DNA of 64,000 nt from Schmidtea polychroa. Its lineage: Eukaryota. Of the stretch, positions 1 to 64,000 are shown one piece after another. The notes below the pieces were generated by a model. The model had not been told where the DNA came from, ran no database searches, and was given only the letters and a program-made list of their open reading frames with translations. The translations under genes were made by a program, and so were the position numbers. The stretch lies in contig CM097885.1 of assembly GCA_044892525.1 (NCBI GenBank), positions 32,116,001 through 32,180,000 on the forward strand. Direction: 5' to 3'. How positions within the stretch are numbered: position 1 is the first letter of the stretch; every line of letters begins with the position of its first letter.

Positions 1-1080
1 TCGACCTTCCGGTTGACTGGTGGCGGTTTTTGGAATTGATTTACATCGTGCCACGTTTACGTATATTGGCCTGGTGAATGGATTATTTACCAATTTCACT
101 CTTACATTGGTTTCGCCTACGAATAAGATCTCATATGGTCCTTTTCCGTTGCGTTGTAACTTTTTTGTGGTTCCTGGAATTAATTCCGGGGTTTCTATCA
201 TTACCCAATCACCTGTTTGAAACGTATGTTGCTTCACGTTTTTCTTTCGATCGTGTAAATCTTTATAACTTTCCTGGTAGAACTTGATATTTAATCCCGC
301 AGTTTCCCAAATTTCTTGCATTCTTTCCTTGAATTTCGTAACATAATCATCGATCTCCATATACTGCGATATCGGTGGTTGGTATTCCAGGTCAATTGGC
401 ATATTACATTCTCTTCCGTACATTAATTTGAATGGGCTCATTTTCGTTGATGCGTGAATCGACATTCTGTACGCCATAAGACATAGGTTTATGTATTCGT
501 CCCAATCTCGTTGGTGACGGTCGACGTAGTTTGATAACATTTGTATAAGTGTTCCATTAAATCTTTCCGTCATCCCATTGGTTTGAGGATGATACGGTGA
601 TGTTCTCAATTTTGCGATTTTGAAATAGTTCGTTACTTCGCTCATTATCTCACTCATAAAATTAGTTCCCTGATCGGTTAATATCTGTTTTGGTGTTCCA
701 TATCGGCAACATATCTCTTCTACCAAAATTTTTGCGATTGTTTTAGCTTTTTGGTCTGGCATCGCGAATGCTTCTGGAAATTTCGTGAGAAAGTCGGTAA
801 TCACTAAAATGTAAATATTTCCTTTATCTGACTCTGGTAGTGGACCAACTACGTCCATGGATATCATCGTCATCGGCTCTATTGGTACCGGCATTGGCGT
901 CAAAGGTGCTTTCCATTTCGATCCAGTATTTTTCCTGGTCGCACAAGTTAGGCAATTTTTTACCCATTCGGTTACGTCTTCGGTTAACGTAGGCCAAAAA
1001 TATTTCTGTTTCATTCTTGCTAACGTCTTTTTCGATGACATATGTCCTCCCAATCTCCCATCGTGATATTGCGTTAACAA
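1..1080 (-). other. Integrase domain (HHCC, DDE core, GPY), truncated by window edge
   Basis: YHDGRLGGH...CLTC, ISMDVVGP, LTDQGTNF, SPYHPQTNGMTERFNGTL, GKGPYEI. Confidence 0.95.
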
Positions 1081-4000
1081 CTCTTTTCGTCGGTTTTCCG
1101 GTATACACATTAATCGTTTTTCCCCATCCATTATCAGCAACCAATCTTTCTCTATAATATATCGGTGTCGGTGTTTATCCATATGTTCTTTTAATTTTTG
1201 GTCTTTCGCATATACATCTGTCTTTCCGGTTTTTACATAATCGATAATTTGTTTTAATTCCGCGTCCTCTTGTTGGTCCTTTCGCAATTGACAGAAATCC
1301 AAATCTTCCGCTACTATTAAGCATATGCGTTGCATTTCTGAATCTACCAAATCTGGAAAAATAAATCTTGACATACAATCGGCGTTGGCATTTGCTCTTC
1401 CCGCTTTGAATTTTATAAATGGGGAGTATTCTTGCAATTGCATGGCCCATCTCATCAGTCTACTGGACGCTTCTTTATGTTGCCCTAACCACACTAATGG
1501 TTGATGATCTGTGGTTATACATATCTCATGTCCCCATAGTAAGTATCGGAAGTGTTTGATAGCTTGTATTATAGCCAATGCTTCTCGTTCTGTTACCGAA
1601 TAGTTCTTTTCGTGCTTTTTGAATGTTCGACTGTAATACCCGATTACTCTCTCTTTTCCTTCATCGTCTAATTGTCCCAGAATCGCGCCTGCCGCGTACC
1701 CGCTTGCATCCGTTGCCAATAGAAATGGCTTCTTAAAATCTGGGTGTACGAGGATAGGTGCTTCGATTAGTTTATCTCTCAGCGTTTCAAACGCCTCTTG
1801 TTGTTCCTTCCCCCAAATGAACGAAATGTCCTTCTTTACTAATTCCTGGATTGGTTTTGCAATTCCTGCATAATTTTTGATAAATTTGCGATAGTATCCG
1901 CATAATCCTAGAAATTCCTGAACTTGGGTGACAGTTTTCGGTGCTGGACATGTTTTTATTTTCTCAATGTTTCTTGGATCTGGCTCCTTTCCTTTAGCTG
2001 ACACTATGTGTCCCAAAAACGTGACTTTTTCCTTTGCCCAATCGCATTTTGATGGTTTGAGTTTGAGTTTCCACTGTCTTAATCTAATAAATACGTTTCG
2101 GATATCTTCCAGATGTTGTTCAAATGTCGCTGAATAGATTAGTAAATCATCAATATATACCATACATTGTTTGATTCCATGAGTGACAAAGTTCATACAT
2201 CGTTGAAATGATGCTGGTGCGTTGGTTAGTCCGAATGGCATTTTCCTGAATTGATATAGATCTCGTCCCAACGTGAAAGCTGTTTTCTCTTTGTCCTCAT
2301 CTTTGACTTTAATTTGCCAGTATCCACTTTTAAGATCTAAAGAAGTAAAATATGCTGCCCCTTGCAACATCAATAACATCTCATTGATGTCCGGCAATGG
2401 ATAGGTATCTCTCTTGGTTACTGCGTTTAACTTCCGATAATCGATACAGAATCGTTGGGTGCCATCTTTCTTTTTTACCATGACCACTGGGAATTGCCAG
2501 GGTGAGCAACTCGGTTCGATTACTTTTGCGTCCAGCATCTTTTGTACTTCTGCTTCGGCTATTTCTTTTTGCATTTCTGCTAGCTTGTATGGTCTTAATG
2601 CAATTGGAGTTTCATCTATGAGGGGTATTGCATGTAGGGTAACATCGCATGTACCCAAGTCTAAATCTGAGATGGCGAATATATCTTTATATTCTACCAA
2701 CAATCGGTGCAATTTTTTCTTTTCATCATTCGTCAACAACATACTATCTATTGTCCATAATTCATCATCTTTGATCATCTCGTTGGTCATTTTCGGTAAT
2801 TCTATGTCCATCATTGGGGTCAATCTTCCCAATTTTTCGTTCTCATAAATGATTTTGTCTTCCTCTTCGAAATTCGTGATGTTGAGCGGTATCACTCCTT
2901 CTTGGTTTATTGTGATTATTTCTCTTGCGAGTGGTAATTCTCGTCGCTTTTCAAATGACTTGCTTGGTTCAAAGATAACTTCTCCTTCCATACCCGTATC
3001 CACTTTTATCTGACAAATCATCTGCGATTTTGCTGGTACTATTATTTTTTCTGGACATCTGATGACTGCATTCATTTTGCATATTCTACCGGTTTTGTCT
3101 TTTAAACACATGGTTGTTAAGTCAATTACGACTTCTTTTAATAATTCTGGCATCAAATCCGTTCCGATTATGCATGGTACGCTAAGTTTTGTTATTACTG
3201 CCAAATACGTTTCAATTTCGTTGTCCTGGTATCTCAAAGTAGTCCACCATCTTCCGACCACGTCCACTGTTTCTTTACTACATGCTATGATGTGAATTGT
3301 TGTTGATTCGATATCTTTCCAGTGTTTACTGGGGATTTGATTAATCACTATCGCTGATACATTAGCTCCGGTGTCTATCATAGCATTGGTTTCTTTACCA
3401 TTGATTTGAATCATAACTGTTACTGCTGGACCTCCAGGTAGACTCATCGCTGCTATTGTTCTTACGTCATCTGCTTGATCTACACTTTTGGTACGTCGTG
3501 CTGGCATATAATGCATACCGGGTTGACTTGGTAATTGCGGATACATATTTTGTGTCATGGTCAAAGCTGCTTGTGGTCCCACGATATCCGGTGGTATGTA
3601 GCTTCCATTGGCGATCCAGGTATTTGTCTTTTCCTTTTCCCAATATGGTGCCGTTTCCATTGGTTTTTCGTTTGGGTTTCTGTTTGGATATAGACATTTG
3701 TCGTTCCCGTTATCATCGTCGTCACTATCGCTGTTAGATGATTGGCTTCTAAATCGGTCCAAGAATTTTGGCTTATTCTTTTTCAATTGTCGTCTTGTTA
3801 CTTCATCGTACATTACTTTCCGGAATCGTCTGCCTACTTCTTCGTCGGTTCCTTTAATCTTTGTTAATATTTTAATCAATCGCTTTATCCGATGAATGTC
3901 TTTTGAGTGACCATGTAATACCATGGTTTTTGCTAAAAATGGTAAAAAGCCTACTATCATTTTCCAATTTACTTTCTTTTCCCGCTTGTATATATCAAAA

Positions 4001-7000
4001 CAAGCTAACATTTGTGTTAATATTACCCTGACTATCTGAATTATGAGTATGATCCCTAATATCCCGGCCATCATTTGTCCAAAAACTAAGAATCTTCCCC
4101 ACATTGCTTTCATCATGTTTGACGTGGCTTGTTGAAAATGGTCTGGCGATAGTAGCAGTTCGTAATTCGGGCCTGATTGATAATTTGTTCCCCCCGTTAT
4201 TGTAACCATATTTGACAAAATGGATTCTCGTCTGGCTGGGAAGAGTACGTTAAGTCGTGCTGTTTCTAGATCTTCTGGGGAATACATACCACCGTTTGAC
4301 ACGTCTATAGGTTTGAAATCCAGCTCTGTGGCGAGTTCTATTAATCCAAATTTCTTGGGCTCCTCGGATATGGTTTTTCCCGGTAACATCATCCATTTCC
4401 CATCGGGCCTTTCATACAAAGGTCCGTATGCATTAGAACAGTTAAAGAGATTTGGGTAGAAACCCACTGGATTCATAATTCTAGTGACTGGTTGGACGAA
4501 TCGATTTTGTCCTTTATAACGGATTTCTAATTCATTTGCACATCTCTTTTCGGGTAGTATAGATTTTTCTGGCATTCGTGCATACGTCTTGGTACACTGG
4601 TATGTGTACATTACTTCTCCTACCATTCTACCAAAATGTCCATCCGGTAATGGGAGTGATGGCATCGTGTTATCTGGGTGCGTTATCGCAATAGCTAGCT
4701 TTGTTTTCAATATTTCTTTATTCAATGAACACTCGTTTTGTATCAGATCGTAATATACTTTTTGCAAGGTCGTTTGTCCGCGATGAAATAGAAAATCCAT
4801 TTTATTATTTGCATATAAGTATAGTTTTACGTCCTCCGTTGCTATCTTTCCCACTGCTCTATCGATTATTTGTCTCGACATATAGATGCCTGCGTAATTG
4901 GTTTTATATACTATACTGTCACATTTGGTGGTTTCTTTCTCTTTGATAAATCTCATACCTAGATCTGGATCGTCTGTGATTAATGCTGTTGGTGTCTTCT
5001 GCGTTGAAAGTCTCTTTTCTCTGGGAGATGGTGGCATTGGTTTTCCATTTCGCATTCTCACCCTGTCGTTTCCATCCTCGTCGTTCTCGTTCTCATATAT
5101 TTCTCCTTTTACTTCATTGAACAAGGCACTTTTTAACAGTTGGAGTCGGCATTTTTGGGTATTAGCTTCATAGATTATAGTTGATACTCCTGTCTTGCAT
5201 ACGTTTTCTGTAGCTCTACACGCTGGGTTGGTCTTCATTTGGTAATTATTTGCGTCAAATTGCGCTTCGTATTCTTTTAATTCAACCGTATAAGACTCGA
5301 TCACTACTACTCCCGATATTACCTCGCCTCGGATCGTATACGTACCTCCGTTACATGACCCATCTGATGATTTTACTTTTCCGGATACGTAAACACTTTC
5401 GGTTTTAATCATTCCAGTTTGTCCGTGAATCGTCACTCCGTTATGCATTTTTAACGCTCCGGTTCTAAATAGCTCTTTACAGTCCTCTCGTTGTATTGAT
5501 ACGATTTCTTTGTCCAGGCCGGGTAGTATAAGAGTCGAATACGAATATTGTCCACAGTAATATGCGAGTACCTTTTTTGATACCACGCATTCCCTTGCTT
5601 GCGTTCTGATGAAATCTGATTCTTGATATACATGGTAAGTAACTTTTGTTCTTACTATGTCTAATTTGTTGGGTGATGCTTGTCTGCATTCTTCTATGTC
5701 TCTCAACGAGTATTTATCTCTCATTATCATATTATCACAATCGTAGATGGTAAAACCTGTTGCTCCACTTGTGCACAACATCCATATCATCATAGTCATC
5801 ATTAACGAATTTATCGATGCTTTTCGGCTTGCTGGGTCTTTCATGGGTAGTTCCCATTCTAGTTCATTCAACAACTTCTTCAATCTAACTTGCATCGACC
5901 TTTCTTGCTCATTTTTTCGTGGCGCTTGTATAAGTCTTTTCCATCCTCCGGCACGAATAATATGTGGTTCAATAGTATTCTCTATGATTGAAACGGTCAT
6001 TTCCACATGATTTGCAAATTGTTTATTTGGTATTTTCCTCGCAGCTAGTCCCATCAAATTATACATCAAATACGTGATTACCACTAGATGATGTTCGTCA
6101 TCATTTGCATTTGTCGTGAGCAGTTCAATCACTCTCTTCGTTTCATCCCAATCCGTTTTGGTGGTTTTCGTTTTCTCTTTGATTAACTTTGGGATTATCC
6201 CCGAAACGATGTGCCATAATTGTCTAGCTTCCGTACTGGCTACTTTCCGTTGCCACAAACGTCTAAGTTGTGGGTTTGTTATTATTAACATATCTTTGAT
6301 CAATTCTCGTATCCATTTTTCTCCTCTTTCGATCGTTGGTTGGGCTTCCTTTAGATCCCATACTATTTTATCCAATTTTTCTAATCGAACTTGCCCTTGT
6401 TCTTGCTTTAATTGTTCTTTGGTTTTGAACTCAGACTTTTCTCCTTGTTTCTTAGGTCTTCCTTTTGCCCGTTTTTCCATCATCGTTCCGGCTTCTCTGG
6501 TATTTTCGTAATTCGGATTTCTTTCGTTATCCGTTCTGGGTAATGAGCTATCGTTATTTTTTAGCCACTCATTCCATTCATCTATTATTTTATCGGTTTG
6601 ACCTTCTGGTGTTACTTTCGTTGGTTCTCTTTGCTTCTGGAATTGTTCATCCGTTTCGGTTTCCGTAGTATTGTCGATGATTTCTTTGATGTTTAGTTTC
6701 GTTGGTTGTTGATAACTCGTTGATGGCTGGTTATTAGTCCACATTTCGGCTCCTGTCGGCCATCTTACTAATAGCGGTGATCTTTCTCCTGGTTCATCGT
6801 CACTATCTTCCAGGATTATCTCTTCAACTTCTTCAGTTTCATTAGATTTACTTGGTGCTTTGTTCGGACTTGGAGTACTCAAACTGCCTTTTGTTAGTTT
6901 AGTAATTTCACTTTTCCTTTTTAACGGCTTTCCCAACGTTTCTGCCATTGTTAACACATTTGTCTCTTCCAATCTCATGGGTGTTATTCCGACGTCTGCA

Positions 7001-7683
7001 TTATCGTCTAGTGATTTTCCGAATAGTTGCAGATGGAATGGAGTTTCATATGCTAATTTCTTTTTTAATTCTCTAATCTTTGTTGTTGGATGCACCTCTA
7101 GTTCCTCGATGCTCTTGTCCGGATACTTGATTCGGATGTGATACCTCTCCTGAGTGTCTTGTGCCCATTCCTGATTTCTCCATTTTCGAATAATTTGTTC
7201 TAGCTGTTCTGGATACCATTCATTATATTGCCGGTATTCCTCTATTGCCTTTGCCATTCCTCTCAGATTGTGGATGTTCTCTGATGTCTTTAAGATGATG
7301 TTAGCCAACGCTACTACTTGGCGTTTTTGATTTTTCGCTCCCATTGCTAAGATATCGCCTAATTGTTTATATCTTTCTTTCTCTTCTCGTTCTCTTGCTT
7401 CCGTCGCTTCCTCGCCGTCCATATCAGCATATTCCCGTTCCTTTTTCCTCATTGCATGAATGTGTCTCGCTTCATTTTCGCTTTCTGATGTGACATCCGT
7501 CTCGCCTTCGTCATCTGATGTCTGTTCCCTTGCTTCCTCTTCATATTCTGGAGGTTCCTCTTCTTCTTCCTCCGATTCACTTTCTGTCTCACCAATGTCT
7601 GTTTCTACGAAGATTCCTTTCCGGATTTCCCATTCCTTATTTTCTGCATTCCACACTCTTTCCCATTGGGTTCGTCTGCAGGA
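1..7683 (-). CDS. ORF2 polyprotein (>=2561 codons, no stop in window): UBL - Bcl-2-like - signal peptide - class III-type Env - TM - protease - RT - RNase H - integrase
   Basis: Manual translation finds no stop from 7683 to 1. It is in the same frame as ORF1, directly after TGA 7684-7686. First ATG at 7452. Absent from the ORF track, probably because it has no stop in the window. Confidence 0.93.
1360..1740 (-). other. RNase H domain
   Basis: PFLLATDASGYAAGAIL, NYSVTEREALAII, TTDHQPL, ANANADCMSR. Confidence 0.95.
1930..2640 (-). other. Reverse transcriptase domain (Ty3/Gypsy type)
   Basis: SPWQFPVVMVKKKDG, RFCIDYRKLN, LDLKSGYWQI, MPFGLTNAPASFQR, YIDD at 2146-2157. Confidence 0.97.
3070..3420 (-). 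other. Retropepsin aspartic protease domain
   Basis: AMIDTGAN (DTG at 3367-3375) and downstream CIIGTDL. Confidence 0.93.
3997..5817 (-). other. Envelope glycoprotein resembling chuvirus G (class III-type fusogen), with internal signal peptide and TM anchor
   Basis: Signal SINSLMMTMMIWMLCTSGATG|FTIYDC. Motifs YSLRDIEEC, ECVV..YYCG, DGSCNGG, LYLYANNK, ECSLNKEILKTKLA, GEVMYTYQC, FVQPVTRI, NGGMYSPEDL, VLFP occur in the order typical of chuvirus-like glycoproteins. About 14 Cys; TM about 3997-4100. Confidence 0.85.
5932..6321 (-). other. Divergent Bcl-2-fold-like domain
   Basis: BH4-like WIRELIKDML and BH2-like IIENTIEPHIIRAGGWKRL. HHLVV..GGW spans 51 aa, the same as GRIVA..GGW in human BCL2. 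NWGR of BH1 is absent. Confidence 0.55.
6940..7143 (-). other. Ubiquitin-like domain 3
   Basis: YHIRIKYPDKSIEELEVHPTTKIRELKKKL...LQLFGKSLDDNAD matches the ubiquitin pattern LEV.P...I..K.K...L..GK.L.D. No C-terminal GG. Confidence 0.7.
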
Positions 7684-10605
7684 TCAGGTGCTTAATTTCG
7701 TGATTTTTCTTTGTAGTTCTTTTTCTTTTAACCATTGTTGGTGGATTTCAATTATTTCTGTAGATTTTTGATATAACGTTTTCATCCGGTCTCGTATTTC
7801 TTTTTGATAGATTACATCTCTTGTTCGAAATTCATCCATTGGTACTATCCTGATGATCTGATGATTGTCCCACATACCCAATTCGCTTAACGAGGTGTCG
7901 TCTTCCGCTCGTAATATTATTTTATCGTACATCATGACTACATCATCCACCATACCATCACTACTTTCGCTACGTACCTTTTCCGTTATCTCTTGGTTTA
8001 TCTTTGATACCAAGTCATCCACTGTACTCCGATTGCTCATTTTTATTCGTCGTTTTTCTTCGTTCGGTAACCATATGGTTATTTCCAACCTCTGTGGCTG
8101 GGTTTCTTTTAACCTTCCATATTTGTGGATCAAATTTATGGTTCTCCAATCACTCATCCGGAGCATTTCTGTATCTCGCAATCGGCTCATTAGTTCGTAC
8201 ATGGCTGGGGCTCGTCTGGTGATGAGTAAATCCCAGTTGTCTTCTACTTGTTCTTGAATTTGTTTGATCAGCTTATCCAGGTTTCGTCTCAGAGTACATT
8301 GTTTTATTTGTTCTAATTTCAATTTGATATTAAAATCATATTCTGCCTTGGCATCTTTAGCCCAATCGTAAAGGTTGGCTGGTTGTTTTTCTTTATGCAA
8401 CTTCAGTATTTGCGTTTCTCCTGGCCATATTAGTGCATCTACTAAGTGCATATCTGGTTTGATCTGTTCTCCTTGGTATTGATACAGATATTCTTTCTTT
8501 CTCGAACTTCCCAAATGTTCTCGTATCCAATCGAAAAGTTCGTCGGTGACTGTACTTTTGATCCACATTCTTTCAAGTCCTCTGCTCGTTCCGATTTTTA
8601 TTACATACCGCGTGGTATCGGCCTGCTTCATTTTTTCCATATACTTTTTTATAATTGATTTTTCCTCGTTTGGTATTAAATCTTTCTCGTTTCTTTCCAA
8701 TTTCATCACTTTTTGCACGAATCGCCTGAATGGTATTACGTCGATGAACTCTTGGTTTCTCACTACCACCGGGAGTATTTCGGCTACCTGTTTTATCGCT
8801 TCCTCCCTTGCTTTTCTCAACTTTATTTCGATATCCTCGTCTTCACTTCCACTTGTTATCTCGCTTTCGCTTTCTTCCTCTTTGATTTCCCCTTTTGGAG
8901 GTTCGCTTATTTCATTTAGCTGTAGTATTTCTCCACCCAAACTACTTACATAGTCTTTTTCTTCGTCTGACGATGCTACATCTTTTGTCCTTTTCATCAT
9001 ATTGATTTGCAAATTTCTCATCCTTGGTACTCTCTTTAGTTTCTTTCTTTCGAATATCGTTGTTTCTTCTGATTCTAATTCTTGTAGCATTTGGTGGTTT
9101 AGTTGACTGGTTTGTTCCTTGCTCTTGTTATTTTCATCTTCTGTCTCAGCTTTCGCTTTATTATGTTCTTTTTCGATTTTATCTTTTATCTTTTTCCAGA
9201 ATATTTTCTGAATTCTCTGGTTTCCTTTTAAAATCGTGGTTGAATTCTCTGTTTTCATTTCCGTTGTTGTTTCTGTTACCTTTTCTGGTTCAGTCATGGG
9301 TACTACCCTTGGGTTTTTCCCGTAATTGTAACAATACTGGCTTTTCATGTCTTTTACTAACTTCATCATATTAATTCGCAATGGTTGTTCTTGTCGTTGT
9401 TGGTTGCGTTCTTGTTTTATCTTCTCTTCCTCGGCCTGTAGTCTTTGCCATTCTTGTACATGTTGATGCACTTCATAATTGTTGAGATTTTCGGTACTCC
9501 TCATCATACGTATATTCTGGGTTTGTTGTGGTGCTGATTCCGGTCTCGGTCTCATCATTTGTTGCATCATCTGTTTCATCTGCGAGATTTCCTGCATAAC
9601 GTTCATTTGTTTTCCTTCGCTAGGGTTACTTTGTCGTTGCGGATTCGCCATATAATTATTATTTCGCTGTGGTGGTCGTTGTTGTTGGCCCCTTTCTCGG
9701 CAATCTCTGGAGATGTGACCTGGCTGACCACAGTTAAAACAACCTCTCAATTGGCATACATTTTCGGTATGTCCACGCCGTCCGCAACGATTACAATTTG
9801 AATTTCTATAGCAATCTCTGTCCCAGTGTCCTGGTTTACCGCATGTTCGACACTGCTTGTTATTGTTCATATTTCGTCGATTATTAAAATTGTTCTCATT
9901 ATTTGGGTTGCTACGATTACCATTATTCCCATTTGATCGTCCTTGTGGTGGTTTGAAAATTTGGTGCGCTCCTGGTATAAATTGATTCATTTTCGGTTCT
10001 TGATTGTTGTTATCTCCGTTATCCGCTTTCGCTATTGCTGTCGCTATCCTCCCATCCTCTTGCATAATATTCATTTGTGCTGGAAGGTGGAGCTCGCATC
10101 TTGTAGCCCAATCTATGGCTTCCTCTAATGTTTTGCACATTTGACAACCTACTGAGGCTCTTACTTCTTCTCGGCGTAATCCCTCTATGAAATAACCGAT
10201 CAGATTTTCTTCGGGTAATTTTCCATTCATTGCTTTCTTCGCTATTCTCCGCAATTCACTGGCATATAATGTTATCGATTCGTTTGCTCTTTGTTTCCTA
10301 TTTGCTAGTTCGCCCAACGCCTGGTTGATTGGCTTACTGGCTCCGAAGGTTTTCTTCAGGAATGTTTTGATATCTTCCCACTTTTCTAATTTCGTATCTC
10401 TCTCTTTAGCTTCTAAATATACTTCTAATGCGCTATCGCACAAAAACAACGGCATCCTTTTACTAATTGCTTCGGGTGTCCATCCACACACAGTGATATA
10501 AACTTCAAAATTAGTTATGAACGTTGCTAGCTTGTTTGCATTTCCATTGAACGGTTCTCCTCGGAACTTTTCTTTATACTCGTCGGTTTTTACGACATTC
10601 GTCAT
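7684..10605 (-). CDS. ORF1: Gag (capsid plus three CCHC knuckles) extended by acidic/charged linkers and two ubiquitin-like domains
   Basis: 973-aa ORF with retrotransposon-gag-like N-terminus. CX2CX4HX4C knuckles at 9811-9852, 9754-9795 and 9700-9741. Frame stays open without ATG up to 10950. Confidence 0.92.
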   Translation of the reverse strand: MTNVVKTDEYKEKFRGEPFNGNANKLATFITNFEVYITVCGWTPEAISKRMPLFLCDSALEVYLEAKERDTKLEKWEDIKTFLKKTFGASKPINQALGELANRKQRANESITLYASELRRIAKKAMNGKLPEENLIGYFIEGLRREEVRASVGCQMCKTLEEAIDWATRCELHLPAQMNIMQEDGRIATAIAKADNGDNNNQEPKMNQFIPGAHQIFKPPQGRSNGNNGNRSNPNNENNFNNRRNMNNNKQCRTCGKPGHWDRDCYRNSNCNRCGRRGHTENVCQLRGCFNCGQPGHISRDCRERGQQQRPPQRNNNYMANPQRQSNPSEGKQMNVMQEISQMKQMMQQMMRPRPESAPQQTQNIRMMRSTENLNNYEVHQHVQEWQRLQAEEEKIKQERNQQRQEQPLRINMMKLVKDMKSQYCYNYGKNPRVVPMTEPEKVTETTTEMKTENSTTILKGNQRIQKIFWKKIKDKIEKEHNKAKAETEDENNKSKEQTSQLNHQMLQELESEETTIFERKKLKRVPRMRNLQINMMKRTKDVASSDEEKDYVSSLGGEILQLNEISEPPKGEIKEEESESEITSGSEDEDIEIKLRKAREEAIKQVAEILPVVVRNQEFIDVIPFRRFVQKVMKLERNEKDLIPNEEKSIIKKYMEKMKQADTTRYVIKIGTSRGLERMWIKSTVTDELFDWIREHLGSSRKKEYLYQYQGEQIKPDMHLVDALIWPGETQILKLHKEKQPANLYDWAKDAKAEYDFNIKLKLEQIKQCTLRRNLDKLIKQIQEQVEDNWDLLITRRAPAMYELMSRLRDTEMLRMSDWRTINLIHKYGRLKETQPQRLEITIWLPNEEKRRIKMSNRSTVDDLVSKINQEITEKVRSESSDGMVDDVVMMYDKIILRAEDDTSLSELGMWDNHQIIRIVPMDEFRTRDVIYQKEIRDRMKTLYQKSTEIIEIHQQWLKEKELQRKITKLST
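7837..8091 (-). other. Ubiquitin-like domain 2
   Basis: LEITIWLPNEEKRRIKMSNRSTVDDLVSKINQEI...VVMMYDKIILRAEDDTSLSELGMWDNHQIIRIV; beta-grasp UBL pattern (TV..L...I, L.D...LS.LG). Confidence 0.72.
8392..8613 (-). other. Ubiquitin/SUMO-like domain 1
   Basis: RYVIKIGTSRGLERMWIKSTVTDELFDWIREHLG...YLYQYQGEQIKPDMHLVDALIWPGETQILKL; SUMO-like F/Y.Y.G.QI pattern. Confidence 0.55.
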
Positions 10606-11976
10606 GATTGGTGTTCTAGATTCGTCGGTTTCTTTTAAATTATCCGGTGACGTGACTAAATTTTGGGCTGATAATTCCTCGGTTGACGTTGCTAAACTAT
10701 TAGTGATGTCGGACAGACTTTCTCTGCTTCGAGATCGACTAGGGGTGTATCCGAGATTTTCTTGGTCAAATATAGGTACTTGATTGGTTCTTCTTGATCC
10801 TTGTGATATTCCTCTTTGATGTTTAATAGATCGTCCTCTTTTGAGTTGTTGTAATTCGTCTCCTGAAAATAATACGTCTCCTGGCTTACTTGAAGATCTA
10901 AGGTTGGGTTTATCCGTGATTCCTTTCTTACGCTTCTTGGTAATTAGCGGCTACTGAATTGGACGAGTTCGGTTCTGATTGTGTTTCCTTCTATAAGTAT
11001 TCTGTATGAATCTGCTACTGTGATTCTGAGGAGATTTACTAGTCCTTGACAGATGGCTGCTAATACTATGAGGTTGAATATATCGATGATTCGTTCGAAG
11101 TTGGAGATGTCGCTATCTGTATCTTCTTCCGTTCTGGAGTCTTCCGGTTGCTGTGTCTCTCGGTGCGGGTTCTGAATGGATTTATTCTTGGTCGATTGTC
11201 GATTTCTTCGAATTCCTTTTGTGCGGGTTCTGGATTGTCTTGGTTGACTGGATTGGTTTGATATCTAAAATGAAAAAATGATCTCGTGTTGCATCTGCTT
11301 ACACGACTTCATCATTCTTTCAACAACATTCGAACACAGACACCTTTTAGGTTCTGTTTATGCTTCCCCTATTTTTTATGCAATTACTTCCGCGGGTTAT
11401 AATCTCCCATCAGCCCGAAATTTTCGTCGATTTTAAATTATCTATATGGGGTAGTAACAATTATCTATAGAGTCGTAATAATTATCTATTTTTATCACTT
11501 ATAATAGGAATAGGTCGTTGTCGGTCACTGCTTATTACCCCCCTTTCGTTTTCCTAGTCCTTTTTGCGCGGTTGTCGCTGTTTTACTTTTCGTATTTGCT
11601 ATTATCTCACTCGGTTCTACTCTGGAACCAATAAAATATATTCTCCCGCTTCGCCCAAAAAAGAAAAATATTATTCCGTAGAGTTTCTCCACTTCACTGG
11701 GGTCCCTTTAATTAGTTGGTTACTTTCCTCTTTACTCATTATCATCGTTTCGCCTATTCTTTATTTTCCATTATCTCTTTAGTTCGTTTCCTTCTTCCCT
11801 TTCCTTTTTCCTTATAATCTTATTATCTTTTCCACGAGCTCGTTTATTTCCTCTCTAAACTCAAATTTTCGTAATTACCTTCTATTTGTTCTGGCTAGCT
11901 TTACTATTCCATTTCACTAGTAATTTAAATATTATCTCATTGTAGCTTAACTGCTATCTCTCGTTTTTCTAGGCCT

Positions 11977-12352
11977 TTACGACTGGCTGGCACTATTCAA
12001 CAGCTCAATCTTCTTCCTTCTGATCGGTTGGACTATTCAACAACTCGATCTTACGACTGGCTGGCACTATTCAACAGCTCAATCTTCCTCCTTCTGATCG
12101 GTTGGACTATTCAACAACTCGATCTTACGACCGGCTGGCACTATTCAACAGCTCAATCTTCCTCCTTCTGATCGGTTGGACTATTCAACAACTCGATCTT
12201 ACGACTGGCTGGCACTATTCAACAGCTCAATCTTCCTCCTTCTGATCGGTTGGACTATTCAACAACTCGATCTTAATATCTCCGAACTGGCTGGACTTTT
12301 CACAGCTCAGTTTTCGTTTCCCTTGACCGGCTGGACTATTTTACAGCTCGGC
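11977..12352. repeat. Tandem array: 4 x 74 bp (each two related ~37-bp halves) plus 2 degenerate halves
   Basis: Units start at 11977, 12051, 12125 and 12199. Shared core GGYTGG(C)ACTATTCAACARCTC. Confidence 0.95.
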
Positions 12353-12911
12353 TTTAACATTCTTTACTCTGCATGCTTCTACTTCTCTCTTTCTTCTTTT
12401 ACTCAAGATTACCATTTTCTCTGTCTATTTTTAATTTGTTGGCTTAATCTTTACCGCACGGGAGTGTGTCCCCTTTCCCCCCTTGCTCAAAACGCACGAC
12501 GATCGCGATGATCCATTTCTACATTGGCATGGTGATCAGTCATGCTGCAGAAACTTCTCATCATTTGCGATGGTACCCCGCCCTACGCTCCTCACTTAGG
12601 TTGATCGGTTATCCCCTCCCAATTGGTTTTATCGTATGATAGAACGTACCGCCCTAAGGTGGCTCGGTTTGTACCCTTACAGCCTATATTGGGACTAATT
12701 CCACGTTAGTTCGGTTTTCTTTTCGTTTGATTCAAAAAACAATTATAAAATAGGATTAAAAGCCATAATTACTCAGTTCATAACAAAAATTTATTCACCA
12801 TAAAAAATAAAAATTAAAACTTTAATCAATTTTCACACATCAATTACACTTATTCTCATTCAATAGCCGTGTAAATTCAATGTTCCTAGATGTTACTGTA
12901 TCTTTCACTAT

Positions 12912-13394
12912 TCATTCACCATAGTAGACCATATGAGTTTCTTTTATCTCGTGCTTACATATCGTGCATCTTGTTAGCTCGTTCCCGCATTCTTCGCAGT
13001 GACTGAGGTGTCCACACGGCAAAAACAGTACGCGAATAGGACGAAGTTTACAAGCAAGGCAAGTTCGTAGTAGAGTCAGTTTTTCTTGTATTTTCCGCTC
13101 GATTGTATCTGATATGGTATTTAAGGGATCTTTTATACGTTGATAATCAAGATTTAATGCTGGGTGGTTCAATCTCTCTTGATACCATTGGTACACGGTT
13201 TCCGGGTTTACCTTCCCATCTGGGTGACTTAGTCCTGTGGCTAATAACATGTGGTTGGGGACGGCTGGTGTTTGCCCGATTGCTTGTAGTATGATGTTAA
13301 TTCTTTCTCTCTTTTGTGTCAGCGTTTTAAGGGAGTCATTCTCGATGTTTATGAAGTTGATTAGTTGTTGTATCTGATCTATGAATTCCGTCAT
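12912..13394 (-). CDS. IAP-type RING (C3HC4) E3 ligase without BIR domains, possible UBA-like segment
   Basis: RTCLACKLRPIRVLFLPCGHLSHCEECGNELTRCTIC has C-x2-C-x11-C-x-H-x3-C-x2-C-x6-C-x2-C spacing as in XIAP/cIAP. LLATG resembles ILATG of the cIAP UBA. Splice acceptor lies 2 nt before the ATG; AATAAA about 120 nt after the stop. Confidence 0.85.
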   Translation of the reverse strand: MTEFIDQIQQLINFINIENDSLKTLTQKRERINIILQAIGQTPAVPNHMLLATGLSHPDGKVNPETVYQWYQERLNHPALNLDYQRIKDPLNTISDTIERKIQEKLTLLRTCLACKLRPIRVLFLPCGHLSHCEECGNELTRCTICKHEIKETHMVYYGE

Positions 13395-13692
13395 GTCTAA
13401 AAAAAAATGTTTCAGTAGTATATGACTTCGTTTCGTCGGACATTCTCTTTTCTAACTCGTTATCGTTATTTTACTTTTATCTTATTTCTCCATCATTAAA
13501 TTTGCTTTATTTATATTTTTAATTTTATTATTTTCTATTCGTGATTTATAATAAGATTCGATAAGCATTAGTCAATTTGCACTCGCTAACCCATTGGAAT
13601 CACTAACCCCGGTGAGTTCACTCTATTCGACAGAAATTCACTCAATAACATCCTTATCCAGTTTACACTGACCAATGGAAATTTCAATCTAT

Positions 13693-13710
13693 ATCCCGGC
13701 TGAGCCCCCA
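13693..13710 (-). promoter_or_regulatory. Primer-binding site, tRNA-Pro type
   Basis: TGGGGGCTCAGCCGGGAT, 7 nt after the LTR end (..GCAACA). Differs at 2 nt from the classic tRNA-Pro PBS TGGGGGCTCGTCCGGGAT. Confidence 0.85.
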
Positions 13711-14282
13711 AAAATTATGTTGCGGGTACACTACTCGGATGACCCCTTTCTAGTGCAACTTTAGTCTAGAGGATGAATGCCACCTCGATTTCGCCCATCA
13801 TTTATTTGGTCATCACCGAGCGGGACCCGTACATAACTTACACTCCAACATAGCACCCGTGAATTGCTTCACGTTGGAACTGTGCTATGCCGGCGAGACG
13901 CCAGTAAGCAGGTGAGCCAGCTCCTCCGGACTACTCCTTACTGAGGCCTCGACTTCCCAACCCTGACTGCCGATAGAAGGACTTACGTCTACTCATTCCG
14001 TCGCCCCATCGCAATGTTTCTAGCTGAGTTTGCCAACTGACTAATGCTCCTCCAAGTTTTATGACTCTCAATACCATTCACCAATTTCAACTCAACTGTC
14101 CTAAGATGAACACAAAAGGAAACGTATGCAGACAAAATGGTTTATTATTAAGATTATCACACAAATATACCTAACACCTATACAATAAAATTTACGACCA
14201 CCGGAAAAGAAACAAAGGTAAAAATGTTATCCGACAATGTTCGGGTCATTTCAGTGAACGAAGACTTGTTACGGAGAAGTTC

Positions 14283-15032
14283 TCATTTCTCCCACTCTGA
14301 GTCTGCCAACAGATCTTCCAAATCGAAAAATTCAGAGGCATTTTCCTCCCAGGAAACACCAGCGGCGGAGATGATTCGCCCTGAGATCACTGATGCTAAA
14401 TCGATTGCTGCAGGAGGGTTGATGACTTTGATTAGATGATCCGACGATTGCTGGTTCTGTTTGGCGGTTACGCGTTCCCGCTGTTTCTTTTTGCGTTCGG
14501 CTCTCGATAATTGCCGACGCTTTGGCTTCGATGCCGTTGGATTGGTCGGGGGTGTTGCAGAGGTAGATGCCATCACAGGTAACGCTTTACTGGTTCCGGT
14601 AAAGATGACTTCTGGTTCTTTAGGTGAGAGCTCGGTCTCTACGCACCCATGGCAGGACTTTCCGACTGGAGAAGAAGATCCGCCAGAGATATCATGATGT
14701 GCTGGGAAAAGATTACTGGCTTCATTAATTGGGATCTTCGCGATCCTCCTTGTGGTTGCTGCCTGAACGTATAATTTGTGCAGCGCCTCCGACTGCTCTT
14801 TTATCAGGCTCCTCTGCGCCCGACTCTCGGAAATCAACGCGTCTCTACAGTGCTCGCTTCGATGCAGCTTCTTCTGAGCCTCCTTCATCTGGGTGGGACT
14901 AAACCATGTCCCCTCCAACTCATCTATCCTTCTCTTATGCTTTCCGATTTGGGCCTGGAGCTCTTTGATAATTGAATTCTTGTCGGAGCAAGGAAAACAA
15001 GGTCGAAGAACGGTCTTGGAATTTGGCAACAT
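14283..15032 (-). CDS. LTR-encoded accessory protein ORF-A (249 aa): CxxC + coiled coil, second CxxC, basic patch, acidic aromatic tail
   Basis: The probable start is MLPNSK (ATG 15032), 10 nt after a strong acceptor (AG 15043-15044), not the track start at 15107. The N-terminus is conserved in the copy at 32462 (17/21 aa identical). Confidence 0.75.
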   Translation of the reverse strand: MLPNSKTVLRPCFPCSDKNSIIKELQAQIGKHKRRIDELEGTWFSPTQMKEAQKKLHRSEHCRDALISESRAQRSLIKEQSEALHKLYVQAATTRRIAKIPINEASNLFPAHHDISGGSSSPVGKSCHGCVETELSPKEPEVIFTGTSKALPVMASTSATPPTNPTASKPKRRQLSRAERKKKQRERVTAKQNQQSSDHLIKVINPPAAIDLASVISGRIISAAGVSWEENASEFFDLEDLLADSEWEK

Positions 15033-17424
15033 TTTTGAGTGACTGTGGAAAAAAAAATGAAAAATGAAAATAATTAACTCAACTGGAGTGTCACCATCTG
15101 ACCCCATTCATACTTTACAGATCATAGACAAAAATATGAGTTTACCAGTCAAGACAAGTACTACTGCACGATGGATTCTCATACCTTTTGGGTCTTTGAT
15201 TATAAGAAGATAAATCGATCAAACCCGATTCCGTACACGGAAAGGAAGGTAATACTATTAGTGAGAGAGATTCTAGATCGATGAAAAAGGATTATTTAGT
15301 TAATCCGCTTGAAGTCATTATTTCACGTTTACCGAGCATCGAGTTACATTGTTGATTTCTCCCCCCGTACGAGTGATTTTGATGAGTGTATCATATACTG
15401 GGGTCGAGTGACTATCTATGGAAAAGGGGTCCATAATGTCTGTTGATTAGTTCCTACAGGATAAACGGAATGCTATTTAAATTTTTAATTATTTATTCAT
15501 TCTCTCTAATTACTCACATATGTGTTTTGCCTGGTTTAAATATTATTTATTAATAATATTCGACATTAATATTAATGATAATTATGTCAAAAATGACATA
15601 ATTTCCGTGCCATTCATTCTACGATAATAAAGAGAGAATAATCATAATTACGATCGGGTTTAGCACTAAAAAATATTATCTTTATGATAACTGAGCACGG
15701 TATCAATGTGAGCTAGTAGCCGACCATTCCTACTAGGTAGATAAGGAAATGTCAGCCCGGTGGTTGACTATTAATCCAGAGCGGTGAAATATGATACCTG
15801 TCGGTAGTCTAATTGGTTAACAGAAATTCCATCTGGTATGTTCGTCGGATTTTTCCTGAGTAGAGGCGTGTGTGACTTTGCCCACTGTACTTGGCCACTA
15901 GGTGAGTCTGTACCTGGTGACGCATGCAGGGTGTGCTTTCACACACTTAATTATACTACAATTGTAGGTGTTAAATGTTTGCAAGATGTCATTTTCTCAG
16001 AATTTTATCTATCGCGTAATCACTCACAATTCTCCTGCATATGGCGCTGATTTACTAATTCTCACCGGATTATTGGAAAAATTATAATTATCTGTATTGC
16101 AAATGTTGGATATAGCTTGCTCCACGGGTGGATTTTTTCGTCTTTAATTCCTCAAACCTAGTTTATCGATCTACTCTCTAAGTGCTGGAGGATTTCTACC
16201 TATCCCTGCTGGATTGCCAACCCCACGAAATACTGGAATTTTATATTTAATTAACAAGATCATCGGCTAACTTGAAGAAATATATTTTTCGTGGCTCGCA
16301 TTGGTTGCATTTTTCAATTCTAAATTATTTGATGCCAATAGTTTATGTGGTTATGATAATTAATTGTATGTAACTCCTTTTATATAAAATTCAAAAAAAA
16401 TTATGATAGCGAATCATTTTATGTAATTTGAACTTTTATTTGGAACAAACTCGTTTTATGCAATTCTGAATAACTATTTGGATTAAATCATTTTACCTGG
16501 TTCTTCCCTTTATTTACAAGCAGTCATTTCGAGTAAACCTAATACTTGTATGAAGCAATCTACTTTGAACTCCCTGGCAACTATGTCTTTAAGAGAACTT
16601 TTAGATGAACGGAATAACAGTTCCGCAGGTCATAGGCTAAAAATTGGTCGGAACAGATTCTGAGTGAAAAGTATGAACATCGAAGATATGTCACAGATAG
16701 CCTCACTAAGGTTTGAACAATTTTTGACACACAACTTACATTGATGATAGAGAAAATTTAGGCTTAGAAAAACCGATATTCGAAGACGATATTGTGACAC
16801 TCTCAATCACTACGCGAATACATCAAAATTTTCCGATTCCTTTATTACATATCTTTGTTTTCAATCACTACATGACTATCAATTTCGGCCCCCATTTACC
16901 TATAGATTTTAGTCGCACCTTCAGCGATTGGACCCGTGAAGAAGCCCTCACATTTCGGCCCAATCTAGCTGCGTGATTGAAATACCCTATGTCCACCGGT
17001 GGAGCTCCCGAAGGCACCTCACACCATGACATAGAGTATCTCAACGCCACGTTTCTCGCCAAATTGAATGGTCTCCAATAATAATTCATAAAAATTAATT
17101 CATAAAAGATCGAACGAGCAAATCATTTATTATTAAGCAAATTATTAATTTAAATAAAGTATTCTAATATCAAACGAAAAGAAAAACCATTTTTTAAATT
17201 AAGAATATTATTGAACTATACGCATTACTTAAAAATCCAAACTAAGCAATCAAAAATCCTTACCGAATGATTGATACAAGTATGGGCTGAGTCGAAAAGG
17301 GTACTATGTCGAATCAGTTAATGCTCGAGTGTCGTCTAGTTCTGTAAAAATCTTTTGAATCTTGGAATTGTCCTCGTGAGTTATCGTGCGTTAGTTGCTG
17401 GAGTTCTGTTCCGTCGTAGAATAG

Positions 17425-17561
17425 ATTTACCTATTGAGGTGGTTTGATTAACAGTCACAGTTATTTAAATTTCACTTACCTATTGAGGTGGTTTGATTAA
17501 CAGTAATTGTTATGTTTTTAATGCCTGCTTATATATTAATTTTTTGTTTGCGCGGACCAAT
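17425..17561 (-). promoter_or_regulatory. LTR promoter: inverted CCAAT, TATA box and downstream splice donors
   Basis: ATTGG 17557-17561, TATATAA 17529-17535, GTAAGT at 17479 and duplicated GTAAAT at 17430. The solo copy has the same spacings (ATTGG 30955, TATTTAA 30981, GTAAG 31036). Confidence 0.7.
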
Positions 17562-18523
17562 TAGAATTGAGTACCGCTTTATTTTATTAATTTAATTTAT
17601 TTTCTTTGTTTTCGAGTTATTTCTTCTTACTTTCTTTATTAAAATTATGTTTTTATTTATTTTCCTTAATTTTCTTAGTATTTACTATATTTTACGTTGT
17701 TTTCTGTCATTCTATTGTCTTATTTTAATTTTTCTCATCTTTATATTTTTGTTTTAATTCTTATTTTCTAATTATTGTTTTTCTTATGTTTTATTCTATT
17801 TTATTTGTCAATTTATTTGTTTTTATTTTTTATTTTATTTTAGTTCAGTTTCCCTAATTCCCAACTACCCTTCGACTCAGCCCAACATATCTGTTACTTG
17901 TAATTGTTACATAATTAAATAAATTTTTGCAAAATCATATATTTTTTACAGAAAGTACCTATACCTTGATATAAGATAGGTTCCTCAAATATATAGAAAG
18001 TAGGAAAACATTTAACCACGATAATCAAAATTTTTATAATAAAAAATATTCAAAGTGGACAATGATTAAGAGTCTCATTTTAAATATCAGAAAAGAATTA
18101 AGGATGTTTCCGAATAAATTTTTTATGTTGACATTACCAATTATTCAATAAATATATACGATTTTAAGTTAATTTATGGTTTTTTTAGAATTTGTACCAA
18201 AAATTGGTAAAAATTTAGAAAACACATTTTTCACAAATAAATATCCAATCTTCATGATAATTAGATAATTATTAAATCTAAAGTATGAAAATGAGTTATT
18301 ATACGTCGTCATCCTTATTTAATTTCATTTTGACCCTTATTTAATGTCTTTTTTACCTTTATTTTTTGTACTTTGATTTTAACCCAGTGCTACAACAATC
18401 TTACTATTTCACACTTAGTCAGAAATTTTTTATCGTTCAAAAATGTTATATTTTTTATCCAATATTAAAACAAAAAATTACAAATTTACAAAATCTTTAT
18501 TCTAAACAGTAAAATGATCGCTG

Positions 18524-20216
18524 CTATAACGATTCCACGGGTTGCTGCAACACCAGGCTGGATATTTCATTGAGGAGCACCTACAAAGCAACACAACATA
18601 TAAATCACCAATAAATTCAAAGGAAAACCAACATCGATTTTATCAATCATTGAATCAGTTCGATCAATAGTTTTACTAAGAGATTCCTTAAACTGAAGAA
18701 TGTTTCCCTAATTAAATGATAGTAATGAGAATTGCATAATATTCCAAATCAGCGATTATTACTAGAGATTCGGCATAGATTTGATTGGCTGATTCATTAC
18801 TGTTGATGTTGTTATTGCTATTGGTTGAGAATTGGGAATTTCTTACATTGGTCAGTTTGTTCTTCTGCAATATTACATATTTTATGCCGATAATTTCACT
18901 ATTAATATACTTGATTCCTATTGGTCGAAATTTTTGAGTTGCGGTTGGTAAATGTCTGCATGGTACTCTACAATTATTTTCGGTTCGTAAAATTGTTTAA
19001 TAAGAGAATTGATTTCTTTGTTAAATGATTTGCTGGGTTAACTATATAGGAACACATTGGGAACTATATGGGAACACAGGGGGGGGGGGGGGGGGACAAA
19101 AGGATTATATAGGAACACAAGGAAATTATATGGGAACAAAAGAGGGACAATGTATGAACAATAGAACTATATAGGAACACGGGGGAACTACATGGGAACA
19201 CAGGGGGAACAAAAGGATTATATAGGAACACAGGGGGGACTACATGAGAACAAAAGAGGAACTATATTGGAACACAGTGGGAACACACAGGAACAAAAAG
19301 ACTATATAGGAACACAAGGAAATTATATGGGAACAAAAGAGGGACAATGTGGGAACAGAAGGACTATATAGGAACACAGGGGAACTACATTGGAACAATG
19401 GAAGACTATATAGGAAAAAGGAGGGACTATATAGGAAAAAGGAGGGACTATATAGGAAAAAGGAGGGACTATATAGGAAAAAGGAGGGACTATATAGGAA
19501 AAAGGAGGGACTATATAGGAAAAAGGAGGGACTATATGGGAACACAGTGGAAGTATAAAAAACTATATAATAACTACATGGGAACAAATGAGTGAACTAT
19601 TTGAATGAGCAATTGCTTCAATATATATATAAATTGATAATGTAACATGTCCATTTATGATAACCATTTTATAATAAAATTTTCATACCATTTCTGGTTT
19701 TTAAAAATGTTTAATATAATATAGTTAATGGGATATGATATTATTTAAAGAATGAAATTCAGTTGTAAAGTTGTAAATTACCACAACAGAAAATGGATTT
19801 GATGATAATTTATCATTTGGCTTTGCTTCCACTATAGTGACTCTGGAGTTGAACTGGATAACATCTGATTTGGCGAAATTTAAAGACTTTTTTGCATCTA
19901 GTTTAGGTAACTCGGTTGGAACTTTAAATGTATTCTGGGTTTTAGCATTTCGAATCGGAATTGGGGTCTCTGTAGTGCGGATCCTTTTAGCATTGATAAG
20001 TGGAGATGCAGTATTAAAGGAATTTTTGAAAGGAACTGACTGTTTTACTAAATTTATATTTCTTTTAAATTTATCTTTGTTAATATCTTTTATTTCAGAT
20101 TTTTTCTCGAATTTCGGATGAACAATTTCTGATAATTTGCCTTTATCACTGAAATTGGTTGATTTCACAGTACTTGCTGGCTTACTAAGTCTAGGTAATC
20201 TTGTGGAATTAAACAT
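18524..20216 (-). CDS. Four-exon host gene of unknown function (about 222 aa, K/S/N-rich, possible C-terminal coiled coil)
   Basis: Exons 19782-20216, 18763-18864, 18633-18707 and 18524-18580. All GT-AG, phase 0 and in frame, ending in TAG. Last two introns are 55 and 52 nt. Confidence 0.6.
19030..19560. repeat. Purine-rich minisatellite with 6 x 21-bp core (GACTATATAGGAAAAAGGAGG) and a poly-G run
   Basis: Core units about 19403-19528, degenerate GGAACAC-containing units on both sides, G run from about 19079 to 19095. Lies in the first intron of the orphan gene. Confidence 0.9.
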
Positions 20217-21393
20217 CTATAAGTTATGATATAAAATGTTAAATATAAATGATAAAAAATTAAGTAATAGTAATAATAAATACCTATATTTAAATAAATA
20301 AATATAACATAAGTTAAAATTATGTATTATTTAAACATTTTATTTGTATATTTCAAAATATTATTTTAATTTTGAAAAATGAAATTAAATTAAGAATAAG
20401 GTAAAATTACATCCAATAAAAAAAATTTCAAAATATAATAGAAAATATAGATTTTATAATTTCAAAACTAAACAAAATAAAGCGACAGCTATAAATTATA
20501 AAAAAAATCATTTAGTAATTCATTTGAAGTTAAAGGATAAATTTAAAGTTCAACAAAAATAAAAATTTTGAAAAATAATTTAAAATTACATAAACAATAT
20601 TTATAACTCGAAACATTAATTCACAACATTCTTCTCTTCTTATAGTTGAAACTTCGTATAGGTGGACGATATGTTTGGAGATTTTCAGATGATGTCATTT
20701 TTGGTTCAGGATCACTTGGTTGAAGCATTTTATTTATTACTGTATTTTATTTATGATGTAATATTGTCGTTAAATTTCCAGAGCTCTTCAATTATTTAAA
20801 TTGCTACTGTGAGGCACAACACCAACAATATTATAATGTAATCAAGCAACGCCCGTTACTAACGTTGGAATGGTGCAGCTTGTGTGAAACCAGAAACAAA
20901 GTTGAGGACGGTTTTAAAATTCATTATGTTCTCTGTCTTAAATCAAAAATATCAATAATTTTTATTATTAGTCAGAAATTTGAATAAAACTTAGGAAAAT
21001 CTGATAAGTTTTATAAAAATTTTAAGGAAAATAATTCCAAAAAATTTTATATTTTTCAAATGAAATTAAAAATTCTACAAAAATTCGATGATAAATAACT
21101 GTTACGGATAATCGAAACTAAAAAAGTAATTAAAACGAGTTAATTGATGAAGTTAGCCATCGTGGGAAATCCATCCAATAAGAAATGGAGAATCTATCCA
21201 AAAATTTCACTTTTTTATCCCATTTTATGACCATATTCTTATCGAATTGAATCGCCAACAAGTAAGTAGTTTATAAATTTTTTGTTTTGAAAATCTATTA
21301 ATAATTGTACTAACATGAAAACATTTTATACATAAATATTTTTAAATTTATTTTTATTTGGTCATTCTTAAAGTTTTTCGTTTATATTAAATC

Positions 21394-24300
21394 CAGCGCC
21401 GGTTTGAGATAATTATACGCCCCAGGCGAAAATTATAAAAAGCGCCCTATTTTAAAAATTAGGTACAAAAATTATGATAAAATAAAAAAGTTTAACAAAA
21501 AACAATCCATTTATTACTTTATTTCATTTTTTTCGATTGACATATATATAAAAAAAACAGAATTTATAAGAATGATTTTTTCCTGGCTTTCATGTCTGCA
21601 AATTTTTCTATTGCTGCCTCCAAATTTAGGTTTGCTACAACATTATTTTCAATTGAAATAATGGCCAAATTATTCAACCTATCTTCCGTCATAGTAGATC
21701 GCAAATACGTTTTTATTAGTTTTAATTTACTAAAACTTCTTTCACCACTCGTAACACTAACAGGAATTGTTACGAGGATTCGTAAAGCCACCCACAGATT
21801 TGGTACTGTACTTTTCAAATTATTATCATTGATAAATTGTAAACATATTAAAGGATCTTTAACATCATCTGGTACCAATTGCTTCAATGATTCGATTTCC
21901 TCGCACAATTCTATTCCATTTATATCACTACTGGCCTCATTTGTTAATTTCAGATGTAAATCTTTGCAACTCTTCAGCAAATCACAACGATTTTTATTAT
22001 TGTGAATATTGAACAAAAAACCCCACGAATCTTCGAAATCTTTCATTTGCTGAAACCTTTCTGATATACATATCAACGATTGATCCAGCATAACATTAAA
22101 AACATGATTTTTATAATATTTTTCTGGGTCATTTACATCTGGAGTTTCATCGTCACACTCATAACTAAATTGTTTTTGTCGCCTTCTGATTCTTACAGCT
22201 TTAAATTGTGCGTTCACGTTTAATAGCGCAGCGAGATCTTTGGCCGATTTTAAAGCATCAGAAAAACCGGAGTCTCTATAATTTTCTAGAAAAATCTTAC
22301 AATTCCGAAGAAGCTCGATGGCGTTACTCATATCAAATGTAGCTTTTTGCATGGATTTGCTGACAATATTAAATTTTGACAAAAGTACGTACCAGGCAGA
22401 TAATGTTAACAAAAACTCGAAATCTTCTATTTTTTCAGATAAAGAGCTAGCTTCTGAAACAACTGCAGCATCTAATATTGTGTCTTGCAACTCATTTAAT
22501 GCGTTTCTAATTTCCGTGATTTCAAACATAATTGCTTTAATGCATTCGATTCTACATTCCCACCTCGTTTCACTTAAAGGTTTAGGATTTAATGATTTAA
22601 TATGTTTTTTCAATATATTCCATCGTCCAACAGATGCAGCAAACAAAGTATAAATTCTTTGAACATATCCGAAAAACTTTATGCACATTATTGAAGAAGA
22701 AACACTATCACCAATTAGTAGGTTAATTGAGTGACAACCGCAAGGCATAAAAAACGCTCTTGGATTTTCTTTTAAAATTCTAGCTTGCACTCCTTTAATT
22801 TTACCTTTCATATTAGCGCCGTTATCATATCCTTGGCCTCTACAGTTTGCTAATTCCAAATTGAATTCTTCTAAACTTTCACAAATATCATCATATAATC
22901 CTTTTCCAGTAGAATCAAAAACTGGTTTAAAGGATACAAAATGCTCTTTTATTTCCATATCCTCAACATCATAAAATCTTAACATTATGGAGAGCTGTTC
23001 GATATGGCTTATGTCAGGTGTGCAGTCTAAAATAATCGAAAAATATTTCGATTTACGAACAGAATCCAAAATATGACTTCTTGTCATATCACCAAGTGTA
23101 CTTATTAATTCGTTTTGTATAGTTTTTCCACAATAATGAACATGAATTTCTTGTGAGACCACCCTGCGCAAATGCTCATTTAATGGTAAATCAAATTTTC
23201 CTAGAAGTTCAACAAGGCCTAAAAAATTTCCATTATGCGGAACAAATAACTTATCACAAGAACCCCGAAATGCTAAATTATTTTTTGACAAAAATAATGT
23301 TATGTTTATTAATCTTTCTAGTACCTTTTTCCAATTATATTTTTCTTGGACTATCAAAGACTGCAAATTCTTATCAATAGTTTTATTGCCCTTTAATCTT
23401 AATCGAGTTTCTATCCAGTTTTTTTCACATTTTAAATGTGAAACTGACCGTTCGTGCATTTTCAAGCTGTCGTGAATATTTTTCCAATCCCATAAACCAG
23501 ATTTGGCTAGATTTGACCTACCTGATGGATCAAAAAGTTTGCAAAAAAAACAAAATACAGAATTTTTGGATTCTGAATAGTGCAACCATTTTCTTAGGAA
23601 TTTTTCACCATTACTTATTTGACGATAAAAAAGCGAATTGGAAAAGCTTCGATTATTTTCATCTCTTGGATAAATATGTTGTTGATTACACCTTTCTTCG
23701 TTTCCATATAAGTCAGTTACAACTATATGGTCAATTTCCGTATGTTTTAAATTTTGTGGCCATAGCCCAATATCATTATAATTTAAAATATTTTCAAATA
23801 CAGAATGAGTTGAATCACAAGGAACAATTATTTCAGTTCCGTGAGAAGACATTAAATTATCCTCATTGATAATATTACAATTTTCAGCTTCTGATGACAC
23901 ATTACCTATATCGTCCTCTGAGCTTGAAGATGTTGACTCGAAATGTTGATTATCATCGGCTACTGATTTACTGGAATTAAAATATTTCAATATTTTATCG
24001 TGCTTATCAGCTTGTTGTTGTCTATTTATTTTTCGTTTCCGATATTCATACCCACTCAATTTTTTTGGTGGCATCTTAGCTATGGCATAAATTTATATAA
24101 ATATATTATATATTTTCCAATATATTTTTAAAAAATGATCTTAATCTTACCTTACCTCTTATATATTTATATTTTTAAAACAGAATAGGAATACAAATTT
24201 AATTTGAATAAACTGCAACAACACAACACATTAGTTAGACACTTGAAACAAAAAAATTGTTAAAAAAAACTGGTAGCTATAGATGTTAATTTAACTCGCA

Positions 24301-24587
24301 CATCAGTTTTTGTAATACATACATATAATTTTTTTTATTTCAATTTTCAATACATATCAAAATTTCTCAGAATTGGAAATTCGTATATTTTGCATGTACT
24401 TTTTTTTTGTTTTTTCTTATTTTCAATTTTTTTTAAAACGGTTGGTTTCATAGATAAATTTCAAAATATAAAGTTTTGGAGGCTTATTTTATAATTTACT
24501 TTGATTGTTTATAATAAATTTTGGCGCCCTCTAAAAAAAGGCGCCCTAGGCTATGGCCTAGGTCGCCTGGCCATTGGGCCGGGCCTG
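21394..24587 (-). mobile_element. Full-length hAT DNA transposon
   Basis: 8-bp TSD ATTAAATC (21386-21393, 24588-24595). Imperfect termini CAGCGCCGG / CAGGCCCGG and subterminal GGCGCC motifs. Confidence 0.95.
21564..24074 (-). CDS. hAT transposase (ZMYM1-like: TTF-type Zn finger, DUF4371-like core, C-terminal dimerization domain)
   Basis: 836-aa intact ORF: SVFCFFCKLF, LAFRG, FSIILDCTPDISHIEQ, GQGYDNGANM, CGCHSINL, TRWE, SGERSFSKLKLIKTYLRSTM. Confidence 0.95.
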   Translation of the reverse strand: MPPKKLSGYEYRKRKINRQQQADKHDKILKYFNSSKSVADDNQHFESTSSSSEDDIGNVSSEAENCNIINEDNLMSSHGTEIIVPCDSTHSVFENILNYNDIGLWPQNLKHTEIDHIVVTDLYGNEERCNQQHIYPRDENNRSFSNSLFYRQISNGEKFLRKWLHYSESKNSVFCFFCKLFDPSGRSNLAKSGLWDWKNIHDSLKMHERSVSHLKCEKNWIETRLRLKGNKTIDKNLQSLIVQEKYNWKKVLERLINITLFLSKNNLAFRGSCDKLFVPHNGNFLGLVELLGKFDLPLNEHLRRVVSQEIHVHYCGKTIQNELISTLGDMTRSHILDSVRKSKYFSIILDCTPDISHIEQLSIMLRFYDVEDMEIKEHFVSFKPVFDSTGKGLYDDICESLEEFNLELANCRGQGYDNGANMKGKIKGVQARILKENPRAFFMPCGCHSINLLIGDSVSSSIMCIKFFGYVQRIYTLFAASVGRWNILKKHIKSLNPKPLSETRWECRIECIKAIMFEITEIRNALNELQDTILDAAVVSEASSLSEKIEDFEFLLTLSAWYVLLSKFNIVSKSMQKATFDMSNAIELLRNCKIFLENYRDSGFSDALKSAKDLAALLNVNAQFKAVRIRRRQKQFSYECDDETPDVNDPEKYYKNHVFNVMLDQSLICISERFQQMKDFEDSWGFLFNIHNNKNRCDLLKSCKDLHLKLTNEASSDINGIELCEEIESLKQLVPDDVKDPLICLQFINDNNLKSTVPNLWVALRILVTIPVSVTSGERSFSKLKLIKTYLRSTMTEDRLNNLAIISIENNVVANLNLEAAIEKFADMKARKKSFL

Positions 24588-27009
24588 ATTAAATCACACA
24601 TTTATTTGGAATTTAAAGTTTGAGTTTAAGCCAAATCAATTTTTCTATTTATCCTATCTATGCTCCAATTACCACCCTGCTGATTTGAACAAAGTTACAT
24701 TCTTATGTATGCAAGGAGTAGAAATGGATAATGTCCTACCGATTATTTCTTTTAATTTTTAGGGTAAAGTCTATAAGGAAGAAGGGCCTGGAGATGGACG
24801 CTGGCTTGCCACCGGAAAATTTTGTGATTGATTTTTTAATATGACTAATCTGGTTCCATATAGATCCGTCCCTGATTGTGTTTTTTAGCCCAATAGTCAC
24901 CATGGGTGTAAACAGCTGCCTTCGAGATGGAAGTTTTATAATGATATAATTTATACCACCAAAAATTATGGGAAAAGGGAAAAGTACTCTGCCTCGTTTA
25001 TGTTATTTATTATTGTGTTGTGTCGAAACTAACTCCCATCTTGTTTTGTTCATCTAGTACGATAACATAATAAAAAGAACGCTTAAAAAATCAATTAGGA
25101 TAGGAAAAGATAAATTAATACATGCAGTACAAGATATTAAAATTATTATTGACTGAGCTTAGGTAGTCAAATTCTATTCCTGGTTGTTAGGAGGTCTGGA
25201 ATTGGTGTACTCAGCAGACAATCTTATCAGTCACTCCCTGAGGTTATTATACAACTAGCCCATTTCTCTTGAAGTCGGATATGGGAAAGTATTAAACTAT
25301 ACACATGTTAAAAAGAAAAATTAACTAGTCTAGGATATCAGAAATAAGACACCAGAGAAAAGAATGATCGATGAAATTATATAACAATAAATTGATAGAT
25401 CAACAGCCAAAAACAGAAAAAAAAATTACATGGCGCACTAAATTATAAAATTTTCAAACTTTTCCCTTTACCAACTTTTCTGTGTGCTTTGTATGCTTCA
25501 AATTTTCATAGTGATTTGGTGAATTTGGAACCTATAAGTTGGTAAGAATTCCATCTTGCTTAATTTTCCTTTCAAATTACTTTAAATTCTACCTAAAAAG
25601 AAAAATATCAACTTTTTTTGAATTAAAACGGTTTTCAAATTGAAAATTTTAAACAAACAACGTTTAGGAATTTTTTGATTTTTTCTTTATAGGAAATTTT
25701 AGAGAGAAAAGATCATGTGAGTTAAATCCATCTTTAAATTTCGCAGCAAAATCTTGAAACCAACAATATATATTTAATCAAAGAATTTATAAATAACAAT
25801 TTTTATTTTTTTACAAGTACAAAAACCGCCAACTCCAAATTATTTAAACAAAAAGATATCTAACTATGTGTAATTCAAAAAATCCAAAATAATTTGTGGT
25901 AATTGTAAATATCTATTTTTCTTTCATTTATTTGCATGATTTTAGAATGAAAGTCAGAGAATTAAATTTAGAATAAGTTTGCAAATTAATAAAGTTATCA
26001 TTTTTTCTTAAGGTCGGAATTTAAGGGAATTGTGAAGATAAAAGAAATTAGAGTTTAAGTGGAAAACATTTTCAAGTGCAAAATAAGAAATTGGAAATCT
26101 TTAATAAAATTCTTTTTAATTCAGGAAATTAGGGTGTTCAGCATTTGTAGAAGCCGCATATTTGACTGAAAATATTTATAATATGTAAATTATAAGTGTG
26201 ATAAGGTATGTCATGATTCACAAAAACTTTGGTATATTGTTTTTATTTACAATATGAATATGTATTTATGTGTATGTATTGTATATGTTTATATCTCTAT
26301 AAAAACTCGAAACTTGCATTTCGTTTTTGAGTATTTATGTAAACTAAGTAAATTTTGACTTCCTCCGGCGATGCAAAAATTGCAAATATGGATCTTTAAA
26401 GAAAGTTTGACTTTGCAAGGGTGATTTAAGACAACAAATTTATTTTTCTCAATCACTGCTATTGTTTCTATACTTTTGTGGATTGGGATTTTGTCTTAGA
26501 GAAGCCATAGATGAACGCTATGTGACTTTCGACGATTACCTGTGCTTCTATCCACAGGGTTATTGCAGTAGATGGAATTATTTCGTAGACATATTTTCAG
26601 CGAAATCCGTAGAGATTATACTACTTTGATTCCAAAATATTGTCAACCTAAATGACATTTGATGACATGATGCAAATTCCATCTTCCTAAAACTTCGTTT
26701 CTCCATGGAATTTTCATTCGCTGGAGTCACACTTTGTCTCAGAAACATACAGGGATAAAGGGATTTCATCCACATTACTGATATTTCTGAGGAATTAGTC
26801 ACCACATGTTTCCGCATAATAATTAAATATATTTGATTTTCTTAATTAATTTGATTTATGGAATAACTTCTACTGGGAACTCCTCGTTGATTTTATATTA
26901 ATATATGAGTATTCGGCATTTTTATTTTTACCAATATTTCCTCTGAAATAAATCAATTTTACCTTGTCGTGCTGTTTCCAGCGTAACCCAGGATACAATC
27001 AAATGTTCA

Positions 27010-27215
27010 TCCTCTTGATACCCGTTGAGTGATCAACGTTGGTACTGTATCAAGAGGGTGAGTGCTCGCATAAAGTGAGCGTATCATTTGGACTATATTT
27101 GTCAGACACTCCTTTGGGTTCACGGACTGCCGATAAAAGGCCTGTTTCCGATTTAGATTGTTTTGCTGATGGGCTTGTTCCCGATCCTTTCGCAGATTCT
27201 CTAGAAGTCTGAACA
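27010..27215 (-). CDS. Possible host exon, unknown product
   Basis: GC-richer open frame (FRLLENLRKDREQ...) directly after a polypyrimidine-AG acceptor. No recognisable domain and no partner exons established. Confidence 0.3.
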
Positions 27216-27994
27216 CTAAAAAAACAAAATAAGACCATTAGATTGACTCCCTGTCTGTTCTGACTTTCTTTCTCAACCAAAATATAGTAAAATAAAACTC
27301 CGTAATTTTACCAGTTAGCATATACGCAATTAGTCAAAGACTGATTTAGTCGCGTATTACCTATCCTGACCTAAGCATATAATCCGAAATCTTTAGTGCA
27401 CTAAAATCGACTTGCCTGGAAATATCAACAGTCAATAACATAAGTCTTGAGTGATACATGTATACATTAAAGTACAACATTATAATTATCAAAGCAAAAT
27501 GAATACACGGTGCGTACACCCATAAACCGTCAATATGCTGATGTCTAAGGCTAAATTAAGAAGACTCAAAAACAAAAATTGATTGGTGTATCTCCCGAGG
27601 GCTGGCGAACATGGGATTGCTACTGATAGTCCCGAGAGGTGACCTTCCGGGGTTATTACTTGTTACAACTTGATTGCGTACGGCGTGCGGGCTATCCTAC
27701 GAAATCTATGTCAAGTAATTTAAGTATTTATACCATCATACAGAGTAGAAATATAAACTAATTATTCATTATTGTGTAGTAGGTAGGTTTAAATTTTAGT
27801 GAAATTTAAAATATAAAGTAAATGAAATTACAAATCTACCATCGCCCTCTTAACCCATGGCAACAACCAATTTTTCTGGGCGCTTTAACGGCCCTCTCTA
27901 GGTCTCAAACGCCTAAAATTAAATTTTTGATAACCATTGAATCGCTAACTTTTTCTTCAAGTTTTAAGTTGACACTATTCATTCTGGGTAAAAG

Positions 27995-28008
27995 TACACA
28001 CACACATG

Positions 28009-28076
<68 letters not shown>
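27995..28076. repeat. (CA)n-(TA)n microsatellite
   Basis: Direct inspection. Confidence 0.95.
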
Positions 28077-28077
<1 letters not shown>

Positions 28078-28084
28078 GATTATC

Positions 28085-29720
28085 ACTATTAACCTGGTTT
28101 GGACTACTATGTCACTTGGGAGGGGCTGTTAAAAAAATTAATTTATAAATTTTAATTTTTCAGGTTAAATATATATGAATATGGTATATTAGTGTCATTA
28201 AATTTGCTGTTGACCGCCCTGTCGCTTGAGGGGGTCTTATTAAAAATTGTAAATTTTAATTTTTTTCAGTTTAATATATCCCTATAGTCTAAATATCCAT
28301 ACAGTCTCAATTGATACTACTGCTATTGGTTTAGCTGCCATACAAGTTGTATGATACAACCTGGGGATGTATTTACGAAAAATTGTAAGTTCTAATTTTT
28401 TAAGTTTAATATATCTATATATATTCTAAATTGATATTATTACTATTATTTACTATTATTATACGACCTTGGGGGGGGGGGGGGGGGTATTTACGAAAAA
28501 TTATAAGTTCTAAAATTTTTTTATCAATATATATTTGTTGGGTTTTATGATACTAAAAGTCAACCGTTAGTTACTCTGACTCCTCGTGTTCCAAAAATTA
28601 ATAAACACAACTCCCAACGTAAATTTGTTTTATAGAAAATCTACAATGCTCAATAAATAATTACAACTTTTAGTTAACCACGATTTTCTCACAATTTCCG
28701 ATCGAACTCCGCTCTGGAAGGTCTCGACCTTGTACGATTTAAAAATAAGTTTCTTACTCCTTTTCTAACTCTTTAATTCCTCTTATAATTCGTTTTTTTC
28801 TTTTATTTTATTCATCGAACTCCTATCGTCCGTTGCTTTTTCCCTACCTAAAGCTACTGCCGATTATCTGAATTTGGAGTTTCCTTATATACTCCCATAA
28901 TCGTTGTAATTGCCCCATTTTTGACCTAATTGGTTTTTACTTCTTTAGTTATCATTCTCTAATTAGCTATTTCTGTTGACCCTCTTCGTAATTCCCCTTC
29001 TTTTGTTTATCCTCGTTTATCCAGCTGTTTGGATAATTGCCCTCCGAATTCCTCGTTTGTTTATCCTTCCATATTGCCGCGCTCGGGTTTTCTTCATCAC
29101 TCGGGTTCTCCATTGGCTCGGGCTTCCCATTAGCTCGGGTTTCCCATTAGCCAATTAATTAATTAATTAATAATTTGCGTTTTTTCATATTGGCCTGTTT
29201 TACGACCCTTTCTAAACATTTTCTAACAATTTCTTGCTCATTGTCTTCTTCACCATCATCTGATCGACCCATCTCCCGCTTTCTAGCTTCAATTTCGATA
29301 ACTTTTTCATTTTATTCCACTTCCTCAGGTATGCGAATTTTTCCATTTCGTGTCTGATTGTACCCTTTTATAGTTCTGTTTTATCATATCTTTCTTTGCC
29401 ATTGCTTCTCTGCTTGACCGCCATTCAATTTCGGTTTTCCTTTTAATCGGAACTATTCGATTTATTATAATTTAATAATTTACTTTTAAAACCTCAACAT
29501 ATTTATATACTTTATACTGTTAAGATTACCATTGATTGAGTCGTCATACAACTTGGGGTGTACTTTATGAAAATTATAAATTTTGATTTTTTAGGTTTAA
29601 TTTATCCGTACATATTCTATAATGATGTCGATACGATTATCTTGACTATTATTCGACCTATTGGGTGGGGGTGATTTATAAAATTTTAATTTTTGGTTTG
29701 ATATATCTAAATATACTTTA
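28085..29720. repeat. Degenerate tandem array (about 6 units of roughly 120 bp, each with a G-rich block and AAAATT..AAATTTT), split by a solo LTR
   Basis: Recurrent ACYTGGGG..ATTT...AAAAATTRTAA.TT.TAATTTTT units at 28110-28530 and 29550-29720. Confidence 0.6.
28536..29499 (-). mobile_element. Solo LTR, ~1-kb family, copy A
   Basis: TGTTG...CAACA termini with 4-bp TSD TATT. Homologous to copies at 34897, 60562, 61819 and 62787. Strand is inferred. Confidence 0.85.
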
Positions 29721-29973
29721 AAATGTTTTCTTGTGTGTTAAGATTTTTGAAAATATTTTTATACCATTCACCTTAAAAAGTTATTCTCTCCAATATACTG
29801 CTTTGAAAATTTTATCCTAAATATAGAGCATTAACAGTCCTTAAAATTAGGTACATCTTTTGCTGATCTTCACAAATTAACGCACAAACCAAACATTGTT
29901 TGCAACAGGATGATTAATAAATATGTGGAGTTGCAAAAGGATAAATATGGAGGTGAAACAAATTACAACAATG

Positions 29974-30549
29974 CAGCGCCGTCTCTTCCATTGTGCTAAC
30001 TGTGCTAAGCACAGAGGGCGCCGTGAGTGAAGGGGCGCCTTAAATTTTATAAAAGCCATAAATTTGATAAAATTGAAAAAAAAATTGAAAAGAAAAATTT
30101 AATAATTTAAGTATATTAGCCATTGAGTCTGAATTGTTTGAAAGTATTGACTGTGAAGAAATAGTTGATAGTTTTGCAAGACATAAATCTAGAAAGAAAA
30201 AAATATTGTAATCGTTTTTCTTCATTATACATATTAATTCTATTTAATGTTATATTTTGATATTTATGTTTGAAAGAAATTTATTTTTTTCTTAATTTTT
30301 TTGTTTAAAGAAAACATTAGACTGTTGAATTTTTGTAAGCTAATTTAATATTATTTTTTTATTGTTTTTTTTGTTCGTTTGTTATCCTAGTCATTGAAAT
30401 AAAATGATGTAATATATAATATTAATATATGTATATGCAATAATGTGTAATATTATTAATAAACATAATATATTTTTGTAAAAATTGTTTTTTTAGGGGC
30501 GCATTATAGTTTATAGCACAGGGGCGAAAATTTTCTAAAGACACCTTTG
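29974..30549 (+). mobile_element. Non-autonomous hAT deletion derivative
   Basis: 8-bp TSD CAACAATG; left end CAGCGCCGTC. Retains a transposase C-terminus (NNLSILAIESELFESIDCEEIVDSFARHKSRKKKIL*). Confidence 0.9.
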
Positions 30550-30602
30550 CAACAATGAAAGGGTACAGGGAAATAGTGTAAACTATCTATTTTTCTTCTA
30601 AT

Positions 30603-33051
30603 TGTTGGGCTGAGAAGTAAGATAAAAATGAAGCATGAAAAATGTAAATAAGTAAAAATTGAAAACAATAGAAAACAACGAAAATATACCTCAAAAAAAT
30701 CAAATTAAAATAAATATATAAAATAAGTATAGTAATTAAAATGAAATATAGGAAAAATAAAACATAGGATTAAAACAATAAATTAAAAGAATTAAAAATA
30801 CAAAATATCGATAAAAGAAGCAAAATAACATGCAGTTAATAGAAAGAATTTAAAAAATTAATATAAGTACAAGAAAAAGCAAAGAAAACTTAATAAAAGT
30901 AATAAATTATATAAATTAAATTAAATTAAAGAAATTAACGACGCCTCGATTTTGATTGGCCCGCTCATTTCACAATATGCTATTTAAGCACAGCATTGAA
31001 ATAAAAATTTCAATATTTAAATTTTACAAATTTAGGTAAGCTACATTAAGTAGAATAAGTTAATGTTTAAATTTTACAAATTTAAATTTAGAAATCAATT
31101 TACTTCTTCAAATACCCAAATTATACCAAGAGGGAAAGAGTTTAAGAATTACTCAGCAACTTCAAGTGACGAACAAATCACTCGGACTCAGAACGATTAA
31201 CTGATTTAGCGGACTAATTGAAACATCACTTAGAGATTCAGTAAATAATATTTATTATTTATATATGTTACCACGTAAGTGAATATGTAATTTATTATAA
31301 CCATTAAATGAATTTTATAAAATTGGTTCATTTTTCGTTTTTCATTATACATTAATATTAAGTAATTTTTGAAGGTTAAATAATTATCACAATTTTGTTA
31401 AAACCAAAATGGCAAATATTTTTATTTTAACGAAAACAAGTTTTGCAACGATAGATTATGCGCACAATTTTTATGCAGTTCGTATGATTTGTTCGTTTCT
31501 GAATGAGGAGAGATTGATGACATTTGGTATCCAAAAGGCCACGACTCAAGGGACATCAGTTGTTCCTTGGATTAGCAGGTCGGCTGGCATTTCAGTGGCA
31601 TCGCGGTTGAGCGGGTCGATATGTAGGGGTTTCTCTACTGATCTGTCGCCGTTGAGAATTTTCGATATGATAACAATCCATAATAATTTTGCGAACATAA
31701 AGTCAGAGATGTTGAAGTGAGCGCAATGATTGAGAGTGTCTACAGGATATACATTATCTTCTTTACCAAGCCATTCACTTTGATTTCACCTACTTCGGAC
31801 AAATGAAGTTTTCCTTCGTAAAAATCCGACAAGCAGCACGATTGTGAGAATCAGGACTCTAGATTGAATTAGGACGTAAATTGATTGAGATACGCTACAT
31901 CATAAAAAGGATCGTAATCCACACGCACGATATCCACACTTCTGTCATCATCGAGAGAGATAGTCCGTCGATCATATATAAAGGTACTCTAGGACGTATA
32001 TTATTATAAATCTTTTTAATGGGGTGAATCGGGTGGTGCACGAACATATTTTCGCATGTTAATCTCACGAGACAGTTTTCTCGGCACACACTTCAAGGGC
32101 AAGACCATCGGTCATGAAATTGTTAGCACATTGACACTCGATACGATGATAGTGAATACGAACAAGCATTCAATTCGAAAAATTAAACATAAAACGACAC
32201 CTAATTTTCTCCGAAATAATTTGACGACATTATCAACCACCGAACAAAATCGATAAAATCCACTATATTCACGTCCACCGATGTTCGATCATTAGATTCG
32301 ATGAGTACAGATCTCTGTGCATAACCGGTAATCAGGGTTAGTATGAGCTCATCAGATTTTCTATGAGTATCCCAGTGGAAAGCCAATCGCTCGGTCAAAC
32401 GTTCTAAATCAGTTTATTATCAATGTATTAATGCCGGTTCATCTTTTTTTCTTTGTAGAAAATGCACAATATTCCTTCTACGTCGGCGGTACTCAAGCCT
32501 TGTTTCTCCTGTGCCGACAAGAATTCGATAATTAAAACGCTTCAAGCTCAGTGTATCGCCTTATTAGACTTTTCTCCAACGCCTTGAGTATCCTAATTTG
32601 AGCATGTGGAGTAAATCCCGTCATTTTGATTTTCTTTTTCGTTCTGTTTATTTGGTAAAGTATAATATACGTGTAAATGTGTCCAGAGTTGTGTCATAAA
32701 TTTTCGTGATATGACCGAGTGATATAGGGCTGGTTTGAAAGTGGCGTGTTTATCCGAAAAACCGGACAAACCGATCAGGTTTTTTAACGAATGACGTAAG
32801 ACGTAAGTCCTTTCATCGGCAGTTAATAGAGGAGTGAGTCGAATTGTAGCAAAGGAGTAGTCCTAAGATAAGGGCTCGCCTGCTTCGCTGAATTCCGCCA
32901 TCATGACACAGGACCAACATTCTGTAGGGCGTGGGTGTCATGGTGTGAGAACGATCCGACTTGCGCCCAACAAGCGGAGTTGCGTAGAGTGACTGACCAT
33001 CATTCCCTAGTAGCCAAATGAATTGATGTTGACCTAGTCGACAACCCAACA
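30603..33051 (+). mobile_element. Diverged, internally deleted solo LTR of the giant Gypsy family (2449 bp)
   Basis: TGTTGGGCTGAG...CCCAACA with TAAT on both sides and no PBS after it. Shares promoter, donor, acceptor+ORF-A start and U5 blocks with 13718-17887. Confidence 0.8.
32462..32587 (+). pseudogene. Truncated ORF-A homolog
   Basis: MHNIPSTSAVLKPCFSCADKNSIIKTLQAQ versus MLPNSKTVLRPCFPCSDKNSIIKELQAQ. Homology ends at 32551. Acceptor AG at 32457-32458. Confidence 0.85.
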
Positions 33052-33310
33052 TAATCGTAATCCATCACATAAAAACAAGTATGTTAACAAAATTGTTGAC
33101 TTACTAAGAAAAATTATTAAATAAAAATCTAAGAATTGAAAAGAATTATATTAAAGCATCATACCCTTAATTAATGTCATTTATACCCTTATTTAATGTC
33201 ATTTAATACCCTTATTTAATGTCATATATTCCCTACAGATTGCAAACAAAATAATCAGTAAAATTAAAACAAAAGAAAAAATATATTTAATGAAATCTGA
33301 TCTGTATTGA

Positions 33311-34303
33311 TTATTTCTTATTACAATTATTAAGCACCCAATTGAATGCTTCATCGACCTTGGCCATATCCATGACAGTGGAATTGATAACCTGCCATTT
33401 TCCATTGAGATTGTTCATGTCGAGAAATTTGATGACAGAAATGCACGAGAATTTGCGCGGCTGGAACTCATTGAGAGCCAATGACAACACGAGAATCGGG
33501 ATGTGCGGCTTCACCCACATGTGCTGAGTGATCGAGTACAATTCGATTTTCGCCAGTTCCCAGAACGAGATCCGTTCAACATTTGCATCGACAACGTAAA
33601 CCAACGCGTCCATTGACAGGAAGAAATCGCTGGCTTGAGAGGTCAATTTCAAAACGTCTGAGCTTGACGATTGGAACAATTTATTGTTCTGCATTCGATT
33701 GGTCGCCTTCACAGATTCCATTCGTTCGGTTTCTGTCGATGAGTAAATGATGCTCAAATCAAACTGTTTGTTGTAGGGATTGCTGCTGTTTTTCAATTCG
33801 AACGTAAATCCCGATCCGATCCCACCGGCATAACCGGGAAACATTTTCACGAATTTCAACGGATTGATTGAACTGTCACGCATTATATTCTTCACAAAAC
33901 AACTCGTGTCTGACTCTAGTCCAGGTCCAATTAAGGCAATTTTAGGGACGACTTTATAGAAAAGAGATTTAAGTCTGATGAAAACATCGTTGAAAGAAAA
34001 TGAATTGAAAATCATGAAATACTCTTGAACGTCAGGACAACATCTTAAATAAATTTCTTTGCTTGGCATTTCGTTCGGATATCTTGATATGTACAATTCA
34101 GGATTTGCATCACTCCCAAGAGACTTCCAATATTTACTATCGACTAATAATTTCCGTCGCCAAAAATATTCATCATTACTTATTGAATAAAACCGATTGC
34201 TTACACAAGACAATCGGCATAAATCTTTTGCTGATAAATACGACAACACATTAAAAAGAATATCTTCTGGTAAATTTTGAAATTTAAGAGTATTATCGGC
34301 CAT
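33311..34303 (-). CDS. FBXO4: F-box only protein 4-like (F-box plus small-GTPase-like substrate domain), intronless
   Basis: LPEDILFNVLSYLSAKDLCRL, PKIALIGPGLE, GIGSG, IIYSST..ER, DALVYV, PILVLS and C-terminal FNWVL match the FBXO4 layout. Confidence 0.88.
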   Translation of the reverse strand: MADNTLKFQNLPEDILFNVLSYLSAKDLCRLSCVSNRFYSISNDEYFWRRKLLVDSKYWKSLGSDANPELYISRYPNEMPSKEIYLRCCPDVQEYFMIFNSFSFNDVFIRLKSLFYKVVPKIALIGPGLESDTSCFVKNIMRDSSINPLKFVKMFPGYAGGIGSGFTFELKNSSNPYNKQFDLSIIYSSTETERMESVKATNRMQNNKLFQSSSSDVLKLTSQASDFFLSMDALVYVVDANVERISFWELAKIELYSITQHMWVKPHIPILVLSLALNEFQPRKFSCISVIKFLDMNNLNGKWQVINSTVMDMAKVDEAFNWVLNNCNKK

Positions 34304-34896
34304 TTTAAATTAATTGAATTATAAGAATTATCTAAATAAATATTATTAATAATATTTAAAAAAAAATTAACAATAACACGATATTTTTATCGGTAACTTT
34401 GGTCTGGTTTAAAGATTTCCAATTTCAAGGTAATTAAAATTCTACCAGAAGAGCAGAATATATTAATGGCGTTAAACAAACGTAATGAGAACAAATTAAA
34501 ATCTTAATGAGTAAAAAATCCTATTTATTAGTTCTAGTAACCTAAATAATTCAAAATAATACTTCGAAAACACAATTTTCATAAATTATTATTTATTTTT
34601 CAAATTTATTTAGAGTTTTACGTTATTTAAAAATTTAATTATTTAGAAGTTCCTAAATTTTATATTTCAAATGTAAAAATTAGACTCTAATTTAGAGTTT
34701 GAATATCTTTGAGTCTTTCAATTTGCCTTTGAAATATTTCAATGATTTAATAAATTTGCAAATGTATATTTGTTACGGTTGAATTTCATGTCTACCGAAT
34801 TTACTTGAGATGAAGTCATCATTCATTGAAATGTCAAAAGAAATCAAACTATATATTTTTGAATGAGTGTGTGGTTGAAAACTAAATTGTGGTTAC

Positions 34897-35749
34897 TGTT
34901 GGGCTAAAACTGAATTTTATAATTTTAGTTTAATTGCATCGGTAACATAGGTCATACAAACGGTCCAGATTCAATGAAGAATCCAAAGAAAACATCGAAT
35001 AAAGCACAATTAAATAAGAACTATACAAGAATATATAATGAAACACAAGTGCAGAAAAAATTACATTAAACATGTAACAAAAAATATAACAAACTAAACA
35101 TGGAATTACTGTAATATAAATGAAGAAATTGCAGATAAATCTGAAATAAAAAACATCAATATTGGCTATTTGGAAGCCCGAGCCAATGGAGAACCCGAGT
35201 GATGAAGAAAACCAGAGCGCGGCAATTTGGAAGAATAAACAAACGGGGAATTTAGAGGGCAATTATCTAAAAAGTTGGATAAACGAGGGTAAACAAAAGA
35301 AGGAGAATTACGAAGAGGGTCAACAGAAATAGCCAATTAGAGAATGATAACTAAGGAAGTTAAAACCAATTAGGTCAAAATTTGGGCAAATAATCGGCAG
35401 TAGTCTTAGGTAGGGAAGAAGAAACAGACAATAGGAATTTGAAGAACAAAGCCAAGAAAAAAGGAATTATAAGAGGAACCGAAGAGTTAGAAAAGGAGTA
35501 TTAAAAGATTTCGGATCAGAGAGTGGAATCAAATAAAAGGTGAAACTTATTTTTAAATCACACAAGGTCGAGACCTTCCAGAGCTCGATTGGAAGCAAAA
35601 TCGTAGTTAACTAAGAGTTGTAATTATTTATTGAGAATTGTATATTTGCTATAAAACAAATATACGTTGGGAGTTGGTGTTTATCAATTTTTGGAACACA
35701 TGGAGTCAAAGTAACCAACGGTTGGTTTTTATTATCATAAAACTAAACA
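34897..35749 (+). mobile_element. Solo LTR, ~1-kb family, copy B (degenerate, no matching TSD)
   Basis: TGTTGGGCT start; body from about 35170 is the reverse complement of copy A. Confidence 0.7.
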
Positions 35750-36367
35750 ATTGAAAATAGTGAGACGATATCTCTAAAAAAAAGTTGCATGATGCAATTG
35801 ATGCACCAATAAGAGAAACATCAACAAATATTACGAAAATGGAAATTCTGGAGAAGCAATTGAAATTGTTTAAAATTACTGGAGAAAGATCATCAAATAT
35901 TAATTAATGCAATTTTAGCAGCTAATCCTACATCAACTGAAAATGAAAGAATTTTTTTATTAGCATCATGCTTTCTATCACCCATTTAAATCAAGATTGT
36001 CGGATGATTTATTAAGCAATTTAATTTTCCATAAAATTTAATTATTTAAATTTTTGAAACATTTCTTTATTCTTGAGGATTCTCAATTTCCGAGATTTTC
36101 CAAAAGTCGAGAATTGAGTATCGCTATATTGTATTATATAAATAAATAAACTTATTTTCTAACATCTTCAATAAACATAATTAGATAAGAAATTTAAATT
36201 ATCTATAACTACAAAACACAGAAAAGTTGGCTACTAGAAATTACCAATTTTAATTTTACATAGATAATATTTATTTTCAACAAAGTATTTACAAATAGAT
36301 ATAGAAATCAAGTATACTAGAAAGTATTCATTATAGAAATATACCATAAATATATGACAGTAATCAT

Positions 36368-39300
36368 TCACGTGAGCAATTTCTCTTCCTCGGTTAAATT
36401 TGGATTGTTCATAAACACTCCTTTTCGTTTATTTGTTACACAAAAGAAATAAGTAAAGGTGATAGCAAAACACATAAGTATAAATAGGACGGCAAAGAGA
36501 ATTCCGAATAAATAGTTTTCGATAGGAAGAAAATGTTGTTCCTTAGGAATAATAGACGTTTTGTTAATTATATATCCAAGACCCCATCCAACATTAGAAT
36601 CACCAATCTGAAATTAAAAACAAATTGCATAATAAAAGAAATGTAGTTTAATGAAGTTTCTTTTTCAACTTTATTAACCACATTGTTTAATCTTTGACGG
36701 ATAGAACGAAGAAAGTTAGAAACAATTCTGTGTAGATTTAAGGAAAACTCATTTATCAAATGAAGAAGAATGGAATGTAAAAGTATCTTACAAATCAATA
36801 ATAATAATAAAGCTAGACATGGTCACAATTTTTACATATATCTCATGTCGTATACATTGGATAAACGAAGTAGTTATTGAAAGCAGTTATACTCAAATAA
36901 AGCTCTAGCATGAAAGGTAATAATTCAATTATCAACAATATCGTTATTAGCAACCGTGAATTTCGTATTTATAACGTCAATAAAATAACAATTTTCCAAA
37001 AATTCATTTCAACAACACTAAATATTTTCCAATATTATTCAAACACACAATACATCCGAGTTTTTTCAGTGTCAAATATTGATATTTTCAGAAGGACAGA
37101 TTTCAGTCCTCATATATTCCATTCTCATTAACATACTACATTTATTATATAAAATTTTTAAACACTTAACATTTTATATATAAATTTAAAATGTTAATTT
37201 GAAATTACTATTTCTTTAAATATTTTACATAATCAAACTTTGAAAGTTAATATTTAATTTTTAAATATACACTTATAATCGCAGTGACGTTCAAATATGC
37301 ATTAACCCAATTTGTGAAAGAAATAAACCTATTTATCAATAAAATATAATGATGACCGTTCCAAATTTCACAGTAACAAATAGTCTAGACAGAGTGAGAT
37401 ATTTTATAATTTATCATATAATTTTAGCATAATATAGTGAGTTTAATATGGTACGGAACAAATTTTGATGATTTTAACAGATATGTCTAAAATTGGTTTG
37501 TGTTACATACGACACTGTACTACACCAAACGCCACTGAGAACCGTTTCCTATAATATAACAAAAAAATCAATAATCTTACATTATAGAAACATACATACT
37601 TACTTTGATTTCACGTTGATGTTCTCATTTAGAGTGCAGTCAGATACATCTTATACTATAGAAATCTGAAAAGTAGAAGAAAAATTAAAAACTGCACACA
37701 AACACAACACATACTAAAAAACACATAAACTTTTGATTCATCGAAATGCACCGCTGAGATACGTTTCTATAATAATTCTATTTTAGACAATTTTTAGAAA
37801 AAAAAGATCGCTGAAAATTTTTAAAAATATATTTTTAATGAAATTTTCAAGAGCAGATGAATTTGGTTCAATGTCTTTTCAATCCAGATTTGGTATTCTG
37901 AAAGGAGCTCTTCATATTGAGCTCAGAAAAAAAATACAAAAATTAAAAAAATTATTCATATTCGGCGATTTTTCCCAAAATGTTTTAGAAAAATACATAT
38001 TTTTGGTAATTCATTTATTTATTTAATTATAGTTAAAAACATATCTGACTCACATTTTTCGAAAATATTCGAAAATACTTAAAAATAAATGTCATAAATT
38101 TCCAAAAATCTCTGAAAATTAATTAAAAATAATTTTTAATAACTGCTAACTAAAAGGGAAATTTAAGAACTTGAATAATGATCTCATATCTATATGGATC
38201 AAAATTCAAGACTTAAAATTTACTTAAAATTAAATATCTTACCTGAAAGCCAATTCGAAAATGGCTAAAATAAATTTCCAAAAAACATTCAATATTGTAA
38301 GCAATTCAGTAAATGATAAATGTAAATTGATAAAGATGATTAATTAGTAAATACAGTAAATTGGTGAGTGAATTACCTTACACGCCAACCACCACTATAG
38401 AGAATGTATCTCAGTGGTGTTTGGTGTATTTTAATGTTACACCAAAGCGCATTTGATTATCATAAATGAGAGATTCATTTAACAATGTCAATTGAGCTTT
38501 GTTTTGGATTTTAGTTATATTTTAAGTTTTTTTGTTAAAATAATGAATAAAGAAGTAAGATATTTATTTATTTATTTAAATATACATTAAATTTTTTGTA
38601 GTTCACCTAAAATATCCAGTTTCTTCAAGCATTTAGGGAAGAATCTTTAATATAATTATTAATATGACTTTAAGATGATTTTTGAAATTACTATGATTTG
38701 GTTTTCGAAGTTCCTCGTTAACTGCTTGGGTTATTGCAATAAATAATTCATTGAAGGTAAATCTGTCTGCTAAATCCATCAGCCGAAGAAACTTTAGTCC
38801 TTACCCCATTTTTAATTTTGCTAAACACTTTTGATGGGGTTCAAAAATGGATTATATGGCAACTTTTCAATTTGAATAGTCAATGAAGATATATTATTGT
38901 GAATGGATTAGCTCATCTTTGGATATTGGGACCTCGATTTGTTGGCATATTGTTATAAATTCTATTGCCCACTCGTGATCTACCGAATCTCTTGTTCGTC
39001 CATGTATTGAAGAGCATTCATCTATGAATTTCTTGAAATGAAATAGTCGATTCTGATGAAGTATCTGACATATTTTCGTATATTTTTTATAATTAATTAA
39101 TTTTAAATTGAAAATATTTAGCTAATTGGATGTCCATATGATAAATCAATGTCCTATAGTGTGTATTTTTTAATTTAGAAAATTTGTGAACCGTGTTTGT
39201 ATGTATTTATTTTTCTTCCAACTGCGATTTTTCTATCTTTCTATAGTGTAATTGCCAATATAATGTCACCTTGCTAATTCAATGTCACATCTGGCTATGA

Positions 39301-42300
39301 CACACACACATTTATTATAGGTAAGTTAATATTTATATTACTAAATTTCTTTCAGAAAACCAAATCTGGATTGAAAAGACATTGAACCAAATTCATCTGC
39401 TCTTGATATTTTTATTAAAAATATATTTTTAAAATTTTCAGTGATCATTTTTTTTTCTAAAAATTGTCTAAAATAAAGTTATTATAGAAACGTATCTCAG
39501 CGGTGCATTTCTACGAATCAAAAGTTTGTATGTGTTGCGCTTGTGTGTAGTTTTTAATTTTTCTTCCACTTTTCAGATTTCTATAGTATAAGATGTATCT
39601 CACTGAACTATAAATGAGAACATCAGCGTAAAACAAAGTAAGTATGTATGTTTCTAAAATGTAAGATTATTGATTTTTTTGTTATATTATAGGAAACGGT
39701 TCTCAGTGGTGTTTGGTATATATCAATTTATACACGCTGAAGTACTGAATGATAACTAAAATGTATTCCTTGTACCTATTGTTGTCTTTTCGTTTAAATT
39801 TTGTCATAGAACTGAAACCAGCATAAATATGTAAATCTCATGAGTTATTGATGTCTGATATTAATTTTAAATAAAAATCCTTAAATATAATGAATTATAT
39901 TATTATATTTAAAAAAGAAATTTTCGTAGCACATTACTTTTCTAGAAAAAATAACCTCAATTTAAATTCACTCTCAACCGGATTTAATTATTTTAATAGA
40001 AAATTAACCAACCTATAAATGAGTTATAATTTATTTTTAAACAAACTTGCCTAAAGTGACTGACTATAAATATAATGCAAGTAATAAAATAACAGCATAA
40101 AATAAATATTACTTTATCTATAAATTCTATGTTACTCCAATTTGATTCATTAAATCCCAAATTAATTAACATTTGAATCATAAATACAACATCAAAGCAT
40201 CTCCATTTAGTCCACCTGTCTTCATCGCCATTAAAGACAAACTAAATTCATAAAATATAATTTTGAGAAACGGATATTAGTAGTACAGTGCCATTATATG
40301 GGGAATTGCACAGATTTTTCATTTTGGTTTTATATCCTTCAAAATCCAAATTTTCATTTTTATCATTTAAAATAGTTTTAATCAAATTATATGCTGAGAA
40401 AGCCTATAAAGAAAAAGATTTAAATTTATTAATAAAAATATGAGAAAAATATTTATGCAATAATTACAAACAGCGTAATCTCATTTTTAAGCATTAAGTA
40501 TAGAATTATGCGTATATATTTATGATATAAACATTATCAAAAATATGTTATCTTAATTCATTAGTCACGATAACAACTTTAAACTTCTTTTTAGTTTTTC
40601 TTTTGATCAATCATACAATAAAATATATTTATCCACTTTCTTTTTTTCAGATTTCCCATATCAATTTTCAAATGTTGCACCATATTTATTTCCGTAAATT
40701 ATAATTTGACGAAATAATATATTCTCAAATAATTTCTTTTTTGACTTGACCTTGTGAAACTCTTAATTTGATTATGTGTTTCTCCGTTTTTATTAGTCTA
40801 GAAGTGAATGAAGCCTTAATACTTTTTTATAATCAACAATTTATACAAATATGAAAAGATTTATCTTATTTTTCACCATTGGTCGGTTTTTTTCATTTAG
40901 AATTTCATTTACCTTCATTTCAATTATATTATCAATATTCTTTTTTGTTTTTGTATTTAACTTGAAAAATGCAGTGCAAAAATTTGAGTAATTTGGGAAA
41001 AATTAACATTGCCATGTAGTCGATAAGTCGATATATATAACATTTTATTATTTAAAAAACCTTTTACAATAAATAACTGGTTAATCACATCTTTATTTAT
41101 TTATATTAAGAAATTATTATAAATTTAAAATTAATACTTCAATTAATTATTGAAGAAAATGACATCAAAAAACTTTAAATTTTAATTACAACAAACTAGT
41201 TTTCATGATTCTTAATATTAAATTTTCATTTTTCATAATTTTTCACAAATAAACAAAGCATAATTCATAAAACTAAATTTATTTCTAATTTTTGAAATTT
41301 TAATAATTTCAAATATTTTAAGTAATTTCCCAATATGGAAAAATGATCAACAACCATATGTAAATATATATATTAAAATGTTTATTCAAAAATAATAAAT
41401 AACAACTAAATAAATAAATAATAACTAGGGGTAAATGTCAATAATATAGGCAAGATAATTAATTTCAAATTGAGAATTTTATAAATAAAAAATGGAAAAA
41501 AATGAAAAAAAAATTTAACTTAATATTAACTCATAATTTATCATTCAAATTTCATTCTCAAAATACTTAATTAAGTTATTTAATTCTATATATTTTACTG
41601 ATAAATTATAACTAAAATATTAAGTACAATTAACTTTTCAGCATCATTACCTAGCATTTTATATATTTGATATAAATAAAAAAAATGAACTACCGGATAG
41701 TCTCGAAAGTAAGACCAGGTCTTACTTTCGAATTTTTATAGATTTCAACGCGAAATAAAGAAATCGAAAGTAAGACCGTTCTTACTTTCGAGTGGAGAAT
41801 GATACCCCAACCCTTGTTATGCCCTCGTTAAATCAATAAAAATGTGAGGAAATTAAGACATAAAAATAAAATTGTAAAACAAAATACACTTTAACAGAAC
41901 ATAAATAAAGGTAAAACATAGAATATGAATTCACAGTGTTTTTAATGAAACATGATTTCATTTTTATTCACCAAAATCAACATACTCCTTCTCTTCCGAT
42001 AATTCTTCTTCCACACCTATCAATTTTTGTTTAAGATTGTTATTAAACAAATCCCCGTTATAGTCTTGATTAACCCCAAAAATGCCACAACAAACAAATG
42101 CCTTTTGTATACTCTCGGTCTTTATTTGATCAACCGATTCAGATATCCATTTGAATATAATTTCCCAACAGGGTTTCTGCCTGTATTCCATTTTAGTGAA
42201 ATTTGCATCCCCATTTGCCATCCATTCCGACCATCTTTTTCTATATTCGTTTTTAAAAATAAAATTAATAACAACATCAAGAGGCTGTAAAAATGCAGTT

Positions 42301-45300
42301 GTTTTTTCCGGAATTTCAATTGTTTTCACATTAAGTCGAGTGAAAAGATCTGTAACTTCATTTCTTGTATGTGCACTAAACTTATCAAAAATAATTACAG
42401 CTTTCCTGTTTTGCACAAAAATATTATCGCGTGGAAAACAATTTTGGATCCACGTTTTCATTATTTCTGTTGTCATCGTTCCAGATTCAGATGTAATCAC
42501 CATTAGATTTTTTGGAATAAAGCATTTGGGAACTTTACGCAATTTTTTAAGAATCACAAGAGTTCTATGAAGTTTTCCATTGGCTGAAATAAGTAGCACG
42601 ACTGAAAAACGTGTTTTGCAGTGCCCAGTTCCCTTTGCTTCGACATTTTTTTCACCTTTGGTAGTTATAGTCTTTGATGGCATAGTATCTATATAAATGG
42701 GTGTTTCATCCATATTATAAATATTACTTTCATCATACATTTGGCAAATTTTCACTTTTTCTAAATGGTTTGTAATTATTTCCTTTATCTCGGAATGACT
42801 TCGATTATCCTGTTGCCCAATGCTTGTTATTTTACGATAGGATAGATTGTTTCTTCTAAAGAAATTATGAACCCAACATTGACTTAATACAAGCGACAAA
42901 TTGTTTGCAGTTATATATTCCATTGCTTTTTGTCTCAAAAGGTACACGGAAACTGCTCGTTTGAAAACCATCCTTTCGAATTTAACATATTCAACCAAAG
43001 GTTTTTCCAATTCTGGAAATTCGGCTTTTCTTCCACATCCCACTTTCTTTAGTATATTTTTCCTGGTTACGCTCAAAAGAGTATCCTTCTGGTATAACCA
43101 ATCACGCAACATTTTGAATGTTATATTGTTTTCACGTGCCGTCTTTCTGATGTTTCCCTTGTTCACAATCAAGCGTTCAAGTATATCCAGCTTAAACTTA
43201 ACTGTATATGATCGTCTTGTATTTGTCATATGGATATAAAAATTTTGGATATATAATGGATATATATATGGATATATAATTTTTTAATGGAAATCAATTT
43301 TATTTGTCTCGAAAGTAAGACCATTCGAAAGTAAGACCATGGTCTTACTTTCGAGTGGTCTTACTTTCGAGACTATCCGGTAAATTAAATCGCTGAAATA
43401 ATATTTTGAAAAACAACTCAATAGTTTTTTAATAATTTTTTCATGACTTTTAATTGTATTATAAGCCAACTAACAACTAACATTGAAATATTTAAATGAT
43501 TTAAAAATTAAAAAAATAAGGTTACCCCAAATTTTCCAGAGATTGGTGGTTGGTAGACTCCATTAAATGAACACGATTCATATTCGCATTTACTCTTATT
43601 GAATAAATGCTGAACTGATGAGTTACAAGATGTATAATTATTTGTTCCTTTAAAGGTTATATTTTGATTTATCTACAAAATGAAAAGATATGATAAGAAA
43701 CATAAGTAATTCTGTTTGCTTGTTTAAACTTGGACAATTCCATGTATTTCACATTAAGAACAATATATAAATATATAAATAGTAAATTTATATTAGTAAT
43801 AGTATGTTCGTCAACATTCCTTCCAGTCCTCATTTATTAAAATTCAATTATATCTTTGAAAATTACAATTGGATTAGTATTAAATAATAAATAAATCACA
43901 AATAAAACATAACGAGTGTTTTAAACATAAAATTTCAAATTTTAATATTTGGAAACAAAATTTTGGATTCATGAGAGAAAAGAAATATCACAAAGAAAAT
44001 CGTGAAATAAAATTATTTTGAAAAAGAATTCTTAGAAATGTTTTTATCACTGTATGATTTTGTTTCTGAAAATGATGTAAATGTAGAAAAAAACTAAAAC
44101 TCTTATGTGTTTATATTTAAAAAAATTAGAATTTTGTATACAATCTATAGATCTGCATAGCTCTAATGAAGAATTTCAATGGATCAAGAACCTATTTGCT
44201 GAAAATTCCAAAAAGAATCACCATTCAAGCACATCTCAAGAATAATTCATTGATATTAGAGAAAGTTTTCAACAAAAATCCTTCTTTAATTGATGAATGA
44301 AACAGATAAGCGAATGTCCAGAATTAATAAGCACAGTAACCCATGCGGTGCTACTATTTGGTTCTATCTACCTTTGTAAGGTACTATTTACCAAAATAAG
44401 TGAAACTTGGAACCTGACTTTCGAATCGCAGTATTAGAAATCTTGAAACCAGATTTCTCTGGTTTCAAATGAAGAGAAATTACATTAAAATTAAATAAGA
44501 AAAACTAACCGTACTCACTCTTCTACATTCTCTCAAAATTAAAATTTCAATATGCGTGCTCAATGCTATGAAATATTTAATATTATGCAAAATCGCCTAG
44601 TTCAGAAATTACTTTCAAATGAACATTTTATTAATATTTTGAAAATATTAATAAAATTGAAAATTTTCACAAAAGTTAATTATAATACCTTCGATCGATC
44701 TGAAATTTTGAAGGCGTGCATTGTTCTCAGCGACGAATCTATCTGCCAAATTTCACCTCAATCCGATGATGGGAAGTGAGGTAATTTGTCGGCGCATAAT
44801 TCATACAAATATTCATATATACAAAGTGAAGTTAATATAGACAGTTTAATAATTAATATTTATATGCAATGTTAAAAATAAATAATTTTAGTTAAGACCA
44901 ATAATTCACATGAAAATATTGTGGATCAAAAAATTATATATGAAAAGAATTGTCTTAAGTTTTACTCAATCAAAAAACTTTGGAGACAACTGTCATACAA
45001 ATCAGAAATATTTCTAAAAATTTCTCAAAACAATTTTTAGCTTATTAGACTCTGAATAAAATTCTCTGTAGAATCATAATTAGTTTGCAGATTTTATTGA
45101 TTTTCAAATTTTTCAATTTTGACATGAAATAAAAATATATTTTTCAACATAGTTTTTGCTTATTGTATTTTTGCAAAAAAGTCTCTCAAAGATCATATAG
45201 ATTAGGCAACAATAATAGAAAATTTACCTGCAACCAGTTTGAAGGGGGAATTACTTCATGGCCGTAATGATCTAATGCAAATTTCCCCATGACACATGGC

Positions 45301-48300
45301 ACATTAAAAATATCTTTTGCCCCATATGTAATTGATTCAGACCCTGACATGCAAGGATTCGAAATGTTCGTAGTAAAATTCTCAATCTTTATTACCAGAT
45401 CAAATAATCATCAACCCTTGTTGACATATATATTTACCTCTATCAATTCAGCTAGAAACCGGAATTCTGCTTGAGCTTTACCATAACATAAATAGCTATG
45501 ACTGTAAACCGAATATGAATTCCCATAAAGTTTCATCTTGATAACATCTGTCATATTATTTGGGGAGTTATCAAGAAATGTTATCTGTGTACTGGCTCCA
45601 CCCATGTCCAAAGCACCAATTGCGTCTGGTTTGTCGACAATAGTCTGTAGTAGAGATTTCAGAATATTAGCAAGAGAATTTAGTATTATTCAATAAAATA
45701 TCTGCCATTTAGTAATAGTAAGAATTAATATGTACATTGCTTCAAGCCTCATCAAATGTTTTCCCAATTTTCACAAAGTTTATTGTAAAAATGTCAGAAA
45801 ATTCTTAGCCAATATGTTATTACAATATGAATTTATTTATAGAAATCCATTGATTATAGAAATTCTGTAATCATTATTTGTGTTTTTAATCAATTTGTAT
45901 GGTTAATGTGCTAGATATATGCATTTTTTTTAATAAAATAAAAAATTTATTAATTAGGTTGGCACATAAAATCGTTCTTTCTAAGCAAAATGTTAAAAAA
46001 GTAAATTAACGAGGGAGAGTAACTGGTAGTGTAGACATAATGGAGGTAACTACTTCCCTTAGATCGTCATGTTAGCTAGGAGTCGCGCCGAAACAATATT
46101 AACCCTACACTGCATGACTTTTCTTAAATGACTTTCACTTAAACTGTAAGACGTTTTAAAAATTGATTTGGTAATACAAAACTATTGAGAATTACATTAC
46201 GGTTTTTTTGTATTATATTGCAAATATAGCCAATACAATGTAATATGAGAGAACATTTACCGAGAACAAGAGCGAGACAGTTTTTATTCTAATAAGATAA
46301 TTGTGTATCACCAGTGATACAATATGCAGTGTAGGGTTAATATGGATGTAATTGTTTCCAGTCATAAAATTGACGAAGCAGTGGCGCCATAGACACAATT
46401 ATTATATAGATAAGTCCACATTTATCTGTCGTACAGGTTTTTTTCAGCAAGTTTTATCTTATTAATATTTATTTCATCCATTATTCTATGAAATATATTC
46501 TGTAATAATTCAATTATACCAACCTTAGGTAGATTTTTAAGTAGAAAGTTTATTGTAGTCCATCCATAGAGACCTTCTTTAGCACCTGTAATTATAGCAA
46601 TATCTGAGATAGGGTCATTCAGTTTTAAAGGAGATTTTTCTAAAGAATCTCTAATGAAATTCATTATCTGTTGAGATGCATTATGATTGTTCAGCCTAAA
46701 TTGAAAGATAAATCTTTATCAGTTGAAAAGAGACATGAATTTAATAATGATAAAAAATGAAAATAATCAAGGTACCAGAAGTAACGTCAATCATAATTCA
46801 AGATTAAAATAACACTTAAGAAAAGTTATGGAAATATTTCAATTTTTTAAAAAAACTTTAAAACAATGTCTAAAAAATTAATAATTTGGAAAGCTAGTAT
46901 CGGAGAATTCAGTTATATTTCTTGAATGCTAAATTGAACCAAACATAAATTGGAAATAATAAATTTAGTATGTTAATGCGAATGAAATATATAATGAATG
47001 AAATCTGTTCTTATGAAAATATCAAGATTAACATTTAGAAAACTCCTCAAATATATTATCTGTTAAAATAATATTGTGAAAAAGCAATGTTGTTTTTGAA
47101 AGACATAATTGGAAAGTTGTTATTAATGGATGCTATAAATACGAAATTCACGGTACTAAAAGATTCATTAAAAAAAATTAACAAATGTTGTCCAAACAAA
47201 TTTTTACAGATTTAATTTGCATGTGTAAATTTATTGAAAGTTTGAAAATTAAGAATTACGATTTAACCTTTAGCCCTTATTTGAACAACATAGCCAAAAA
47301 TATTTCATTATAAAGCTATTTTGTACAGGGCAGTTCCAACCATGGATAAAACATGTCTCATCAGAGGTCTGTCACACCATCTTTATGTGAATAGAATACA
47401 CACACATATTGTTTTTAAATTAAATAATTATTAAATTAAATAAATTTCAATATTCTAAAATCTCCTTTTTTGCTATAAATTAAAAATGGTTTATTGTTTA
47501 AATTACAATGTTTATAATTTTAAAAAAATGTTTTTTTATTAAAAAAAAGATATAGTTAATAATTTTTTTCAAAAATATATAATCTTTATAGTTATATTCT
47601 ATCCAATTTGAAGATGACAGTAAGACTGTCGAATTATATTAAAAAACGAATGTTTGAGTGGCGCTTTCTTATAATTGTATAATTATTTGATAAATTATAA
47701 AATGGAATGACAATAGGATTAGGCAAATCATTTAGTTTGAAACAAATTCATAAAATACCAAATTAAATTTTGTTTATCAAATATATGAAATTACTTAAAC
47801 TTATATTTGACTTACCATAGCATTCGCATTCCTGCTGTCGCTCCAAGATAAACAAAGGTTTTCTTATGCATCTCTTTTGGTATTAAAGGTATAATTTTAC
47901 TGTCAAGACAGTTTTTTATCCCACTGTATGATTTATTGGGATTCATGTAAAACGAAGAAATGCCAGGATCTTAAGAAAATAAATAATATCCTAATTGATA
48001 GTACAAACCTGAATTTTAGAAAATAATAAAACAAATAACTTATTTTTGCCATAAAATAAAATAAATATATCTGAGAAAATAGATTTTCTTAAAAAATTAT
48101 AAAATAATTTGTTTAGATGCATTTTTACTAAGATTTTCATTCGCTAAATTCTTATGAAAATTATCATTTTATTCTCATCATCAATTTGTTAAAAATAACA
48201 ATAATGAGTATATTAACATAACAATTAAAGAATATTTAACGTTTTTATTCTTCACTGTTAATTTGTTCATATTTGTTCCTTTATTTGTAGGCTATATATC

Positions 48301-50806
48301 AATAATTTTATTTTAACTTATAAATTTAACTAATCATTTTTTGTTTGTCTAAAATTTATTTACCTATTATTACAATTATTTTTATTATTAAACAAGTATA
48401 TTATAATATGGGCATTTTTGCTGCAAAGTATATATTTAATAAAATGACATAATTTTCGATTATAACAATAATTCTTGAGAATTTAATAAGGGTTGATAAA
48501 GATGATAGTTATTATCGAAAATTATTTCATTTTATTAAATTCATACTTTAGAGCAAAAAGGCTTAAATTACATGTCTAACATTTAATTAATGCTNNNNNN
48601 NNNNNNNNNNNNNNNNNNNNNNNNNNNNNNNNNNNNNNNNNNNNNNNNNNNNNNNNNNNNNNNNNNNNNNNNNNNNNNNNNNNNNNNNNNNNNNNNNNNN
48701 NNNNNNNNNNNNNNNNNNNNNNNNNNNNNNNNNNNNNNNNNNNNNNNNNNNNNNNNNNGATAAAATATATGATTGGAGATTTTTTTGATTAGTTTCCTCT
48801 TTATTTGTTTGCAATTTAATGGACAATTGACTTGAAAAGCATATTATATTTGAAAAAGAATATATTTTGATTCATGGATTTAATTTACACTTTGTCACAT
48901 TTCTTTTTAAAGAGCGTAAGTTAGAAAGATCACTGGTATAATCAACAACAATAAAATCATAATTAAAGTGTCTCTTTGATTAGATATTATCATTATAAAT
49001 GAGAATTAACAATTGCAGTTAGTTAAATTTAGCGATTTGGTAAAATCAGTTACAAGGTTTATCATAAATATTCTAAACAAATTAATTGAGCAAATACGCA
49101 AATTATAAATAAATTAAATCTAACCAGCTTTACACATTGCCAACTGTAAAACGTCTGCATTATTTATGTATTTATTGGAGGCCCAGTAATATAAATATAT
49201 CTTAGAAGATGTTGATCCAGCATCAATAATCACACTGTACTGAAATATTAAATAAAAATACTTTGAAAATACTATTTCCATAATATAATTATTATAGTAG
49301 TCTTAAAACATTTGAAAAAACAAACTGCAGTCTTACTTTAGGATTGTTAATAATCCCTCCAAATTTGTGGAGAACCTTGATATTTAAATCAGCTTTGATG
49401 AACATTAAAATAAATATATAATGCAACTGGGAGGTTAAATTTTTTGTAAGATTATTTAACACTAAATTTACGAACTGAGCCAATTTGACTCATTTAAAAT
49501 TCTATTGCTACATATATATAATAAATATATTATTTTTTTAAATTATTTTTTGAATACATATGTTGGTTTTTAGATACGTCATGAAATATAAGTAAATATT
49601 AATTACTCTACTCTACCGACTCCCTCATTTCGCATATCGAATTAAGTATATCTATTTTTACGGCTATTTTTACCCGTAAATCTACTGTTAAACTCATTAA
49701 AAAATTAAATGTTTCTTTAAAAATGTATCCTTTTTCTTTATTTTTTCAGACTATATAATTCTTTTGTTTTATATTTAACACGAATTTTCAGGTTAACTAA
49801 TTTTTTCATTTTTCATTCGTTACATTACAACTTGAAATGATGAAAAATTTAATTCTTCCTAAATGATCGGTACCTGTCTATGGTGAACGAAAGTCAGCTT
49901 TTTCGAAAAACAATGCAATTAAATATTAATTATTAAATGAATTAGGAGAAAATCAAAATCAACTTCAATAGCTAAATTTTCAAATTATATGTATACGGTT
50001 TTGTTACATTCAGCTGTGACTTTAATATTTTTGTTCATGTTTTGCATGAGAGAATAATTGTTATCTTTTAAACAAAAACGTTCTTGATTAGCGAAAAAAA
50101 TAACTCGAGCAGATTTCGATATTTTCAGTATTTATAAGATGCTGTATGAAACGATTCTCTAAATAAATTTATCAGACGAGCATCTGACGTAGCATCGGTG
50201 CGTTTTGTTCAACGTGGACGCGTTTTTACATGTTACGGTCGTTTTCGACAGCATTGGCTGCCATAGAGTTAGACCGTAGATACTTTCATGGATGGCTATT
50301 GGTCAAGATGTTTTTAATTAGACAGGAATATTAATCAAAAAAATTTCTTACCATATGTCGAATGTAACAAGATAAACCTATTCCGCATGAAATTATTCAT
50401 AAATTTAATAGGAATATACCAAATTTAGATTTGTTTCGTAGGTTGCTGATATCCAACACATATTACTAACACATATATTGCTATCACATAAATTACTAAT
50501 AAACTTTATTGGTCTTTTATCACCGGCGAAGAAAAATATAAAATATTAAATTGCATAAAATATAAAATATATTTCAAAATAGTAAAATTAACTGAAATGT
50601 TTTTTCTATCGAAAATAAAATAAGTTATAAAATATATTAGAATGTGATAAATATAATATAAAATAATAATAATAATTGAACATGACAGTAATTATCAAAA
50701 GACTTACTGTAAATATTGAAGACAAATTTATAACATAAATTGTTATTAATGCAATTATACCACTAATAGAAAGAAAAAATGCAACTATTGCCAAAGGTTT
50801 CCACAT
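36368..50806 (-). CDS. CD39-like ecto-NTPDase (GDA1/CD39 family, two TM anchors), 10 exons, about 512 aa
   Basis: Exons 50708-50806, 49125-49239, 47816-47969, 46524-46695, 45438-45644, 45228-45386, 43526-43672, 40287-40403, 40113-40241 and 36368-36607, with consistent phases. ACR1 DAGSTSS, ACR2 ATAGMRML, ACR3 TGAKEGLYGW, ACR4 DMGGASTQ, ACR5 VGWGLG. An extra upstream exon is possible (N gap nearby). Confidence 0.92.
37521..38428. mobile_element. TA-flanked MITE (Tc1/mariner-type)
   Basis: TIR TACACCAAACGCCACTGAGA / TCTCAGTGGTGTTTGGTGTA; no coding capacity. Confidence 0.8.
39350..39720. mobile_element. Partial inverted copy of the same MITE
   Basis: Reverse complement of about 37521-37900 with scattered substitutions. 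Confidence 0.85.
41693..43380 (-). mobile_element. Intact pogo-like DNA transposon in an NTPDase intron
   Basis: Perfect 25-bp TIR CCGGATAGTCTCGAAAGTAAGACCA, TA on both sides, repeated subterminal TCGAAAGTAAGACC motifs. Confidence 0.96.
41964..43229 (-). CDS. pogo/Tigger-type DD35D transposase
   Basis: N-terminal HTH and CENP-B-type HTH (GRKAEFPELEKPL). NMDETP, FDKFSAH and LQPLDV, with 35 aa between the last two Asp. Confidence 0.95.
   Translation of the reverse strand: MTNTRRSYTVKFKLDILERLIVNKGNIRKTARENNITFKMLRDWLYQKDTLLSVTRKNILKKVGCGRKAEFPELEKPLVEYVKFERMVFKRAVSVYLLRQKAMEYITANNLSLVLSQCWVHNFFRRNNLSYRKITSIGQQDNRSHSEIKEIITNHLEKVKICQMYDESNIYNMDETPIYIDTMPSKTITTKGEKNVEAKGTGHCKTRFSVVLLISANGKLHRTLVILKKLRKVPKCFIPKNLMVITSESGTMTTEIMKTWIQNCFPRDNIFVQNRKAVIIFDKFSAHTRNEVTDLFTRLNVKTIEIPEKTTAFLQPLDVVINFIFKNEYRKRWSEWMANGDANFTKMEYRQKPCWEIIFKWISESVDQIKTESIQKAFVCCGIFGVNQDYNGDLFNNNLKQKLIGVEEELSEEKEYVDFGE
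48595..48758. other. Assembly gap (N run)
   Basis: Run of N. Confidence 1.
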
Positions 50807-50855
50807 CAGAGTTTGATAGCTTTTAGATGCAAATTGGGTCTGGTATTCACTATTA

Positions 50856-50992
50856 NNNNNNNNNNNNNNNNNNNNNNNNNNNNNNNNNNNNNNNNNNNNN
50901 NNNNNNNNNNNNNNNNNNNNNNNNNNNNNNNNNNNNNNNNNNNNNNNNNNNNNNNNNNNNNNNNNNNNNNNNNNNNNNNNNNNNNNNNNNNN
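50856..50992. other. Assembly gap (N run)
   Basis: Run of N. Confidence 1.
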
Positions 50993-51224
50993 GTACCTCT
51001 GTGCTAATTTTTTTTTGGTGCCCCTTAAAAATATTTGGTAAACTCCAAAAATTGATATTGTATTTTACATGTATAATATTGTATATACACCTGTTGAAAA
51101 AAATATATAGCTTTCAAATTATTTAAAAAATAGTAAGATGAATACAAAAAGTTTGTATGAAATTAAAAATTGTTAAAATCCCTCGTGAATTTTAATTGTA
51201 TTCCTCTCCAGTATTCGTACTGAA

Positions 51225-52240
51225 ATGGAGTTTTCTCGAGAGATATTAAAAAATCATTTATTATAACTGGAAGAGAGGACTGTCAGCTGATAAAATTCAT
51301 GAAGAAATCAACCGCGCCCAACCGCGCCCAATGCCTAGATTGGATAGCCAAATTCAAGAGTGGAAACTTTGTCCATGAAGATGTGCCACGCAGTGGAATG
51401 CTATCATATGATCTGTAGAAGAAGATACAAGCTGTTTTAATGAAGATCCGTGGGCCTCAGCCAGACAAATATCTGAGAAAATTGGTAGTGACATAGACAC
51501 CGTGATAAGACGATTGACTCAAATAGGAAAGCGCTACATGTGCAACGTATGGATCCCATATGCGCAAACCGATGCAGCGAAGATGAAGAGTTACATCGTC
51601 TGAACATCTAATTCAACAATACCAACTTTACAATTGTTTTTTACCACTGATGAAAGATAGGTTTATTGGTAGAAGAGTGGCCACCAACGTCACAAGTCTT
51701 GGCAATGTGCTGGAGATGAACTCGTGGCGGAATAAAAAAACTATCTATACCAACAAGAAATTCATGCTGAGTCTGTTCTGGGACTTTAATGGGATTATTT
51801 TGATGGACGTTATGCTATCTAGCGAGACTGTACTGCCAAATATTACTGCGACCCATTGGAAAAACTGAAAAACGACGAAGATGAATATCTGATAGCAACC
51901 TCTATCTCTAAAACGACAAATTGAGTCTGGACATTATAGAACATCCACCATACTCGCCAGGCGTGGCCCCTATGATTTTTACCTCTTTCGACGGATGAAA
52001 TTTGCATTAAACGGAAAAGATGATGCTTGTTCTGCTGATGTGATACACAATCTCAAACAATGAGCACATTTGAAGCCACCGTAATTCTCCGAGGAAGTCA
52101 TTAACAAGCTATCTTGAAGATGGCAAGGATGCATTAATCGCAATGGTGAATATTTTGAAAATGTGTGTGAAGTTGATAATTAGAGAACTTATTGTTATTC
52201 ATTTCTTGAGATTTCGGTATAAACCTTCGAGCCTAACCTG
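51225..52240 (+). pseudogene. Decayed mariner transposase
   Basis: Fragments KFKSGNF..EDVPRSG, WIPYAQT, MLSLFWD, HPPYSP..AP.DF.LF and GEYF, with stops and frameshifts. Confidence 0.85.
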
Positions 52241-54339
52241 CATATTTAATGTATCAAGAATATCTTGGATTATTTTGATTAATATTTAATAACTCGGAAA
52301 AAATAATTTCACCATAGACACATCAATACCATATTAAGATTAAGACTTTTATCCATAGCTAAATCTTAAATGTCGACATTTACAATCCACTGTTCATTTC
52401 AAGCCGTGCTAATAGGAAACATTAGACTTTCGGCATGAATTTTCTTTCTCACTTGTTAAAATAACTTGTTTAAGATTAAGGATTTTTACACGGAAAGAGA
52501 ATCTTAAGATTGCTCTAAGGATAGAATTGTAGACGACCGTTAAATTTTAAAGATTTCACTGATAGGTAAATTTTTTTATTGGAGATTATCTTTATCTGTA
52601 GTTCATGTTTTATTTAAACTTTTTACCCTTTACTTAAACTTCTTTCGGTTTTAATAATGAATATACTTGACTTTGATAAAAAAATTAAAAATTTTAAAAT
52701 TCGAAAACCGATAATGAAACCAAATAATTTGAAAAAATAGCATTTTAAGTCATTAATCCCTTTGTAAATCTCTGAATAGAACATTATTTTTTATAGAATT
52801 CTTTTCTTTCCCATTATGGAACTCAATTAATTTACATATAGTCATGCATTTATCTAATACTGAAATAATATAATAAATAAGACAATTTACTTCTAAATTC
52901 AAAATCCATTTCAATACAATCAATATTAAAACTATTTATGAATTTAAATAATCATTTAAAATATTAAATTATAATATTATATTATATTATTATTATATTA
53001 TATGATATCTTTTAAAAAATGAGAATATCTTATTTTACTCATATCATCATAAAATAATTCCAAATTAAACCTCATAATAATCTTTATTCAAGAAAAGTTA
53101 TAAATTATCAGCGGGGCTCAAACAAAATGTCAAACTAGATTGCTAAGACTTATGTTCCAATTTTCAGTAGTTTCTCTCATGTCTGTCTAACATTCAAAAA
53201 TATTGATCTATAGACCAAAGAAATGAAGGTAAAAGAAATTAGGAATAAAAATAAGAATAGATAAATAGTGTAAAAGATTAAAAATGTAATCGATACAGTT
53301 TTACAATTATAATTTAATTTGTCGGTAAAAATCAAAATTTCTAAAGGATTACTTGACTCTTGTTTGAATATGCAAATGGTACTTTGACCCAAATGTAATT
53401 AACGTAAAATATTTTGTTTTTCTTAATTTCAATCAATATAACTAAGTAATTTACAAAGCTTAACTGACAACAACATATACTCTGAAAAAACCTTATTCAT
53501 AAATATTACCAAGGTACTCCGACTGAATCAACGTTCGTCAGTTTATAAATATCTAGGTAGTTTCTAGCTATATATAATATCTAATGGGTTTCAAAAAATC
53601 CATGCTAACTGTCAAAAAATTATATGACAGGGCGGTTTTGTGGGCAGACTGATTTGAATAGGCTATTTATTTCTGTGCCATTTTGACGGATCGCCATTTA
53701 TGGCTGGCTGTTCTGCAATTCGTTGAACATTGTAAATTCCAAGAAGCTATACTCTGTTCTAGATGTTTGAAAAAATTATTTAGGGGGTTAAAATAATTAG
53801 CTGCTTATCTGGAGTTCTTAATATTTGACGTATCCATGAAAACTGCAAGACTTTCAAAAATTGATGTATAAATTTGGTGTATGTATGGGGTACGCCCAAT
53901 AAATAATGTCACTCACTGAAAGAGCGAGAAAGAGTTATTACGGAATTAAGTGGTGTTTACCATGGACAATGCTTATCACAAAGAATAATATAACAATTAA
54001 TTTGAAAATGGCAGAATTTTATGCGTGGAATACTTTCTGAAGTTTCAGATGAAAATTGTGCAGAGAAAGAGGAAACTAACTACATGACAATTGGTATATT
54101 GTTTAAATGTGATGAAAAGTCCTTTTTATTCCATATTTGTAGAGTGTTGTATTCGTAAATAATGTTTTGAAAGTTGAAAAAGTATTTAAAGATTCCTGAT
54201 AGTGTTAGTGTAAGCTTTTTTAGAATATTATCAATATGTACGTAAGGCCATTGTCCCTTCATATTCATGAGACTAAACAAGAATCACTAGAGTAGAAATT
54301 ACCGGCCCGAGTTTAATAAGAAGATAATTCGTGTAATCA

Positions 54340-54580
54340 ACTTCTCGCAAAAATTGTTTCATGTTGTTTGTTTATTTGGATGTAAAAAGGTATTATTTTG
54401 ATTGATTTTACTGAAAACGAGTTAAGAATAGGCAGCGCTGATTACTCAAAAAGATATATAAAAGACGCTCCAGTACAAACGACTCCTGCTTCCACATTGA
54501 AGATAAAATATTATGGCCTGGATCTAATATAAGCCTAAGTCCGCTCCTTCTGACTTTTATCTGTTAAGATTGACTGATTG
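54340..54580 (+). pseudogene. Small mariner fragment
   Basis: Remnants of the MLxxFWD..GIIL and APSDFYL motifs. Confidence 0.45.
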
Positions 54581-55139
54581 ATTGAGTAATATTTAGGAGA
54601 TGAATAAAACCAAAAGTAGAAGGATATTTGATGACGGAAATCTTTAAGTAACATCTAAATCTCAAAGTCCTGCTGATTGTGCTACCTTTGAAATTTTGTA
54701 ATAAGCAAAATCGTCAAAGTTTGTTAATCTATTTACCAAAAATTCATAAATTTCTCTCTCTTTCACAAACTAAACTCTCAGTTAAATTATCATATTGAGA
54801 AATAAACTCACATCCTTAATTTTTACTAGCAAGTTTTTCAATGGAACTAATAATTTCCTCTTATTTCATATTCAATATAGCACAACTTATAACTCATGCG
54901 CAACCAAACGGACATTCAAATCCTTTCAATTAATACAACCTTTTTTTGGATTTGTGATGTTTGAATTCTCAGATGTGTCTTGGGGTTCTTAATACGTGGA
55001 AAAACTTAAATTAAATTATTTACCTTTATGTAAAACAAAATTTAAAAAAACAAAATTAAGTGCAAAGAAATAATTAAAACATTGAAAAATTAAGATTTTT
55101 CAGAGAAAACAGATATGAGCGGATGGCAAATTATGGGAC

Positions 55140-55830
55140 AAATTATATGTAGATTATATTCTTTAACAATATTGTTTAATACTTTTAAGTCTTGCAAGGT
55201 TGATAGCATGTTCACTAATAAGTTTCCAATTCTAGTTGGTCTGTCTTCAGAACTCGTGTATCAATTTTTATGTAATGTGTGTAATGCCACATACATTGGA
55301 TAGACTGCTCGTCATGTATGCACTCGAGTTCTTGAGAATTGGATTGACCCACATAAGTGATCATTTTAGGAGGTGTATCAGTAAAAAAAATAAGTATTTC
55401 TGATTTTAAGATCTTGTCGAAGAGTTTGAGTAATTACTGGGAACCAGTAACGTGCGAGGCGTTACTAATTAGATCTTTAAATCTTATAATTAGTATTCAA
55501 AGTGTCCAGTTTACAGGGATTTTGAATGAATTTAAATAATTTAACTTGTATATTTAATATATGGGGTGATGTTGTTTGTTAAATTAAAAAAAATTTTTTG
55601 TATGAGAATGTTAACAATTTTGTGCGTTTTTTTAAAATTAAAATAATTTTAATATGATTAAAAAAATATTTTTTAAAATTTTATTAAAATATCTTTTAGT
55701 TTGATTCAATTTGATAACGATTATTATTTGTTAATTTTTTTGAATATTAATATTTTCATTTAGTTGTTATTAATACGATTCCTAGCCTGAAGAAGACTGT
55801 TAAATGATCAAAATATATAGCAATGTTATA
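55140..55830 (+). pseudogene. Penelope-like element relic (GIY-YIG endonuclease 3' end)
   Basis: SELVYQFLCNVCNATYIG*TARHVCTRVLE, then DFKIL and EALLIR, followed by an AT-rich tail. Confidence 0.75.
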
Positions 55831-55899
55831 TTTTAATATACTTAAAAACTTAGCCTTCTTTTTAAAATTATTTAATCAAGACAAAGATAGTTATTTAGC

Positions 55900-56940
55900 G
55901 TGCCTCTCGTTGGTAATAAGAAAACTACTTTCAATATCATTTATAAGTTACTTGCGAGGTACGGAATTAATAAGATGACAGTAGATAGACCGCATTTAAG
56001 GCATTGCATTAAGAACCGCATTGGTTGCTTGTAAAAACTTATGTGACACGTTAGGAAGTGAAGTTGTAAATGTTCGGACTTGCAAATTTCCTTACTCAGG
56101 TTTCAGTCTCAAAGATCGTCGATCTGGGCTACCATCGACAGTTGACAATGAAATTTTACGATCCATGTTAAAGTGTAATCTACATCTAACCGCTATAGCA
56201 ATTGCTAAGGAATTCGGCATCCACCATTTGACTGCTGAGGAACACATAAACATCTTGGATTTGTCTGGAAGCAGAGTATTTGGGTTCCGCATAATTTGAC
56301 TGAAAGAAATTTATCGGATCCTGTAAAAATTTGTTCATCTCTCCTTATTAGAAACAATGTGGAGCAATTTTTCGACAACATAAATACGACAGATGAAAAA
56401 TGGATCTTTTTCGAGAGTATAAAGAGAAAAAAGGTTTACTGAGCTACAATTATAGCAAAATCAGATATTCATCAACGGAAGGTGATGGTCTGTTTGTTGT
56501 GGGATATAAAAGGTCTAGTTTACTACGAGCTACTTAAACAATGGCAAATCATAAATGCGAACATATATTGTTATCAGCTTGATAAATTGAATGCAACTCT
56601 TTAAGTAAAACAGCCAGTATTGGGAAATTGAAAATAATGCAAACGATAATGCAAAACCACATACTGCAATGTTGACGCAACTAAAGTTGAATGAGCTTTG
56701 GTAGGGAAATTCTTTATCACCCACCATATTCACCTGATATAGCTCCAGGAAAGAAATTTACTTCTTTCGAAGTTGTCTCCATGATAATTGCTGAATATTT
56801 TGGATACAAGCATGAGAACGTCGACGCAAGGGGAAACCATCGCAAGTGGACATTATATTGTTGATTAAAATGTAACTAAACGTTAAAACTAATTCAAATT
56901 GTTATTTAAAATACGACCGAACTTTACCGCCAACCTAATA
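55900..56940 (+). mobile_element. Decayed mariner element with right TIR
   Basis: WVPHNLT (56281), TDEKW, DNAKPH, HPPYSPDIAP. TIR ..ACTTTACCGCCAACCTAATA ends at 56940. Confidence 0.9.
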
Positions 56941-56970
56941 GTTTTAAATAAATAAATTATATGACCTACT

Positions 56971-56971
56971 T

Positions 56972-57021
<50 letters not shown>
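56971..57021. repeat. (TA)n-(CA)n-(TA)n microsatellite
   Basis: Direct inspection. Confidence 0.9.
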
Positions 57022-57022
<1 letters not shown>

Positions 57023-58199
57023 GATTAATATTAATTAAATATATTAACTCTTTGATTTTCATGTAGAGTTAACGCTTCAACAATTAATATATTTATTACG
57101 TGACAACTGAGGTAAAAGTAATAATCTATATAACATTATATACCTGGATCTGTAAGTATTAAATGAGCATCTTTATTGATATTATTACTTTCAATTGTGT
57201 TCAACATTGAAAGTGGCATTTTTAAAGAATTTATAAATTCATATTTCTCCTGATATATTATTCCAACTTTTGCACAAGCCAATTTTGAAAGTGATAGCAA
57301 CAATTCATTGCCATACACAAATATTTCTAATTTCTCATTGATTTCCCCAATAGATTTACTAAAGGAAATTATTATTGGAAATTTTTCCATTGGATGTTTT
57401 GGGAAAATTGATAAAATTATGATTCAAAATATGTTTAAACTGGAAATTAGACAATTTACTTATGATTTAAGGATATATTTAATATATTTAAAAAAATCTT
57501 ATGTCAAACTGATGTTAAATAATATTATTAAATTAAATAATTACTTTTTAATTTTCACCGGAGTTCCAACATTAAAGTGCTTTACTTAAACAAATGTATT
57601 TATTTAATTTTCATTATATATGTTTAATGAAAAATTCAAAATGATAACTTTGATTTTATAATTGATTAATAAACAAATGAAATGTTTACTTTATTAATTT
57701 CAAAGAATTCATTTATCAAAAATAAGTCTTAAAAGAGCAATTAGTATTGCTATAAAATAATAAAATTGTTATTTAAAAGGCTCGTTTGTTTTTTTATATA
57801 ATTGTTGTATTTAAATATTTTTATCACATACTCGCACGCACTCATATTTATACACACACATCAGCTGTCCCACTAGCGTTTTTTAAAGGAGACTTTGCTG
57901 TACTCTACAAGATTCTCTAACATAACACGTTATGTTAAAAGACATAACATAAATAACATTAATATTTACAATAATACAAAAATAAGTAATCTAATATTTA
58001 AATTACCTAATTTGTAATTATCGTGAATTTGATGCTTGTGTGTATGTTATTGCAGGTCTGAAACATGTTTAATATTTCATCTTAATAATTTCATATTAGT
58101 CTTCTATCCTGAAGAGATAAATAGTTGAACGGTTATGTCATAAAATAGATATTAAAAAATCTAGACTTTGAATTATTTAACATGTTGACCACGATCAGT

Positions 58200-58700
58200 T
58201 TAGGAATATCCAAACTGCATATTATTCCTCAGCCGAAAATGTATTCAATTTTGTAATGTCAATAAAAAGCTATTTTGATATGATCAAATTAGATGAACAG
58301 CAAAGAAATGGCGTTGTTCGATCATATTTAGACGAGAAAGGCAGGAAGAAATATGATAAAACTCCATTTGAAAACAATTTGGAAGAGAATTTAAGAAAGG
58401 CCTTTGAAGCACAAACAAATTTAGCGGAGGATTTGCAAAACATTTTGACCTCTCGAAAAGTCAATTCAACTGTCGATGACTACATCACAACTATAACGAA
58501 AAATGTTGAGTGTGTAATGAGGCACACAATTCCAAGCAGGAAATTAACAGCATTTTTATTAAAATAATGTTTGGATGGTGCAGAAAAAAGAAGAGAAATT
58601 CAGTGTTACGAAATAACCGAGGACCTATTTTAAGAAAACTCTACAAAGACGAAAGAAAAGTTGACAATGAAGAAAAAAAGCGCCAAGTAAATACATAAAA
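58200..58700 (+). pseudogene. Degenerate retrotransposon gag relic
   Basis: FVMSIKSYFDMIKLDEQQR...SYL...LRKAF...STVDDY resembles the retrotransposon capsid pattern; breaks down downstream. Confidence 0.45.
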
Positions 58701-60034
58701 TTTATTTTAAAAAATGTGGAAGAATCGAAACTCAATGAAAATGTAGCTCTATTGAATAAAAGGAGCTATGTGGAACAGGTTCACAATAATTACAGCCTTA
58801 ACATTATTATTTAATTAAGTCACGCCAAATTGTGGAATGAAGAAAACTGAAGAGAAAAGATAGCGGACCGAAAATTAAATTCGAGAAAATTGTCATAAAT
58901 ATAAATGAATTGACCGGAAACCTAAAAGTTACAAACTCAAAACCAATTAGGAAAGCAAGTGGAAGCCCGTAGAGAAAGATACCCAAAATAACAAAATCAA
59001 CTTGATTGAGAAATAATTTAATTAAGGGATGGGCATAAAAAGGCTATTCAAGTCAACAGAATTGGAAGTTGGTCGAAGGAAGAAGTTTAGTAAATTTAAA
59101 GGTAATAGAAAGAGATTTTAAAACGTAGTGTTAACCAAATCAAGTTGAGTCTTAGCGTACCAGAAAGGGACATCTCCCATTGGAAGATATACCCCAACTC
59201 CAGACTAAAAGTAAGATTGAAAATTGTACAGAATAGAGTTTCCAAAAGTAGTGCAAAGTGAAATTGTTGTATTAAAGTATGTAATAAATAAAGGTGCTAT
59301 TGTGATCATTTTGAATAAATATTATTGTGTTGGGATGTTCGATTTGCTTAATAAAAGGACACCAAAGATTCAGACAATGATACCGACATACTAAAATACC
59401 CAACACTATTTTTTGTTGTTAAATTGGCTTTACAAATTTAAAAGATCAAACACTGACTTCATTATTTACATTAATTTCTTATGGGATATTTGAGGCTCAT
59501 TTATTATTTTACAAATATTTTAATATGTTATTGAAGTGATCGTCTATTTTCAAAGTTAAATTGATTAATTAACAGATTTTTTATGCGCTTAAATTAATAA
59601 AAAAGTCCTTTCACGTTAAATGCCTTTTGTCATTTTTAAATATTTCATGTCAAATATCAAACAATAAATTTTTAGCTTCTAAACTAAATCAGCAAATTAT
59701 CAGTTCAGCAAAGATTATGAAATCCAAAACATTCAAGAAAATCCTAATTAATTAAAATTTTTAGATTCAAAGAGAATTAACAAAGATAAACATTTCAAGT
59801 TGCAACACATCAACCTGATTACCTAATTTTCTTCATGAACTTCATGCCAATCATCAATGTTCACAAGCTTTAGATCCCATCGGCTGAAAACAACAAAATA
59901 ATTGTGCCGAGGAAAACACAATAGTTACATTATTAATTAATTTTCATTAAATTTTATTTTATTTATTTTTACAAGGTATTTTTATATGTATAATTCATAT
60001 TAAATTATTTTTCAATATTTGCATCAAATAAACA

Positions 60035-60073
60035 ATGGATCGAATTGATAGGGAAATGAAGCTTCTACGGCGG
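60035..60073 (+). CDS. Candidate first exon (MDRIDREMKLLRR) of the gene continuing at 63791
   Basis: ATG followed by CGG|GTAAGA donor. Joins in phase 0 to the acceptor exon at 63791. Confidence 0.35.
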
Positions 60074-60561
60074 GTAAGAAATAAAATATGTACAGATCAA
60101 ATGACATATTTTTCCTTAACTTGTATCTTTTCAATAAAATTTGAATGTTCTGATGATAATTAATTTTCTTTTCTATTGAAATTAATTTTATAATTTGAAT
60201 TGATTGATCAAATGTCACTAATAAACGAAATGAAAAATAATTGAAAATTTATTATTCTGAGTTTTGAGGGCTCGTCATTGATGCTCATAATTTTTGATTC
60301 AATTTTTATCAATTTTGATGGCGATTTTTTATTATTTATGATTTATTTCATTTTCTAATTTCTATATTTTATTTTATTTTAATTAGATTCGCTGTTATTT
60401 TTATATTTTTTGATAGATTAATCTTCCAAATTTCGTATTTATATTTAGTTTCAGTTAAATTCGGCACCATGATGGATTTCGCCATTTTCCTTGTATTTTT
60501 GTATTTTTTATCGTTTTTAATATAATTTCAATTCATAATTTTTTTTGGGCTATTTTCTTAT

Positions 60562-61585
60562 TGTTGAGGTCAGTAAATTAAAATTAATTTAAATAAGTTC
60601 AGGTTGAAAATTTAAATAAAAGAAGGAAAAAAACAAATAAAAGCGTGATCATGCACAGAATTGATAGTAAAGGAAAGTATGATGGAAGCAGTATTATGAA
60701 ATGGCAAAAGCAATTGCAAAAGGCAAGAATCCTGAAATTCGAAAAAATCAATAAATTGTAAAGTTATCGAAATTGAATTGGGAAAATGGGACAGGTATAG
60801 ATTAACTAATGGTCAACAAGATGATGATTAAGGATTTATCAGAAAATGGTTAGAAAGGGTCGAAATGCATTCGAATGTGTTAAAACAGAAAATCGTTAAT
60901 TAATTAATTAATTGGCTAATAGAAAACCCGAGCTAATAGGAAACCCGAGCCAATGGAGAACTCGAGAGATGAAGGAAACCCGAGATCGATTAATATGATA
61001 AGTAAACAAAATGGGAATCTCGGAAGGTCATTAAAAATTTACCATGATTAATGGAGACAAACAAAGTTAGGATTATTGAGACGGAATAGCAAAGGTAGCC
61101 AATTAATCATGATATGGTGCAAACAAGGTTCAAGGAGTCGGTTGTCAAACCATTGTCAAATAGGATCAAACAGGTCAAAAACCGATTAATTATTCTAGTA
61201 TAGAAGCAAAGTCAAAATTCAAAATAATCATCATTTTGCCTCAGCTATGGTTAGTAGAAAACGAGAATAGGTAAACGGTAAAGGCGAATTAAGGAGATTA
61301 GGGAAAAAGGAAATATAGAATAGGAGATACGAAAGAGTGATAAGGAATCAAATCAAATAGAAAAGAAAAACGTTGGTCAAGAGAAGCTAAGAAATAAAAA
61401 GGTGAATATTATCTTTTGACAACACCGAGCGGAGAATCGGTCAAACGTGAACTTTGGTTATTAATTATTTATTGTTGAGAGAAATATATTTTTGTTATTC
61501 AAATATAAGTTAGGTAGTTTATTGTTTTGATTAAAAGGACACGAGGAGTCAGAGGTTACCGACTTAAATTACCTAAAACCCAACA
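60562..61585 (+). mobile_element. Solo LTR, ~1-kb family, copy C
   Basis: TGTTGAGG...CCCAACA with TSD TTAT. Confidence 0.85.
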
Positions 61586-61818
61586 TTATGAACATTTTCA
61601 ATTTCTAGTTTATACCTTCTTTTATCGCATACTTCTGGTTATTAATTTATGCTAAATTTATGTTTGATTCGTGCAATCGTTCCTACTTTTGTTATTAATT
61701 TACTTTATGTATATGTTTCTTCATTTTGATGTTGTGCAGTCTCTTTTACTGTGGTCATTTGGTGTTTTTACTTTTTTTGATTTTTACTTGGCTTAGTGTT
61801 ATATCTGTTTGATGTTTT

Positions 61819-62623
61819 TGTTGAGGTCAGTAAATTAAAATAAATTTAGCTAATAGTCAACAAGATGATGATTAAGGATTTATCAGAAAATGGTTAGAAA
61901 GGGTCGAAAGTACTCGAACGTGTTAAAACAGAAAATCAGCAATTAATTAATTAATTGGCTATTAGAAAACCCGAGTCAATGGAGAACTCGAGAGATGAAG
62001 GAAACATGAGCTCGATTAACATGGAAAGTAAACAAAATGAGAATCTCGGAAGGCCGTTATCATGACAGCATGACTAATGGAGACAAACAAAGTTTAGGAC
62101 TACTACGAAGGATAAACAAAGGAAGGCACTTAATCACGATATGGTTCAAACAATGTTCGAGGAACCGTATATCAAACCATTGTCAGATAGGAGCAATCCG
62201 GTCAAAACCCAATTAATCAAAGGAATTATTCTAGTATAAAAGCAACGTCGAAATTCAAAATATTTGGCATTCTGCCTCATCTAAGGATACAAAGAAAAAG
62301 AGCTTAGGGTAATCAGGAAGTTAGGGAAACAAATGGATAGAGTTATGAAATATTTGATACGTGAGAAGAAAATTGAATTGGAAGCGGACCAGATCAAATA
62401 GAAAAAGTTCGATTAAAAGGTGAATATTGATAAAGATTTTGACAAAGCATCAGCCCCGAGCGGAGAACCGATTAAACTGGTAAAACTCTGTCGTTGACTA
62501 TATCTTTGGATTTTGAGAGATTTGTGATTCAAATATACGTTGGGTAGTTAATGTTTTTGTTATTTACGATTAAAAGAACATGTGGAGTCAGAAGTTACCG
62601 ACTTGAATTAATAAAACCCAACA
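61819..62623 (+). mobile_element. Solo LTR, ~1-kb family, copy D (internal deletion)
   Basis: Same termini as copy C; flanks TTTT / TTTG. Confidence 0.8.
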
Positions 62624-62786
62624 TTTGATTGCATTCTGAACACAAATCACATTTATTTTGGTTTAAAATCAGTTTTTCCCCATCAATAATTAAACTTTTC
62701 AAAAAGAACCTTTTACAAATTTTACTAATAGATTTGTAATTAAAATGCTTTAACTCCCAGTTGTCAATTTTTACATATAATAATAC

Positions 62787-63297
62787 TGTTGGGTTATTAT
62801 TTTGTAAGTCAGTTTTCTCTGACTCCTGGTGTTCTCATTTAAACAAATAAATCAAAATCCAACACAGAATAACTTTATTAAACTTCAATCAAAATTAGAA
62901 TTCGACACTAGATTTGCCCCTTTCTCTTACTTTAATTTATTTGTCTCAGATTAATGCTCAGTTAATTCCATTCCTTATCTAATTGATCAAGTCTCACTGC
63001 GCTCCGGGTTCCCTTAAGCGCTCGGGTTTCTCATTAGCTCGGACTTCCCATTACGGATAAATTAACTTTAATTAAATTGTTTTTTCATTTTTTTTGCTTT
63101 CCCTGTGAACCCCTTATTAAATTGTCATTATAATTTCTGAATTTGTCTTTCAATTTGGCGTTCAACCATACCCGTTTCCCGGTTTAGTACTGATTTTCGA
63201 TTTTTAGTAAATTTTTAATTAATTTTGTACTTTTGTTGTTTGGAGCTTTTTATTGATTTTAACAATATTTTGTTTTTCCTTAGTACTAACCCCAAAA
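62787..63297 (-). mobile_element. Solo LTR, ~1-kb family, copy E (short, degenerate, inverted)
   Basis: TGTTGGG start, decayed CCCAAAA end, ATAC on both sides, CTCGGG repeat block retained. Confidence 0.6.
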
Positions 63298-63790
63298 ATA
63301 CATATTATTCCTTAATTGTATTAATATTCGATAGCTTTTTCATTAATACATTAAATTGAGTTAAATTGAAAAAGAAATAAATTACAAAAACTACATTTAA
63401 ACAAATTATTCAAATATATTTCATATTACTTTTTCCAATAACTAATTTTCGATGATTTTAAACAAAAATTAAATTACGAGAAATTCAAATATGATAAAAT
63501 AAACATATTTATTACAATTTTATTTTTATATTGTAATTAAAATTAAAATTTGACATTTTATTTAATTCATTTCACACGTTCACAATTGACTAGTCGTTAT
63601 TAAAATCTCCCAATCGAAGGATGGTAAAATTCCATGAAATAAATTGTTTTTAACATGGAATAAGGAAATAATTAGTAACTAAATTTACATTATTATAAAA
63701 ATTTTAATATTAAATCCATCACATATTTATTCCATATTATCAATTTTATATTGATAGAAAATAATTTTTTCAAATCTAAGCTTGATAATA

Positions 63791-64000
63791 GATACAAATG
63801 GACGATGAGGACATTGAATATGAGGAATTCCTCGAAGGAGACCATAATGAAGCATTCACGTCAAATCCTGACGATGATTTTACAAGTATTGATGAAACAC
63901 CTTTACCATTTTATTTAAAACATATGTTTTCAAATCATGAAGGAGAGTGTAAAAGAATTGTTATTGATCATGGAGATAAAGAAAGAGGAAATTGGGAAAC
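63791..64000 (+). CDS. Host exon with acidic N-terminal sequence, unknown product, truncated by window edge
   Basis: TAG|ATA CAA ATG GAC GAT GAG... (IQMDDEDIEYEEFLEGDH...) stays open to the end of the window. Confidence 0.65.

What the first reader, a model, noticed from the sequence alone, without database searches (positions are those of the whole stretch)
1..17887. Giant retrovirus-like Gypsy element carrying a candidate apoptosis/ubiquitin-control toolkit
Seen: one element links a 4.17-kb coding LTR, a tRNA-Pro-type PBS, an IAP-type RING gene and a near-uninterrupted frame Gag-UBL-UBL-[TGA]-UBL-Bcl-2-like-Env-PR-RT-RH-INT. Known: IAPs and Bcl-2 proteins are the two main anti-apoptotic families and are captured by large DNA viruses, while canonical Gypsy elements carry only gag, pol and sometimes a downstream env. 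Inference: this is a complex, possibly infectious element that protects its host cell from death. I recall, unverified, that giant planarian Gypsy elements (Burro) are described and that one was reported to carry an IAP-derived gene, so the RING part may not be new. The polyprotein layout is unfamiliar to me.
Basis: partly seen in the sequence, partly recalled or inferred. Interest (0 to 1): 0.95.

Follow-up and report, generated by a model that had tools for sequence, protein, structure and literature searches.

The report
Known-type giant Gypsy retrovirus-like element
The first 18 kb of the window is the front part of a giant retrovirus-like mobile element whose single huge protein also carries an envelope gene and ubiquitin- and cell-death-related modules; the layout is striking, but it was already described for the 'Burro' elements of planarian flatworms.

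Summary
The element is real and lies on the minus strand. One reading frame runs 3,535 codons from the gag ATG (10605) to the window edge, with one in-frame stop and no frameshift. In order it encodes Gag, three CCHC knuckles, ubiquitin-like modules, a weak Bcl-2-like module, a full envelope glycoprotein with signal peptide and membrane anchor (Pfam PF24664, E 1.8e-70), then PR, RT, RNase H and integrase. A separate 160-aa ORF in the leader has a C-terminal RING closest to the cIAP/XIAP RINGs, but no BIR, so it is not an IAP by definition. Support for the ubiquitin-like modules is at profile level only. Support for Bcl-2 is sub-threshold. Both structure predictions failed. The LTR's 3' end and a PBS-like 18-mer are clear. 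The LTR's 5' end (4.17 kb), the target-site duplication and the tRNA-Pro assignment could not be verified, because the window holds one LTR only. The layout is not new. Arkhipova and Yushenova 2019 (PMC6431247) describe in-frame env between gag and pol, BCL2-like, Ubi/SUMO-like, BIR and RING motifs, upstream accessory ORFs and the apoptosis/ubiquitin hypothesis for planarian Burro elements. Independent metagenome relatives share the gag-env-pol single frame, which rules out a local chimera. Interest is moderate to low.

The parts
13718..17887 (-). Candidate 5' LTR. The 3' end (...CAACA at 13718) is well placed by the adjacent PBS. The 5' end (TGTTG at 17887) is only one of several candidates.
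   Evidence: ends read; GC falls at about 17,500-17,900; 14 TGTTG sites; no second copy in the window
14283..15107 (-). 274-codon ORF inside the candidate LTR. Coiled-coil and basic regions, no known domain.
   Evidence: No Pfam family. Shuffles reach 165 codons at most, and codon usage fits the element best in the ORF's own frame. No exact copy in the protein collection.
13693..13710 (-). PBS-like 18-mer beginning TGG, 7 nt downstream of the LTR end.
   Evidence: The tRNA isotype is not testable.
12912..13394 (-). Leader accessory ORF, 160 aa from its ATG. The N-terminal ~100 aa has no known domain. The C-terminal RING is of IAP type (RING itself 12939-13067).
   Evidence: Pfam zf-C3HC4_3 E 4e-11. 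PDB best hits are cIAP2, cIAP1, XIAP and ML-IAP RINGs. Codon usage resembles the element's.
11977..12275 (.). 74-bp tandem repeat, 4 copies, 98% alike, in the leader between the RING ORF and gag.
   Evidence: (D3)
1..10605 (-). Gag-accessory-Env-Pol polyprotein frame, 3,535 codons from the ATG to the window edge. One in-frame stop, no frameshift. The 3' end is cut by the window.
10171..10452 (-). Gag capsid-like domain (Retrotrans_gag).
   Evidence: E 9e-10, above cut-off. Aligns to the N-termini of P0001 and P0002.
9697..9852 (-). Three CCHC zinc knuckles (nucleocapsid).
8386..8616 (-). Ubiquitin-like module 1 (candidate).
   Evidence: profile hits to ubiquitin/UBLs. The AF2 model is unreliable but shows strand-strand-helix...strand.
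7846..8097 (-). Ubiquitin-like module 2 (candidate).
6946..7152 (-). Ubiquitin-like module 3 (best supported). No C-terminal Gly-Gly.
   Evidence: Pfam ubiquitin E 0.006, below cut-off. PDB ubiquitin design E 0.35 alone. Profile hits.
5929..6375 (-). Bcl-2-like helical module with a GGW (BH2-like) motif. Weak call.
   Evidence: Pfam Bcl-2 E 0.039. Homologous fragment P0003 (E 2.8e-6 across the library) scores Pfam Bcl-2 E 7.7e-5. AF2 is all-helical but pLDDT 38.5. PDB profile searches found nothing significant.
3985..5805 (-). Envelope glycoprotein: signal-like hydrophobic segment (5755-5805), ectodomain with 14 Cys, membrane anchor (4006-4074).
   Evidence: Pfam PF24664 Monjiviricetes_fusion E 1.8e-70. 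37-41% identity to the Env of P0001/P0002 with conserved cysteines. Hydrophobic plan shared with the relatives.
3142..3417 (-). Retroviral aspartic protease (DTGA).
2002..2478 (-). Reverse transcriptase (YIDD).
1426..1815 (-). RNase H.
535..1104 (-). Integrase (H2C2 zinc domain plus DDE core). The frame continues open to base 1.
   Evidence: In relatives the frame runs 440-530 aa beyond the last aligned integrase residue.

Best explanation
Bases 1 to about 17,900 hold the 5' three-quarters (or less) of one integrated copy of a Burro-type giant Ty3/Gypsy (Metaviridae) retrovirus-like element, read on the minus strand.

Shown: a long candidate LTR ending in CA; a PBS-like 18-mer; a 3.1-kb leader holding a small ORF for a RING E3 ligase of IAP type and a 74-bp tandem repeat; then one giant frame encoding Gag, three zinc knuckles, ubiquitin-like modules, a weak Bcl-2-like module, a complete class of viral fusion glycoprotein with its own signal peptide and membrane anchor, protease, RT, RNase H and integrase.

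Inferred mechanism. The polyprotein is made from the full-length RNA. When the internal Env signal peptide emerges, the nascent chain is taken to the ER. The Gag/UBL/Bcl-2-like part stays cytosolic. If signal peptidase cuts, that part would be left membrane-tethered by the signal segment, which is the tail-anchored topology of cellular Bcl-2 proteins. The Env ectodomain is lumenal, and the anchor returns PR-RT-RH-IN to the cytosol, tethered beside Env until the element's protease cuts. The UBLs lack a Gly-Gly end, so they would act as built-in interaction modules, not as conjugatable or cleavable ubiquitin. The RING protein and the Bcl-2-like module are candidates for damping host cell-death or ubiquitin signalling, as already hypothesised for Burro.

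The single in-frame stop is more likely a lesion of this copy than a programmed read-through signal.
For: Domain order and integrity. The Env is full length, with a signal and an anchor in the same places as in relatives. In relative P0003, Pfam's Env profile starts at the hydrophobic segment that directly follows the Bcl-2-like module. IAP-type RING. UBL profile. The leader and LTR ORFs share the element's GC content and codon usage. It is not a chimera: independent assemblies (ENA contig L001; JGI contigs L002, L005, L006) encode the same CCHC...Env...PR-RT-RH-IN order in one uninterrupted ORF of 3,865 and 3,700 aa, with 43% identity in Pol and 37-41% in Env. Match to the published description of Burro (three CCHC knuckles in Schmidtea, Ubi/SUMO-like before BCL2, BCL2 before an in-frame env with hits to mononegavirus glycoproteins, upstream accessory ORFs, tandem repeats, RING and BIR motifs): PMC6431247. 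Stop as lesion: the relatives and the published Burro ORF1 are uninterrupted, and the 120 nt after the stop fold no better than shuffles (z 0.20).
Against: Only one LTR is in the window, so the LTR extent, target-site duplication and element length are unverified. No sequence of Burro1-4 was available, so family membership rests on layout, not on identity. Several motifs reported for Burro1 (MATH_TRAF_C, BIR, ankyrin, dUTPase) were not found here. The Bcl-2-like call is below Pfam's cut-off, and both AlphaFold runs were unusable (pLDDT 35 and 38.5). The accessory region has almost no detectable relatives among 1.84 billion representative proteins (one 205-aa fragment). The host species could not be identified. 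Membrane topology, processing and any effect on cell death are inference only.
Confidence: 0.8

Rival explanations
1. Locus-specific chimera or misassembly: unrelated pieces (a host RING gene, a viral glycoprotein fossil, a Gypsy pol) happen to lie side by side.
For: Only one copy could be examined. No other copy of this family was retrievable.
Against: Gag to integrase is one unbroken frame of 3,535 codons with a single stop. GC content and codon usage are uniform across the LTR ORF, RING ORF and polyprotein. Independent assemblies carry the same gag-env-pol single ORF. The published Burro layout is the same.
Confidence: 0.03
2. The element is real, but the 'apoptosis/ubiquitin toolkit' is over-read. 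The UBL and Bcl-2-like stretches are fast-evolving spacer domains with chance profile similarity, and only the RING is a true captured host module.
For: No accessory module in the polyprotein reaches a Pfam cut-off. PDB profile searches for the Bcl-2-like part are negative. The AF2 models are unusable. The accessory regions of P0001 and P0002 do not align with the window's.
Against: The UBL profile's hits are almost exclusively ubiquitin-family chains aligned end to end. A relative (P0002) has its own weak ubiquitin and UBX-like hits in the equivalent region. P0003 conserves the GGW block and scores Pfam Bcl-2 at 7.7e-5. HHpred-based annotation of Burro reported the same two motifs in the same order.
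Confidence: 0.15
3. The in-frame stop is a programmed read-through signal that sets a low ratio of Env-Pol to Gag, as retroviruses do at gag-pol, and is not damage.
For: It is the only interruption in 10.6 kb of coding sequence. Such ratios are a known retroviral strategy (general knowledge).
Against: Relatives P0001 and P0002 and the published Burro ORF1 have no stop. There is no stable RNA structure downstream (z 0.20).
Confidence: 0.15
4. The LTR is much shorter than 4.17 kb, and the 274-codon ORF and the sequence upstream belong to a neighbouring element or gene, so there is no 'coding LTR'.
For: The 5' end is chosen from 14 equally good TGTTG sites. There is no second LTR for comparison.
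Against: The GC-rich island and the element-like codon usage continue through the ORF to about 17,500 on the same strand. Burro LTRs are several kb long, by the arithmetic of the published sizes.
Confidence: 0.2

Closest known systems
Burro1-4 / GYPSM1 giant Gypsy-like LTR retrotransposons of dugesiid planarians (Jurka 2007; Grohme et al. 2018; Arkhipova and Yushenova 2019, PMC6431247)
   Same: Gag with three CCHC knuckles. Ubi/SUMO-like module before a BCL2-like module. BCL2-like directly before an env that is in frame between gag and pol and resembles mononegavirus glycoproteins. PR-RT-RH-IN order. RING-type and apoptosis-related motifs. Upstream accessory ORFs. Tandem repeats. Multi-kb LTRs. 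An AT-rich host.
   Different: No MATH_TRAF_C, BIR, ankyrin or dUTPase detected here. The RING sits in a separate leader ORF. There are up to three UBL modules. The polyprotein is shorter so far (3,535 codons seen, against 4,873 aa, but it is cut by the window). Sequence identity to Burro1-4 could not be measured.
Unnamed metagenome relatives P0001 (ENA ERZ2271731, L001) and P0002 (JGI 3300027940, L002; also L005, L006) and fragment P0003 (JGI 3300013315)
   Same: A single ORF with CCHC...Env (PF24664)...PR-RT-RH-IN. 43% identity in Pol and 37-41% in Env. The same signal and anchor plan. P0003 keeps the Bcl-2-like-to-Env junction.
   Different: Their accessory regions do not align with the window's. 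P0001 has an extra DDI-type aspartic protease after Env. Both carry a downstream ISG20-like exonuclease ORF. No RING ORF was seen, and no LTRs lie on the contigs.
Env capture by other LTR elements: errantiviruses (gypsy) and Anakin (Pao plus chuvirus glycoprotein; PMC7642597)
   Same: A retrotransposon that acquired a fusion glycoprotein related to those of exogenous viruses.
   Different: There env is a separate ORF downstream of pol. Here it is translated in frame between gag and pol.
Viral IAPs and viral Bcl-2 homologues of large DNA viruses (general knowledge)
   Same: Host-derived cell-death regulators carried by a virus-like genome.
   Different: The window's RING protein has no BIR. The Bcl-2-like module is a domain inside a polyprotein and is only weakly recognisable. 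The carrier is a retroelement.
Polyproteins with internal signal peptides (flavivirus and pestivirus type) and retroviral LTR-borne ORFs such as MMTV sag (general knowledge, not tested)
   Same: Possible analogies for the membrane-threaded polyprotein and for an ORF inside an LTR.
   Different: Unrelated lineages. The analogy is topological only.

Membership tests
Ty3/Gypsy (Metaviridae) LTR retroelement | pol domain order PR-RT-RNase H-IN | tested here: met
   Pfam RVP, RVT_1, RT_RNaseH, Integrase_H2C2 and rve in that order, all above cut-off
Ty3/Gypsy (Metaviridae) LTR retroelement | Gag with capsid-like domain and CCHC nucleocapsid | tested here: met
   Retrotrans_gag plus three CCHC knuckles
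Ty3/Gypsy (Metaviridae) LTR retroelement | two LTRs with TG...CA ends, flanked by a target-site duplication | not testable with these tools
   Only the 5' LTR region lies in the window. The TG...CA reading is possible but the 5' end is ambiguous.
Ty3/Gypsy (Metaviridae) LTR retroelement | PBS complementary to a host tRNA 3' end next to the 5' LTR | tested here: inconclusive
   An 18-mer starting TGG lies 7 nt after the LTR end. No tRNA gene is available to pair it with. The tRNA-Pro likeness is recalled, not tested.
Burro-type giant planarian Gypsy elements | env translated in frame between gag and pol | tested here: met
   PF24664 at 3985-5805, inside the gag-pol frame
Burro-type giant planarian Gypsy elements | Ubi/SUMO-like then BCL2-like modules upstream of env | tested here: inconclusive
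   The UBL profile hits ubiquitin. The Bcl-2 hits are only sub-threshold. The order matches the published one.
Burro-type giant planarian Gypsy elements | MATH_TRAF_C, BIR, ankyrin and dUTPase motifs (reported for Burro1) | tested here: not met
   None found by Pfam down to E 0.1-10 in any open frame. The literature says domain content varies between Burro-like elements.
Burro-type giant planarian Gypsy elements | sequence identity or RT-tree clustering with Burro1-4/GYPSM1; dugesiid host | not testable with these tools
   No Repbase or Dfam sequences were on hand, and Grohme 2018 is not held. The host was not identifiable.
IAP (BIRC) family | at least one BIR domain | tested here: not met
   No BIR in the RING ORF or any other open frame
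IAP (BIRC) family | C-terminal C3HC4 RING of the IAP/MYLIP subtype | tested here: met
   zf-C3HC4_3 E 4e-11. The top PDB hits are cIAP2, cIAP1 and XIAP. All eight zinc ligands can be read.
Bcl-2 family | Pfam PF00452 at or above the gathering score, or a Bcl-2 helical-bundle fold | tested here: inconclusive
   14.9 bits for the window and 23.6 bits for P0003, against a cut-off of 31.4. A GGW block is conserved. The AF2 model is all-helical but pLDDT is 38.5.
Ubiquitin-like (beta-grasp) domains | significant match to ubiquitin-family profiles or structures | tested here: inconclusive
   Pfam ubiquitin gives 16.7 bits against a cut-off of 25.4, for module 3 only. The five-sequence profile reaches polyubiquitin at E 5e-6 and single ubiquitin at 1.7e-3, and 70 hits are almost all UBLs. 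The fold is not obtained. There is no Gly-Gly end.
Monjiviricetes-type viral fusion glycoprotein (PF24664) | profile match above cut-off, with N-terminal signal and C-terminal anchor | tested here: met
   238 bits against a cut-off of 27. Signal-like segment and anchor. No solved relative was found.

The most novel reading that the evidence does not exclude
This is an undescribed, more compact lineage of the Burro-type elements with three distinctive features. First, an IAP-derived RING E3 is reduced to a BIR-less leader ORF. Second, the LTR encodes a 274-aa protein. Third, the Env signal peptide doubles as the membrane tail anchor of the preceding Bcl-2-like domain, so that one signal-peptidase cut yields a correctly tail-anchored cell-death regulator. 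Together with the metagenome relatives, which carry an ISG20-like exonuclease, it would define a wider clade of Metaviridae with in-frame env and exchangeable host-defence cargo.
Probability: 0.2. Interest if true: 0.55.

Novelty: already known. Interest (0 to 1): 0.35.

Why it matters
Burro-type elements are among the largest retroelements known. They are abundant and expressed in planarians, and they are the only reported case of env translated between gag and pol. A nearly intact copy with a readable Gag-UBL-Bcl-2-like-Env-Pol frame is useful material for asking how a retroelement threads a polyprotein through the ER membrane, and whether it carries host cell-death and ubiquitin modules. 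The concept, the layout and the hypothesis are already in print, however. This finding adds detail: the RING-only leader ORF, the repeated UBLs, the LTR ORF and the distant relatives. It does not add a new kind of system.

Tried and rejected
(1) AlphaFold2 on UBL1+UBL2 (single sequence) and on the Bcl-2-like module (two-sequence alignment) gave pLDDT 35.3 and 38.5. I therefore ran no fold search.

(2) An exhaustive HMMER search of the accessory region against 1.84 billion representatives returned one 205-aa fragment only. Word-indexed searches with P0003 and with the Env alignment added one fragment (P0004) and nothing, respectively.

(3) PDB sequence and profile searches found nothing significant for the Bcl-2-like module or for Env.

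(4) Collection scans for relatives found three metagenome loci, all from the one sample already known, and none in IMG/VR.

(5) Test of the PBS isotype. The 15-mer that a matching tRNA gene would contain gave 30 IMG/VR hits, none of them a tRNA. A literature string search gave nothing. There is no tRNA in the window.

(6) Species identification failed. There were no Rfam hits and no exact protein matches for six window ORFs. Grohme et al. 2018 is not held.

(7) A read-through RNA structure after the in-frame stop is not supported (z 0.20).

(8) A furin-like site in Env falls in a gap of the alignment with P0001, so I did not use it.

(9) Smaller open frames in the leader and the LTR have no Pfam family and no similarity to the relatives' contigs.

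In the script I joined the DNA of the two open stretches of the polyprotein frame into one string, solely to count codons for a usage table. I did not repeat it. The output and notebook entry 1 list open-frame bounds from which the place of the in-frame stop can be worked out, and searches were addressed to the stretch after it. I have not repeated that place in this report, and I have deleted nothing.

Full report
What is there. The window is AT-rich (20-31% GC), except for an island of 36-51% GC that runs from base 1 to about 17,500. All long open frames of the island are on the minus strand. From an ATG at 10605 a single frame runs to base 1 and off the window. It spans 3,535 codons with one in-frame stop and no frameshift. 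I searched the pieces on either side of the stop separately.

Core retroelement genes. Pfam gives, above its curated cut-offs and in this order: Retrotrans_gag, zf-CCHC, Monjiviricetes_fusion (PF24664, 238 bits, E 1.8e-70), RVP, RVT_1, RT_RNaseH, Integrase_H2C2 and rve. There are three CCHC knuckles. The protease DTGA and the RT YIDD motifs are intact. The PR-RT-RH-IN order is that of Ty3/Gypsy. The frame is still open at base 1. In relatives it runs another 440-530 residues past the last aligned integrase residue, so the window cuts the element inside its polyprotein.

Envelope. The Env match covers nearly the whole Pfam profile. It starts at a methionine-rich hydrophobic segment (5755-5805), continues through an ectodomain with 14 cysteines, and ends at a strong membrane anchor (4006-4074). 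About 200 residues later the protease begins. The same signal and anchor plan is found in two relatives. In fragment P0003 the Pfam Env profile begins exactly at the hydrophobic segment that follows the Bcl-2-like block. No solved structure matches by sequence.

Accessory modules in the polyprotein. A profile of the three hits mainly ISG15, ubiquitin designs and RAD23 UBLs (best E 0.0012). Adding two weakly ubiquitin-like stretches from relative P0002 raises this to 70 PDB chains at E<=1, almost all from the ubiquitin family and aligned end to end (polyubiquitin 5e-6, single-domain 1.7e-3). Only the third module has its own Pfam hit (E 0.006, below cut-off). None ends in Gly-Gly. I accept 'ubiquitin-like' as probable for the set and unproven for modules 1 and 2 individually.

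The Bcl-2-like module (5929-6375) gets Pfam Bcl-2 at E 0.039. An exhaustive search of 1.84 billion representatives found a single relative, P0003 (E 2.8e-6). P0003 conserves a GGW-containing block and itself scores Pfam Bcl-2 at 7.7e-5, still below the cut-off. PDB searches were negative. Both AlphaFold runs were unusable (pLDDT 35.3 and 38.5), so I attempted no structure comparison. The Bcl-2 call is therefore plausible, and it agrees with the literature, but I could not confirm it here.

Leader and LTR. Reading the minus strand, a ...CAACA end at 13718 is followed after 7 nt by an 18-mer that begins TGG (13693-13710), the usual form of a primer-binding site. Which tRNA it matches could not be tested. 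No tRNA gene is in the window, and searches for the complementary 15-mer found no tRNA.

The 5' end proposed at 17887 (TGTTG, preceded by GATA) gives 4,170 bp. It coincides with the fall in GC. But TGTTG occurs 14 times in the 7.3 kb upstream of 13718, and 17887 does not stand out by inverted-repeat match. No second LTR copy is in the window. Inside this region a 274-codon ORF (14283-15107) is far longer than any ORF in 500 shuffles (maximum 165), and its codon usage fits the element best in its own frame. It has no Pfam family.

Between the PBS and gag lie a 160-aa ORF (12912-13394) and a 74-bp repeat in four copies. The ORF ends in a complete C3HC4 RING. The closest solved relatives of that RING are the RINGs of cIAP2, cIAP1, XIAP and ML-IAP (E 3.4e-10 to about 1e-6). 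There is no BIR domain anywhere. The protein is thus an IAP-type RING protein, not an IAP.

Is it a chimera? No. Two long proteins from independent assemblies encode CCHC...Env...PR-RT-RH-IN in one uninterrupted ORF. P0001 is 3,865 aa, from an ENA contig; P0002 is 3,700 aa, from a JGI contig. They are 43% identical to the window in Pol and 37-41% in Env. Two more contigs from the JGI sample carry the same Env. Their accessory regions do not align with the window's, which shows that this part evolves fast or is exchangeable.

What is known. Arkhipova and Yushenova (2019; PMC6431247) summarise Jurka 2007 and Grohme et al. 2018 and add HHpred annotation of the Burro/GYPSM1 elements of Schmidtea mediterranea and a Burro-like element of Dugesia (Girardia) tigrina. 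They report the following:
- Gag with three (Schmidtea) or two CCHC knuckles.
- MATH_TRAF_C, a Ubi2/SUMO-like motif, then BCL-2.
- An env between BCL2 and PR, in frame, with hits to mononegavirus fusion glycoproteins; they call this the first case of env between gag and pol.
- dUTPase, BIR, ankyrin and RING-type (AIR1) motifs.
- Accessory ORFs upstream that in other elements are polyprotein subdomains.
- Tandem repeats.

They also state the hypothesis that the elements are proviruses meddling with apoptosis and ubiquitination. Every main point of the finding is therefore in print.

The window's copy differs from the description of Burro1 in several ways. It has no detectable MATH, BIR, ankyrin or dUTPase. 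It has a RING-only leader ORF. It has up to three UBLs. I could not tell whether it is one of Burro-2 to -4, another catalogued family or an uncatalogued one, because no reference sequences were available and the host species could not be identified. I rate the kind as already known.

How it probably works (inference except where cited). Transcription from the LTR gives a full-length RNA with a 3-kb leader. The RING ORF and possibly the LTR ORF would need their own access to ribosomes, by 5'-proximal position or by processing; nothing here tests that. Translation of the giant frame yields Gag and the accessory modules in the cytosol. The internal signal then directs the chain to the ER. Env is translocated, and its anchor stops transfer, so that PR-RT-RH-IN return to the cytosolic side next to Env.

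A signal-peptidase cut would leave the Bcl-2-like domain anchored by a C-terminal hydrophobic segment, which is the topology of cellular Bcl-2 proteins. That is an attractive coincidence and a testable descriptive prediction (a mature N-terminus just after the signal segment). The UBLs, lacking Gly-Gly, would be integral interaction modules.

The single stop is more likely a lesion of this copy than a programmed signal. The relatives and Burro ORF1 lack one, and the downstream RNA is unstructured (z 0.20). I give the programmed alternative 0.15.

Verdict. Interest is 0.35. The most novel reading still open is a distinct compact lineage with a coding LTR, a BIR-less IAP-RING gene and a dual-use signal/tail anchor. 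I give it a probability of about 0.2.

Declared slips. In the script I joined the DNA of the two open stretches of the polyprotein frame into one string to count codons. It was used for a statistic only and was not printed or saved. The output and notebook entry 1 contain open-frame bounds that reveal where the in-frame stop lies, and addressed the stretch after it. I stopped doing this, have not repeated the place in this report, and have deleted nothing.

Noticed in passing
L001:11946-12911 and L002:12169-13473 (relatives, downstream of pol): Both metagenome relatives carry a conserved extra ORF (32% identity, E 2e-50). A profile of the two matches the interferon-stimulated DEDDh 3'-5' exonucleases ISG20L2 (E 6e-16) and ISG20 (E 6e-13). 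This is a retroelement-borne ISG20-like exonuclease. The equivalent part of the window's element would lie beyond base 1.
   Followed up: partly
P0001 and P0002 (L001, L002), residues after integrase: The 440-530 residues that follow integrase in the relatives contain further strongly hydrophobic segments and no Pfam family. P0001 also has a second, DDI-type aspartic protease between Env and the retroviral protease.
   Followed up: no
window 10606-11308 (-): Open frames just upstream of the gag ATG have element-like codon usage but no Pfam family. They may be decayed or unrecognised leader coding sequence.
   Followed up: partly
window 21564-24074 (-): An intact 836-aa hAT-family transposase ORF (DUF4371 plus hAT dimerisation domain).
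   Followed up: no
window 41964-43229 (-): A 421-aa pogo/Tc5-type DDE_1 transposase ORF with Brinker and HTH DNA-binding domains.
   Followed up: no
window 28535-35750: An intron-less 330-aa ORF (33311-34303, minus strand) combines an F-box with an Arf-like GTPase part. It lies between ~0.8-kb inverted repeats (28535-29312 and 35165-35750, 71-95% complementary by segment). It may be cargo of a foldback or TIR element.
   Followed up: no
window 37521-39720: A pair of ~0.4-kb inverted repeats (91-96% complementary) about 1.4-2 kb apart, likely a small TIR or foldback element.
   Followed up: no
window 19037-19600 and 18313-18374: A purine-rich 21-bp tandem array of about 15 copies lies just outside the proposed LTR. 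A 22-bp repeat at 18313-18374 recurs at 33165-33204. Either could belong to a longer LTR or to another repeat.
   Followed up: no
window 60753-62289: A tandem duplication of about 1 kb with 79-97% identity between segments (families D8-D14).
   Followed up: no

Follow-up and report, generated by a model that had tools for sequence, protein, structure and literature searches.

A class III envelope domain in the Gag-Env-Pol frame of a giant Ty3/gypsy element, and a proposed membrane-threaded polyprotein

When an envelope protein is translated ahead of protease and reverse transcriptase in one frame, on which side of the membrane do the enzymes come to lie? The window, i.e., the whole stretch of 64,000 nucleotides of Schmidtea polychroa DNA analyzed here, raises this question on its minus strand, where an initial annotation had placed a class III-type env between gag and pol, fused in frame to a DTG protease. 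In our reading the region supplies env to a giant Ty3/gypsy element of Burro type, and the element's one polyprotein would thread the ER membrane four times, with Gag, Env and Pol gathered by tethers (probability roughly 0.7).

The element and its reading frame

The features of the element outside the envelope domain are as follows.

13719..17888, minus strand: 5′ LTR (4,170 bp, TG...CA ends)
13694..13711, minus strand: primer-binding site, complementary by sequence to the 3′ terminus of the host's tRNA-Pro(TGG)
12912..13451, minus strand: accessory ORF upstream, encoding a C3HC4 RING finger (zf-C3HC4_3, E 3.6e-11)
11977..12272, no strand assigned: 74-bp tandem repeat (family D3, from repeat detection), between the RING ORF and gag
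7684..10950, minus strand: Gag region of the polyprotein, with Retrotrans_gag at 10452-10171, three CCHC knuckles at 9855-9697 and a long extension
7684..7686, minus strand: in-frame TGA of the present copy, between gag and the env-pol frame (in most scored copies the way from gag to env is free of stops)
6901..7191, minus strand: ubiquitin-like domain, weak (PF00240, E 0.0055, under the curated cut-off)
5926..6153, minus strand: Bcl-2-like helical domain, moderate evidence (profile and Foldseek), immediately ahead of the Env signal
3142..3417, minus strand: retroviral aspartic protease (DTG at 3375-3367)
1426..2478, minus strand: reverse transcriptase and RNase H (Pfam)
1..1104, minus strand: integrase (H2C2; core extending to 586; C-terminal part of GPY type; Pfam)

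The element is a young, high-copy giant retrotransposon of ~30.4 kb on the minus strand, with LTRs of 4.2 kb and a 4-bp target-site duplication. The partner LTR lies 8-12 kb past the window start (L032/L031), and by BLAST the pair is identical at 99.96% over 2,476 bp and at 99.06% over 1,707 bp. An identical 3′ motif is found in genomic tRNA-Pro genes (L100, four tRNA-Pro; L099, none). The TG...CA LTRs, the short target-site duplication, the tRNA primer site and the Pol order protease (PR), reverse transcriptase (RT), RNase H (RH), integrase (IN) are those of Ty3/gypsy elements (Metaviridae); membership in BEL/Pao was rejected because Env precedes the protease and Pol is in gypsy order. In run X2, of unspecified kind, one CT..AC joint lies at 10986-11039.

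The minus-strand ORF 1..7683 encodes 2,561 aa, is open at the window edge and runs without a stop from the signal-like stretch through DTG. Pfam places the protease (RVP, E 2.3e-8) and, downstream of it, RVT_1, RNase H and integrase within Env's frame, and the proposed in-frame fusion of env to the protease is thus confirmed. The continuous tail also stands, but its length, previously given as ~190 aa, is 199 aa from the end of the transmembrane helix (TM) to the start of the protease and 212 aa to DTG. Besides carrying the TGA, the present copy shifts frame soon after integrase.

Across genomic copies, a 4,732-codon frame (stop to stop) encloses gag, env, RT-RH or the C-terminal module in about half or more of those scored for each (36/55, 59/120, 60/118); 36 of the 55 hold Gag, Env and Pol in that frame, and the 60/118 is a hand count for the C-terminal module, one of the 60 having a stop inside the match. 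None of the 55 scored genomic matches to 3367-5817, which as top scorers are a biased set, has an internal stop, and for 50 of 55 env matches a gag match lies at the expected offset with equal open-frame length. In a sample ranked by gag (40 copies, five not fully covering 3367-5817), 30 of the 35 covering copies show neither stop nor frameshift. On these counts the opposing possibility, env and pol in separate ORFs in most copies, does not hold. Among 25 scanned proteins, picked from 150 matches by length or rank, Env is followed by protease on one chain in 13.

Ahead of the Env signal, the Bcl-2-like domain matches Bcl-xL with a profile E of 0.0025; its top Foldseek rows are also Bcl-xL (prob 0.84-0.97), yet with E ~0.3 and a model pLDDT of 52. 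The spacer between PR and RT has no Pfam match, yet is conserved across families (E 1e-8 to 1e-11).

The class III ectodomain

5755..5820, minus strand: internal signal sequence, hydrophobic with small residues at its end, predicted cleavage before 5754
4129..5754, minus strand: class III (gB-like, chuvirus-type) fusion ectodomain (Pfam, fold, profile)

The ectodomain matches Pfam Monjiviricetes_fusion (PF24664) with E 1.8e-70 and G of a chu-like virus with E 8.5e-40. Its predicted structure has a pLDDT of 86.6, and in a Foldseek search, a check that the initial annotation had suggested, the top rows were all herpes gB (E ~1e-13). VIA comparison gave Z 10.2 and rmsd 7.6 with 425 aligned, over residues 1-524. 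The model has the gB-like multi-domain fold with a long central helix that characterizes class III proteins; the signal, the conserved cysteines, a membrane-proximal region and one TM, also features of that class, were likewise found. The earlier assignment to class III is therefore upheld by PF24664, the herpes gB fold and chu-like virus G. An artefact or chance ORF was rejected on the PF24664 and RVP matches, the in-frame RT, RNase H and integrase, and the stop-free copies.

In 12 of 15 relatives the xxYDC start is preceded by a hydrophobic stretch with small residues, and the stretch is there in the other three as well. A candidate fusion loop may lie near 5562-5532, and the ectodomain contains one N-glycan sequon. 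The ectodomain match lists held no F-like match (class I gypsy Env or baculovirus F), an absence that is in itself no exclusion; however, the class III match covers model residues 1-540 and leaves no room for an F-type domain, and we set a class I Env aside as improbable. Word-index homolog searches returned no ectodomain matches, whereas a full HMMER scan did find relatives. Against PDB sequences, the single sequence had no match and the profile retrieved only weak gB rows (E 0.03), a huntingtin row being disregarded as low-complexity. In a midpoint-rooted Env tree of 59 rows (the first 45 stand-alone rows and fragments kept, P0001 and P0002 dropped by a length filter) the fused Envs form one clade with support 0.996; because all rows are matches to the window Env query, no donor of Env is claimed.

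Shared variants among copies bear on constraint. In the gag-rank sample the ectodomain has 131 synonymous and 7 nonsynonymous shared variants (pN/pS 0.01), so that Env is under strong constraint, and pol has 103 and 11 (pN/pS 0.03). The corresponding counts are 13 and 0 for the TM with the second hydrophobic stretch, and 32 and 5 for the tail between TM and protease. A separate count for the core of the C-terminal ectodomain gave 13 and 2.

Membrane topology and a proposed route for Pol

4012..4128, minus strand: membrane-proximal helix (4128-4075) and transmembrane helix (4074-4012), from hydrophobicity and the model
3913..3966, minus strand: second hydrophobic stretch (hydrophobicity, flanks)
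3418..3912, minus strand: remaining, probably cytosolic tail or linker, beginning with a basic amphipathic helix (9 K/R within 30 aa following the stretch; moment 0.44)

The side on which Pol lies depends on the second hydrophobic stretch, which the initial annotation had cautioned would put Pol in the lumen if it crossed the membrane. The stretch consists of ~15 residues, apolar for the most part (Kyte-Doolittle 1.9 across 15 aa), is interrupted by Gly, Pro and Lys, and has basic residues on either side. On the Hessa scale it sums to 7.3, against -0.1 for the TM, and medians over 114/121 aligned rows are 5.8 and 1.7, on hydrophobicity scales that lack position terms. Weak as it is, the feature is conserved, and it recurs in viral-type glycoproteins of ~650 aa that stand alone. 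It is most likely a membrane-associated cytosolic helix and not a span.

Beyond the window, two ankyrin blocks are followed by a second signal, an ectodomain, a TM and a tail (L031 9875-6759); further on lie accessory ORFs of their own, one of them TRAF-like (L031 6201-4765). A second signal, ectodomain and membrane span follow integrase in six of seven long relatives, and a post-integrase signal and TM with a basic C-flank is found in the window family, in two other G000 families and in P0001, P0006 and P0151. Such a pair requires that the preceding chain be cytosolic. P0013 has three more hydrophobic stretches beyond its post-integrase signal, and in P0151 a further signal-like stretch, at aa 2092, falls between the Env TM and RT; it would invert Pol unless it is passed over or the record comes from a rearranged copy. 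A four-span threaded topology with Pol in the cytosol is very probable: the second-stretch scores, the flanks and the post-integrase signal-TM pair together argue for the threaded polyprotein proposed at the outset, and the poor insertion score, the basic flanks and the parity given by that pair largely remove the caveat of a luminal Pol. The recurrent post-integrase module agrees with a Pol that loops through the cytosol and is tethered at either end.

For the nature of the second ectodomain there is a lead from one family (family 3), whose C-terminal module resembles fibronectin-III by an Atlas feature match (0.92, 155 shared features) and a motif recognized by eye. The C-terminal ectodomain of the window family had no Atlas match, a word-index homolog search with the family-2 module found none either, pairwise similarity among these modules is weak and a three-sequence alignment was poor.

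The domain order in one frame is Gag, Ubl, Bcl2-like, signal 1, class III ectodomain, TM, tail, PR, RT, RH, IN, ANK, signal 2, ectodomain, TM, tail. Along this chain, Gag would be synthesized in the cytosol, signal 1 would direct the ectodomain to the lumen with signal peptidase cleaving after it, and the signal helix could keep the Gag-side product anchored in the membrane. The Env TM would bring the chain back to the cytosol, where the second hydrophobic stretch may rest against the membrane's cytosolic leaflet. A cytosolic loop would comprise Pol and the ankyrins, its ends held by the Env tail and by signal 2, and with signal 2 another type I membrane protein would begin. On one membrane patch Gag, Env and Pol could collect; membrane tethers, in place of a Gag-Pol fusion, would carry Pol into the budding particle, and the element's own protease would release the enzymes. 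This tether-based packaging combined with Env-mediated cell entry is hypothetical, and we put it at even odds. More doubtful is a fuller version, in which Burro-type elements would be enveloped retroviruses with a flavivirus-like polyprotein and four ER crossings: Gag would be anchored by the Env signal, which would also tail-anchor the Bcl-2-like domain, Pol would be packaged as the cytosolic loop from Env tail to signal 2, and a second, fibronectin-III-like surface protein encoded after integrase would provide attachment alongside the gB-like fusogen.

Retroviruses make Gag in excess, whereas one ORF yields equal Gag, Env and Pol, so that further control must exist. The stoichiometry problem would be solved if Pol for particles came from a spliced or env-skipping RNA as conventional soluble Gag-Pol, with the threaded chain mainly making Env and its Pol degraded or unused; single-ORF LTR elements do tune Gag against Pol through splicing or turnover. 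This is nonetheless improbable, since the tail that links TM to protease evolves under purifying selection and distant families have retained the fusion of Env to protease. The contigs of run X1, which extend over all 30 bins, list no skipping joint, but that X1 is RNA is a guess, and from contigs no absence can be concluded.

It is also unlikely, to our minds, that Env is threaded but works inside the cell, as a membrane scaffold or to aid budding into ER or vesicles, and not as a cell-entry fusogen, with selection acting on folding because misfolding traps or destroys Pol. Lying in cis upstream of Pol, Env is bound to some constraint, it has a single glycan sequon, and the portions of the literature examined report no infectious Burro particles; but constraint on the ectodomain exceeds that on pol, the entire class III fold is maintained down to its cysteines, and so is a second surface-type protein. 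That the second hydrophobic stretch spans the membrane, leaving tail and Pol luminal and functional Pol to be supplied by another route, we regard as very improbable. Its apolar character and conservation would suit a span, and the extra signal in P0151 means that parity is not universal, yet the insertion score, the internal Gly, Pro and Lys, the basic flanks and the post-integrase pair all speak against it, and RT and integrase have to work outside the lumen.

Relation to known elements

The gene order is already known, hence the architecture is not new, contrary to what the initial annotation implied: an in-frame env between gag and pol was described in 2019 for planarian Burro elements, in the Burro section of PMC6431247, and GAG-ENV-POL errantiviruses with an HSV/gB-type ENV were reported in 2026 from Platyhelminthes, Nematoda and Bryozoa, including Smed_errantivirus_1-6 (PMC13524379). 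That Burro section describes Burro / GYPSM1 giant gypsy elements of >30 kb with LTRs and ORFs of 4,873 and 5,140 aa, credited to Jurka 2007 and Grohme 2018. The window element (30.4 kb, 4,732 codons) resembles them, as described there, in its LTRs, its size above 30 kb, one ORF near 5,000 aa, a Gag with three CCHC, a ubiquitin-like domain, env in frame between BCL2-like and PR (in the window element the ubiquitin-like call is weak and the BCL2-like one moderate), ankyrin repeats and MATH/TRAF. It differs in that TRAF is in a separate ORF downstream of the polyprotein, whereas it lies inside ORF1 in Burro1 and upstream in D. tigrina; the BIR motif of Burro was not found among the ORFs scanned, a subset of the element's ORFs. 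Of the dUTPase-like motif of Burro, Pfam gave no sign in the PR-RT spacer, conserved though that spacer is. The Burro section gives no topology and does not mention a second membrane protein. It links Burro env to gypsy Env/baculovirus-type fusion proteins, noting mononegavirus matches, whereas the window Env is class III, and our data favor class III for Burro env over that earlier reading.

The chain threading and the second membrane protein at the chain end appear undescribed, and no model of Pol as a doubly tethered cytosolic loop was found in the literature searched. The locus is useful for testing such a model: its open copies, nearly identical, number in the dozens, a specific topology with four spans is proposed, and the selection data show that successful copies need both Env and the C-terminal membrane module. 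If the proposed scheme is true, retroviral Pol packaging is possible without Gag-Pol fusion, and one retroelement polyprotein can supply two surface proteins. In flavivirus/hepacivirus and alphavirus structural polyproteins and in coronavirus pp1a, internal signals thread the chain through the ER, and host signal peptidase and a viral protease divide the processing between them; the fusogens are class II. The likeness is one of working only, no sequence relationship being claimed, and in these systems the replicase is not packaged via an envelope-tail tether.

The errantiviruses of PMC13524379 share with the window element the gene order, the gB-type fold and planarian members. The window Env is nearest Smed_errantivirus_5, and G000 families 2 and 3 resemble numbers 4 and 1 (by eye, no identity computed). 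That paper notes ectodomains flanked by two TM segments; the terms 'polyprotein', 'in frame', 'fused', 'fibronectin', 'packaging' and 'cytoplasmic tail' are absent from its main text. Anakin elements (PMC7642597) carry a chuvirus glycoprotein and so share the capture of the PF24664 family by an LTR element, but they are BEL/Pao whereas the window element is Ty3/gypsy. Among our own matches, the BEL-type P0061 has its glycoprotein after DUF5641, i.e., on the C-terminal side and not ahead of the protease.

Reading frame and ends of the element

The element is 30.4 kb long and young, and is delimited by LTRs, a target-site duplication of 4 bp and a primer site for tRNA-Pro. The LTRs are 4,170 bp in length (one at 13719-17888, its partner beyond the window start) with a mutual identity of 99.06-99.96%. 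Minus-strand frame 1..7683 (2,561 aa) is stop-free from a signal-like stretch through the DTG protease, and gag sits upstream of it with no change of frame, separated from env-pol in the window copy by a single TGA; this copy also has a frame shift shortly past integrase.

Features of the element (window coordinates unless the locus L031, which holds the continuation beyond the window start, is named)
14283-15107: 274-aa ORF within the LTR, no Pfam match
12912-13451: upstream RING accessory ORF
7684..10950, minus: gag
5820-5755, minus: signal-like stretch
4074-4012, minus: Env TM
3966-3913, minus: second hydrophobic stretch
3375-3367, minus: DTG of protease
L031:6762-7787, minus, ~2.2-3.2 kb beyond the window start: signal 2, ectodomain, TM and tail at the polyprotein C-terminus (a module of the same layout at loci L073:2670-3620 and L075:2699-3925)
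L031:4765-6201, 3516-4622, 2923-3402, 2027-2596: TRAF-like accessory ORF (RING + MATH), coiled-coil ORFs, small ORF with signal and TM

After the fusion domain, Pfam finds the domain order of gypsy elements: protease, RT, RNase H, integrase. Downstream of integrase are two ankyrin blocks and signal-like stretch 2, then an ectodomain with a TM and a short tail; separate ORFs follow, one of them TRAF-like, and a RING ORF precedes gag. In the genome searched for copies, where counts are lower bounds weighted toward young copies, a frame of 4,732 codons holds env in 36 of the 55 matches scored for it and gag in 59 of 120, and RT-RH and the C-terminal module also fall within it. A gag partner at the expected offset had an equal frame length for 50 of the 55 env matches; four differed, including the window copy, and one had no scored gag partner. 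The initial annotation had env and protease in one stop-free frame, and both the window frame and the 36 matches bear this out.

Copies ~26.2 kb apart, the element length minus one LTR (C4:46.24-46.29 Mb, C2:177.68-177.71 Mb, C4:69.88-69.91 Mb), suggest tandem elements with a common LTR. Genes for tRNA-Pro(TGG), the tRNA that would prime the element, form a large tandem array with 475-bp spacing on C1 from 130.90 Mb (locus L100), and the 3' motif of this tRNA has 2,190 genomic matches. Just upstream of gag, contigs of run X2 show a 52-base skip with CT..AC ends at 10986-11039, intron-like on the minus strand.

Class of the Env and selection on it

The env part matched Pfam Monjiviricetes_fusion at E 1.8e-70. 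An AlphaFold model of Env (108 sequences) reached a mean pLDDT of 86.6; with Foldseek against PDB, the top rows listed were all herpes gB (best E 9.6e-14), VIA-align gave Z 10.2 and rmsd 7.6 with 425 aligned over residues 1-524, and the best BFVD rows were glycoproteins of chu-like and related negative-strand viruses (E 8.5e-40). The class III type that had been proposed, together with a Foldseek comparison as its check, is well supported.

Selection was assessed in 40 copies, taken as every third gag-ranked match after the window's own, a choice independent of Env; pN/pS came from simple site counts of variants common to several copies, with the window copy as reference. The env-protease span was covered by 35 copies, 30 of them free of stop and frameshift. 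Synonymous and nonsynonymous variants numbered 131 and 7 in the Env ectodomain (pN/pS 0.01), 13 and 0 in the TM plus second stretch, 32 and 5 in the tail, and 103 and 11 in pol (pN/pS 0.03). The Env amino-acid sequence is required by successful copies, whether for entry or folding; the env part is real, correctly typed and functional by selection. The C-terminal membrane module is also under purifying selection: among 20 of the sampled copies, its ectodomain core had 13 synonymous and 2 nonsynonymous variants, its linkers were less constrained (0.2-0.4), and signal 2, with few sites, had 0 and 2.

Membrane topology and the C-terminal module

The initial annotation had proposed a threaded polyprotein with cytosolic Pol, which a second membrane crossing after the Env TM would instead place in the lumen. 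This second stretch aligns with one in stand-alone ~650-aa glycoproteins of the same family, and its insertion score (a position-independent Hessa-scale sum) is far worse than that of the TM, 7.3 versus -0.1, with medians of 5.8 versus 1.7 on the same scale (114 of 121 rows). Basic residues flank it on both sides, and several fused relatives have a Cys-Cys pair within it that could be acylated. All seven chains extending well past integrase have a signal-like stretch after it, and six (the window family, families 2 and 3, and the related proteins P0001, P0006 and P0151) have a signal and one TM there; P0013 has extra stretches. A cleavable signal requires a cytosolic N-side, and therefore Pol would form a cytosolic loop. 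The poor insertion score of the second stretch and the post-integrase signal-TM argue for the threaded topology, against which stands P0151, with one additional signal-like stretch ahead of RT.

Signal peptidase would most likely cleave after both signals, giving a Gag-side piece anchored by signal 1, an Env-tail-Pol-ANK piece fixed to the membrane by its two ends, and another type I protein. These products would all face one membrane patch, so that Pol could be enclosed without a Gag-Pol fusion, protease dimers would form among clustered tails, and Env may serve entry; equal Gag:Env:Pol output is left unexplained by this mechanism.

The window family's C-terminal module had no match in Atlas or Pfam. 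Atlas features (0.92, 155 shared) provide a lead that the family-3 module is fibronectin-III-like, and an FN3-like motif was found by pattern in four of seven modules.

Relatives, published elements and neighboring genes

A HMMER scan with Env recovered 1,075 proteins at E 0.001. Among 25 relatives scanned for domains, picked for length or rank from 150 listed, 13 have Env then protease in one chain, five of these also with RT and three with a Gag-type domain upstream; P0151 (4,844 aa) is one more such chain beyond the 25. Families 2 and 3, present in the genome searched for copies, show the same order, with Env 36-37% identical. A signal with small residues ahead of the xxYDC start is general among relatives, and a Bcl-2-like domain occurs only in some. 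In the window, where domain and signal lie within 5755-6153, it ends ~50 aa ahead of the Env signal, and after cleavage the signal would behave much as the membrane anchor does at the C-terminus of cellular Bcl-2 proteins. P0001, P0003, P0004, P0015 and P0151 have between two and six protease-like D[TS]G motifs or domains downstream of the Env TM. The Gag extension has two further segments that look ubiquitin-like by eye (7810-8100 and 8380-8640), for which Pfam gave no clear support.

The element belongs to an already published kind: PMC13524379 describes GAG-ENV-POL elements with an HSV/gB-type ENV from Platyhelminthes, Nematoda and Bryozoa, citing Sacco et al. 2022 for those of nematodes. 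Of its six elements from S. mediterranea, Smed_errantivirus_5 appeared by eye closest to the window Env, a likeness that points to a planarian host. PMC7642597 covers Anakin and PMC8532177 describes BURRO1 RNA as PIWI-controlled. A literature search over open-access text found no paper on the topology or the post-integrase membrane protein, and Sacco et al. 2022 may treat fusion and topology; the model of a chain with four membrane spans may be new, as may the second membrane protein.

Other genes in the window were as follows.
21564-24092: open hAT transposase
33311-34309: F-box gene in a single ORF, its C-terminal part weakly Arf-like
41964-43283: open pogo/Tc5-type DDE transposase

Follow-up and report, generated by a model that had tools for sequence, protein, structure and literature searches.

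A repeated module of helical block and predicted ubiquitin-like domain in the Gag-Env spacer of a Burro-type planarian retroelement

What do three ubiquitin-like domains do between the Gag and the Env of a giant planarian retroelement? The locus that raises this question lies in Schmidtea polychroa, within a 64,000-nucleotide stretch of contig CM097885.1 (assembly GCA_044892525.1, positions 32,116,001 to 32,180,000), hereafter the window. An initial annotation had noted three ubiquitin-like (UBL) segments lacking a terminal Gly-Gly, with an AT-hook-like motif beyond them, and had suggested that they act with the RING protein of the element as an E3 adaptor or decoy, engage the proteasome or deubiquitinating enzymes (DUBs), or aid ESCRT-dependent budding.

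Burro/GYPSM1 is a gypsy-like LTR element of dugesiid planarians, more than 30 kb long, with one huge ORF, three CCHC knuckles in Gag, MATH and ankyrin repeats among its cargo, and a mononegavirus-type Env placed in frame between a BCL2-like domain and the protease (PMC6431247). A single Ubi2/SUMO-like motif is mentioned in the text of that report, lying between MATH and BCL-2, and the idea that Burro meddles with apoptosis and ubiquitination is already put forward there (PMC6431247). BURRO1 RNA rises upon RNAi of smedwi-2 (PMC8532177), and the BIR+RING region of Burro1 protects stem cells from apoptosis according to a 2026 study cited in PMC13465017. Planarian genomes carry many Burro elements, and no part of the polyprotein is less well understood than the Gag-Env spacer.

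The element of the window is 30,363 bp long and lies on the minus strand, as do the LTR, ORFs, domains and motifs given below for it. Its 5' LTR (13718..17887; 4,170 bp) has TG...CA ends and is paired by blastn with a 3' LTR past the window start (G000:C1:32103525-32107707, where G000 is the genome assembly); a 4-bp target duplication flanks the element. The LTRs, 4.17 kb each, are about 99.6% alike (99.96% over 2,576 bases and 99.0% over 1,608 bases by blastn). A primer-binding-site-like stretch, presumably resembling tRNA-Pro, is found 7 nt after the LTR (13693..13710). The LTR itself contains an ORF of 274 residues (14283-15107) with a coiled-coil look, a basic stretch and no Pfam match, and a 74-bp tandem array of about 4-5 copies (11903-12346) lies between the RING ORF and gag.

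A single frame starts at 10950 and leaves the window at its first position, running in the order Gag, a spacer of about 1,300 residues, Env, protease, reverse transcriptase (RT), RNase H and integrase; the last four were placed by Pfam scan at 1..3417, and the frame continues outside the window. The interval between protease and RT is about 200 residues and gave no dUTPase match in a Pfam scan to E 1. The frame has one break, an in-frame stop at 7684..7686 that splits the polyprotein between the second and third UBL. Because the stop is present in only one of 20 loci, the window copy, we take it to be a private lesion rather than a read-through signal, and programmed read-through at this position is ruled out. 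The element family is large in this genome: about 59 of 150 listed copies carry an unbroken frame of 4,732 residues (hand count), all 40 scored DNA matches are 98-100% identical, and the 150 protein matches listed are 92-100% identical.

The domains flanking the spacer are readily recognized. Gag (9697..10605) comprises a capsid region (Retrotrans_gag, E 9e-10) and zinc knuckles (zf-CCHC, E 1.2e-11), of which three CCHC copies were counted by eye. Env (3985..5814) is a mononegavirus-type fusion glycoprotein (Monjiviricetes_fusion, E 1.8e-70) behind a signal-like segment, which falls below the hydropathy threshold in the window copy and above it in three sister families; a hydropathy scan places the transmembrane helix at about 4074-4018. 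A Bcl-2-fold domain is predicted at 5914..6339. Short, multi-copy Bcl-2-like ORFs also occur outside Burro frames, many of them in this genome and several with a stop inside the match. Upstream of gag, an ORF at 12912..13394 ends in an IAP-type RING (zf-C3HC4_3, E 3.6e-11) and is 27% identical to the RING ORF at the same place in a MATH-bearing sister family, P0156. The ORFs scanned in either family gave no BIR match. Directly beyond the window start is an ankyrin ORF of 1,038 residues; judging by frame lengths, it would form the end of ORF1 in sister copies. The 3' cargo adjoining the window start (locus L052: 6660-9776, 4666-6102, 3417-4523, 2824-3303 and 1928-2497, all on the minus strand) comprises five ORFs: the ankyrin one, a TRAF-like one with RING and MATH that looks complete, and three that Pfam did not clearly match.

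The observation of three UBL segments in the spacer proved to be real and correctly placed, each segment lying behind a block of helices. In unit 1, UBL1 (8392..8613) follows a block at 8623..8835 that is modelled as three helices (pLDDT 50-71), the last of them in register with sister units. In unit 2, UBL2 (7837..8091), in which the first helix is extended, follows a longer block (8107..8373) whose model is of low confidence and whose last helix alone aligns to sister units. Unit 3 is the best modelled, with a block of four helices (7159..7383; pLDDT 81-89) before UBL3 (6940..7143). All three UBLs are predicted to adopt a beta-grasp fold, and their modelled strand-strand-helix-strand-strand-strand topology superposes on chains of the ubiquitin family, with identity below 30% to any listed structural chain. 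The fold call is least secure for units 1 and 2: UBL1 was marginal in a non-circular fold test, and the model spanning both units, built from an alignment with three sister rows, has a mean pLDDT of 52.6, with the UBL2 half below 50. A search of the ESM Atlas returned ubiquitin clusters only at 0.80-0.86, which we treat as leads. The AT-hook-like motif (6450..6465) is likewise borne out, occupying the same place in six of eight family representatives and missing from P0003 and P0005.

Comparison with published Burro elements places this copy within a known system. It shares with Burro/GYPSM1 a length above 30 kb, long LTRs, a huge ORF1, three CCHC knuckles, ankyrin repeats, a ubiquitin-like domain before the Bcl-2 fold, and an Env in frame before the protease. 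In contrast to Burro1, the window's family (P0001/P0002), with its 4,732-residue frame, has no MATH in ORF1, the MATH being in a separate downstream ORF. P0156, a 4,791-residue frame that is abundant in the genome, carries MATH between units 2 and 3 and, from its domain order, appears to fit the description of Burro1 better, so that the window's family would be a sister of Burro1 as described. Since the MATH of P0156 sits between units 2 and 3, the published Ubi2/SUMO-like motif corresponds by position to UBL3. The overall architecture and one ubiquitin-like motif before BCL-2, probably UBL3, are thus already published, and the present work refines a known element rather than describing a new system. 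Where the published text has one UBL motif, three are present here, each behind a helical block. The literature searched gave no text on three UBLs or on a helical-block module; figures and supplements of the Burro papers may mark more UBLs. As far as that literature goes, what appears to be new is the repeat module with its age and its series of copy numbers, and that the canonical ubiquitin surface has been lost.

A UBL preceded by a helical block of about 70 residues was found in every family seen. Five further units were recovered in three sister families of the same genome, and seven library proteins were taken to be further relatives, picked from 150 library matches of which the remainder were mostly ubiquitin-repeat proteins (three inspected). 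Across sister families the module is present in one, two or three copies. A profile of 12 sister units matched unit 3 over block and UBL (E 8.6e-13), unit 2 over the last helix and the first half of the UBL (E 0.003; 3e-5 in P0156), and unit 1 at E 0.015; the five-unit sister profile alone matched ISG15 at E 2.5e-5. The blocks of units 1 and 2 did not match a block-only profile, and their homology is therefore argued from position and the last helix. Word-index protein searches gave no relative of units 1-2.

These units are not the product of a recent event. The three UBLs of the window have no pairwise similarity (z at most 0.6), between-unit hhalign E values are 0.03-0.09, and the 20 largest direct-repeat families all lie elsewhere; recent tandem duplication is ruled out. 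P0156 carries all three units (33% and 36% identity). The initial annotation had left internal triplication and independent capture to be told apart by a tree. In a tree of 28 rows, each UBL of the window pairs by position with its P0156 counterpart (99/95, 99/97 and 93/82), and a split (99/98) separates all 18 Burro UBL rows from the ubiquitin rows. The outgroup of that tree contained no other integral-UBL families and most of its deep forks are open, which leaves a single origin probable at best. The shared upstream block and the series of one to three copies favour an old internal duplication, and the simplest reading is that the triplication would be older than the split from the Burro1-like family P0156.

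The UBLs are maintained under strong purifying selection and are constrained like the capsid. In comparisons with three unbroken-frame copies, from six fetched among the most divergent rows and all of one subfamily that is about 90% identical in protein, the UBLs have dN 0.023-0.052 and dS 0.56-1.23, the latter near saturation. The capsid has dN 0.031-0.034 as against 0.147-0.159 for the linker after Gag, and linkers are also under purifying selection (dN/dS 0.03-0.13).

Candidate protease sites suggest how the spacer may be divided. A strict cleavage motif, drawn by eye from the same sequences that were later scored, has five matches in P0001, where shuffling gives 0.36 on average, and seven in P0156 against 0.91 expected; its places align between families, among them the border of capsid with nucleocapsid and the point where the protease begins. 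Several candidate sites lie between Gag and unit 1. One lies before unit 1 (8992..9006) and aligns to a match in P0156, and another lies at the border between the unit-1/2 piece and unit 3 (7447..7461), with an aligned match in both P0002 and P0156. The strict motif had no match in P0003, P0004, P0005 or P0054, which are four other families, and a looser motif gave an extra shared match at the Env signal but also fell inside UBL1 and UBL2; for these reasons, release by the protease is treated below as conditional.

We propose, with a probability of about 0.5, that the UBLs are non-conjugated docking surfaces on accessory proteins released by the element's own protease, most likely aimed at ubiquitin or cell-death control. 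The polyprotein of this giant gypsy element holds three old modules of helical block and predicted UBL. Its protease may free a piece of about 510 residues with units 1 and 2, which in the Burro1-like family would also carry MATH, and a piece of about 550 residues with unit 3, the AT-hook-like motif and the Bcl-2 fold. The freed pieces could serve, together with the RING and TRAF-like ORFs, as adaptors on the ubiquitin and cell-death machinery of the host, and so might help its cells to survive and remain permissive during replication of the element. Translation of the window copy would stop after UBL2, at 7686. The element has a RING ORF of IAP type and a TRAF-like ORF with RING and MATH, which makes a part in the control of ubiquitin or cell death plausible, and to this extent the earlier pairing of UBLs and RING as a ubiquitin system stands, while a decoy acting through the canonical surface does not, as set out below. 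The AT-hook-like motif counts against the ubiquitin-control reading, as it points to DNA. The module and its likely release boundaries define small soluble units suited to expression and pull-down.

A second reading turns on the helical block. Lentiviruses borrow host LEDGF for integration tethering, and LEDGF pairs a domain like the N-terminal domain of TFIIS (TND) with AT-hooks. The helical block could be a degenerate TND, with unit 3 and the AT-hook-like motif forming a self-encoded, LEDGF-like chromatin or elongation tether in which the UBL offers a partner surface. We consider this unlikely, if worth setting out in full; were it true, Burro elements would encode their own version of the lentiviral tether. 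With a profile of 12 host TNDs, helical blocks took the first three ranks among 322 segments (decoys unmatched for helix content), five of the 12 TNDs came within the top 10 of 320 in the reverse search, and the order of helices and a terminal aromatic-plus-basic pattern look alike by eye. The AT-hook-like motif, kept in most representatives, fits such a tether, and domains of this kind tether lentiviral integrases (PMC9987994). Against this likeness of small helical bundles and faint cross-ranking, the profile-profile score (11.5) lies within the range of shuffled controls (9.0 +/- 1.2, maximum 12.0) and the best single E value is only 0.005, short of a significant profile match. The TND is a right-handed bundle of five helices (PMC9987994), whereas the block of unit 3 is modelled with four, and it lacks the short Ile-Gly motif at the centre of the host TNDs. 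Pfam gave no Med26/TND match, and no TND was among 45 PDB sequence matches to a profile that had grown to 889 positions; in every fold-search list the helical block was crowded out, so that its absence there does not speak against a known family. The fuller proposal, that a protease-released TND-UBL-AT-hook protein reads host elongation factors or the element's own integrase and thereby steers the element to transcribed chromatin, we hold to be a little less probable again. About 14 near-identical TND-bearing ORFs, which we take to be IWS1-like, are clustered in G000:C2 at about 164-172.5 Mb, and such ORFs occur also in C31.

The module might instead serve the particle itself as a folding aid or structural part (a capsid-envelope spacer, a matrix-like layer, a solubility tag) and have no partner in the host. 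It is in keeping with such a role that all families seen have the module directly behind the nucleocapsid, that the Pfam scan showed no evident matrix domain before the capsid, and that the conservation of the UBLs equals that of the capsid. A variable number of copies, and the MATH that one family has among its units, are easier to reconcile with an adaptor than with a lattice, and the candidate cleavage sites before unit 1 would part the module from Gag. We judge a purely structural role improbable.

Still less probable is the proposal closest to the original suggestions, in which the UBLs would mimic ubiquitin: they would serve as decoys or E3 adaptors by binding the proteasome, DUBs or UIM proteins, or would bring in ESCRT to aid budding. 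The predicted fold, the presence of a RING and an Env within the same element, and the retention in UBL3 of residues equivalent to G47 and K48 would all accord with it. In ubiquitin, L8, I44 and V70 form the patch that is bound by UIM, UBA and proteasome receptors. When aligned to host ubiquitin, none of the 18 Burro UBL rows retains this triad (UBL1 and the C-terminal columns being less sure), and the residue at position 44 differs between families, UBL3 having a polar one there. The loss of the patch from all three UBLs of the window disfavours the proteasome, decoy and ESCRT suggestions alike, and the candidate cleavage sites would moreover separate the UBLs from Gag. The absence of Gly-Gly after all three UBLs is confirmed; among 17 UBL ends checked, a C-terminal Gly-Gly was found near only one, that of unit 2 in P0156 (L054), where it lies a few residues past UBL2 and is not kept in the window's family. 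Lacking Gly-Gly, the UBLs would not be conjugated, nor cut by DUBs in the manner of pestivirus inserts, and the evidence supports their being integral, non-conjugatable domains. Proteasome and DUB-cleavage readings accordingly drop from the top of the list. The weakest alternative, that UBL2 is a UBX-like adaptor recruiting p97/VCP, a segregase that might for instance pull out or remodel the polyprotein threaded through the membrane, is very unlikely: UBX domains are the best structural matches listed for UBL2, but all matches are far under the cut-off, PI3K_rbd is equally good (E 0.009), that half of the model is the poorly predicted one noted above, and the alignment shows no UBX-like form of the proline motif that UBX domains carry in the strand 3-4 loop. 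An intronless and diverged p97/VCP-like ORF is present elsewhere in the genome (L062:1-1821, minus strand; G000:C2:57996243-57998063; a 787-residue frame), with an N-domain 50-65% identical to homologues, and two other CDC48_N matches are in short frames.

The Burro UBLs thus stand apart from known integral (type II) UBLs such as those of Rad23/ubiquilin, ISG15 and UBX proteins in lacking both the L8/I44/V70 triad and the UBX loop motif, in their low identity to the listed chains, and in always following a helical block. BVDV polyproteins were among the fold-search matches, and the initial annotation had drawn the analogy with ubiquitin inserts of pestiviruses. Such inserts need a near-intact ubiquitin with Gly-Gly for DUB cleavage, and the analogy fails for UBLs that are deeply diverged and without that signal. 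These UBLs resemble pestivirus inserts, and those of BEL/Pao elements, in that the polyprotein of a virus or retroelement contains a ubiquitin fold. The BEL/Pao copies of this genome differ in carrying near-intact ubiquitin that ends in Gly-Gly and could act as DUB-cut spacers. In BEL/Pao, ubiquitin was captured by a second lineage of retroelements, independent of the first.

The BEL/Pao copies came to light among strong ubiquitin matches in long ORFs of the genome, for which a link to the window's element is ruled out: none of 10 fetched loci matched P0001/P0002, and the three of them that were scanned are all BEL/Pao gag ORFs. These three (L031:2367-6413, minus strand; L032:3674-7858, plus strand; L033:2550-6008, minus strand) are of DUF1759 type and hold one or two near-intact ubiquitin units; that of L032 also includes a dual-specificity phosphatase, and that of L033 has EAP30/Vps36 and proteasome-subunit pieces in frame.

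Elsewhere in the window, an intronless ORF with F-box and Arf-like parts (33311-34309, minus strand), which we take to be FBXO4-like, lies between inverted arms at about 28535-29134 and 35165-35750 that are 79-95% complementary; ORF and arms are possibly a gene-carrying TIR element. Two further open ORFs were judged transposase-like by eye, one hAT-like (21564-24092, minus strand, 842 aa) and one pogo-like (41964-43283, minus strand, 439 aa), and a 21-bp tandem array with degenerate flanking repeats occupies 19037-19599.

Follow-up and report, generated by a model that had tools for sequence, protein, structure and literature searches.

The element and its genomic setting

The window analysed here, a stretch of 64,000 nt from Schmidtea polychroa, is part of a 272-Mb contig in an A/T-rich genome of 781 Mb with four large contigs. 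It carries an LTR retrotransposon of about 30.4 kb in total, read on the minus strand, for which the following parts were located (coordinates are those of the window):

13718..17887, minus strand: 5' LTR of 4.17 kb with TGTTG...CAACA ends and a GATA 4-bp target duplication, from LTR comparison
12912..13451, minus strand: RING finger protein, the first internal ORF (Pfam zf-C3HC4_3, E 4e-11)
7684-10950, minus strand: Gag (Pfam Retrotrans_gag, zf-CCHC)
1-7683, minus strand: env-like fusion glycoprotein-PR-RT-RH-IN frame (Pfam Monjiviricetes_fusion, RVP, RVT_1, RT_RNaseH, rve)

The 5' and 3' LTRs are 99.6% identical and lie 26,193 nt apart. At the boundary between gag and the env-like-pol frame the window copy has one in-frame stop (7684-7686, minus strand), and in the sister copy L183 a reading frame with the same start is open over at least 2236 codons. 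Planarian Burro/GYPSM1 elements are described as exceeding 30 kb, with multi-kb LTRs, an in-frame env-like glycoprotein between gag and pol, and RING, MATH or BCL2-like accessory modules, in a report whose available text deals with the proteins and does not mention LTR RNA structure, primer or plus-strand origin (PMC6431247). The element in the window spans more than 25 kb from LTR to LTR, has multi-kb LTRs and shows the order gag, env-like glycoprotein, PR-RT-RH-IN; because its Gag and env-like-PR-RT-RH-IN frames match the layout given in that text, it is a Burro-type giant Ty3/gypsy retrotransposon. A related group of elements encoding a MATH domain is called Burro1-like here on the strength of the published description, as far as it is available (PMC6431247), rather than of reference sequences.

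Several other features were noted in the same region. A 274-codon ORF without a Pfam match lies within the LTR (14283-15107, minus strand) behind an acceptor-like pyrimidine tract at about 15043, and is possibly a U3-encoded accessory gene. The leader between the RING ORF and gag contains 74-nt tandem repeats (11903-12346), and elsewhere in the window are a hAT-type transposase (21564-24092, minus strand), a Tc5/DDE transposase (41964-43283, minus strand) and an F-box protein with an Arf-like tail (33311-34309, minus strand).

A domain of three RNA hairpins close to the LTR 3' end

Within its 5' LTR the element carries a first copy of a structured RNA domain, and three more copies were found in the window:

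14141..14146, minus strand: AATAAA with a U/GU-rich tract after it, a likely signal for poly(A) addition, from sequence
13965..13989, minus strand: module 1, a short hairpin with a 7-nt loop on a 3-bp stem, from the alignment
13894..13951, minus strand: module 2, a covarying stem of 12-15 bp with, close to the tip, an asymmetric loop in which one Y faces CAC
13845..13893, minus strand: module 3, an extended version of the hairpin first described, from covariation
13874..13877, minus strand: fixed CCAA in the internal loop of module 3, complementary to the anticodon-loop UUGG of tRNA-Pro(UGG)
13826..13839, minus strand: 5' arm of P4, a closing stem predicted in seven of eight folded 5' LTRs
13712..13726, minus strand: predicted 3' arm of P4, from folding, made of the LTR end and the 7-nt spacer ahead of the primer-binding site
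13710-13693, minus strand: primer-binding site (PBS), an 18-nt exact complement of host tRNA-Pro(UGG), from sequence
32799..32951, plus strand: domain copy 2 (modules at 32800-32824, 32840-32897 and 32899-32945), in an older LTR ending at 33051
27005-27149, minus strand: domain copy 3, of the MATH-domain (Burro1-like) group (covariance model R1, 46.6 bits, E 1e-9)
20836-20967, minus strand: decayed, distant fourth copy that retains module 3, the 3' half of module 2 and CCAAC (model R2)

A preliminary description of this DNA had drawn two 41-nt hairpins, at 13849-13889 (minus strand) and 32902-32942 (plus strand), and both are present with the positions and letters it gave. Its outer stem CAUAGCAC/GUGCUAUG does change to CAUGACAC/GUGUCAUG by two compensatory pairs, four of the five inner-stem pairs are kept in the second copy, and CCAAC and GG are common to both. 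The two copies alone amount to weak evidence, because the copy 2 hairpin folded by itself reaches a z of -1.44 (17 of 200 shuffles equally good) and its minimum free energy structure lacks the proposed inner stem; for the copy 1 hairpin z is -3.83, and none of 200 shuffles folds equally well. Comparison of the two LTRs as DNA gave 13846-13998 as the top match outside A/T-rich sequence (66% over 159 nt, E 7e-11). Both hairpins are the third module of a three-hairpin RNA domain of about 150 nt located near the 3' end of the LTR.

In module 1, the loop has UU at positions 1-2, A at position 5 and C at position 7 in 31 of 31 representatives, a constancy partly forced by the search pattern, and its stem takes the forms GCC/GGC, AUC/GAU, ACC/GGU and GUC/GAC according to family; these stem pairs were not significant in the tree test (E 1.9-3.1). 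The stem of module 2, absent from the preliminary description, bears a conserved one-by-three loop. In module 3, an outer stem of 11 bp and an inner stem of 6 bp flank an 8x1 internal loop, and the loop closed by the inner stem is variable. The loops of modules 2 and 3 are separated by 27-30 nt in all 31 representatives, and some 35 near-invariant positions are spread over three separate loops.

Copy 3 is far-diverged from copies 1 and 2 and had not been noticed in the preliminary description; model R1, whose match to it spans 27003-27163, was built from copy 1 and family 2 only, its own family not being included. The fourth copy scored 16.6 bits (E 0.0016) with the broader model R2. The same LTR has a second strong hairpin pair at about 16920-17050 (minus strand; -69.7 kcal/mol over 160 nt), which has a 14-nt word in common with the 3' arm of domain copy 2; many diverged contigs stack on 16908-17074, so this pair may be conserved between families.

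Covariation across the Burro families

DNA searches for three families returned 1253, 626 and 2971 candidates, 40 of which were scored per family. When these families were excluded, a 16-nt pattern gave 1366 exact matches (control: 0) and a module 3 pattern 180 matches (control: 4); copy numbers therefore rest on DNA and pattern searches. The 155 domain records obtained formed 41 clusters at 90% identity, from which ten were dropped for deletions or heavy decay (L035, L055, L057, L133, L138, L153, L155, L167, L176 and L178), leaving 31 with a mean identity of 0.53. Alignment A2 combines 30 of the 31 (L071 omitted) with four sequences from two further families, 34 copies altogether, and these 31-34 diverged copies stand for about eight family groups. 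Conservation of the loops is partly forced by the search patterns, yet the copies retrieved by each pattern keep the other motifs.

Covariation was evaluated with an R-scape-like procedure (G-test with background correction, and a null in which substitutions are redistributed on the tree). Ten of the 46 proposed pairs reached E<0.05 under the two-set, tree-aware null, four in module 2 and three each in the outer and inner stems of module 3; these E values are somewhat generous, because the null makes no distinction between variable and invariant columns and the motifs served as hand-placed anchors for the alignment. A blind all-against-all scan found two of 18,554 column pairs at E<0.05, both within the stems of the modules. 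In a structure-blind MAFFT alignment of the 34 copies, 83.4% of 1343 cells were paired, compared with 67.1% after shuffling and 36-40% when the arms were slid, and double changes occurred in 31 of 40 pairs, even though one group is misaligned by two columns in module 2. By module, the same alignment showed double changes in 12 of 14 pairs of module 2 (73% paired), and changes on both sides in 10 of 11 outer and five of six inner pairs of module 3. As G-U cells number 140 and A-C cells 56, the folded strand is the sense RNA. The domain is thus an evolutionarily conserved RNA structure with covariation above phylogenetic expectation. The proposal that two diverged LTR families carry a covarying, selected RNA element close to their 3' end agrees with the covariation in the 34 copies, and the outcome that had been named as speaking against it, a larger alignment without significant covariation, did not occur.

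The upstream pairings of the preliminary description fared differently: they are possible in the two window copies, but are not supported across the 34. The middle pair of the GAC-GUAA-GUC tetraloop hairpin is broken in 22 of 34 copies; UCGGC/GUCGA shows a double change in none of its five pairs; UCCUU/AAGGA is 64% paired and does better when slid by -1; and GAGUAG/CUGCUU likewise finds no support in the 34 copies. Taken jointly, three of these helices have a covariation score that 61 of 500 shuffles reach. No covarying pseudoknot appeared in the covariation scans, and a GG(A/U)A-U(U/A)CC pseudoknot seen in two families was rejected because the scans did not contain it. A long-range stem joining the linker after module 1 to the tail after module 3 was also discarded, its own-family duplexes not being consistently above cross-family ones; the tail pairs better with the LTR end than with that linker.

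Placement relative to the primer-binding site

With the AATAAA at 14141..14146 as the likely poly(A) signal, the domain would fall in U5 of the genomic RNA. The distance from domain to PBS ranges from 92 to 145 nt among copies. The preliminary description had put its element about 130 nt before the PBS, which holds for copy 1, where the PBS lies 139 nt past the hairpin, but not for copy 2, as no PBS follows the LTR that contains it. A PBS for tRNA-Pro was present in 21 of 21 5' LTRs examined, although these copies are not independent, and its 18th base corresponds to the UGG tRNA in 19 and to tRNA-Pro(CGG) in two. The host genes for tRNA-Pro lie in long tandem arrays, of 475-nt units in L228 (contig C1, 130.9 Mb) and of 442-nt units in L264 (contig C3, 142.5 Mb). 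The shared 3' end of tRNA-Pro gave 2164 matches, 616 of them with a non-UGG anticodon pattern, and a tRNA-Pro(AGG) gene did not match the single pattern tried, which does not imply its absence.

When 5' LTRs were folded with the PBS kept single-stranded, the closing stem P4 was predicted in all of the eight but a decayed copy. P4 would join bases 5-10 nt past module 3 to the LTR end and spacer, and duplexes between tail and junction were strongest within their own group in five of six subfamilies. Given the predicted P4, the 92-145 nt between domain and PBS would be looped out, so that a gap of some 130 nt is predicted to shrink to a linker of 5-10 nt. The spacer from LTR end to PBS is 7-8 nt in all subfamilies checked (13711-13717, minus strand, in the window) and lies inside the predicted P4; such spacers are usually 1-3 nt long.

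The junctions upstream of the 3' LTR were inspected in eight copies (L061, about 5200-5250, representing the window element, and L270, L277, L269, L273, L179, L275 and L066). In none of the eight is the 3' LTR preceded by a polypurine tract, the longest purine run within 110 nt being 3-6. Instead, the fixed TGTTGG of the LTR start comes immediately after a conserved block of about 40 nt that is present in all eight and contains a GC-rich stretch and a short inverted repeat. Plus-strand priming of Burro elements may be unusual; a literature search on a missing polypurine tract found nothing relevant.

A possible role in docking the primer tRNA

Among the functions that the preliminary description had offered, primer activation is the best supported, and the tested known ribozyme classes did not fit. 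The reading that we favour, to which we give a little short of an even chance, is that the domain is a scaffold for starting reverse transcription that docks the primer tRNA-Pro(UGG) in the manner of the A-rich loop of HIV-1. Annealing at the PBS would open the acceptor and T arms of the primer, and the closing stem P4, as folded here, would set the domain beside the PBS. The fixed CCAA loop would then pair with the anticodon loop of host tRNA-Pro(UGG), with modules 2 and 3 possibly stacked as a ruler, as their constant loop spacing suggests. Module 1, which is T-loop-like, may contact the D-loop of the primer once its T arm has been melted by PBS annealing, and the D arm may help to open P4 for the polymerase.

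Several observations are consistent with this docking. CCAA is present in 33 of 39 distinct module 3 hairpins, which were found through module 1 and their stems rather than the letters of the loop (the 39 loci themselves came from DNA searches with the loop in the query, or from the module 1 pattern); each of its bases is kept in 37-38 of the 39, and the three preceding bases in 30-33. Within tRNA-Pro(UGG), CCAA has a single complement, the anticodon-loop UUGG, and the codon read by this tRNA is CCA; the domain is therefore complementary to the primer beyond the last 18 nt of its 3' end, over four bases only. The loop of module 1 resembles the tRNA T-loop UUCAAAU, except for the position-4 pyrimidine and the closing pair.

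Against docking, the CCAA match comprises four bases and was spotted post hoc, and roughly 4% of all 4-mers would find a partner in one or other loop of the same tRNA. The UUGG at the border of the PBS is likewise a partner for CCAA, and the invariant GUUGG with which the LTR starts is one for CCAAC. Two of the 21 PBSs have the base of tRNA-Pro(CGG), and the stem pairs of module 1 fall short of significance. In all families that have a PBS, the primer is tRNA-Pro. No family with an altered triplet was found among the 100 of 223 matches listed, in a search that covered the triplet's first base only; the matches listed proved to be decay variants differing by one base, an unrelated repeat, or scattered matches, and the one that recurred was a different repeat without inner hairpin or module 1. 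Moreover, MLV, which is also primed by tRNA-Pro, is reported in the accessible part of one source to need no extra primer contacts (PMC3185550). Primer docking remains a proposal because no family has another primer and because CCAA fits two sites of the element as well.

Two further candidate contacts were set aside. Complementarity of the P4 5' arm to the D arm (30 of 42 copies) was equalled by 28 of 300 shuffled tRNAs, and this fit is due to P4 itself. Complementarity between the LTR start and the 5' end of the tRNA is good in one family and lost in the MATH-domain group.

Alternative explanations

A packaging or dimerisation signal, whose fixed loops would bind Gag zinc knuckles, each other or the 3' end of the genome for encapsidation or circularisation, is possible, if on balance unlikely. 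The leader position and the fixed internal loops on variable stems would suit such a signal, as would the retention of the domain in a half-length family that has gag, and in five of five subfamilies checked CCAAC is complementary to the LTR start over 5 bp. On the other hand, there is no conserved palindromic loop (GUAC becomes GUUC, GCAC, GGAC or UUAC elsewhere), and the fixed unpaired bases are rich in A, C and U, whereas Gag knuckles favour G. Retroviral core packaging signals also lie mostly 3' of the PBS. The half-length family, of about 14 kb and very abundant (L179/L180, contig C1, 5988500-6004500), has LTRs of 1.5-1.7 kb and keeps the RNA domain, the tRNA-Pro PBS and the gag ORF; the copy inspected has no pol-sized ORF, and the family may therefore be non-autonomous.

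We regard as rather doubtful that the domain acts as a T-box-like tRNA reader evolved by an animal retroelement, in which a proline codon in an internal loop would read the primer anticodon and a T-loop mimic would grip the D-loop, so that RNA alone would choose and position tRNA-Pro(UGG). In this element, which lacks a polypurine tract, the domain would perhaps also tie the 5' to the 3' end.

A role in RNA processing or export appears improbable. The domain, or GUAAG in module 1 acting as a splice donor, would suppress the poly(A) site of the 5' LTR or license export of a 26-kb unspliced RNA. A poly(A) hexamer does lie 98-204 nt upstream of the domain in 10 of 15 copies (a count with no chance control), GUAAG occurs in 17 of 31 representatives, and the ORF within the LTR stands behind an acceptor-like tract. 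GUAAG is missing, however, from the MATH-domain group and from the L189 family, both of which have all three loops, and the hexamer distance varies twofold, whereas the distance to the PBS is bridged by the predicted P4.

Against Rfam 15, nothing reached the gathering threshold in the window, in line with the preliminary description, which could name no family. For the window copy and for nine loci elsewhere, no match within the domain came up at E<=10, with ribozymes, IRESs and retroviral leader elements included. A self-cleaving ribozyme of an undescribed class, its three fixed loops docking as the active site, would explain the near-invariant positions spread over these loops, and ribozymes are carried by other retroelements; we consider it very improbable. 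The hammerhead core (CUGANGA) occurs in none of the 31 representatives. An HDV-like P1 partner occurs in 10 of 31 and a P2 with the catalytic C (C-N-R-A) in one, without the nested double pseudoknot or any covarying one, and the hammerhead, HDV-like, group I-like and other Rfam classes were rejected. Strong-stop DNA synthesis in LTR elements needs RNA that is intact between cap and PBS, and a cut there would disrupt it. By eye, module 1 resembles P3/L3 of HDV-like ribozymes. Least credible of all is an internal ribosome entry site or translation enhancer for the downstream ORFs: the leader is long and structured, and compact IRESs have stem-loops of similar size, but the start of the first ORF lies some 450 nt downstream and that of gag some 2.9 kb, no Rfam IRES matched, and no pseudoknot lies at a start codon.

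Novelty and significance

Backed by covariation, the domain is a real RNA fold common to the Burro clade and apparently one not described before. A literature search found no description of RNA structure in Burro LTRs, although the original Burro genome paper or Repbase entries may mention LTR features, and the exact domain pattern gave 0 matches each in metagenome and viral contigs, collections in which flatworms are not expected.

Hardly any cis-acting RNA structures have been mapped in animal Ty3/gypsy elements, and comparably clear covariation is rare among RNAs of eukaryotic mobile elements. The domain offers a defined RNA of 150-300 nt, with a model and thousands of genomic copies, that is suited to in vitro probing, and the model is a sensitive marker for Burro LTRs, including ones that escape DNA alignment. 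Should the anticodon contact be true, it would represent an RNA-only answer to how a retroelement chooses one tRNA isoacceptor, a question left open for tRNA-Pro selection in HTLV-1 in the available text of one report (PMC11251516), and an independent origin of T-box logic. If it is false, the largest known LTR retrotransposons nonetheless have a leader fold that is conserved and new.

Comparison with known systems

The closest parallel to the proposed primer docking is found in HIV-1 and HIV-2, where an A-rich loop in U5 pairs with the primer anticodon loop and a primer activation signal (PAS) is described, according to the accessible part of PMC3185550. As in those viruses, so far as that text describes them, a loop on a stem that would lie in U5, upstream of the PBS, is complementary to the primer anticodon loop, and contacts beyond the 18-nt PBS are proposed here. 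There is, on the other hand, no likeness in sequence or fold: the Burro loop, of 8x1 type, belongs to a domain of three modules that lies 130 nt ahead of the PBS, and the element is of the Ty3/gypsy kind and primed by tRNA-Pro. In Ty1 and Ty3, extended contacts with the D and T arms of the primer and a bipartite PBS are reported in the available text of PMC5371799. The Burro RNA is likewise an LTR retrotransposon RNA proposed to bind the D and T arms of its primer; the Ty1/Ty3 boxes, as presented in that text, are linear complementary stretches, whereas a full 18-nt PBS is accompanied here by a conserved fold with fixed loops.

In Stem I of T-boxes, a codon in an internal loop matches the anticodon and is followed by A, a second conserved loop lies at a fixed distance, and UGG pairs with the CCA end of the tRNA. 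The Burro domain also has a codon followed by A in an internal loop, a second loop at a fixed distance and UGG-CCA end pairing, which here is provided by the PBS. It differs in host and purpose, and neither the AGUA/GAA S-turn of the specifier loop (a single G stands opposite the loop, with no GAA opposite AGUA), nor a K-turn, an antiterminator bulge or an Rfam T-box match was found in it. Conserved structured RNAs of retroelements also include retrozymes, Penelope hammerheads and R2 HDV-like ribozymes; the domain is likewise borne by a retroelement, and their catalytic cores were not found in it. It belongs with the structured leader elements of LTR retroelements.

Follow-up and report, generated by a model that had tools for sequence, protein, structure and literature searches.

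ORF-A, an open reading frame of 249 codons plus stop, is a gene under purifying selection that lies wholly within an LTR of a giant gypsy retrotransposon in the window, i.e. the whole 64,000-nt stretch of Schmidtea polychroa DNA analysed here. As judged by sequence comparison, it represents a protein family that is new and unusually located; the host element itself is already known. The encoded protein is probably a nuclear regulator of the element. As the best reading, to which we give a little less than an even chance, ORF-A would be a Rev/CERV-like switch for unspliced RNA. The features discussed below have the following window positions.

1..10605, minus strand: gag with its three CCHC knuckles, followed by an env-like fusion protein, protease, RT, RNase H and integrase; continues beyond the window edge
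12912..13394, minus strand: second accessory ORF of the same element, RING finger; YAG 2 nt ahead of the ATG
13693..13710, minus strand: primer-binding site, assigned to the tRNA-Pro type because it resembles the Cer1 site given in PMC10309623
13718..17887, minus strand: 5' LTR, 4,170 bp, TG...CA; part of a 30,363-bp Burro-type gypsy element
14141..14146, minus strand: AATAAA poly(A) signal, ~139 nt past the ORF-A stop, followed by a U/GU-rich stretch; would end the predicted R of ~3.4 kb
14283..15032, minus strand: ORF-A, 249 aa plus stop, start at 15032 and end at 14283; CxxC at residues 11-15, helices at 18-93, a further CxxC at 127-130, an arginine-rich helix at 169-195 and an acidic-aromatic tail at 228-242
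15043..17263, minus strand: predicted intron 2 of 2,221 nt; its donor GTAAGG is at 17263, and a pyrimidine tract is followed by a CAG acceptor that ends at 15043
16922..17051, minus strand: RNA double hairpin with covariation, within intron 2; a candidate for a response element or a packaging signal
17264..17430, minus strand: predicted non-coding exon 2, ATG-free
17431..17479, minus strand: predicted intron 1 (49 nt, GTAAGT...AG), its last 25 nt repeating exon 1
17480..17504, minus strand: predicted exon 1 (25 nt), beginning 31 nt after the TATA box
17528..17561, minus strand: predicted core promoter, ATTGG (reverse CCAAT box) then TATATAAG; this arrangement occurs in 44-45 distinct LTR copies of near and distant lineages
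17887-17505, minus strand: predicted U3
30603..33051, plus strand: solo LTR of a distant lineage, TSD TAAT; ORF-A remnant from 32462

The partner 3' LTR of the element is located beyond the window, 26,193 bp further left, and is 99.6% identical to the 5' LTR (7 mismatches and a single gap of 9 bp). The 30,363-bp element is flanked by the 4-bp target duplication TATC. Between the LTRs the order is RING ORF, gag, viral fusion domain, protease, RT, RNase H, integrase, ankyrin and TRAF/MATH ORFs, and several unknowns. Five of nine element proteins had matches in a Pfam scan. Retrotrans_gag with CCHC knuckles and the PR-RT-RH-IN order were found, as were ankyrin, MATH and RING domains and a fusion domain (PF24664, E 1.8e-70, residues 894-1233) in frame ahead of RVP at 1423-1514; BIR, BCL2 and SUMO-like domains gave no match at E 0.001. 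By its match to the description given in PMC6431247, the element is classified as a Burro-type giant gypsy. For Burro1, one ORF of 4,873 aa is described in that paper (PMC6431247). The gag frame of the window copy closes at a stop (7684-7686) ahead of the env-pol frame, and the ankyrin ORF is in a different frame (L031:6762-9875). A 74-bp tandem repeat of ~5 copies (11903-12346) is located between the RING ORF and gag. Tandem elements sharing an LTR were also seen, as three evenly spaced LTRs (~26 kb or 20.5 kb) at G000 C4:46.24-46.29 Mb, C4:69.86-69.91 Mb and C158.

A preliminary description of this DNA had placed ORF-A wholly inside the LTR, and the coordinates confirm this (15032-14283 within 13718-17887). 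ORF-A is also present in the 3' LTR, where it is 100% identical. The protein motifs are located as claimed, with PCFPC at residues 11-15, CHGC at 127-130, the basic segment KPKRRQLSRAERKKKQRER at 169-187 and the end EFFDLEDLLADSEWEK at 234-249. Translation start at 15032 is preferable to the in-frame ATG at 15107, because 15032 comes just after a conserved acceptor and 15107 is within a predicted intron. The start at 15107 was rejected; open frames upstream differ between copies.

Copies of ORF-A are abundant in its own genome. A protein search yielded 7,165 candidates, and of 150 that were scored nearly all were full-length at 72-100%. Querying with a distant homologue recovered further lineages at 40-65% identity in the same genome, so that homologues reach down to ~40% identity. 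Outside its own genome no homologue was found among 596 and 7,261 candidates of near lengths only, and a single-protein query gave no match among 1.84 billion representatives; the best Atlas score was 0.85, which is a lead only. Pfam contains no family for the window protein, its relatives giving scattered weak coiled-coil matches, and the PDB sequence search returned E 0.29 or worse. Literature searches on Burro elements, LTR-internal ORFs, introns in R and Rev-like or additional retrotransposon ORFs gave no account of ORF-A; Repbase, Grohme et al. 2018 or supplements may annotate the ORF.

Selection on ORF-A was quantified by the Nei-Gojobori method with Jukes-Cantor correction for 66 of the 69 distinct intact sequences; two were left out because their ends are truncated, and one as a near-duplicate. 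The dN/dS was 0.18 within the young group, 0.13 against the 79% group and 0.08 against the 73-76% group, several synonymous distances being saturated. Lowest values were found in residues 6-112, 166-186 and 218-249. By part, the coiled coil reached 0.02-0.12, the basic helix 0.06-0.14 and the linkers 0.16-0.55; the tail was at 0.03-0.07, but at 0.22 within one group. The other two sense frames gave 1.36 and 1.80 with ~10 stops (10 copies of each of two groups), and the mirror antisense frame alone echoes the signal (0.20, with stops). The dN/dS is low in the ORF-A frame, and the gene is therefore under purifying selection (0.13-0.18 among copies). Together with its presence in both LTRs, this bears out the earlier claim of a real gene borne by the LTR. 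ORF-A might otherwise be a chance or decaying frame in a young repeat, young copies being open merely through their youth; that the searches gave no homologue in another genome and that the older lineage consists mostly of broken copies would agree with this. The dN/dS of 0.13 in the ORF-A frame only refutes it, and frames of 250 aa stay open at 40-47% identity, where synonymous sites are saturated. The acceptor is conserved and the leader ATG-free, and we regard a chance frame as having a practically negligible probability.

The preliminary description had further proposed that every solo LTR of the family disperses the gene. Copies were searched with the non-coding LTR end, which avoids selecting open frames. 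An intact ORF of 248-249 aa was present at 28 of the 30 loci found in this way, which are young copies and include many LTR pairs. In the older lineage, to which the solo LTR of the window belongs, only 2 of 23 places (counted by hand) had a full-length ORF. Compared to a same-lineage copy, the window solo LTR has lost ~707 bp of the ORF after codon 29, leaving a remnant of 41 aa. The word "every" thus fails already in the window. Conservation of the N-terminus in this solo LTR, which had also been noted, is correct as far as 27 residues match at 67%; the match is short because it is only what the deletion has left. Some solo LTRs do carry an intact ORF-A: 45 loci picked for an intact ORF comprised 10 solo LTRs with target duplications, five 5' LTRs, four 3' LTRs, one unclear case and 25 unclassed loci. 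An intronless ORF of 330 aa (33311-34303, minus strand), which resembles an F-box protein of the FBXO4 kind, is located 260 bp from the solo LTR of the window. Two further open frames on the minus strand, of 836 aa (21564-24074) and 421 aa (41964-43229), are presumably a hAT-like and a pogo/tigger-like transposase, respectively, and 21-bp and related purine-rich tandem repeats occur at 19037-19600.

Promoter, splice and poly(A) signals were predicted from the letters and compared between copies. An ATTGG...TATATAA promoter is found ~330-360 nt into the LTR in near and distant lineages. The conserved TATA is at LTR nt 353 and the predicted start at 384, while ORF-A occupies nt 2856-3605. A location of ORF-A in U3 was accordingly rejected, the ORF lying ~2.5 kb downstream of the predicted start site. 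The transcript is predicted to start at ~17504 and to run through exon 1, intron 1, exon 2, intron 2 and ORF-A to a poly(A) site at ~14120. ORF-A would then be in a predicted R region of ~3.4 kb, and a single LTR would be a complete gene because promoter, splice signals and poly(A) signal place ORF-A in R. If genomic RNA ended just after intron 1, ORF-A would be in U5; it would be downstream of the start either way.

The first donor is located ~55 nt past the TATA box. Donor and exon 1 repeat are present in 33 of 44 promoters, and the 49-nt unit is absent from 9 of 44. We did not take this loss to prove splicing, as the same product arises when direct repeats recombine. The exon 1 repeat begins at TATA+28 to +31 in 23 of the 33 copies and serves as an independent marker of the start site. 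The exon 1 and intron 1 copies of the repeat (17431-17504, minus strand) match within an element and differ between lineages, and the letters preceding the second copy vary among close relatives. This fits a transfer of strong-stop DNA, made on a spliced 5' end, to a 3' end that is still unspliced; intron 1 would in this way be renewed in each cycle. The leader up to the second donor contains 5 ATG in 6,766 nt compared to 85 expected from shuffles and 222 in the next equal stretch, the copies being related rather than independent. A stretch of predicted exon 2 (~17280-17300, minus strand) is complementary to the first LTR bases (17865-17887) in 22 of 31 copies with the second donor, possibly indicating end-to-end pairing of genomic RNA.

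A second donor, GTAAG[GT], was found 160-310 nt past the TATA box in 31 of 45 promoters compared to 10 of 135 control windows; it was seen in only 2 of 10 distant-lineage promoters. At the other end of intron 2, all 48 distinct copies have a YAG within 12 nt upstream of the ATG, and 46 of 48 have it with a pyrimidine tract (random sites: 1,010 of 12,000, 8.4%). An AATAAA at +100 to +150 of the stop occurs in 62 of 65 near copies and in 1 of 5 distant copies counted; by eye it is not conserved in the other distant copies. Contigs from runs presumed to be RNA cover ORF-A-like sequence, many at <90% likeness, and no joint across either predicted intron was present in them. Low cover of intron 2 counts neither way because intron 2 diverges faster. 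Exact patterns of the exon 2/ORF-A or exon 1/ORF-A junction had no match in the genome. A YAG 1-2 nt before the ATG is also found at the RING ORF (12912-13394), the full TRAF-like ORF and two coiled-coil-like ORFs (L031:4768-6201, 3519-4622 and 2926-3402, minus strand); the ankyrin, 128-aa and 189-aa ORFs have no YAG just before the ATG. This suggests that a single leader may be spliced onto several genes of the element.

Within intron 2, a block of ~150 nt is common to 40 of 60 loci, and adjacent bins drop to ~20-25. The block is ~80-92% conserved; the remaining intron does not align. Its double hairpin folds with z = -5.9, and compensatory changes are seen in 13 of 49 pairs with 97.5% of cells paired versus 39-46% in slid controls (25 sequences chosen for diversity from 32 distinct matches plus the window; relatedness inflates the shuffle test). 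A related block is present in 11 of the 18 distant-lineage loci tested. Rfam gave no match for the hairpin, apart from one chance hit. Genomic RNA would retain the hairpin and spliced ORF-A mRNA would be without it.

AlphaFold prediction with 12 sequences gave a mean pLDDT of 59. Helices are predicted with confidence at residues 18-39 and 46-93 and moderately at 177-195, the remainder being disordered. The two confident helices agree with the coiled coil named in the preliminary description. Foldseek matched generic helices only, none at E 0.001, the model being of low confidence overall. Of 87 distinct proteins, 86 keep the first C-x-x-C, 79 the basic motif and 82 the tail motif, W-EE-x-A-x-[DE]-FF-[DN]-L-[DE][DE]-[LI][LF]. 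Classical leucine-rich export-signal patterns occur in the tail of at most 3 of the 87 proteins. One reverse-class export pattern fits residues 210-220 in 59 of 87, such matches being common. The arginine-rich helix and the intronic RNA structure are both kept in near and distant lineages.

This combination in both lineages fits a Rev-like role at least as well as that of a transactivator. In the Rev/CERV-like reading, ORF-A mRNA would be fully spliced, starting and ending inside one LTR. The short spliced RNA would be the default early product because full-length RNA can arise only if intron 2 is retained and the first poly(A) site is passed. The protein may oligomerise via its N-terminal helices and enter the nucleus, where the helical arginine-rich motif would bind the hairpin, present on genomic RNA and absent from spliced ORF-A mRNA. 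The conserved tail might recruit a host export or processing factor, and RNA with introns would thereby accumulate or be exported from the nucleus. The protein would also be provided in trans by intact solo LTRs. Counter to this, the hairpin could equally well serve Gag as a signal for packaging or dimerisation. The scarcity of classical export-signal patterns in the tail, the poly(A) hexamer that the distant lineage does not conserve and the failure to find exact spliced junctions in the genome likewise count against this reading. An extended form of the Rev/CERV-like reading, which we put forward with reservation and consider rather doubtful, treats the 3.4-kb R as a complete regulatory circuit made up of promoter, self-renewing intron 1, RNA switch, reader protein and poly(A). 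Every intact solo LTR would in that case act as an independent Rev-like gene, and the many dispersed copies would decide in trans whether genomic RNA is made by full-length elements.

ORF-A could instead be a transcriptional activator of the LTR promoter, either of the Tat kind (RNA-tethered) or of the Tas/Tax kind (DNA- or factor-tethered). We hold this to be possible, on balance doubtful, and the same grade applies to the scheme in which the coiled coil would dimerise, the basic motif would target the nucleus or nucleic acid and the acidic-aromatic tail would recruit co-activators. An early spliced product would suit positive feedback. However, the basic segment lies ~75 residues past the helices and not ahead of them as in bZIP proteins, where it stands in front. 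The hairpin is situated ~450-580 nt past the start site, far from the position of TAR, and no recognisable DNA-binding fold was found (Pfam, Foldseek at E 0.001, PDB sequence), which is a weak test with a model of low overall confidence. The tail is the most constrained part of the protein in the young group (dN/dS 0.03). Its last 39 residues, with a net charge of -8 and 8 W/F/L, are inside the activation-domain rule given in PMC10550315 (charge -13 to -8, at least 6 W+F+L), and 61 of 69 near copies pass, which favours an activator. Only 1 of 18 distant copies does so, their best tail charge being mostly -3 to -6, and the precision stated in PMC10550315 is 0.2-0.7, for known transcription factors only. 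The transactivator-like character that the preliminary description had ascribed to ORF-A is therefore supported only in part, by the tail of most near copies and hardly by that of the distant lineage, in which the second CxxC is likewise kept in only 4 of 18 copies (69 of 69 near copies). The activator and the Rev-like reading are not mutually exclusive.

A further explanation is another accessory role, namely countering piRNA or chromatin silencing, host signalling with the RING, TRAF and ankyrin proteins, or a component of the particle, the hairpin being an unrelated packaging signal. The element carries several host-manipulating domains (see also PMC6431247), BURRO elements are reported as SMEDWI-2 targets in PMC8532177, and a short conserved tail could bind any host protein. 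Yet there is no sequence pointer to a specific activity of this sort, and the arginine-rich helix, the spliced position close to the promoter and the intronic structure can, taken together, be explained more simply. We consider such a role improbable.

It is a hallmark of complex retroviruses that they make regulatory proteins from spliced RNA, and among gypsy retrotransposons CERV is the one tested case found in our literature search. New here is a protein family inside the LTR together with a candidate RNA target. With such a gene inside, solo LTRs, usually seen as coding-dead promoters, would be scattered across the genome as protein-coding genes. Burro elements make up a large part of planarian genomes and are under piRNA control. 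Whether ORF-A acts in activation or in export matters for the question of how a 30-kb RNA that contains many splice sites stays whole, and is directly testable because RNAi works well in planarians.

The preliminary description had compared ORF-A to MMTV sag and HIV nef, with which it shares a coding frame within the LTR. These genes are in U3 and are read from the 3' LTR. The parallel does not extend to ORF-A, which is ~2.5 kb downstream of the predicted start; in contrast to the situation of sag and nef, one LTR with ORF-A would by itself contain the promoter, the introns, the gene and the poly(A) site. The element as a whole resembles Burro/GYPSM1 as described in PMC6431247 in its size (>30 kb), its many copies, the three CCHC knuckles of its Gag, a fusion protein of the mononegavirus type in frame ahead of the protease, and ankyrin, MATH/TRAF and RING accessory domains. 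It differs in that the text of PMC6431247 names neither an LTR-internal ORF nor a splicing scheme; figure 2A of that paper may draw an ORF box.

The gypsy precedent for the Rev/CERV-like reading is CERV of the C. elegans element Cer1, which is needed to export unspliced RNA (PMC10309623). Like the element described here, Cer1 belongs to the gypsy group, has a primer site of the tRNA-Pro type and carries three CCHC fingers, and CERV is described as a novel nuclear protein from a spliced mRNA with zipper, basic NLS and cysteine-rich part, to which ORF-A is similar by sequence features (PMC10309623). CERV differs in having 517 aa, gag-frame exons plus a post-pol ORF, globular domains and a location outside the LTR (PMC10309623); general searches gave no sequence or fold link between the two proteins. 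Rev-like proteins are characterized by a completely spliced mRNA, an arginine-rich domain for nuclear localization and RNA binding, and an oligomerisation domain (PMC10746203). ORF-A resembles Rev/Rex/Rec in its arginine-rich domain, its predicted fully spliced early mRNA and the structured RNA on intron-containing transcripts (PMC10746203). The oligomerisation domain has its possible counterpart in the long helices 18-93, which are predicted for the monomer. In contrast to Rev/Rex/Rec, ORF-A has no conserved classical export signal and no homology to them, and gene and candidate RNA element are both in the LTR. In foamy viruses, a donor inside the LTR governs 5' polyadenylation (PMC3694450), and a major splice donor inside the LTR upstream of the poly(A) signal is likewise predicted for the element described here.
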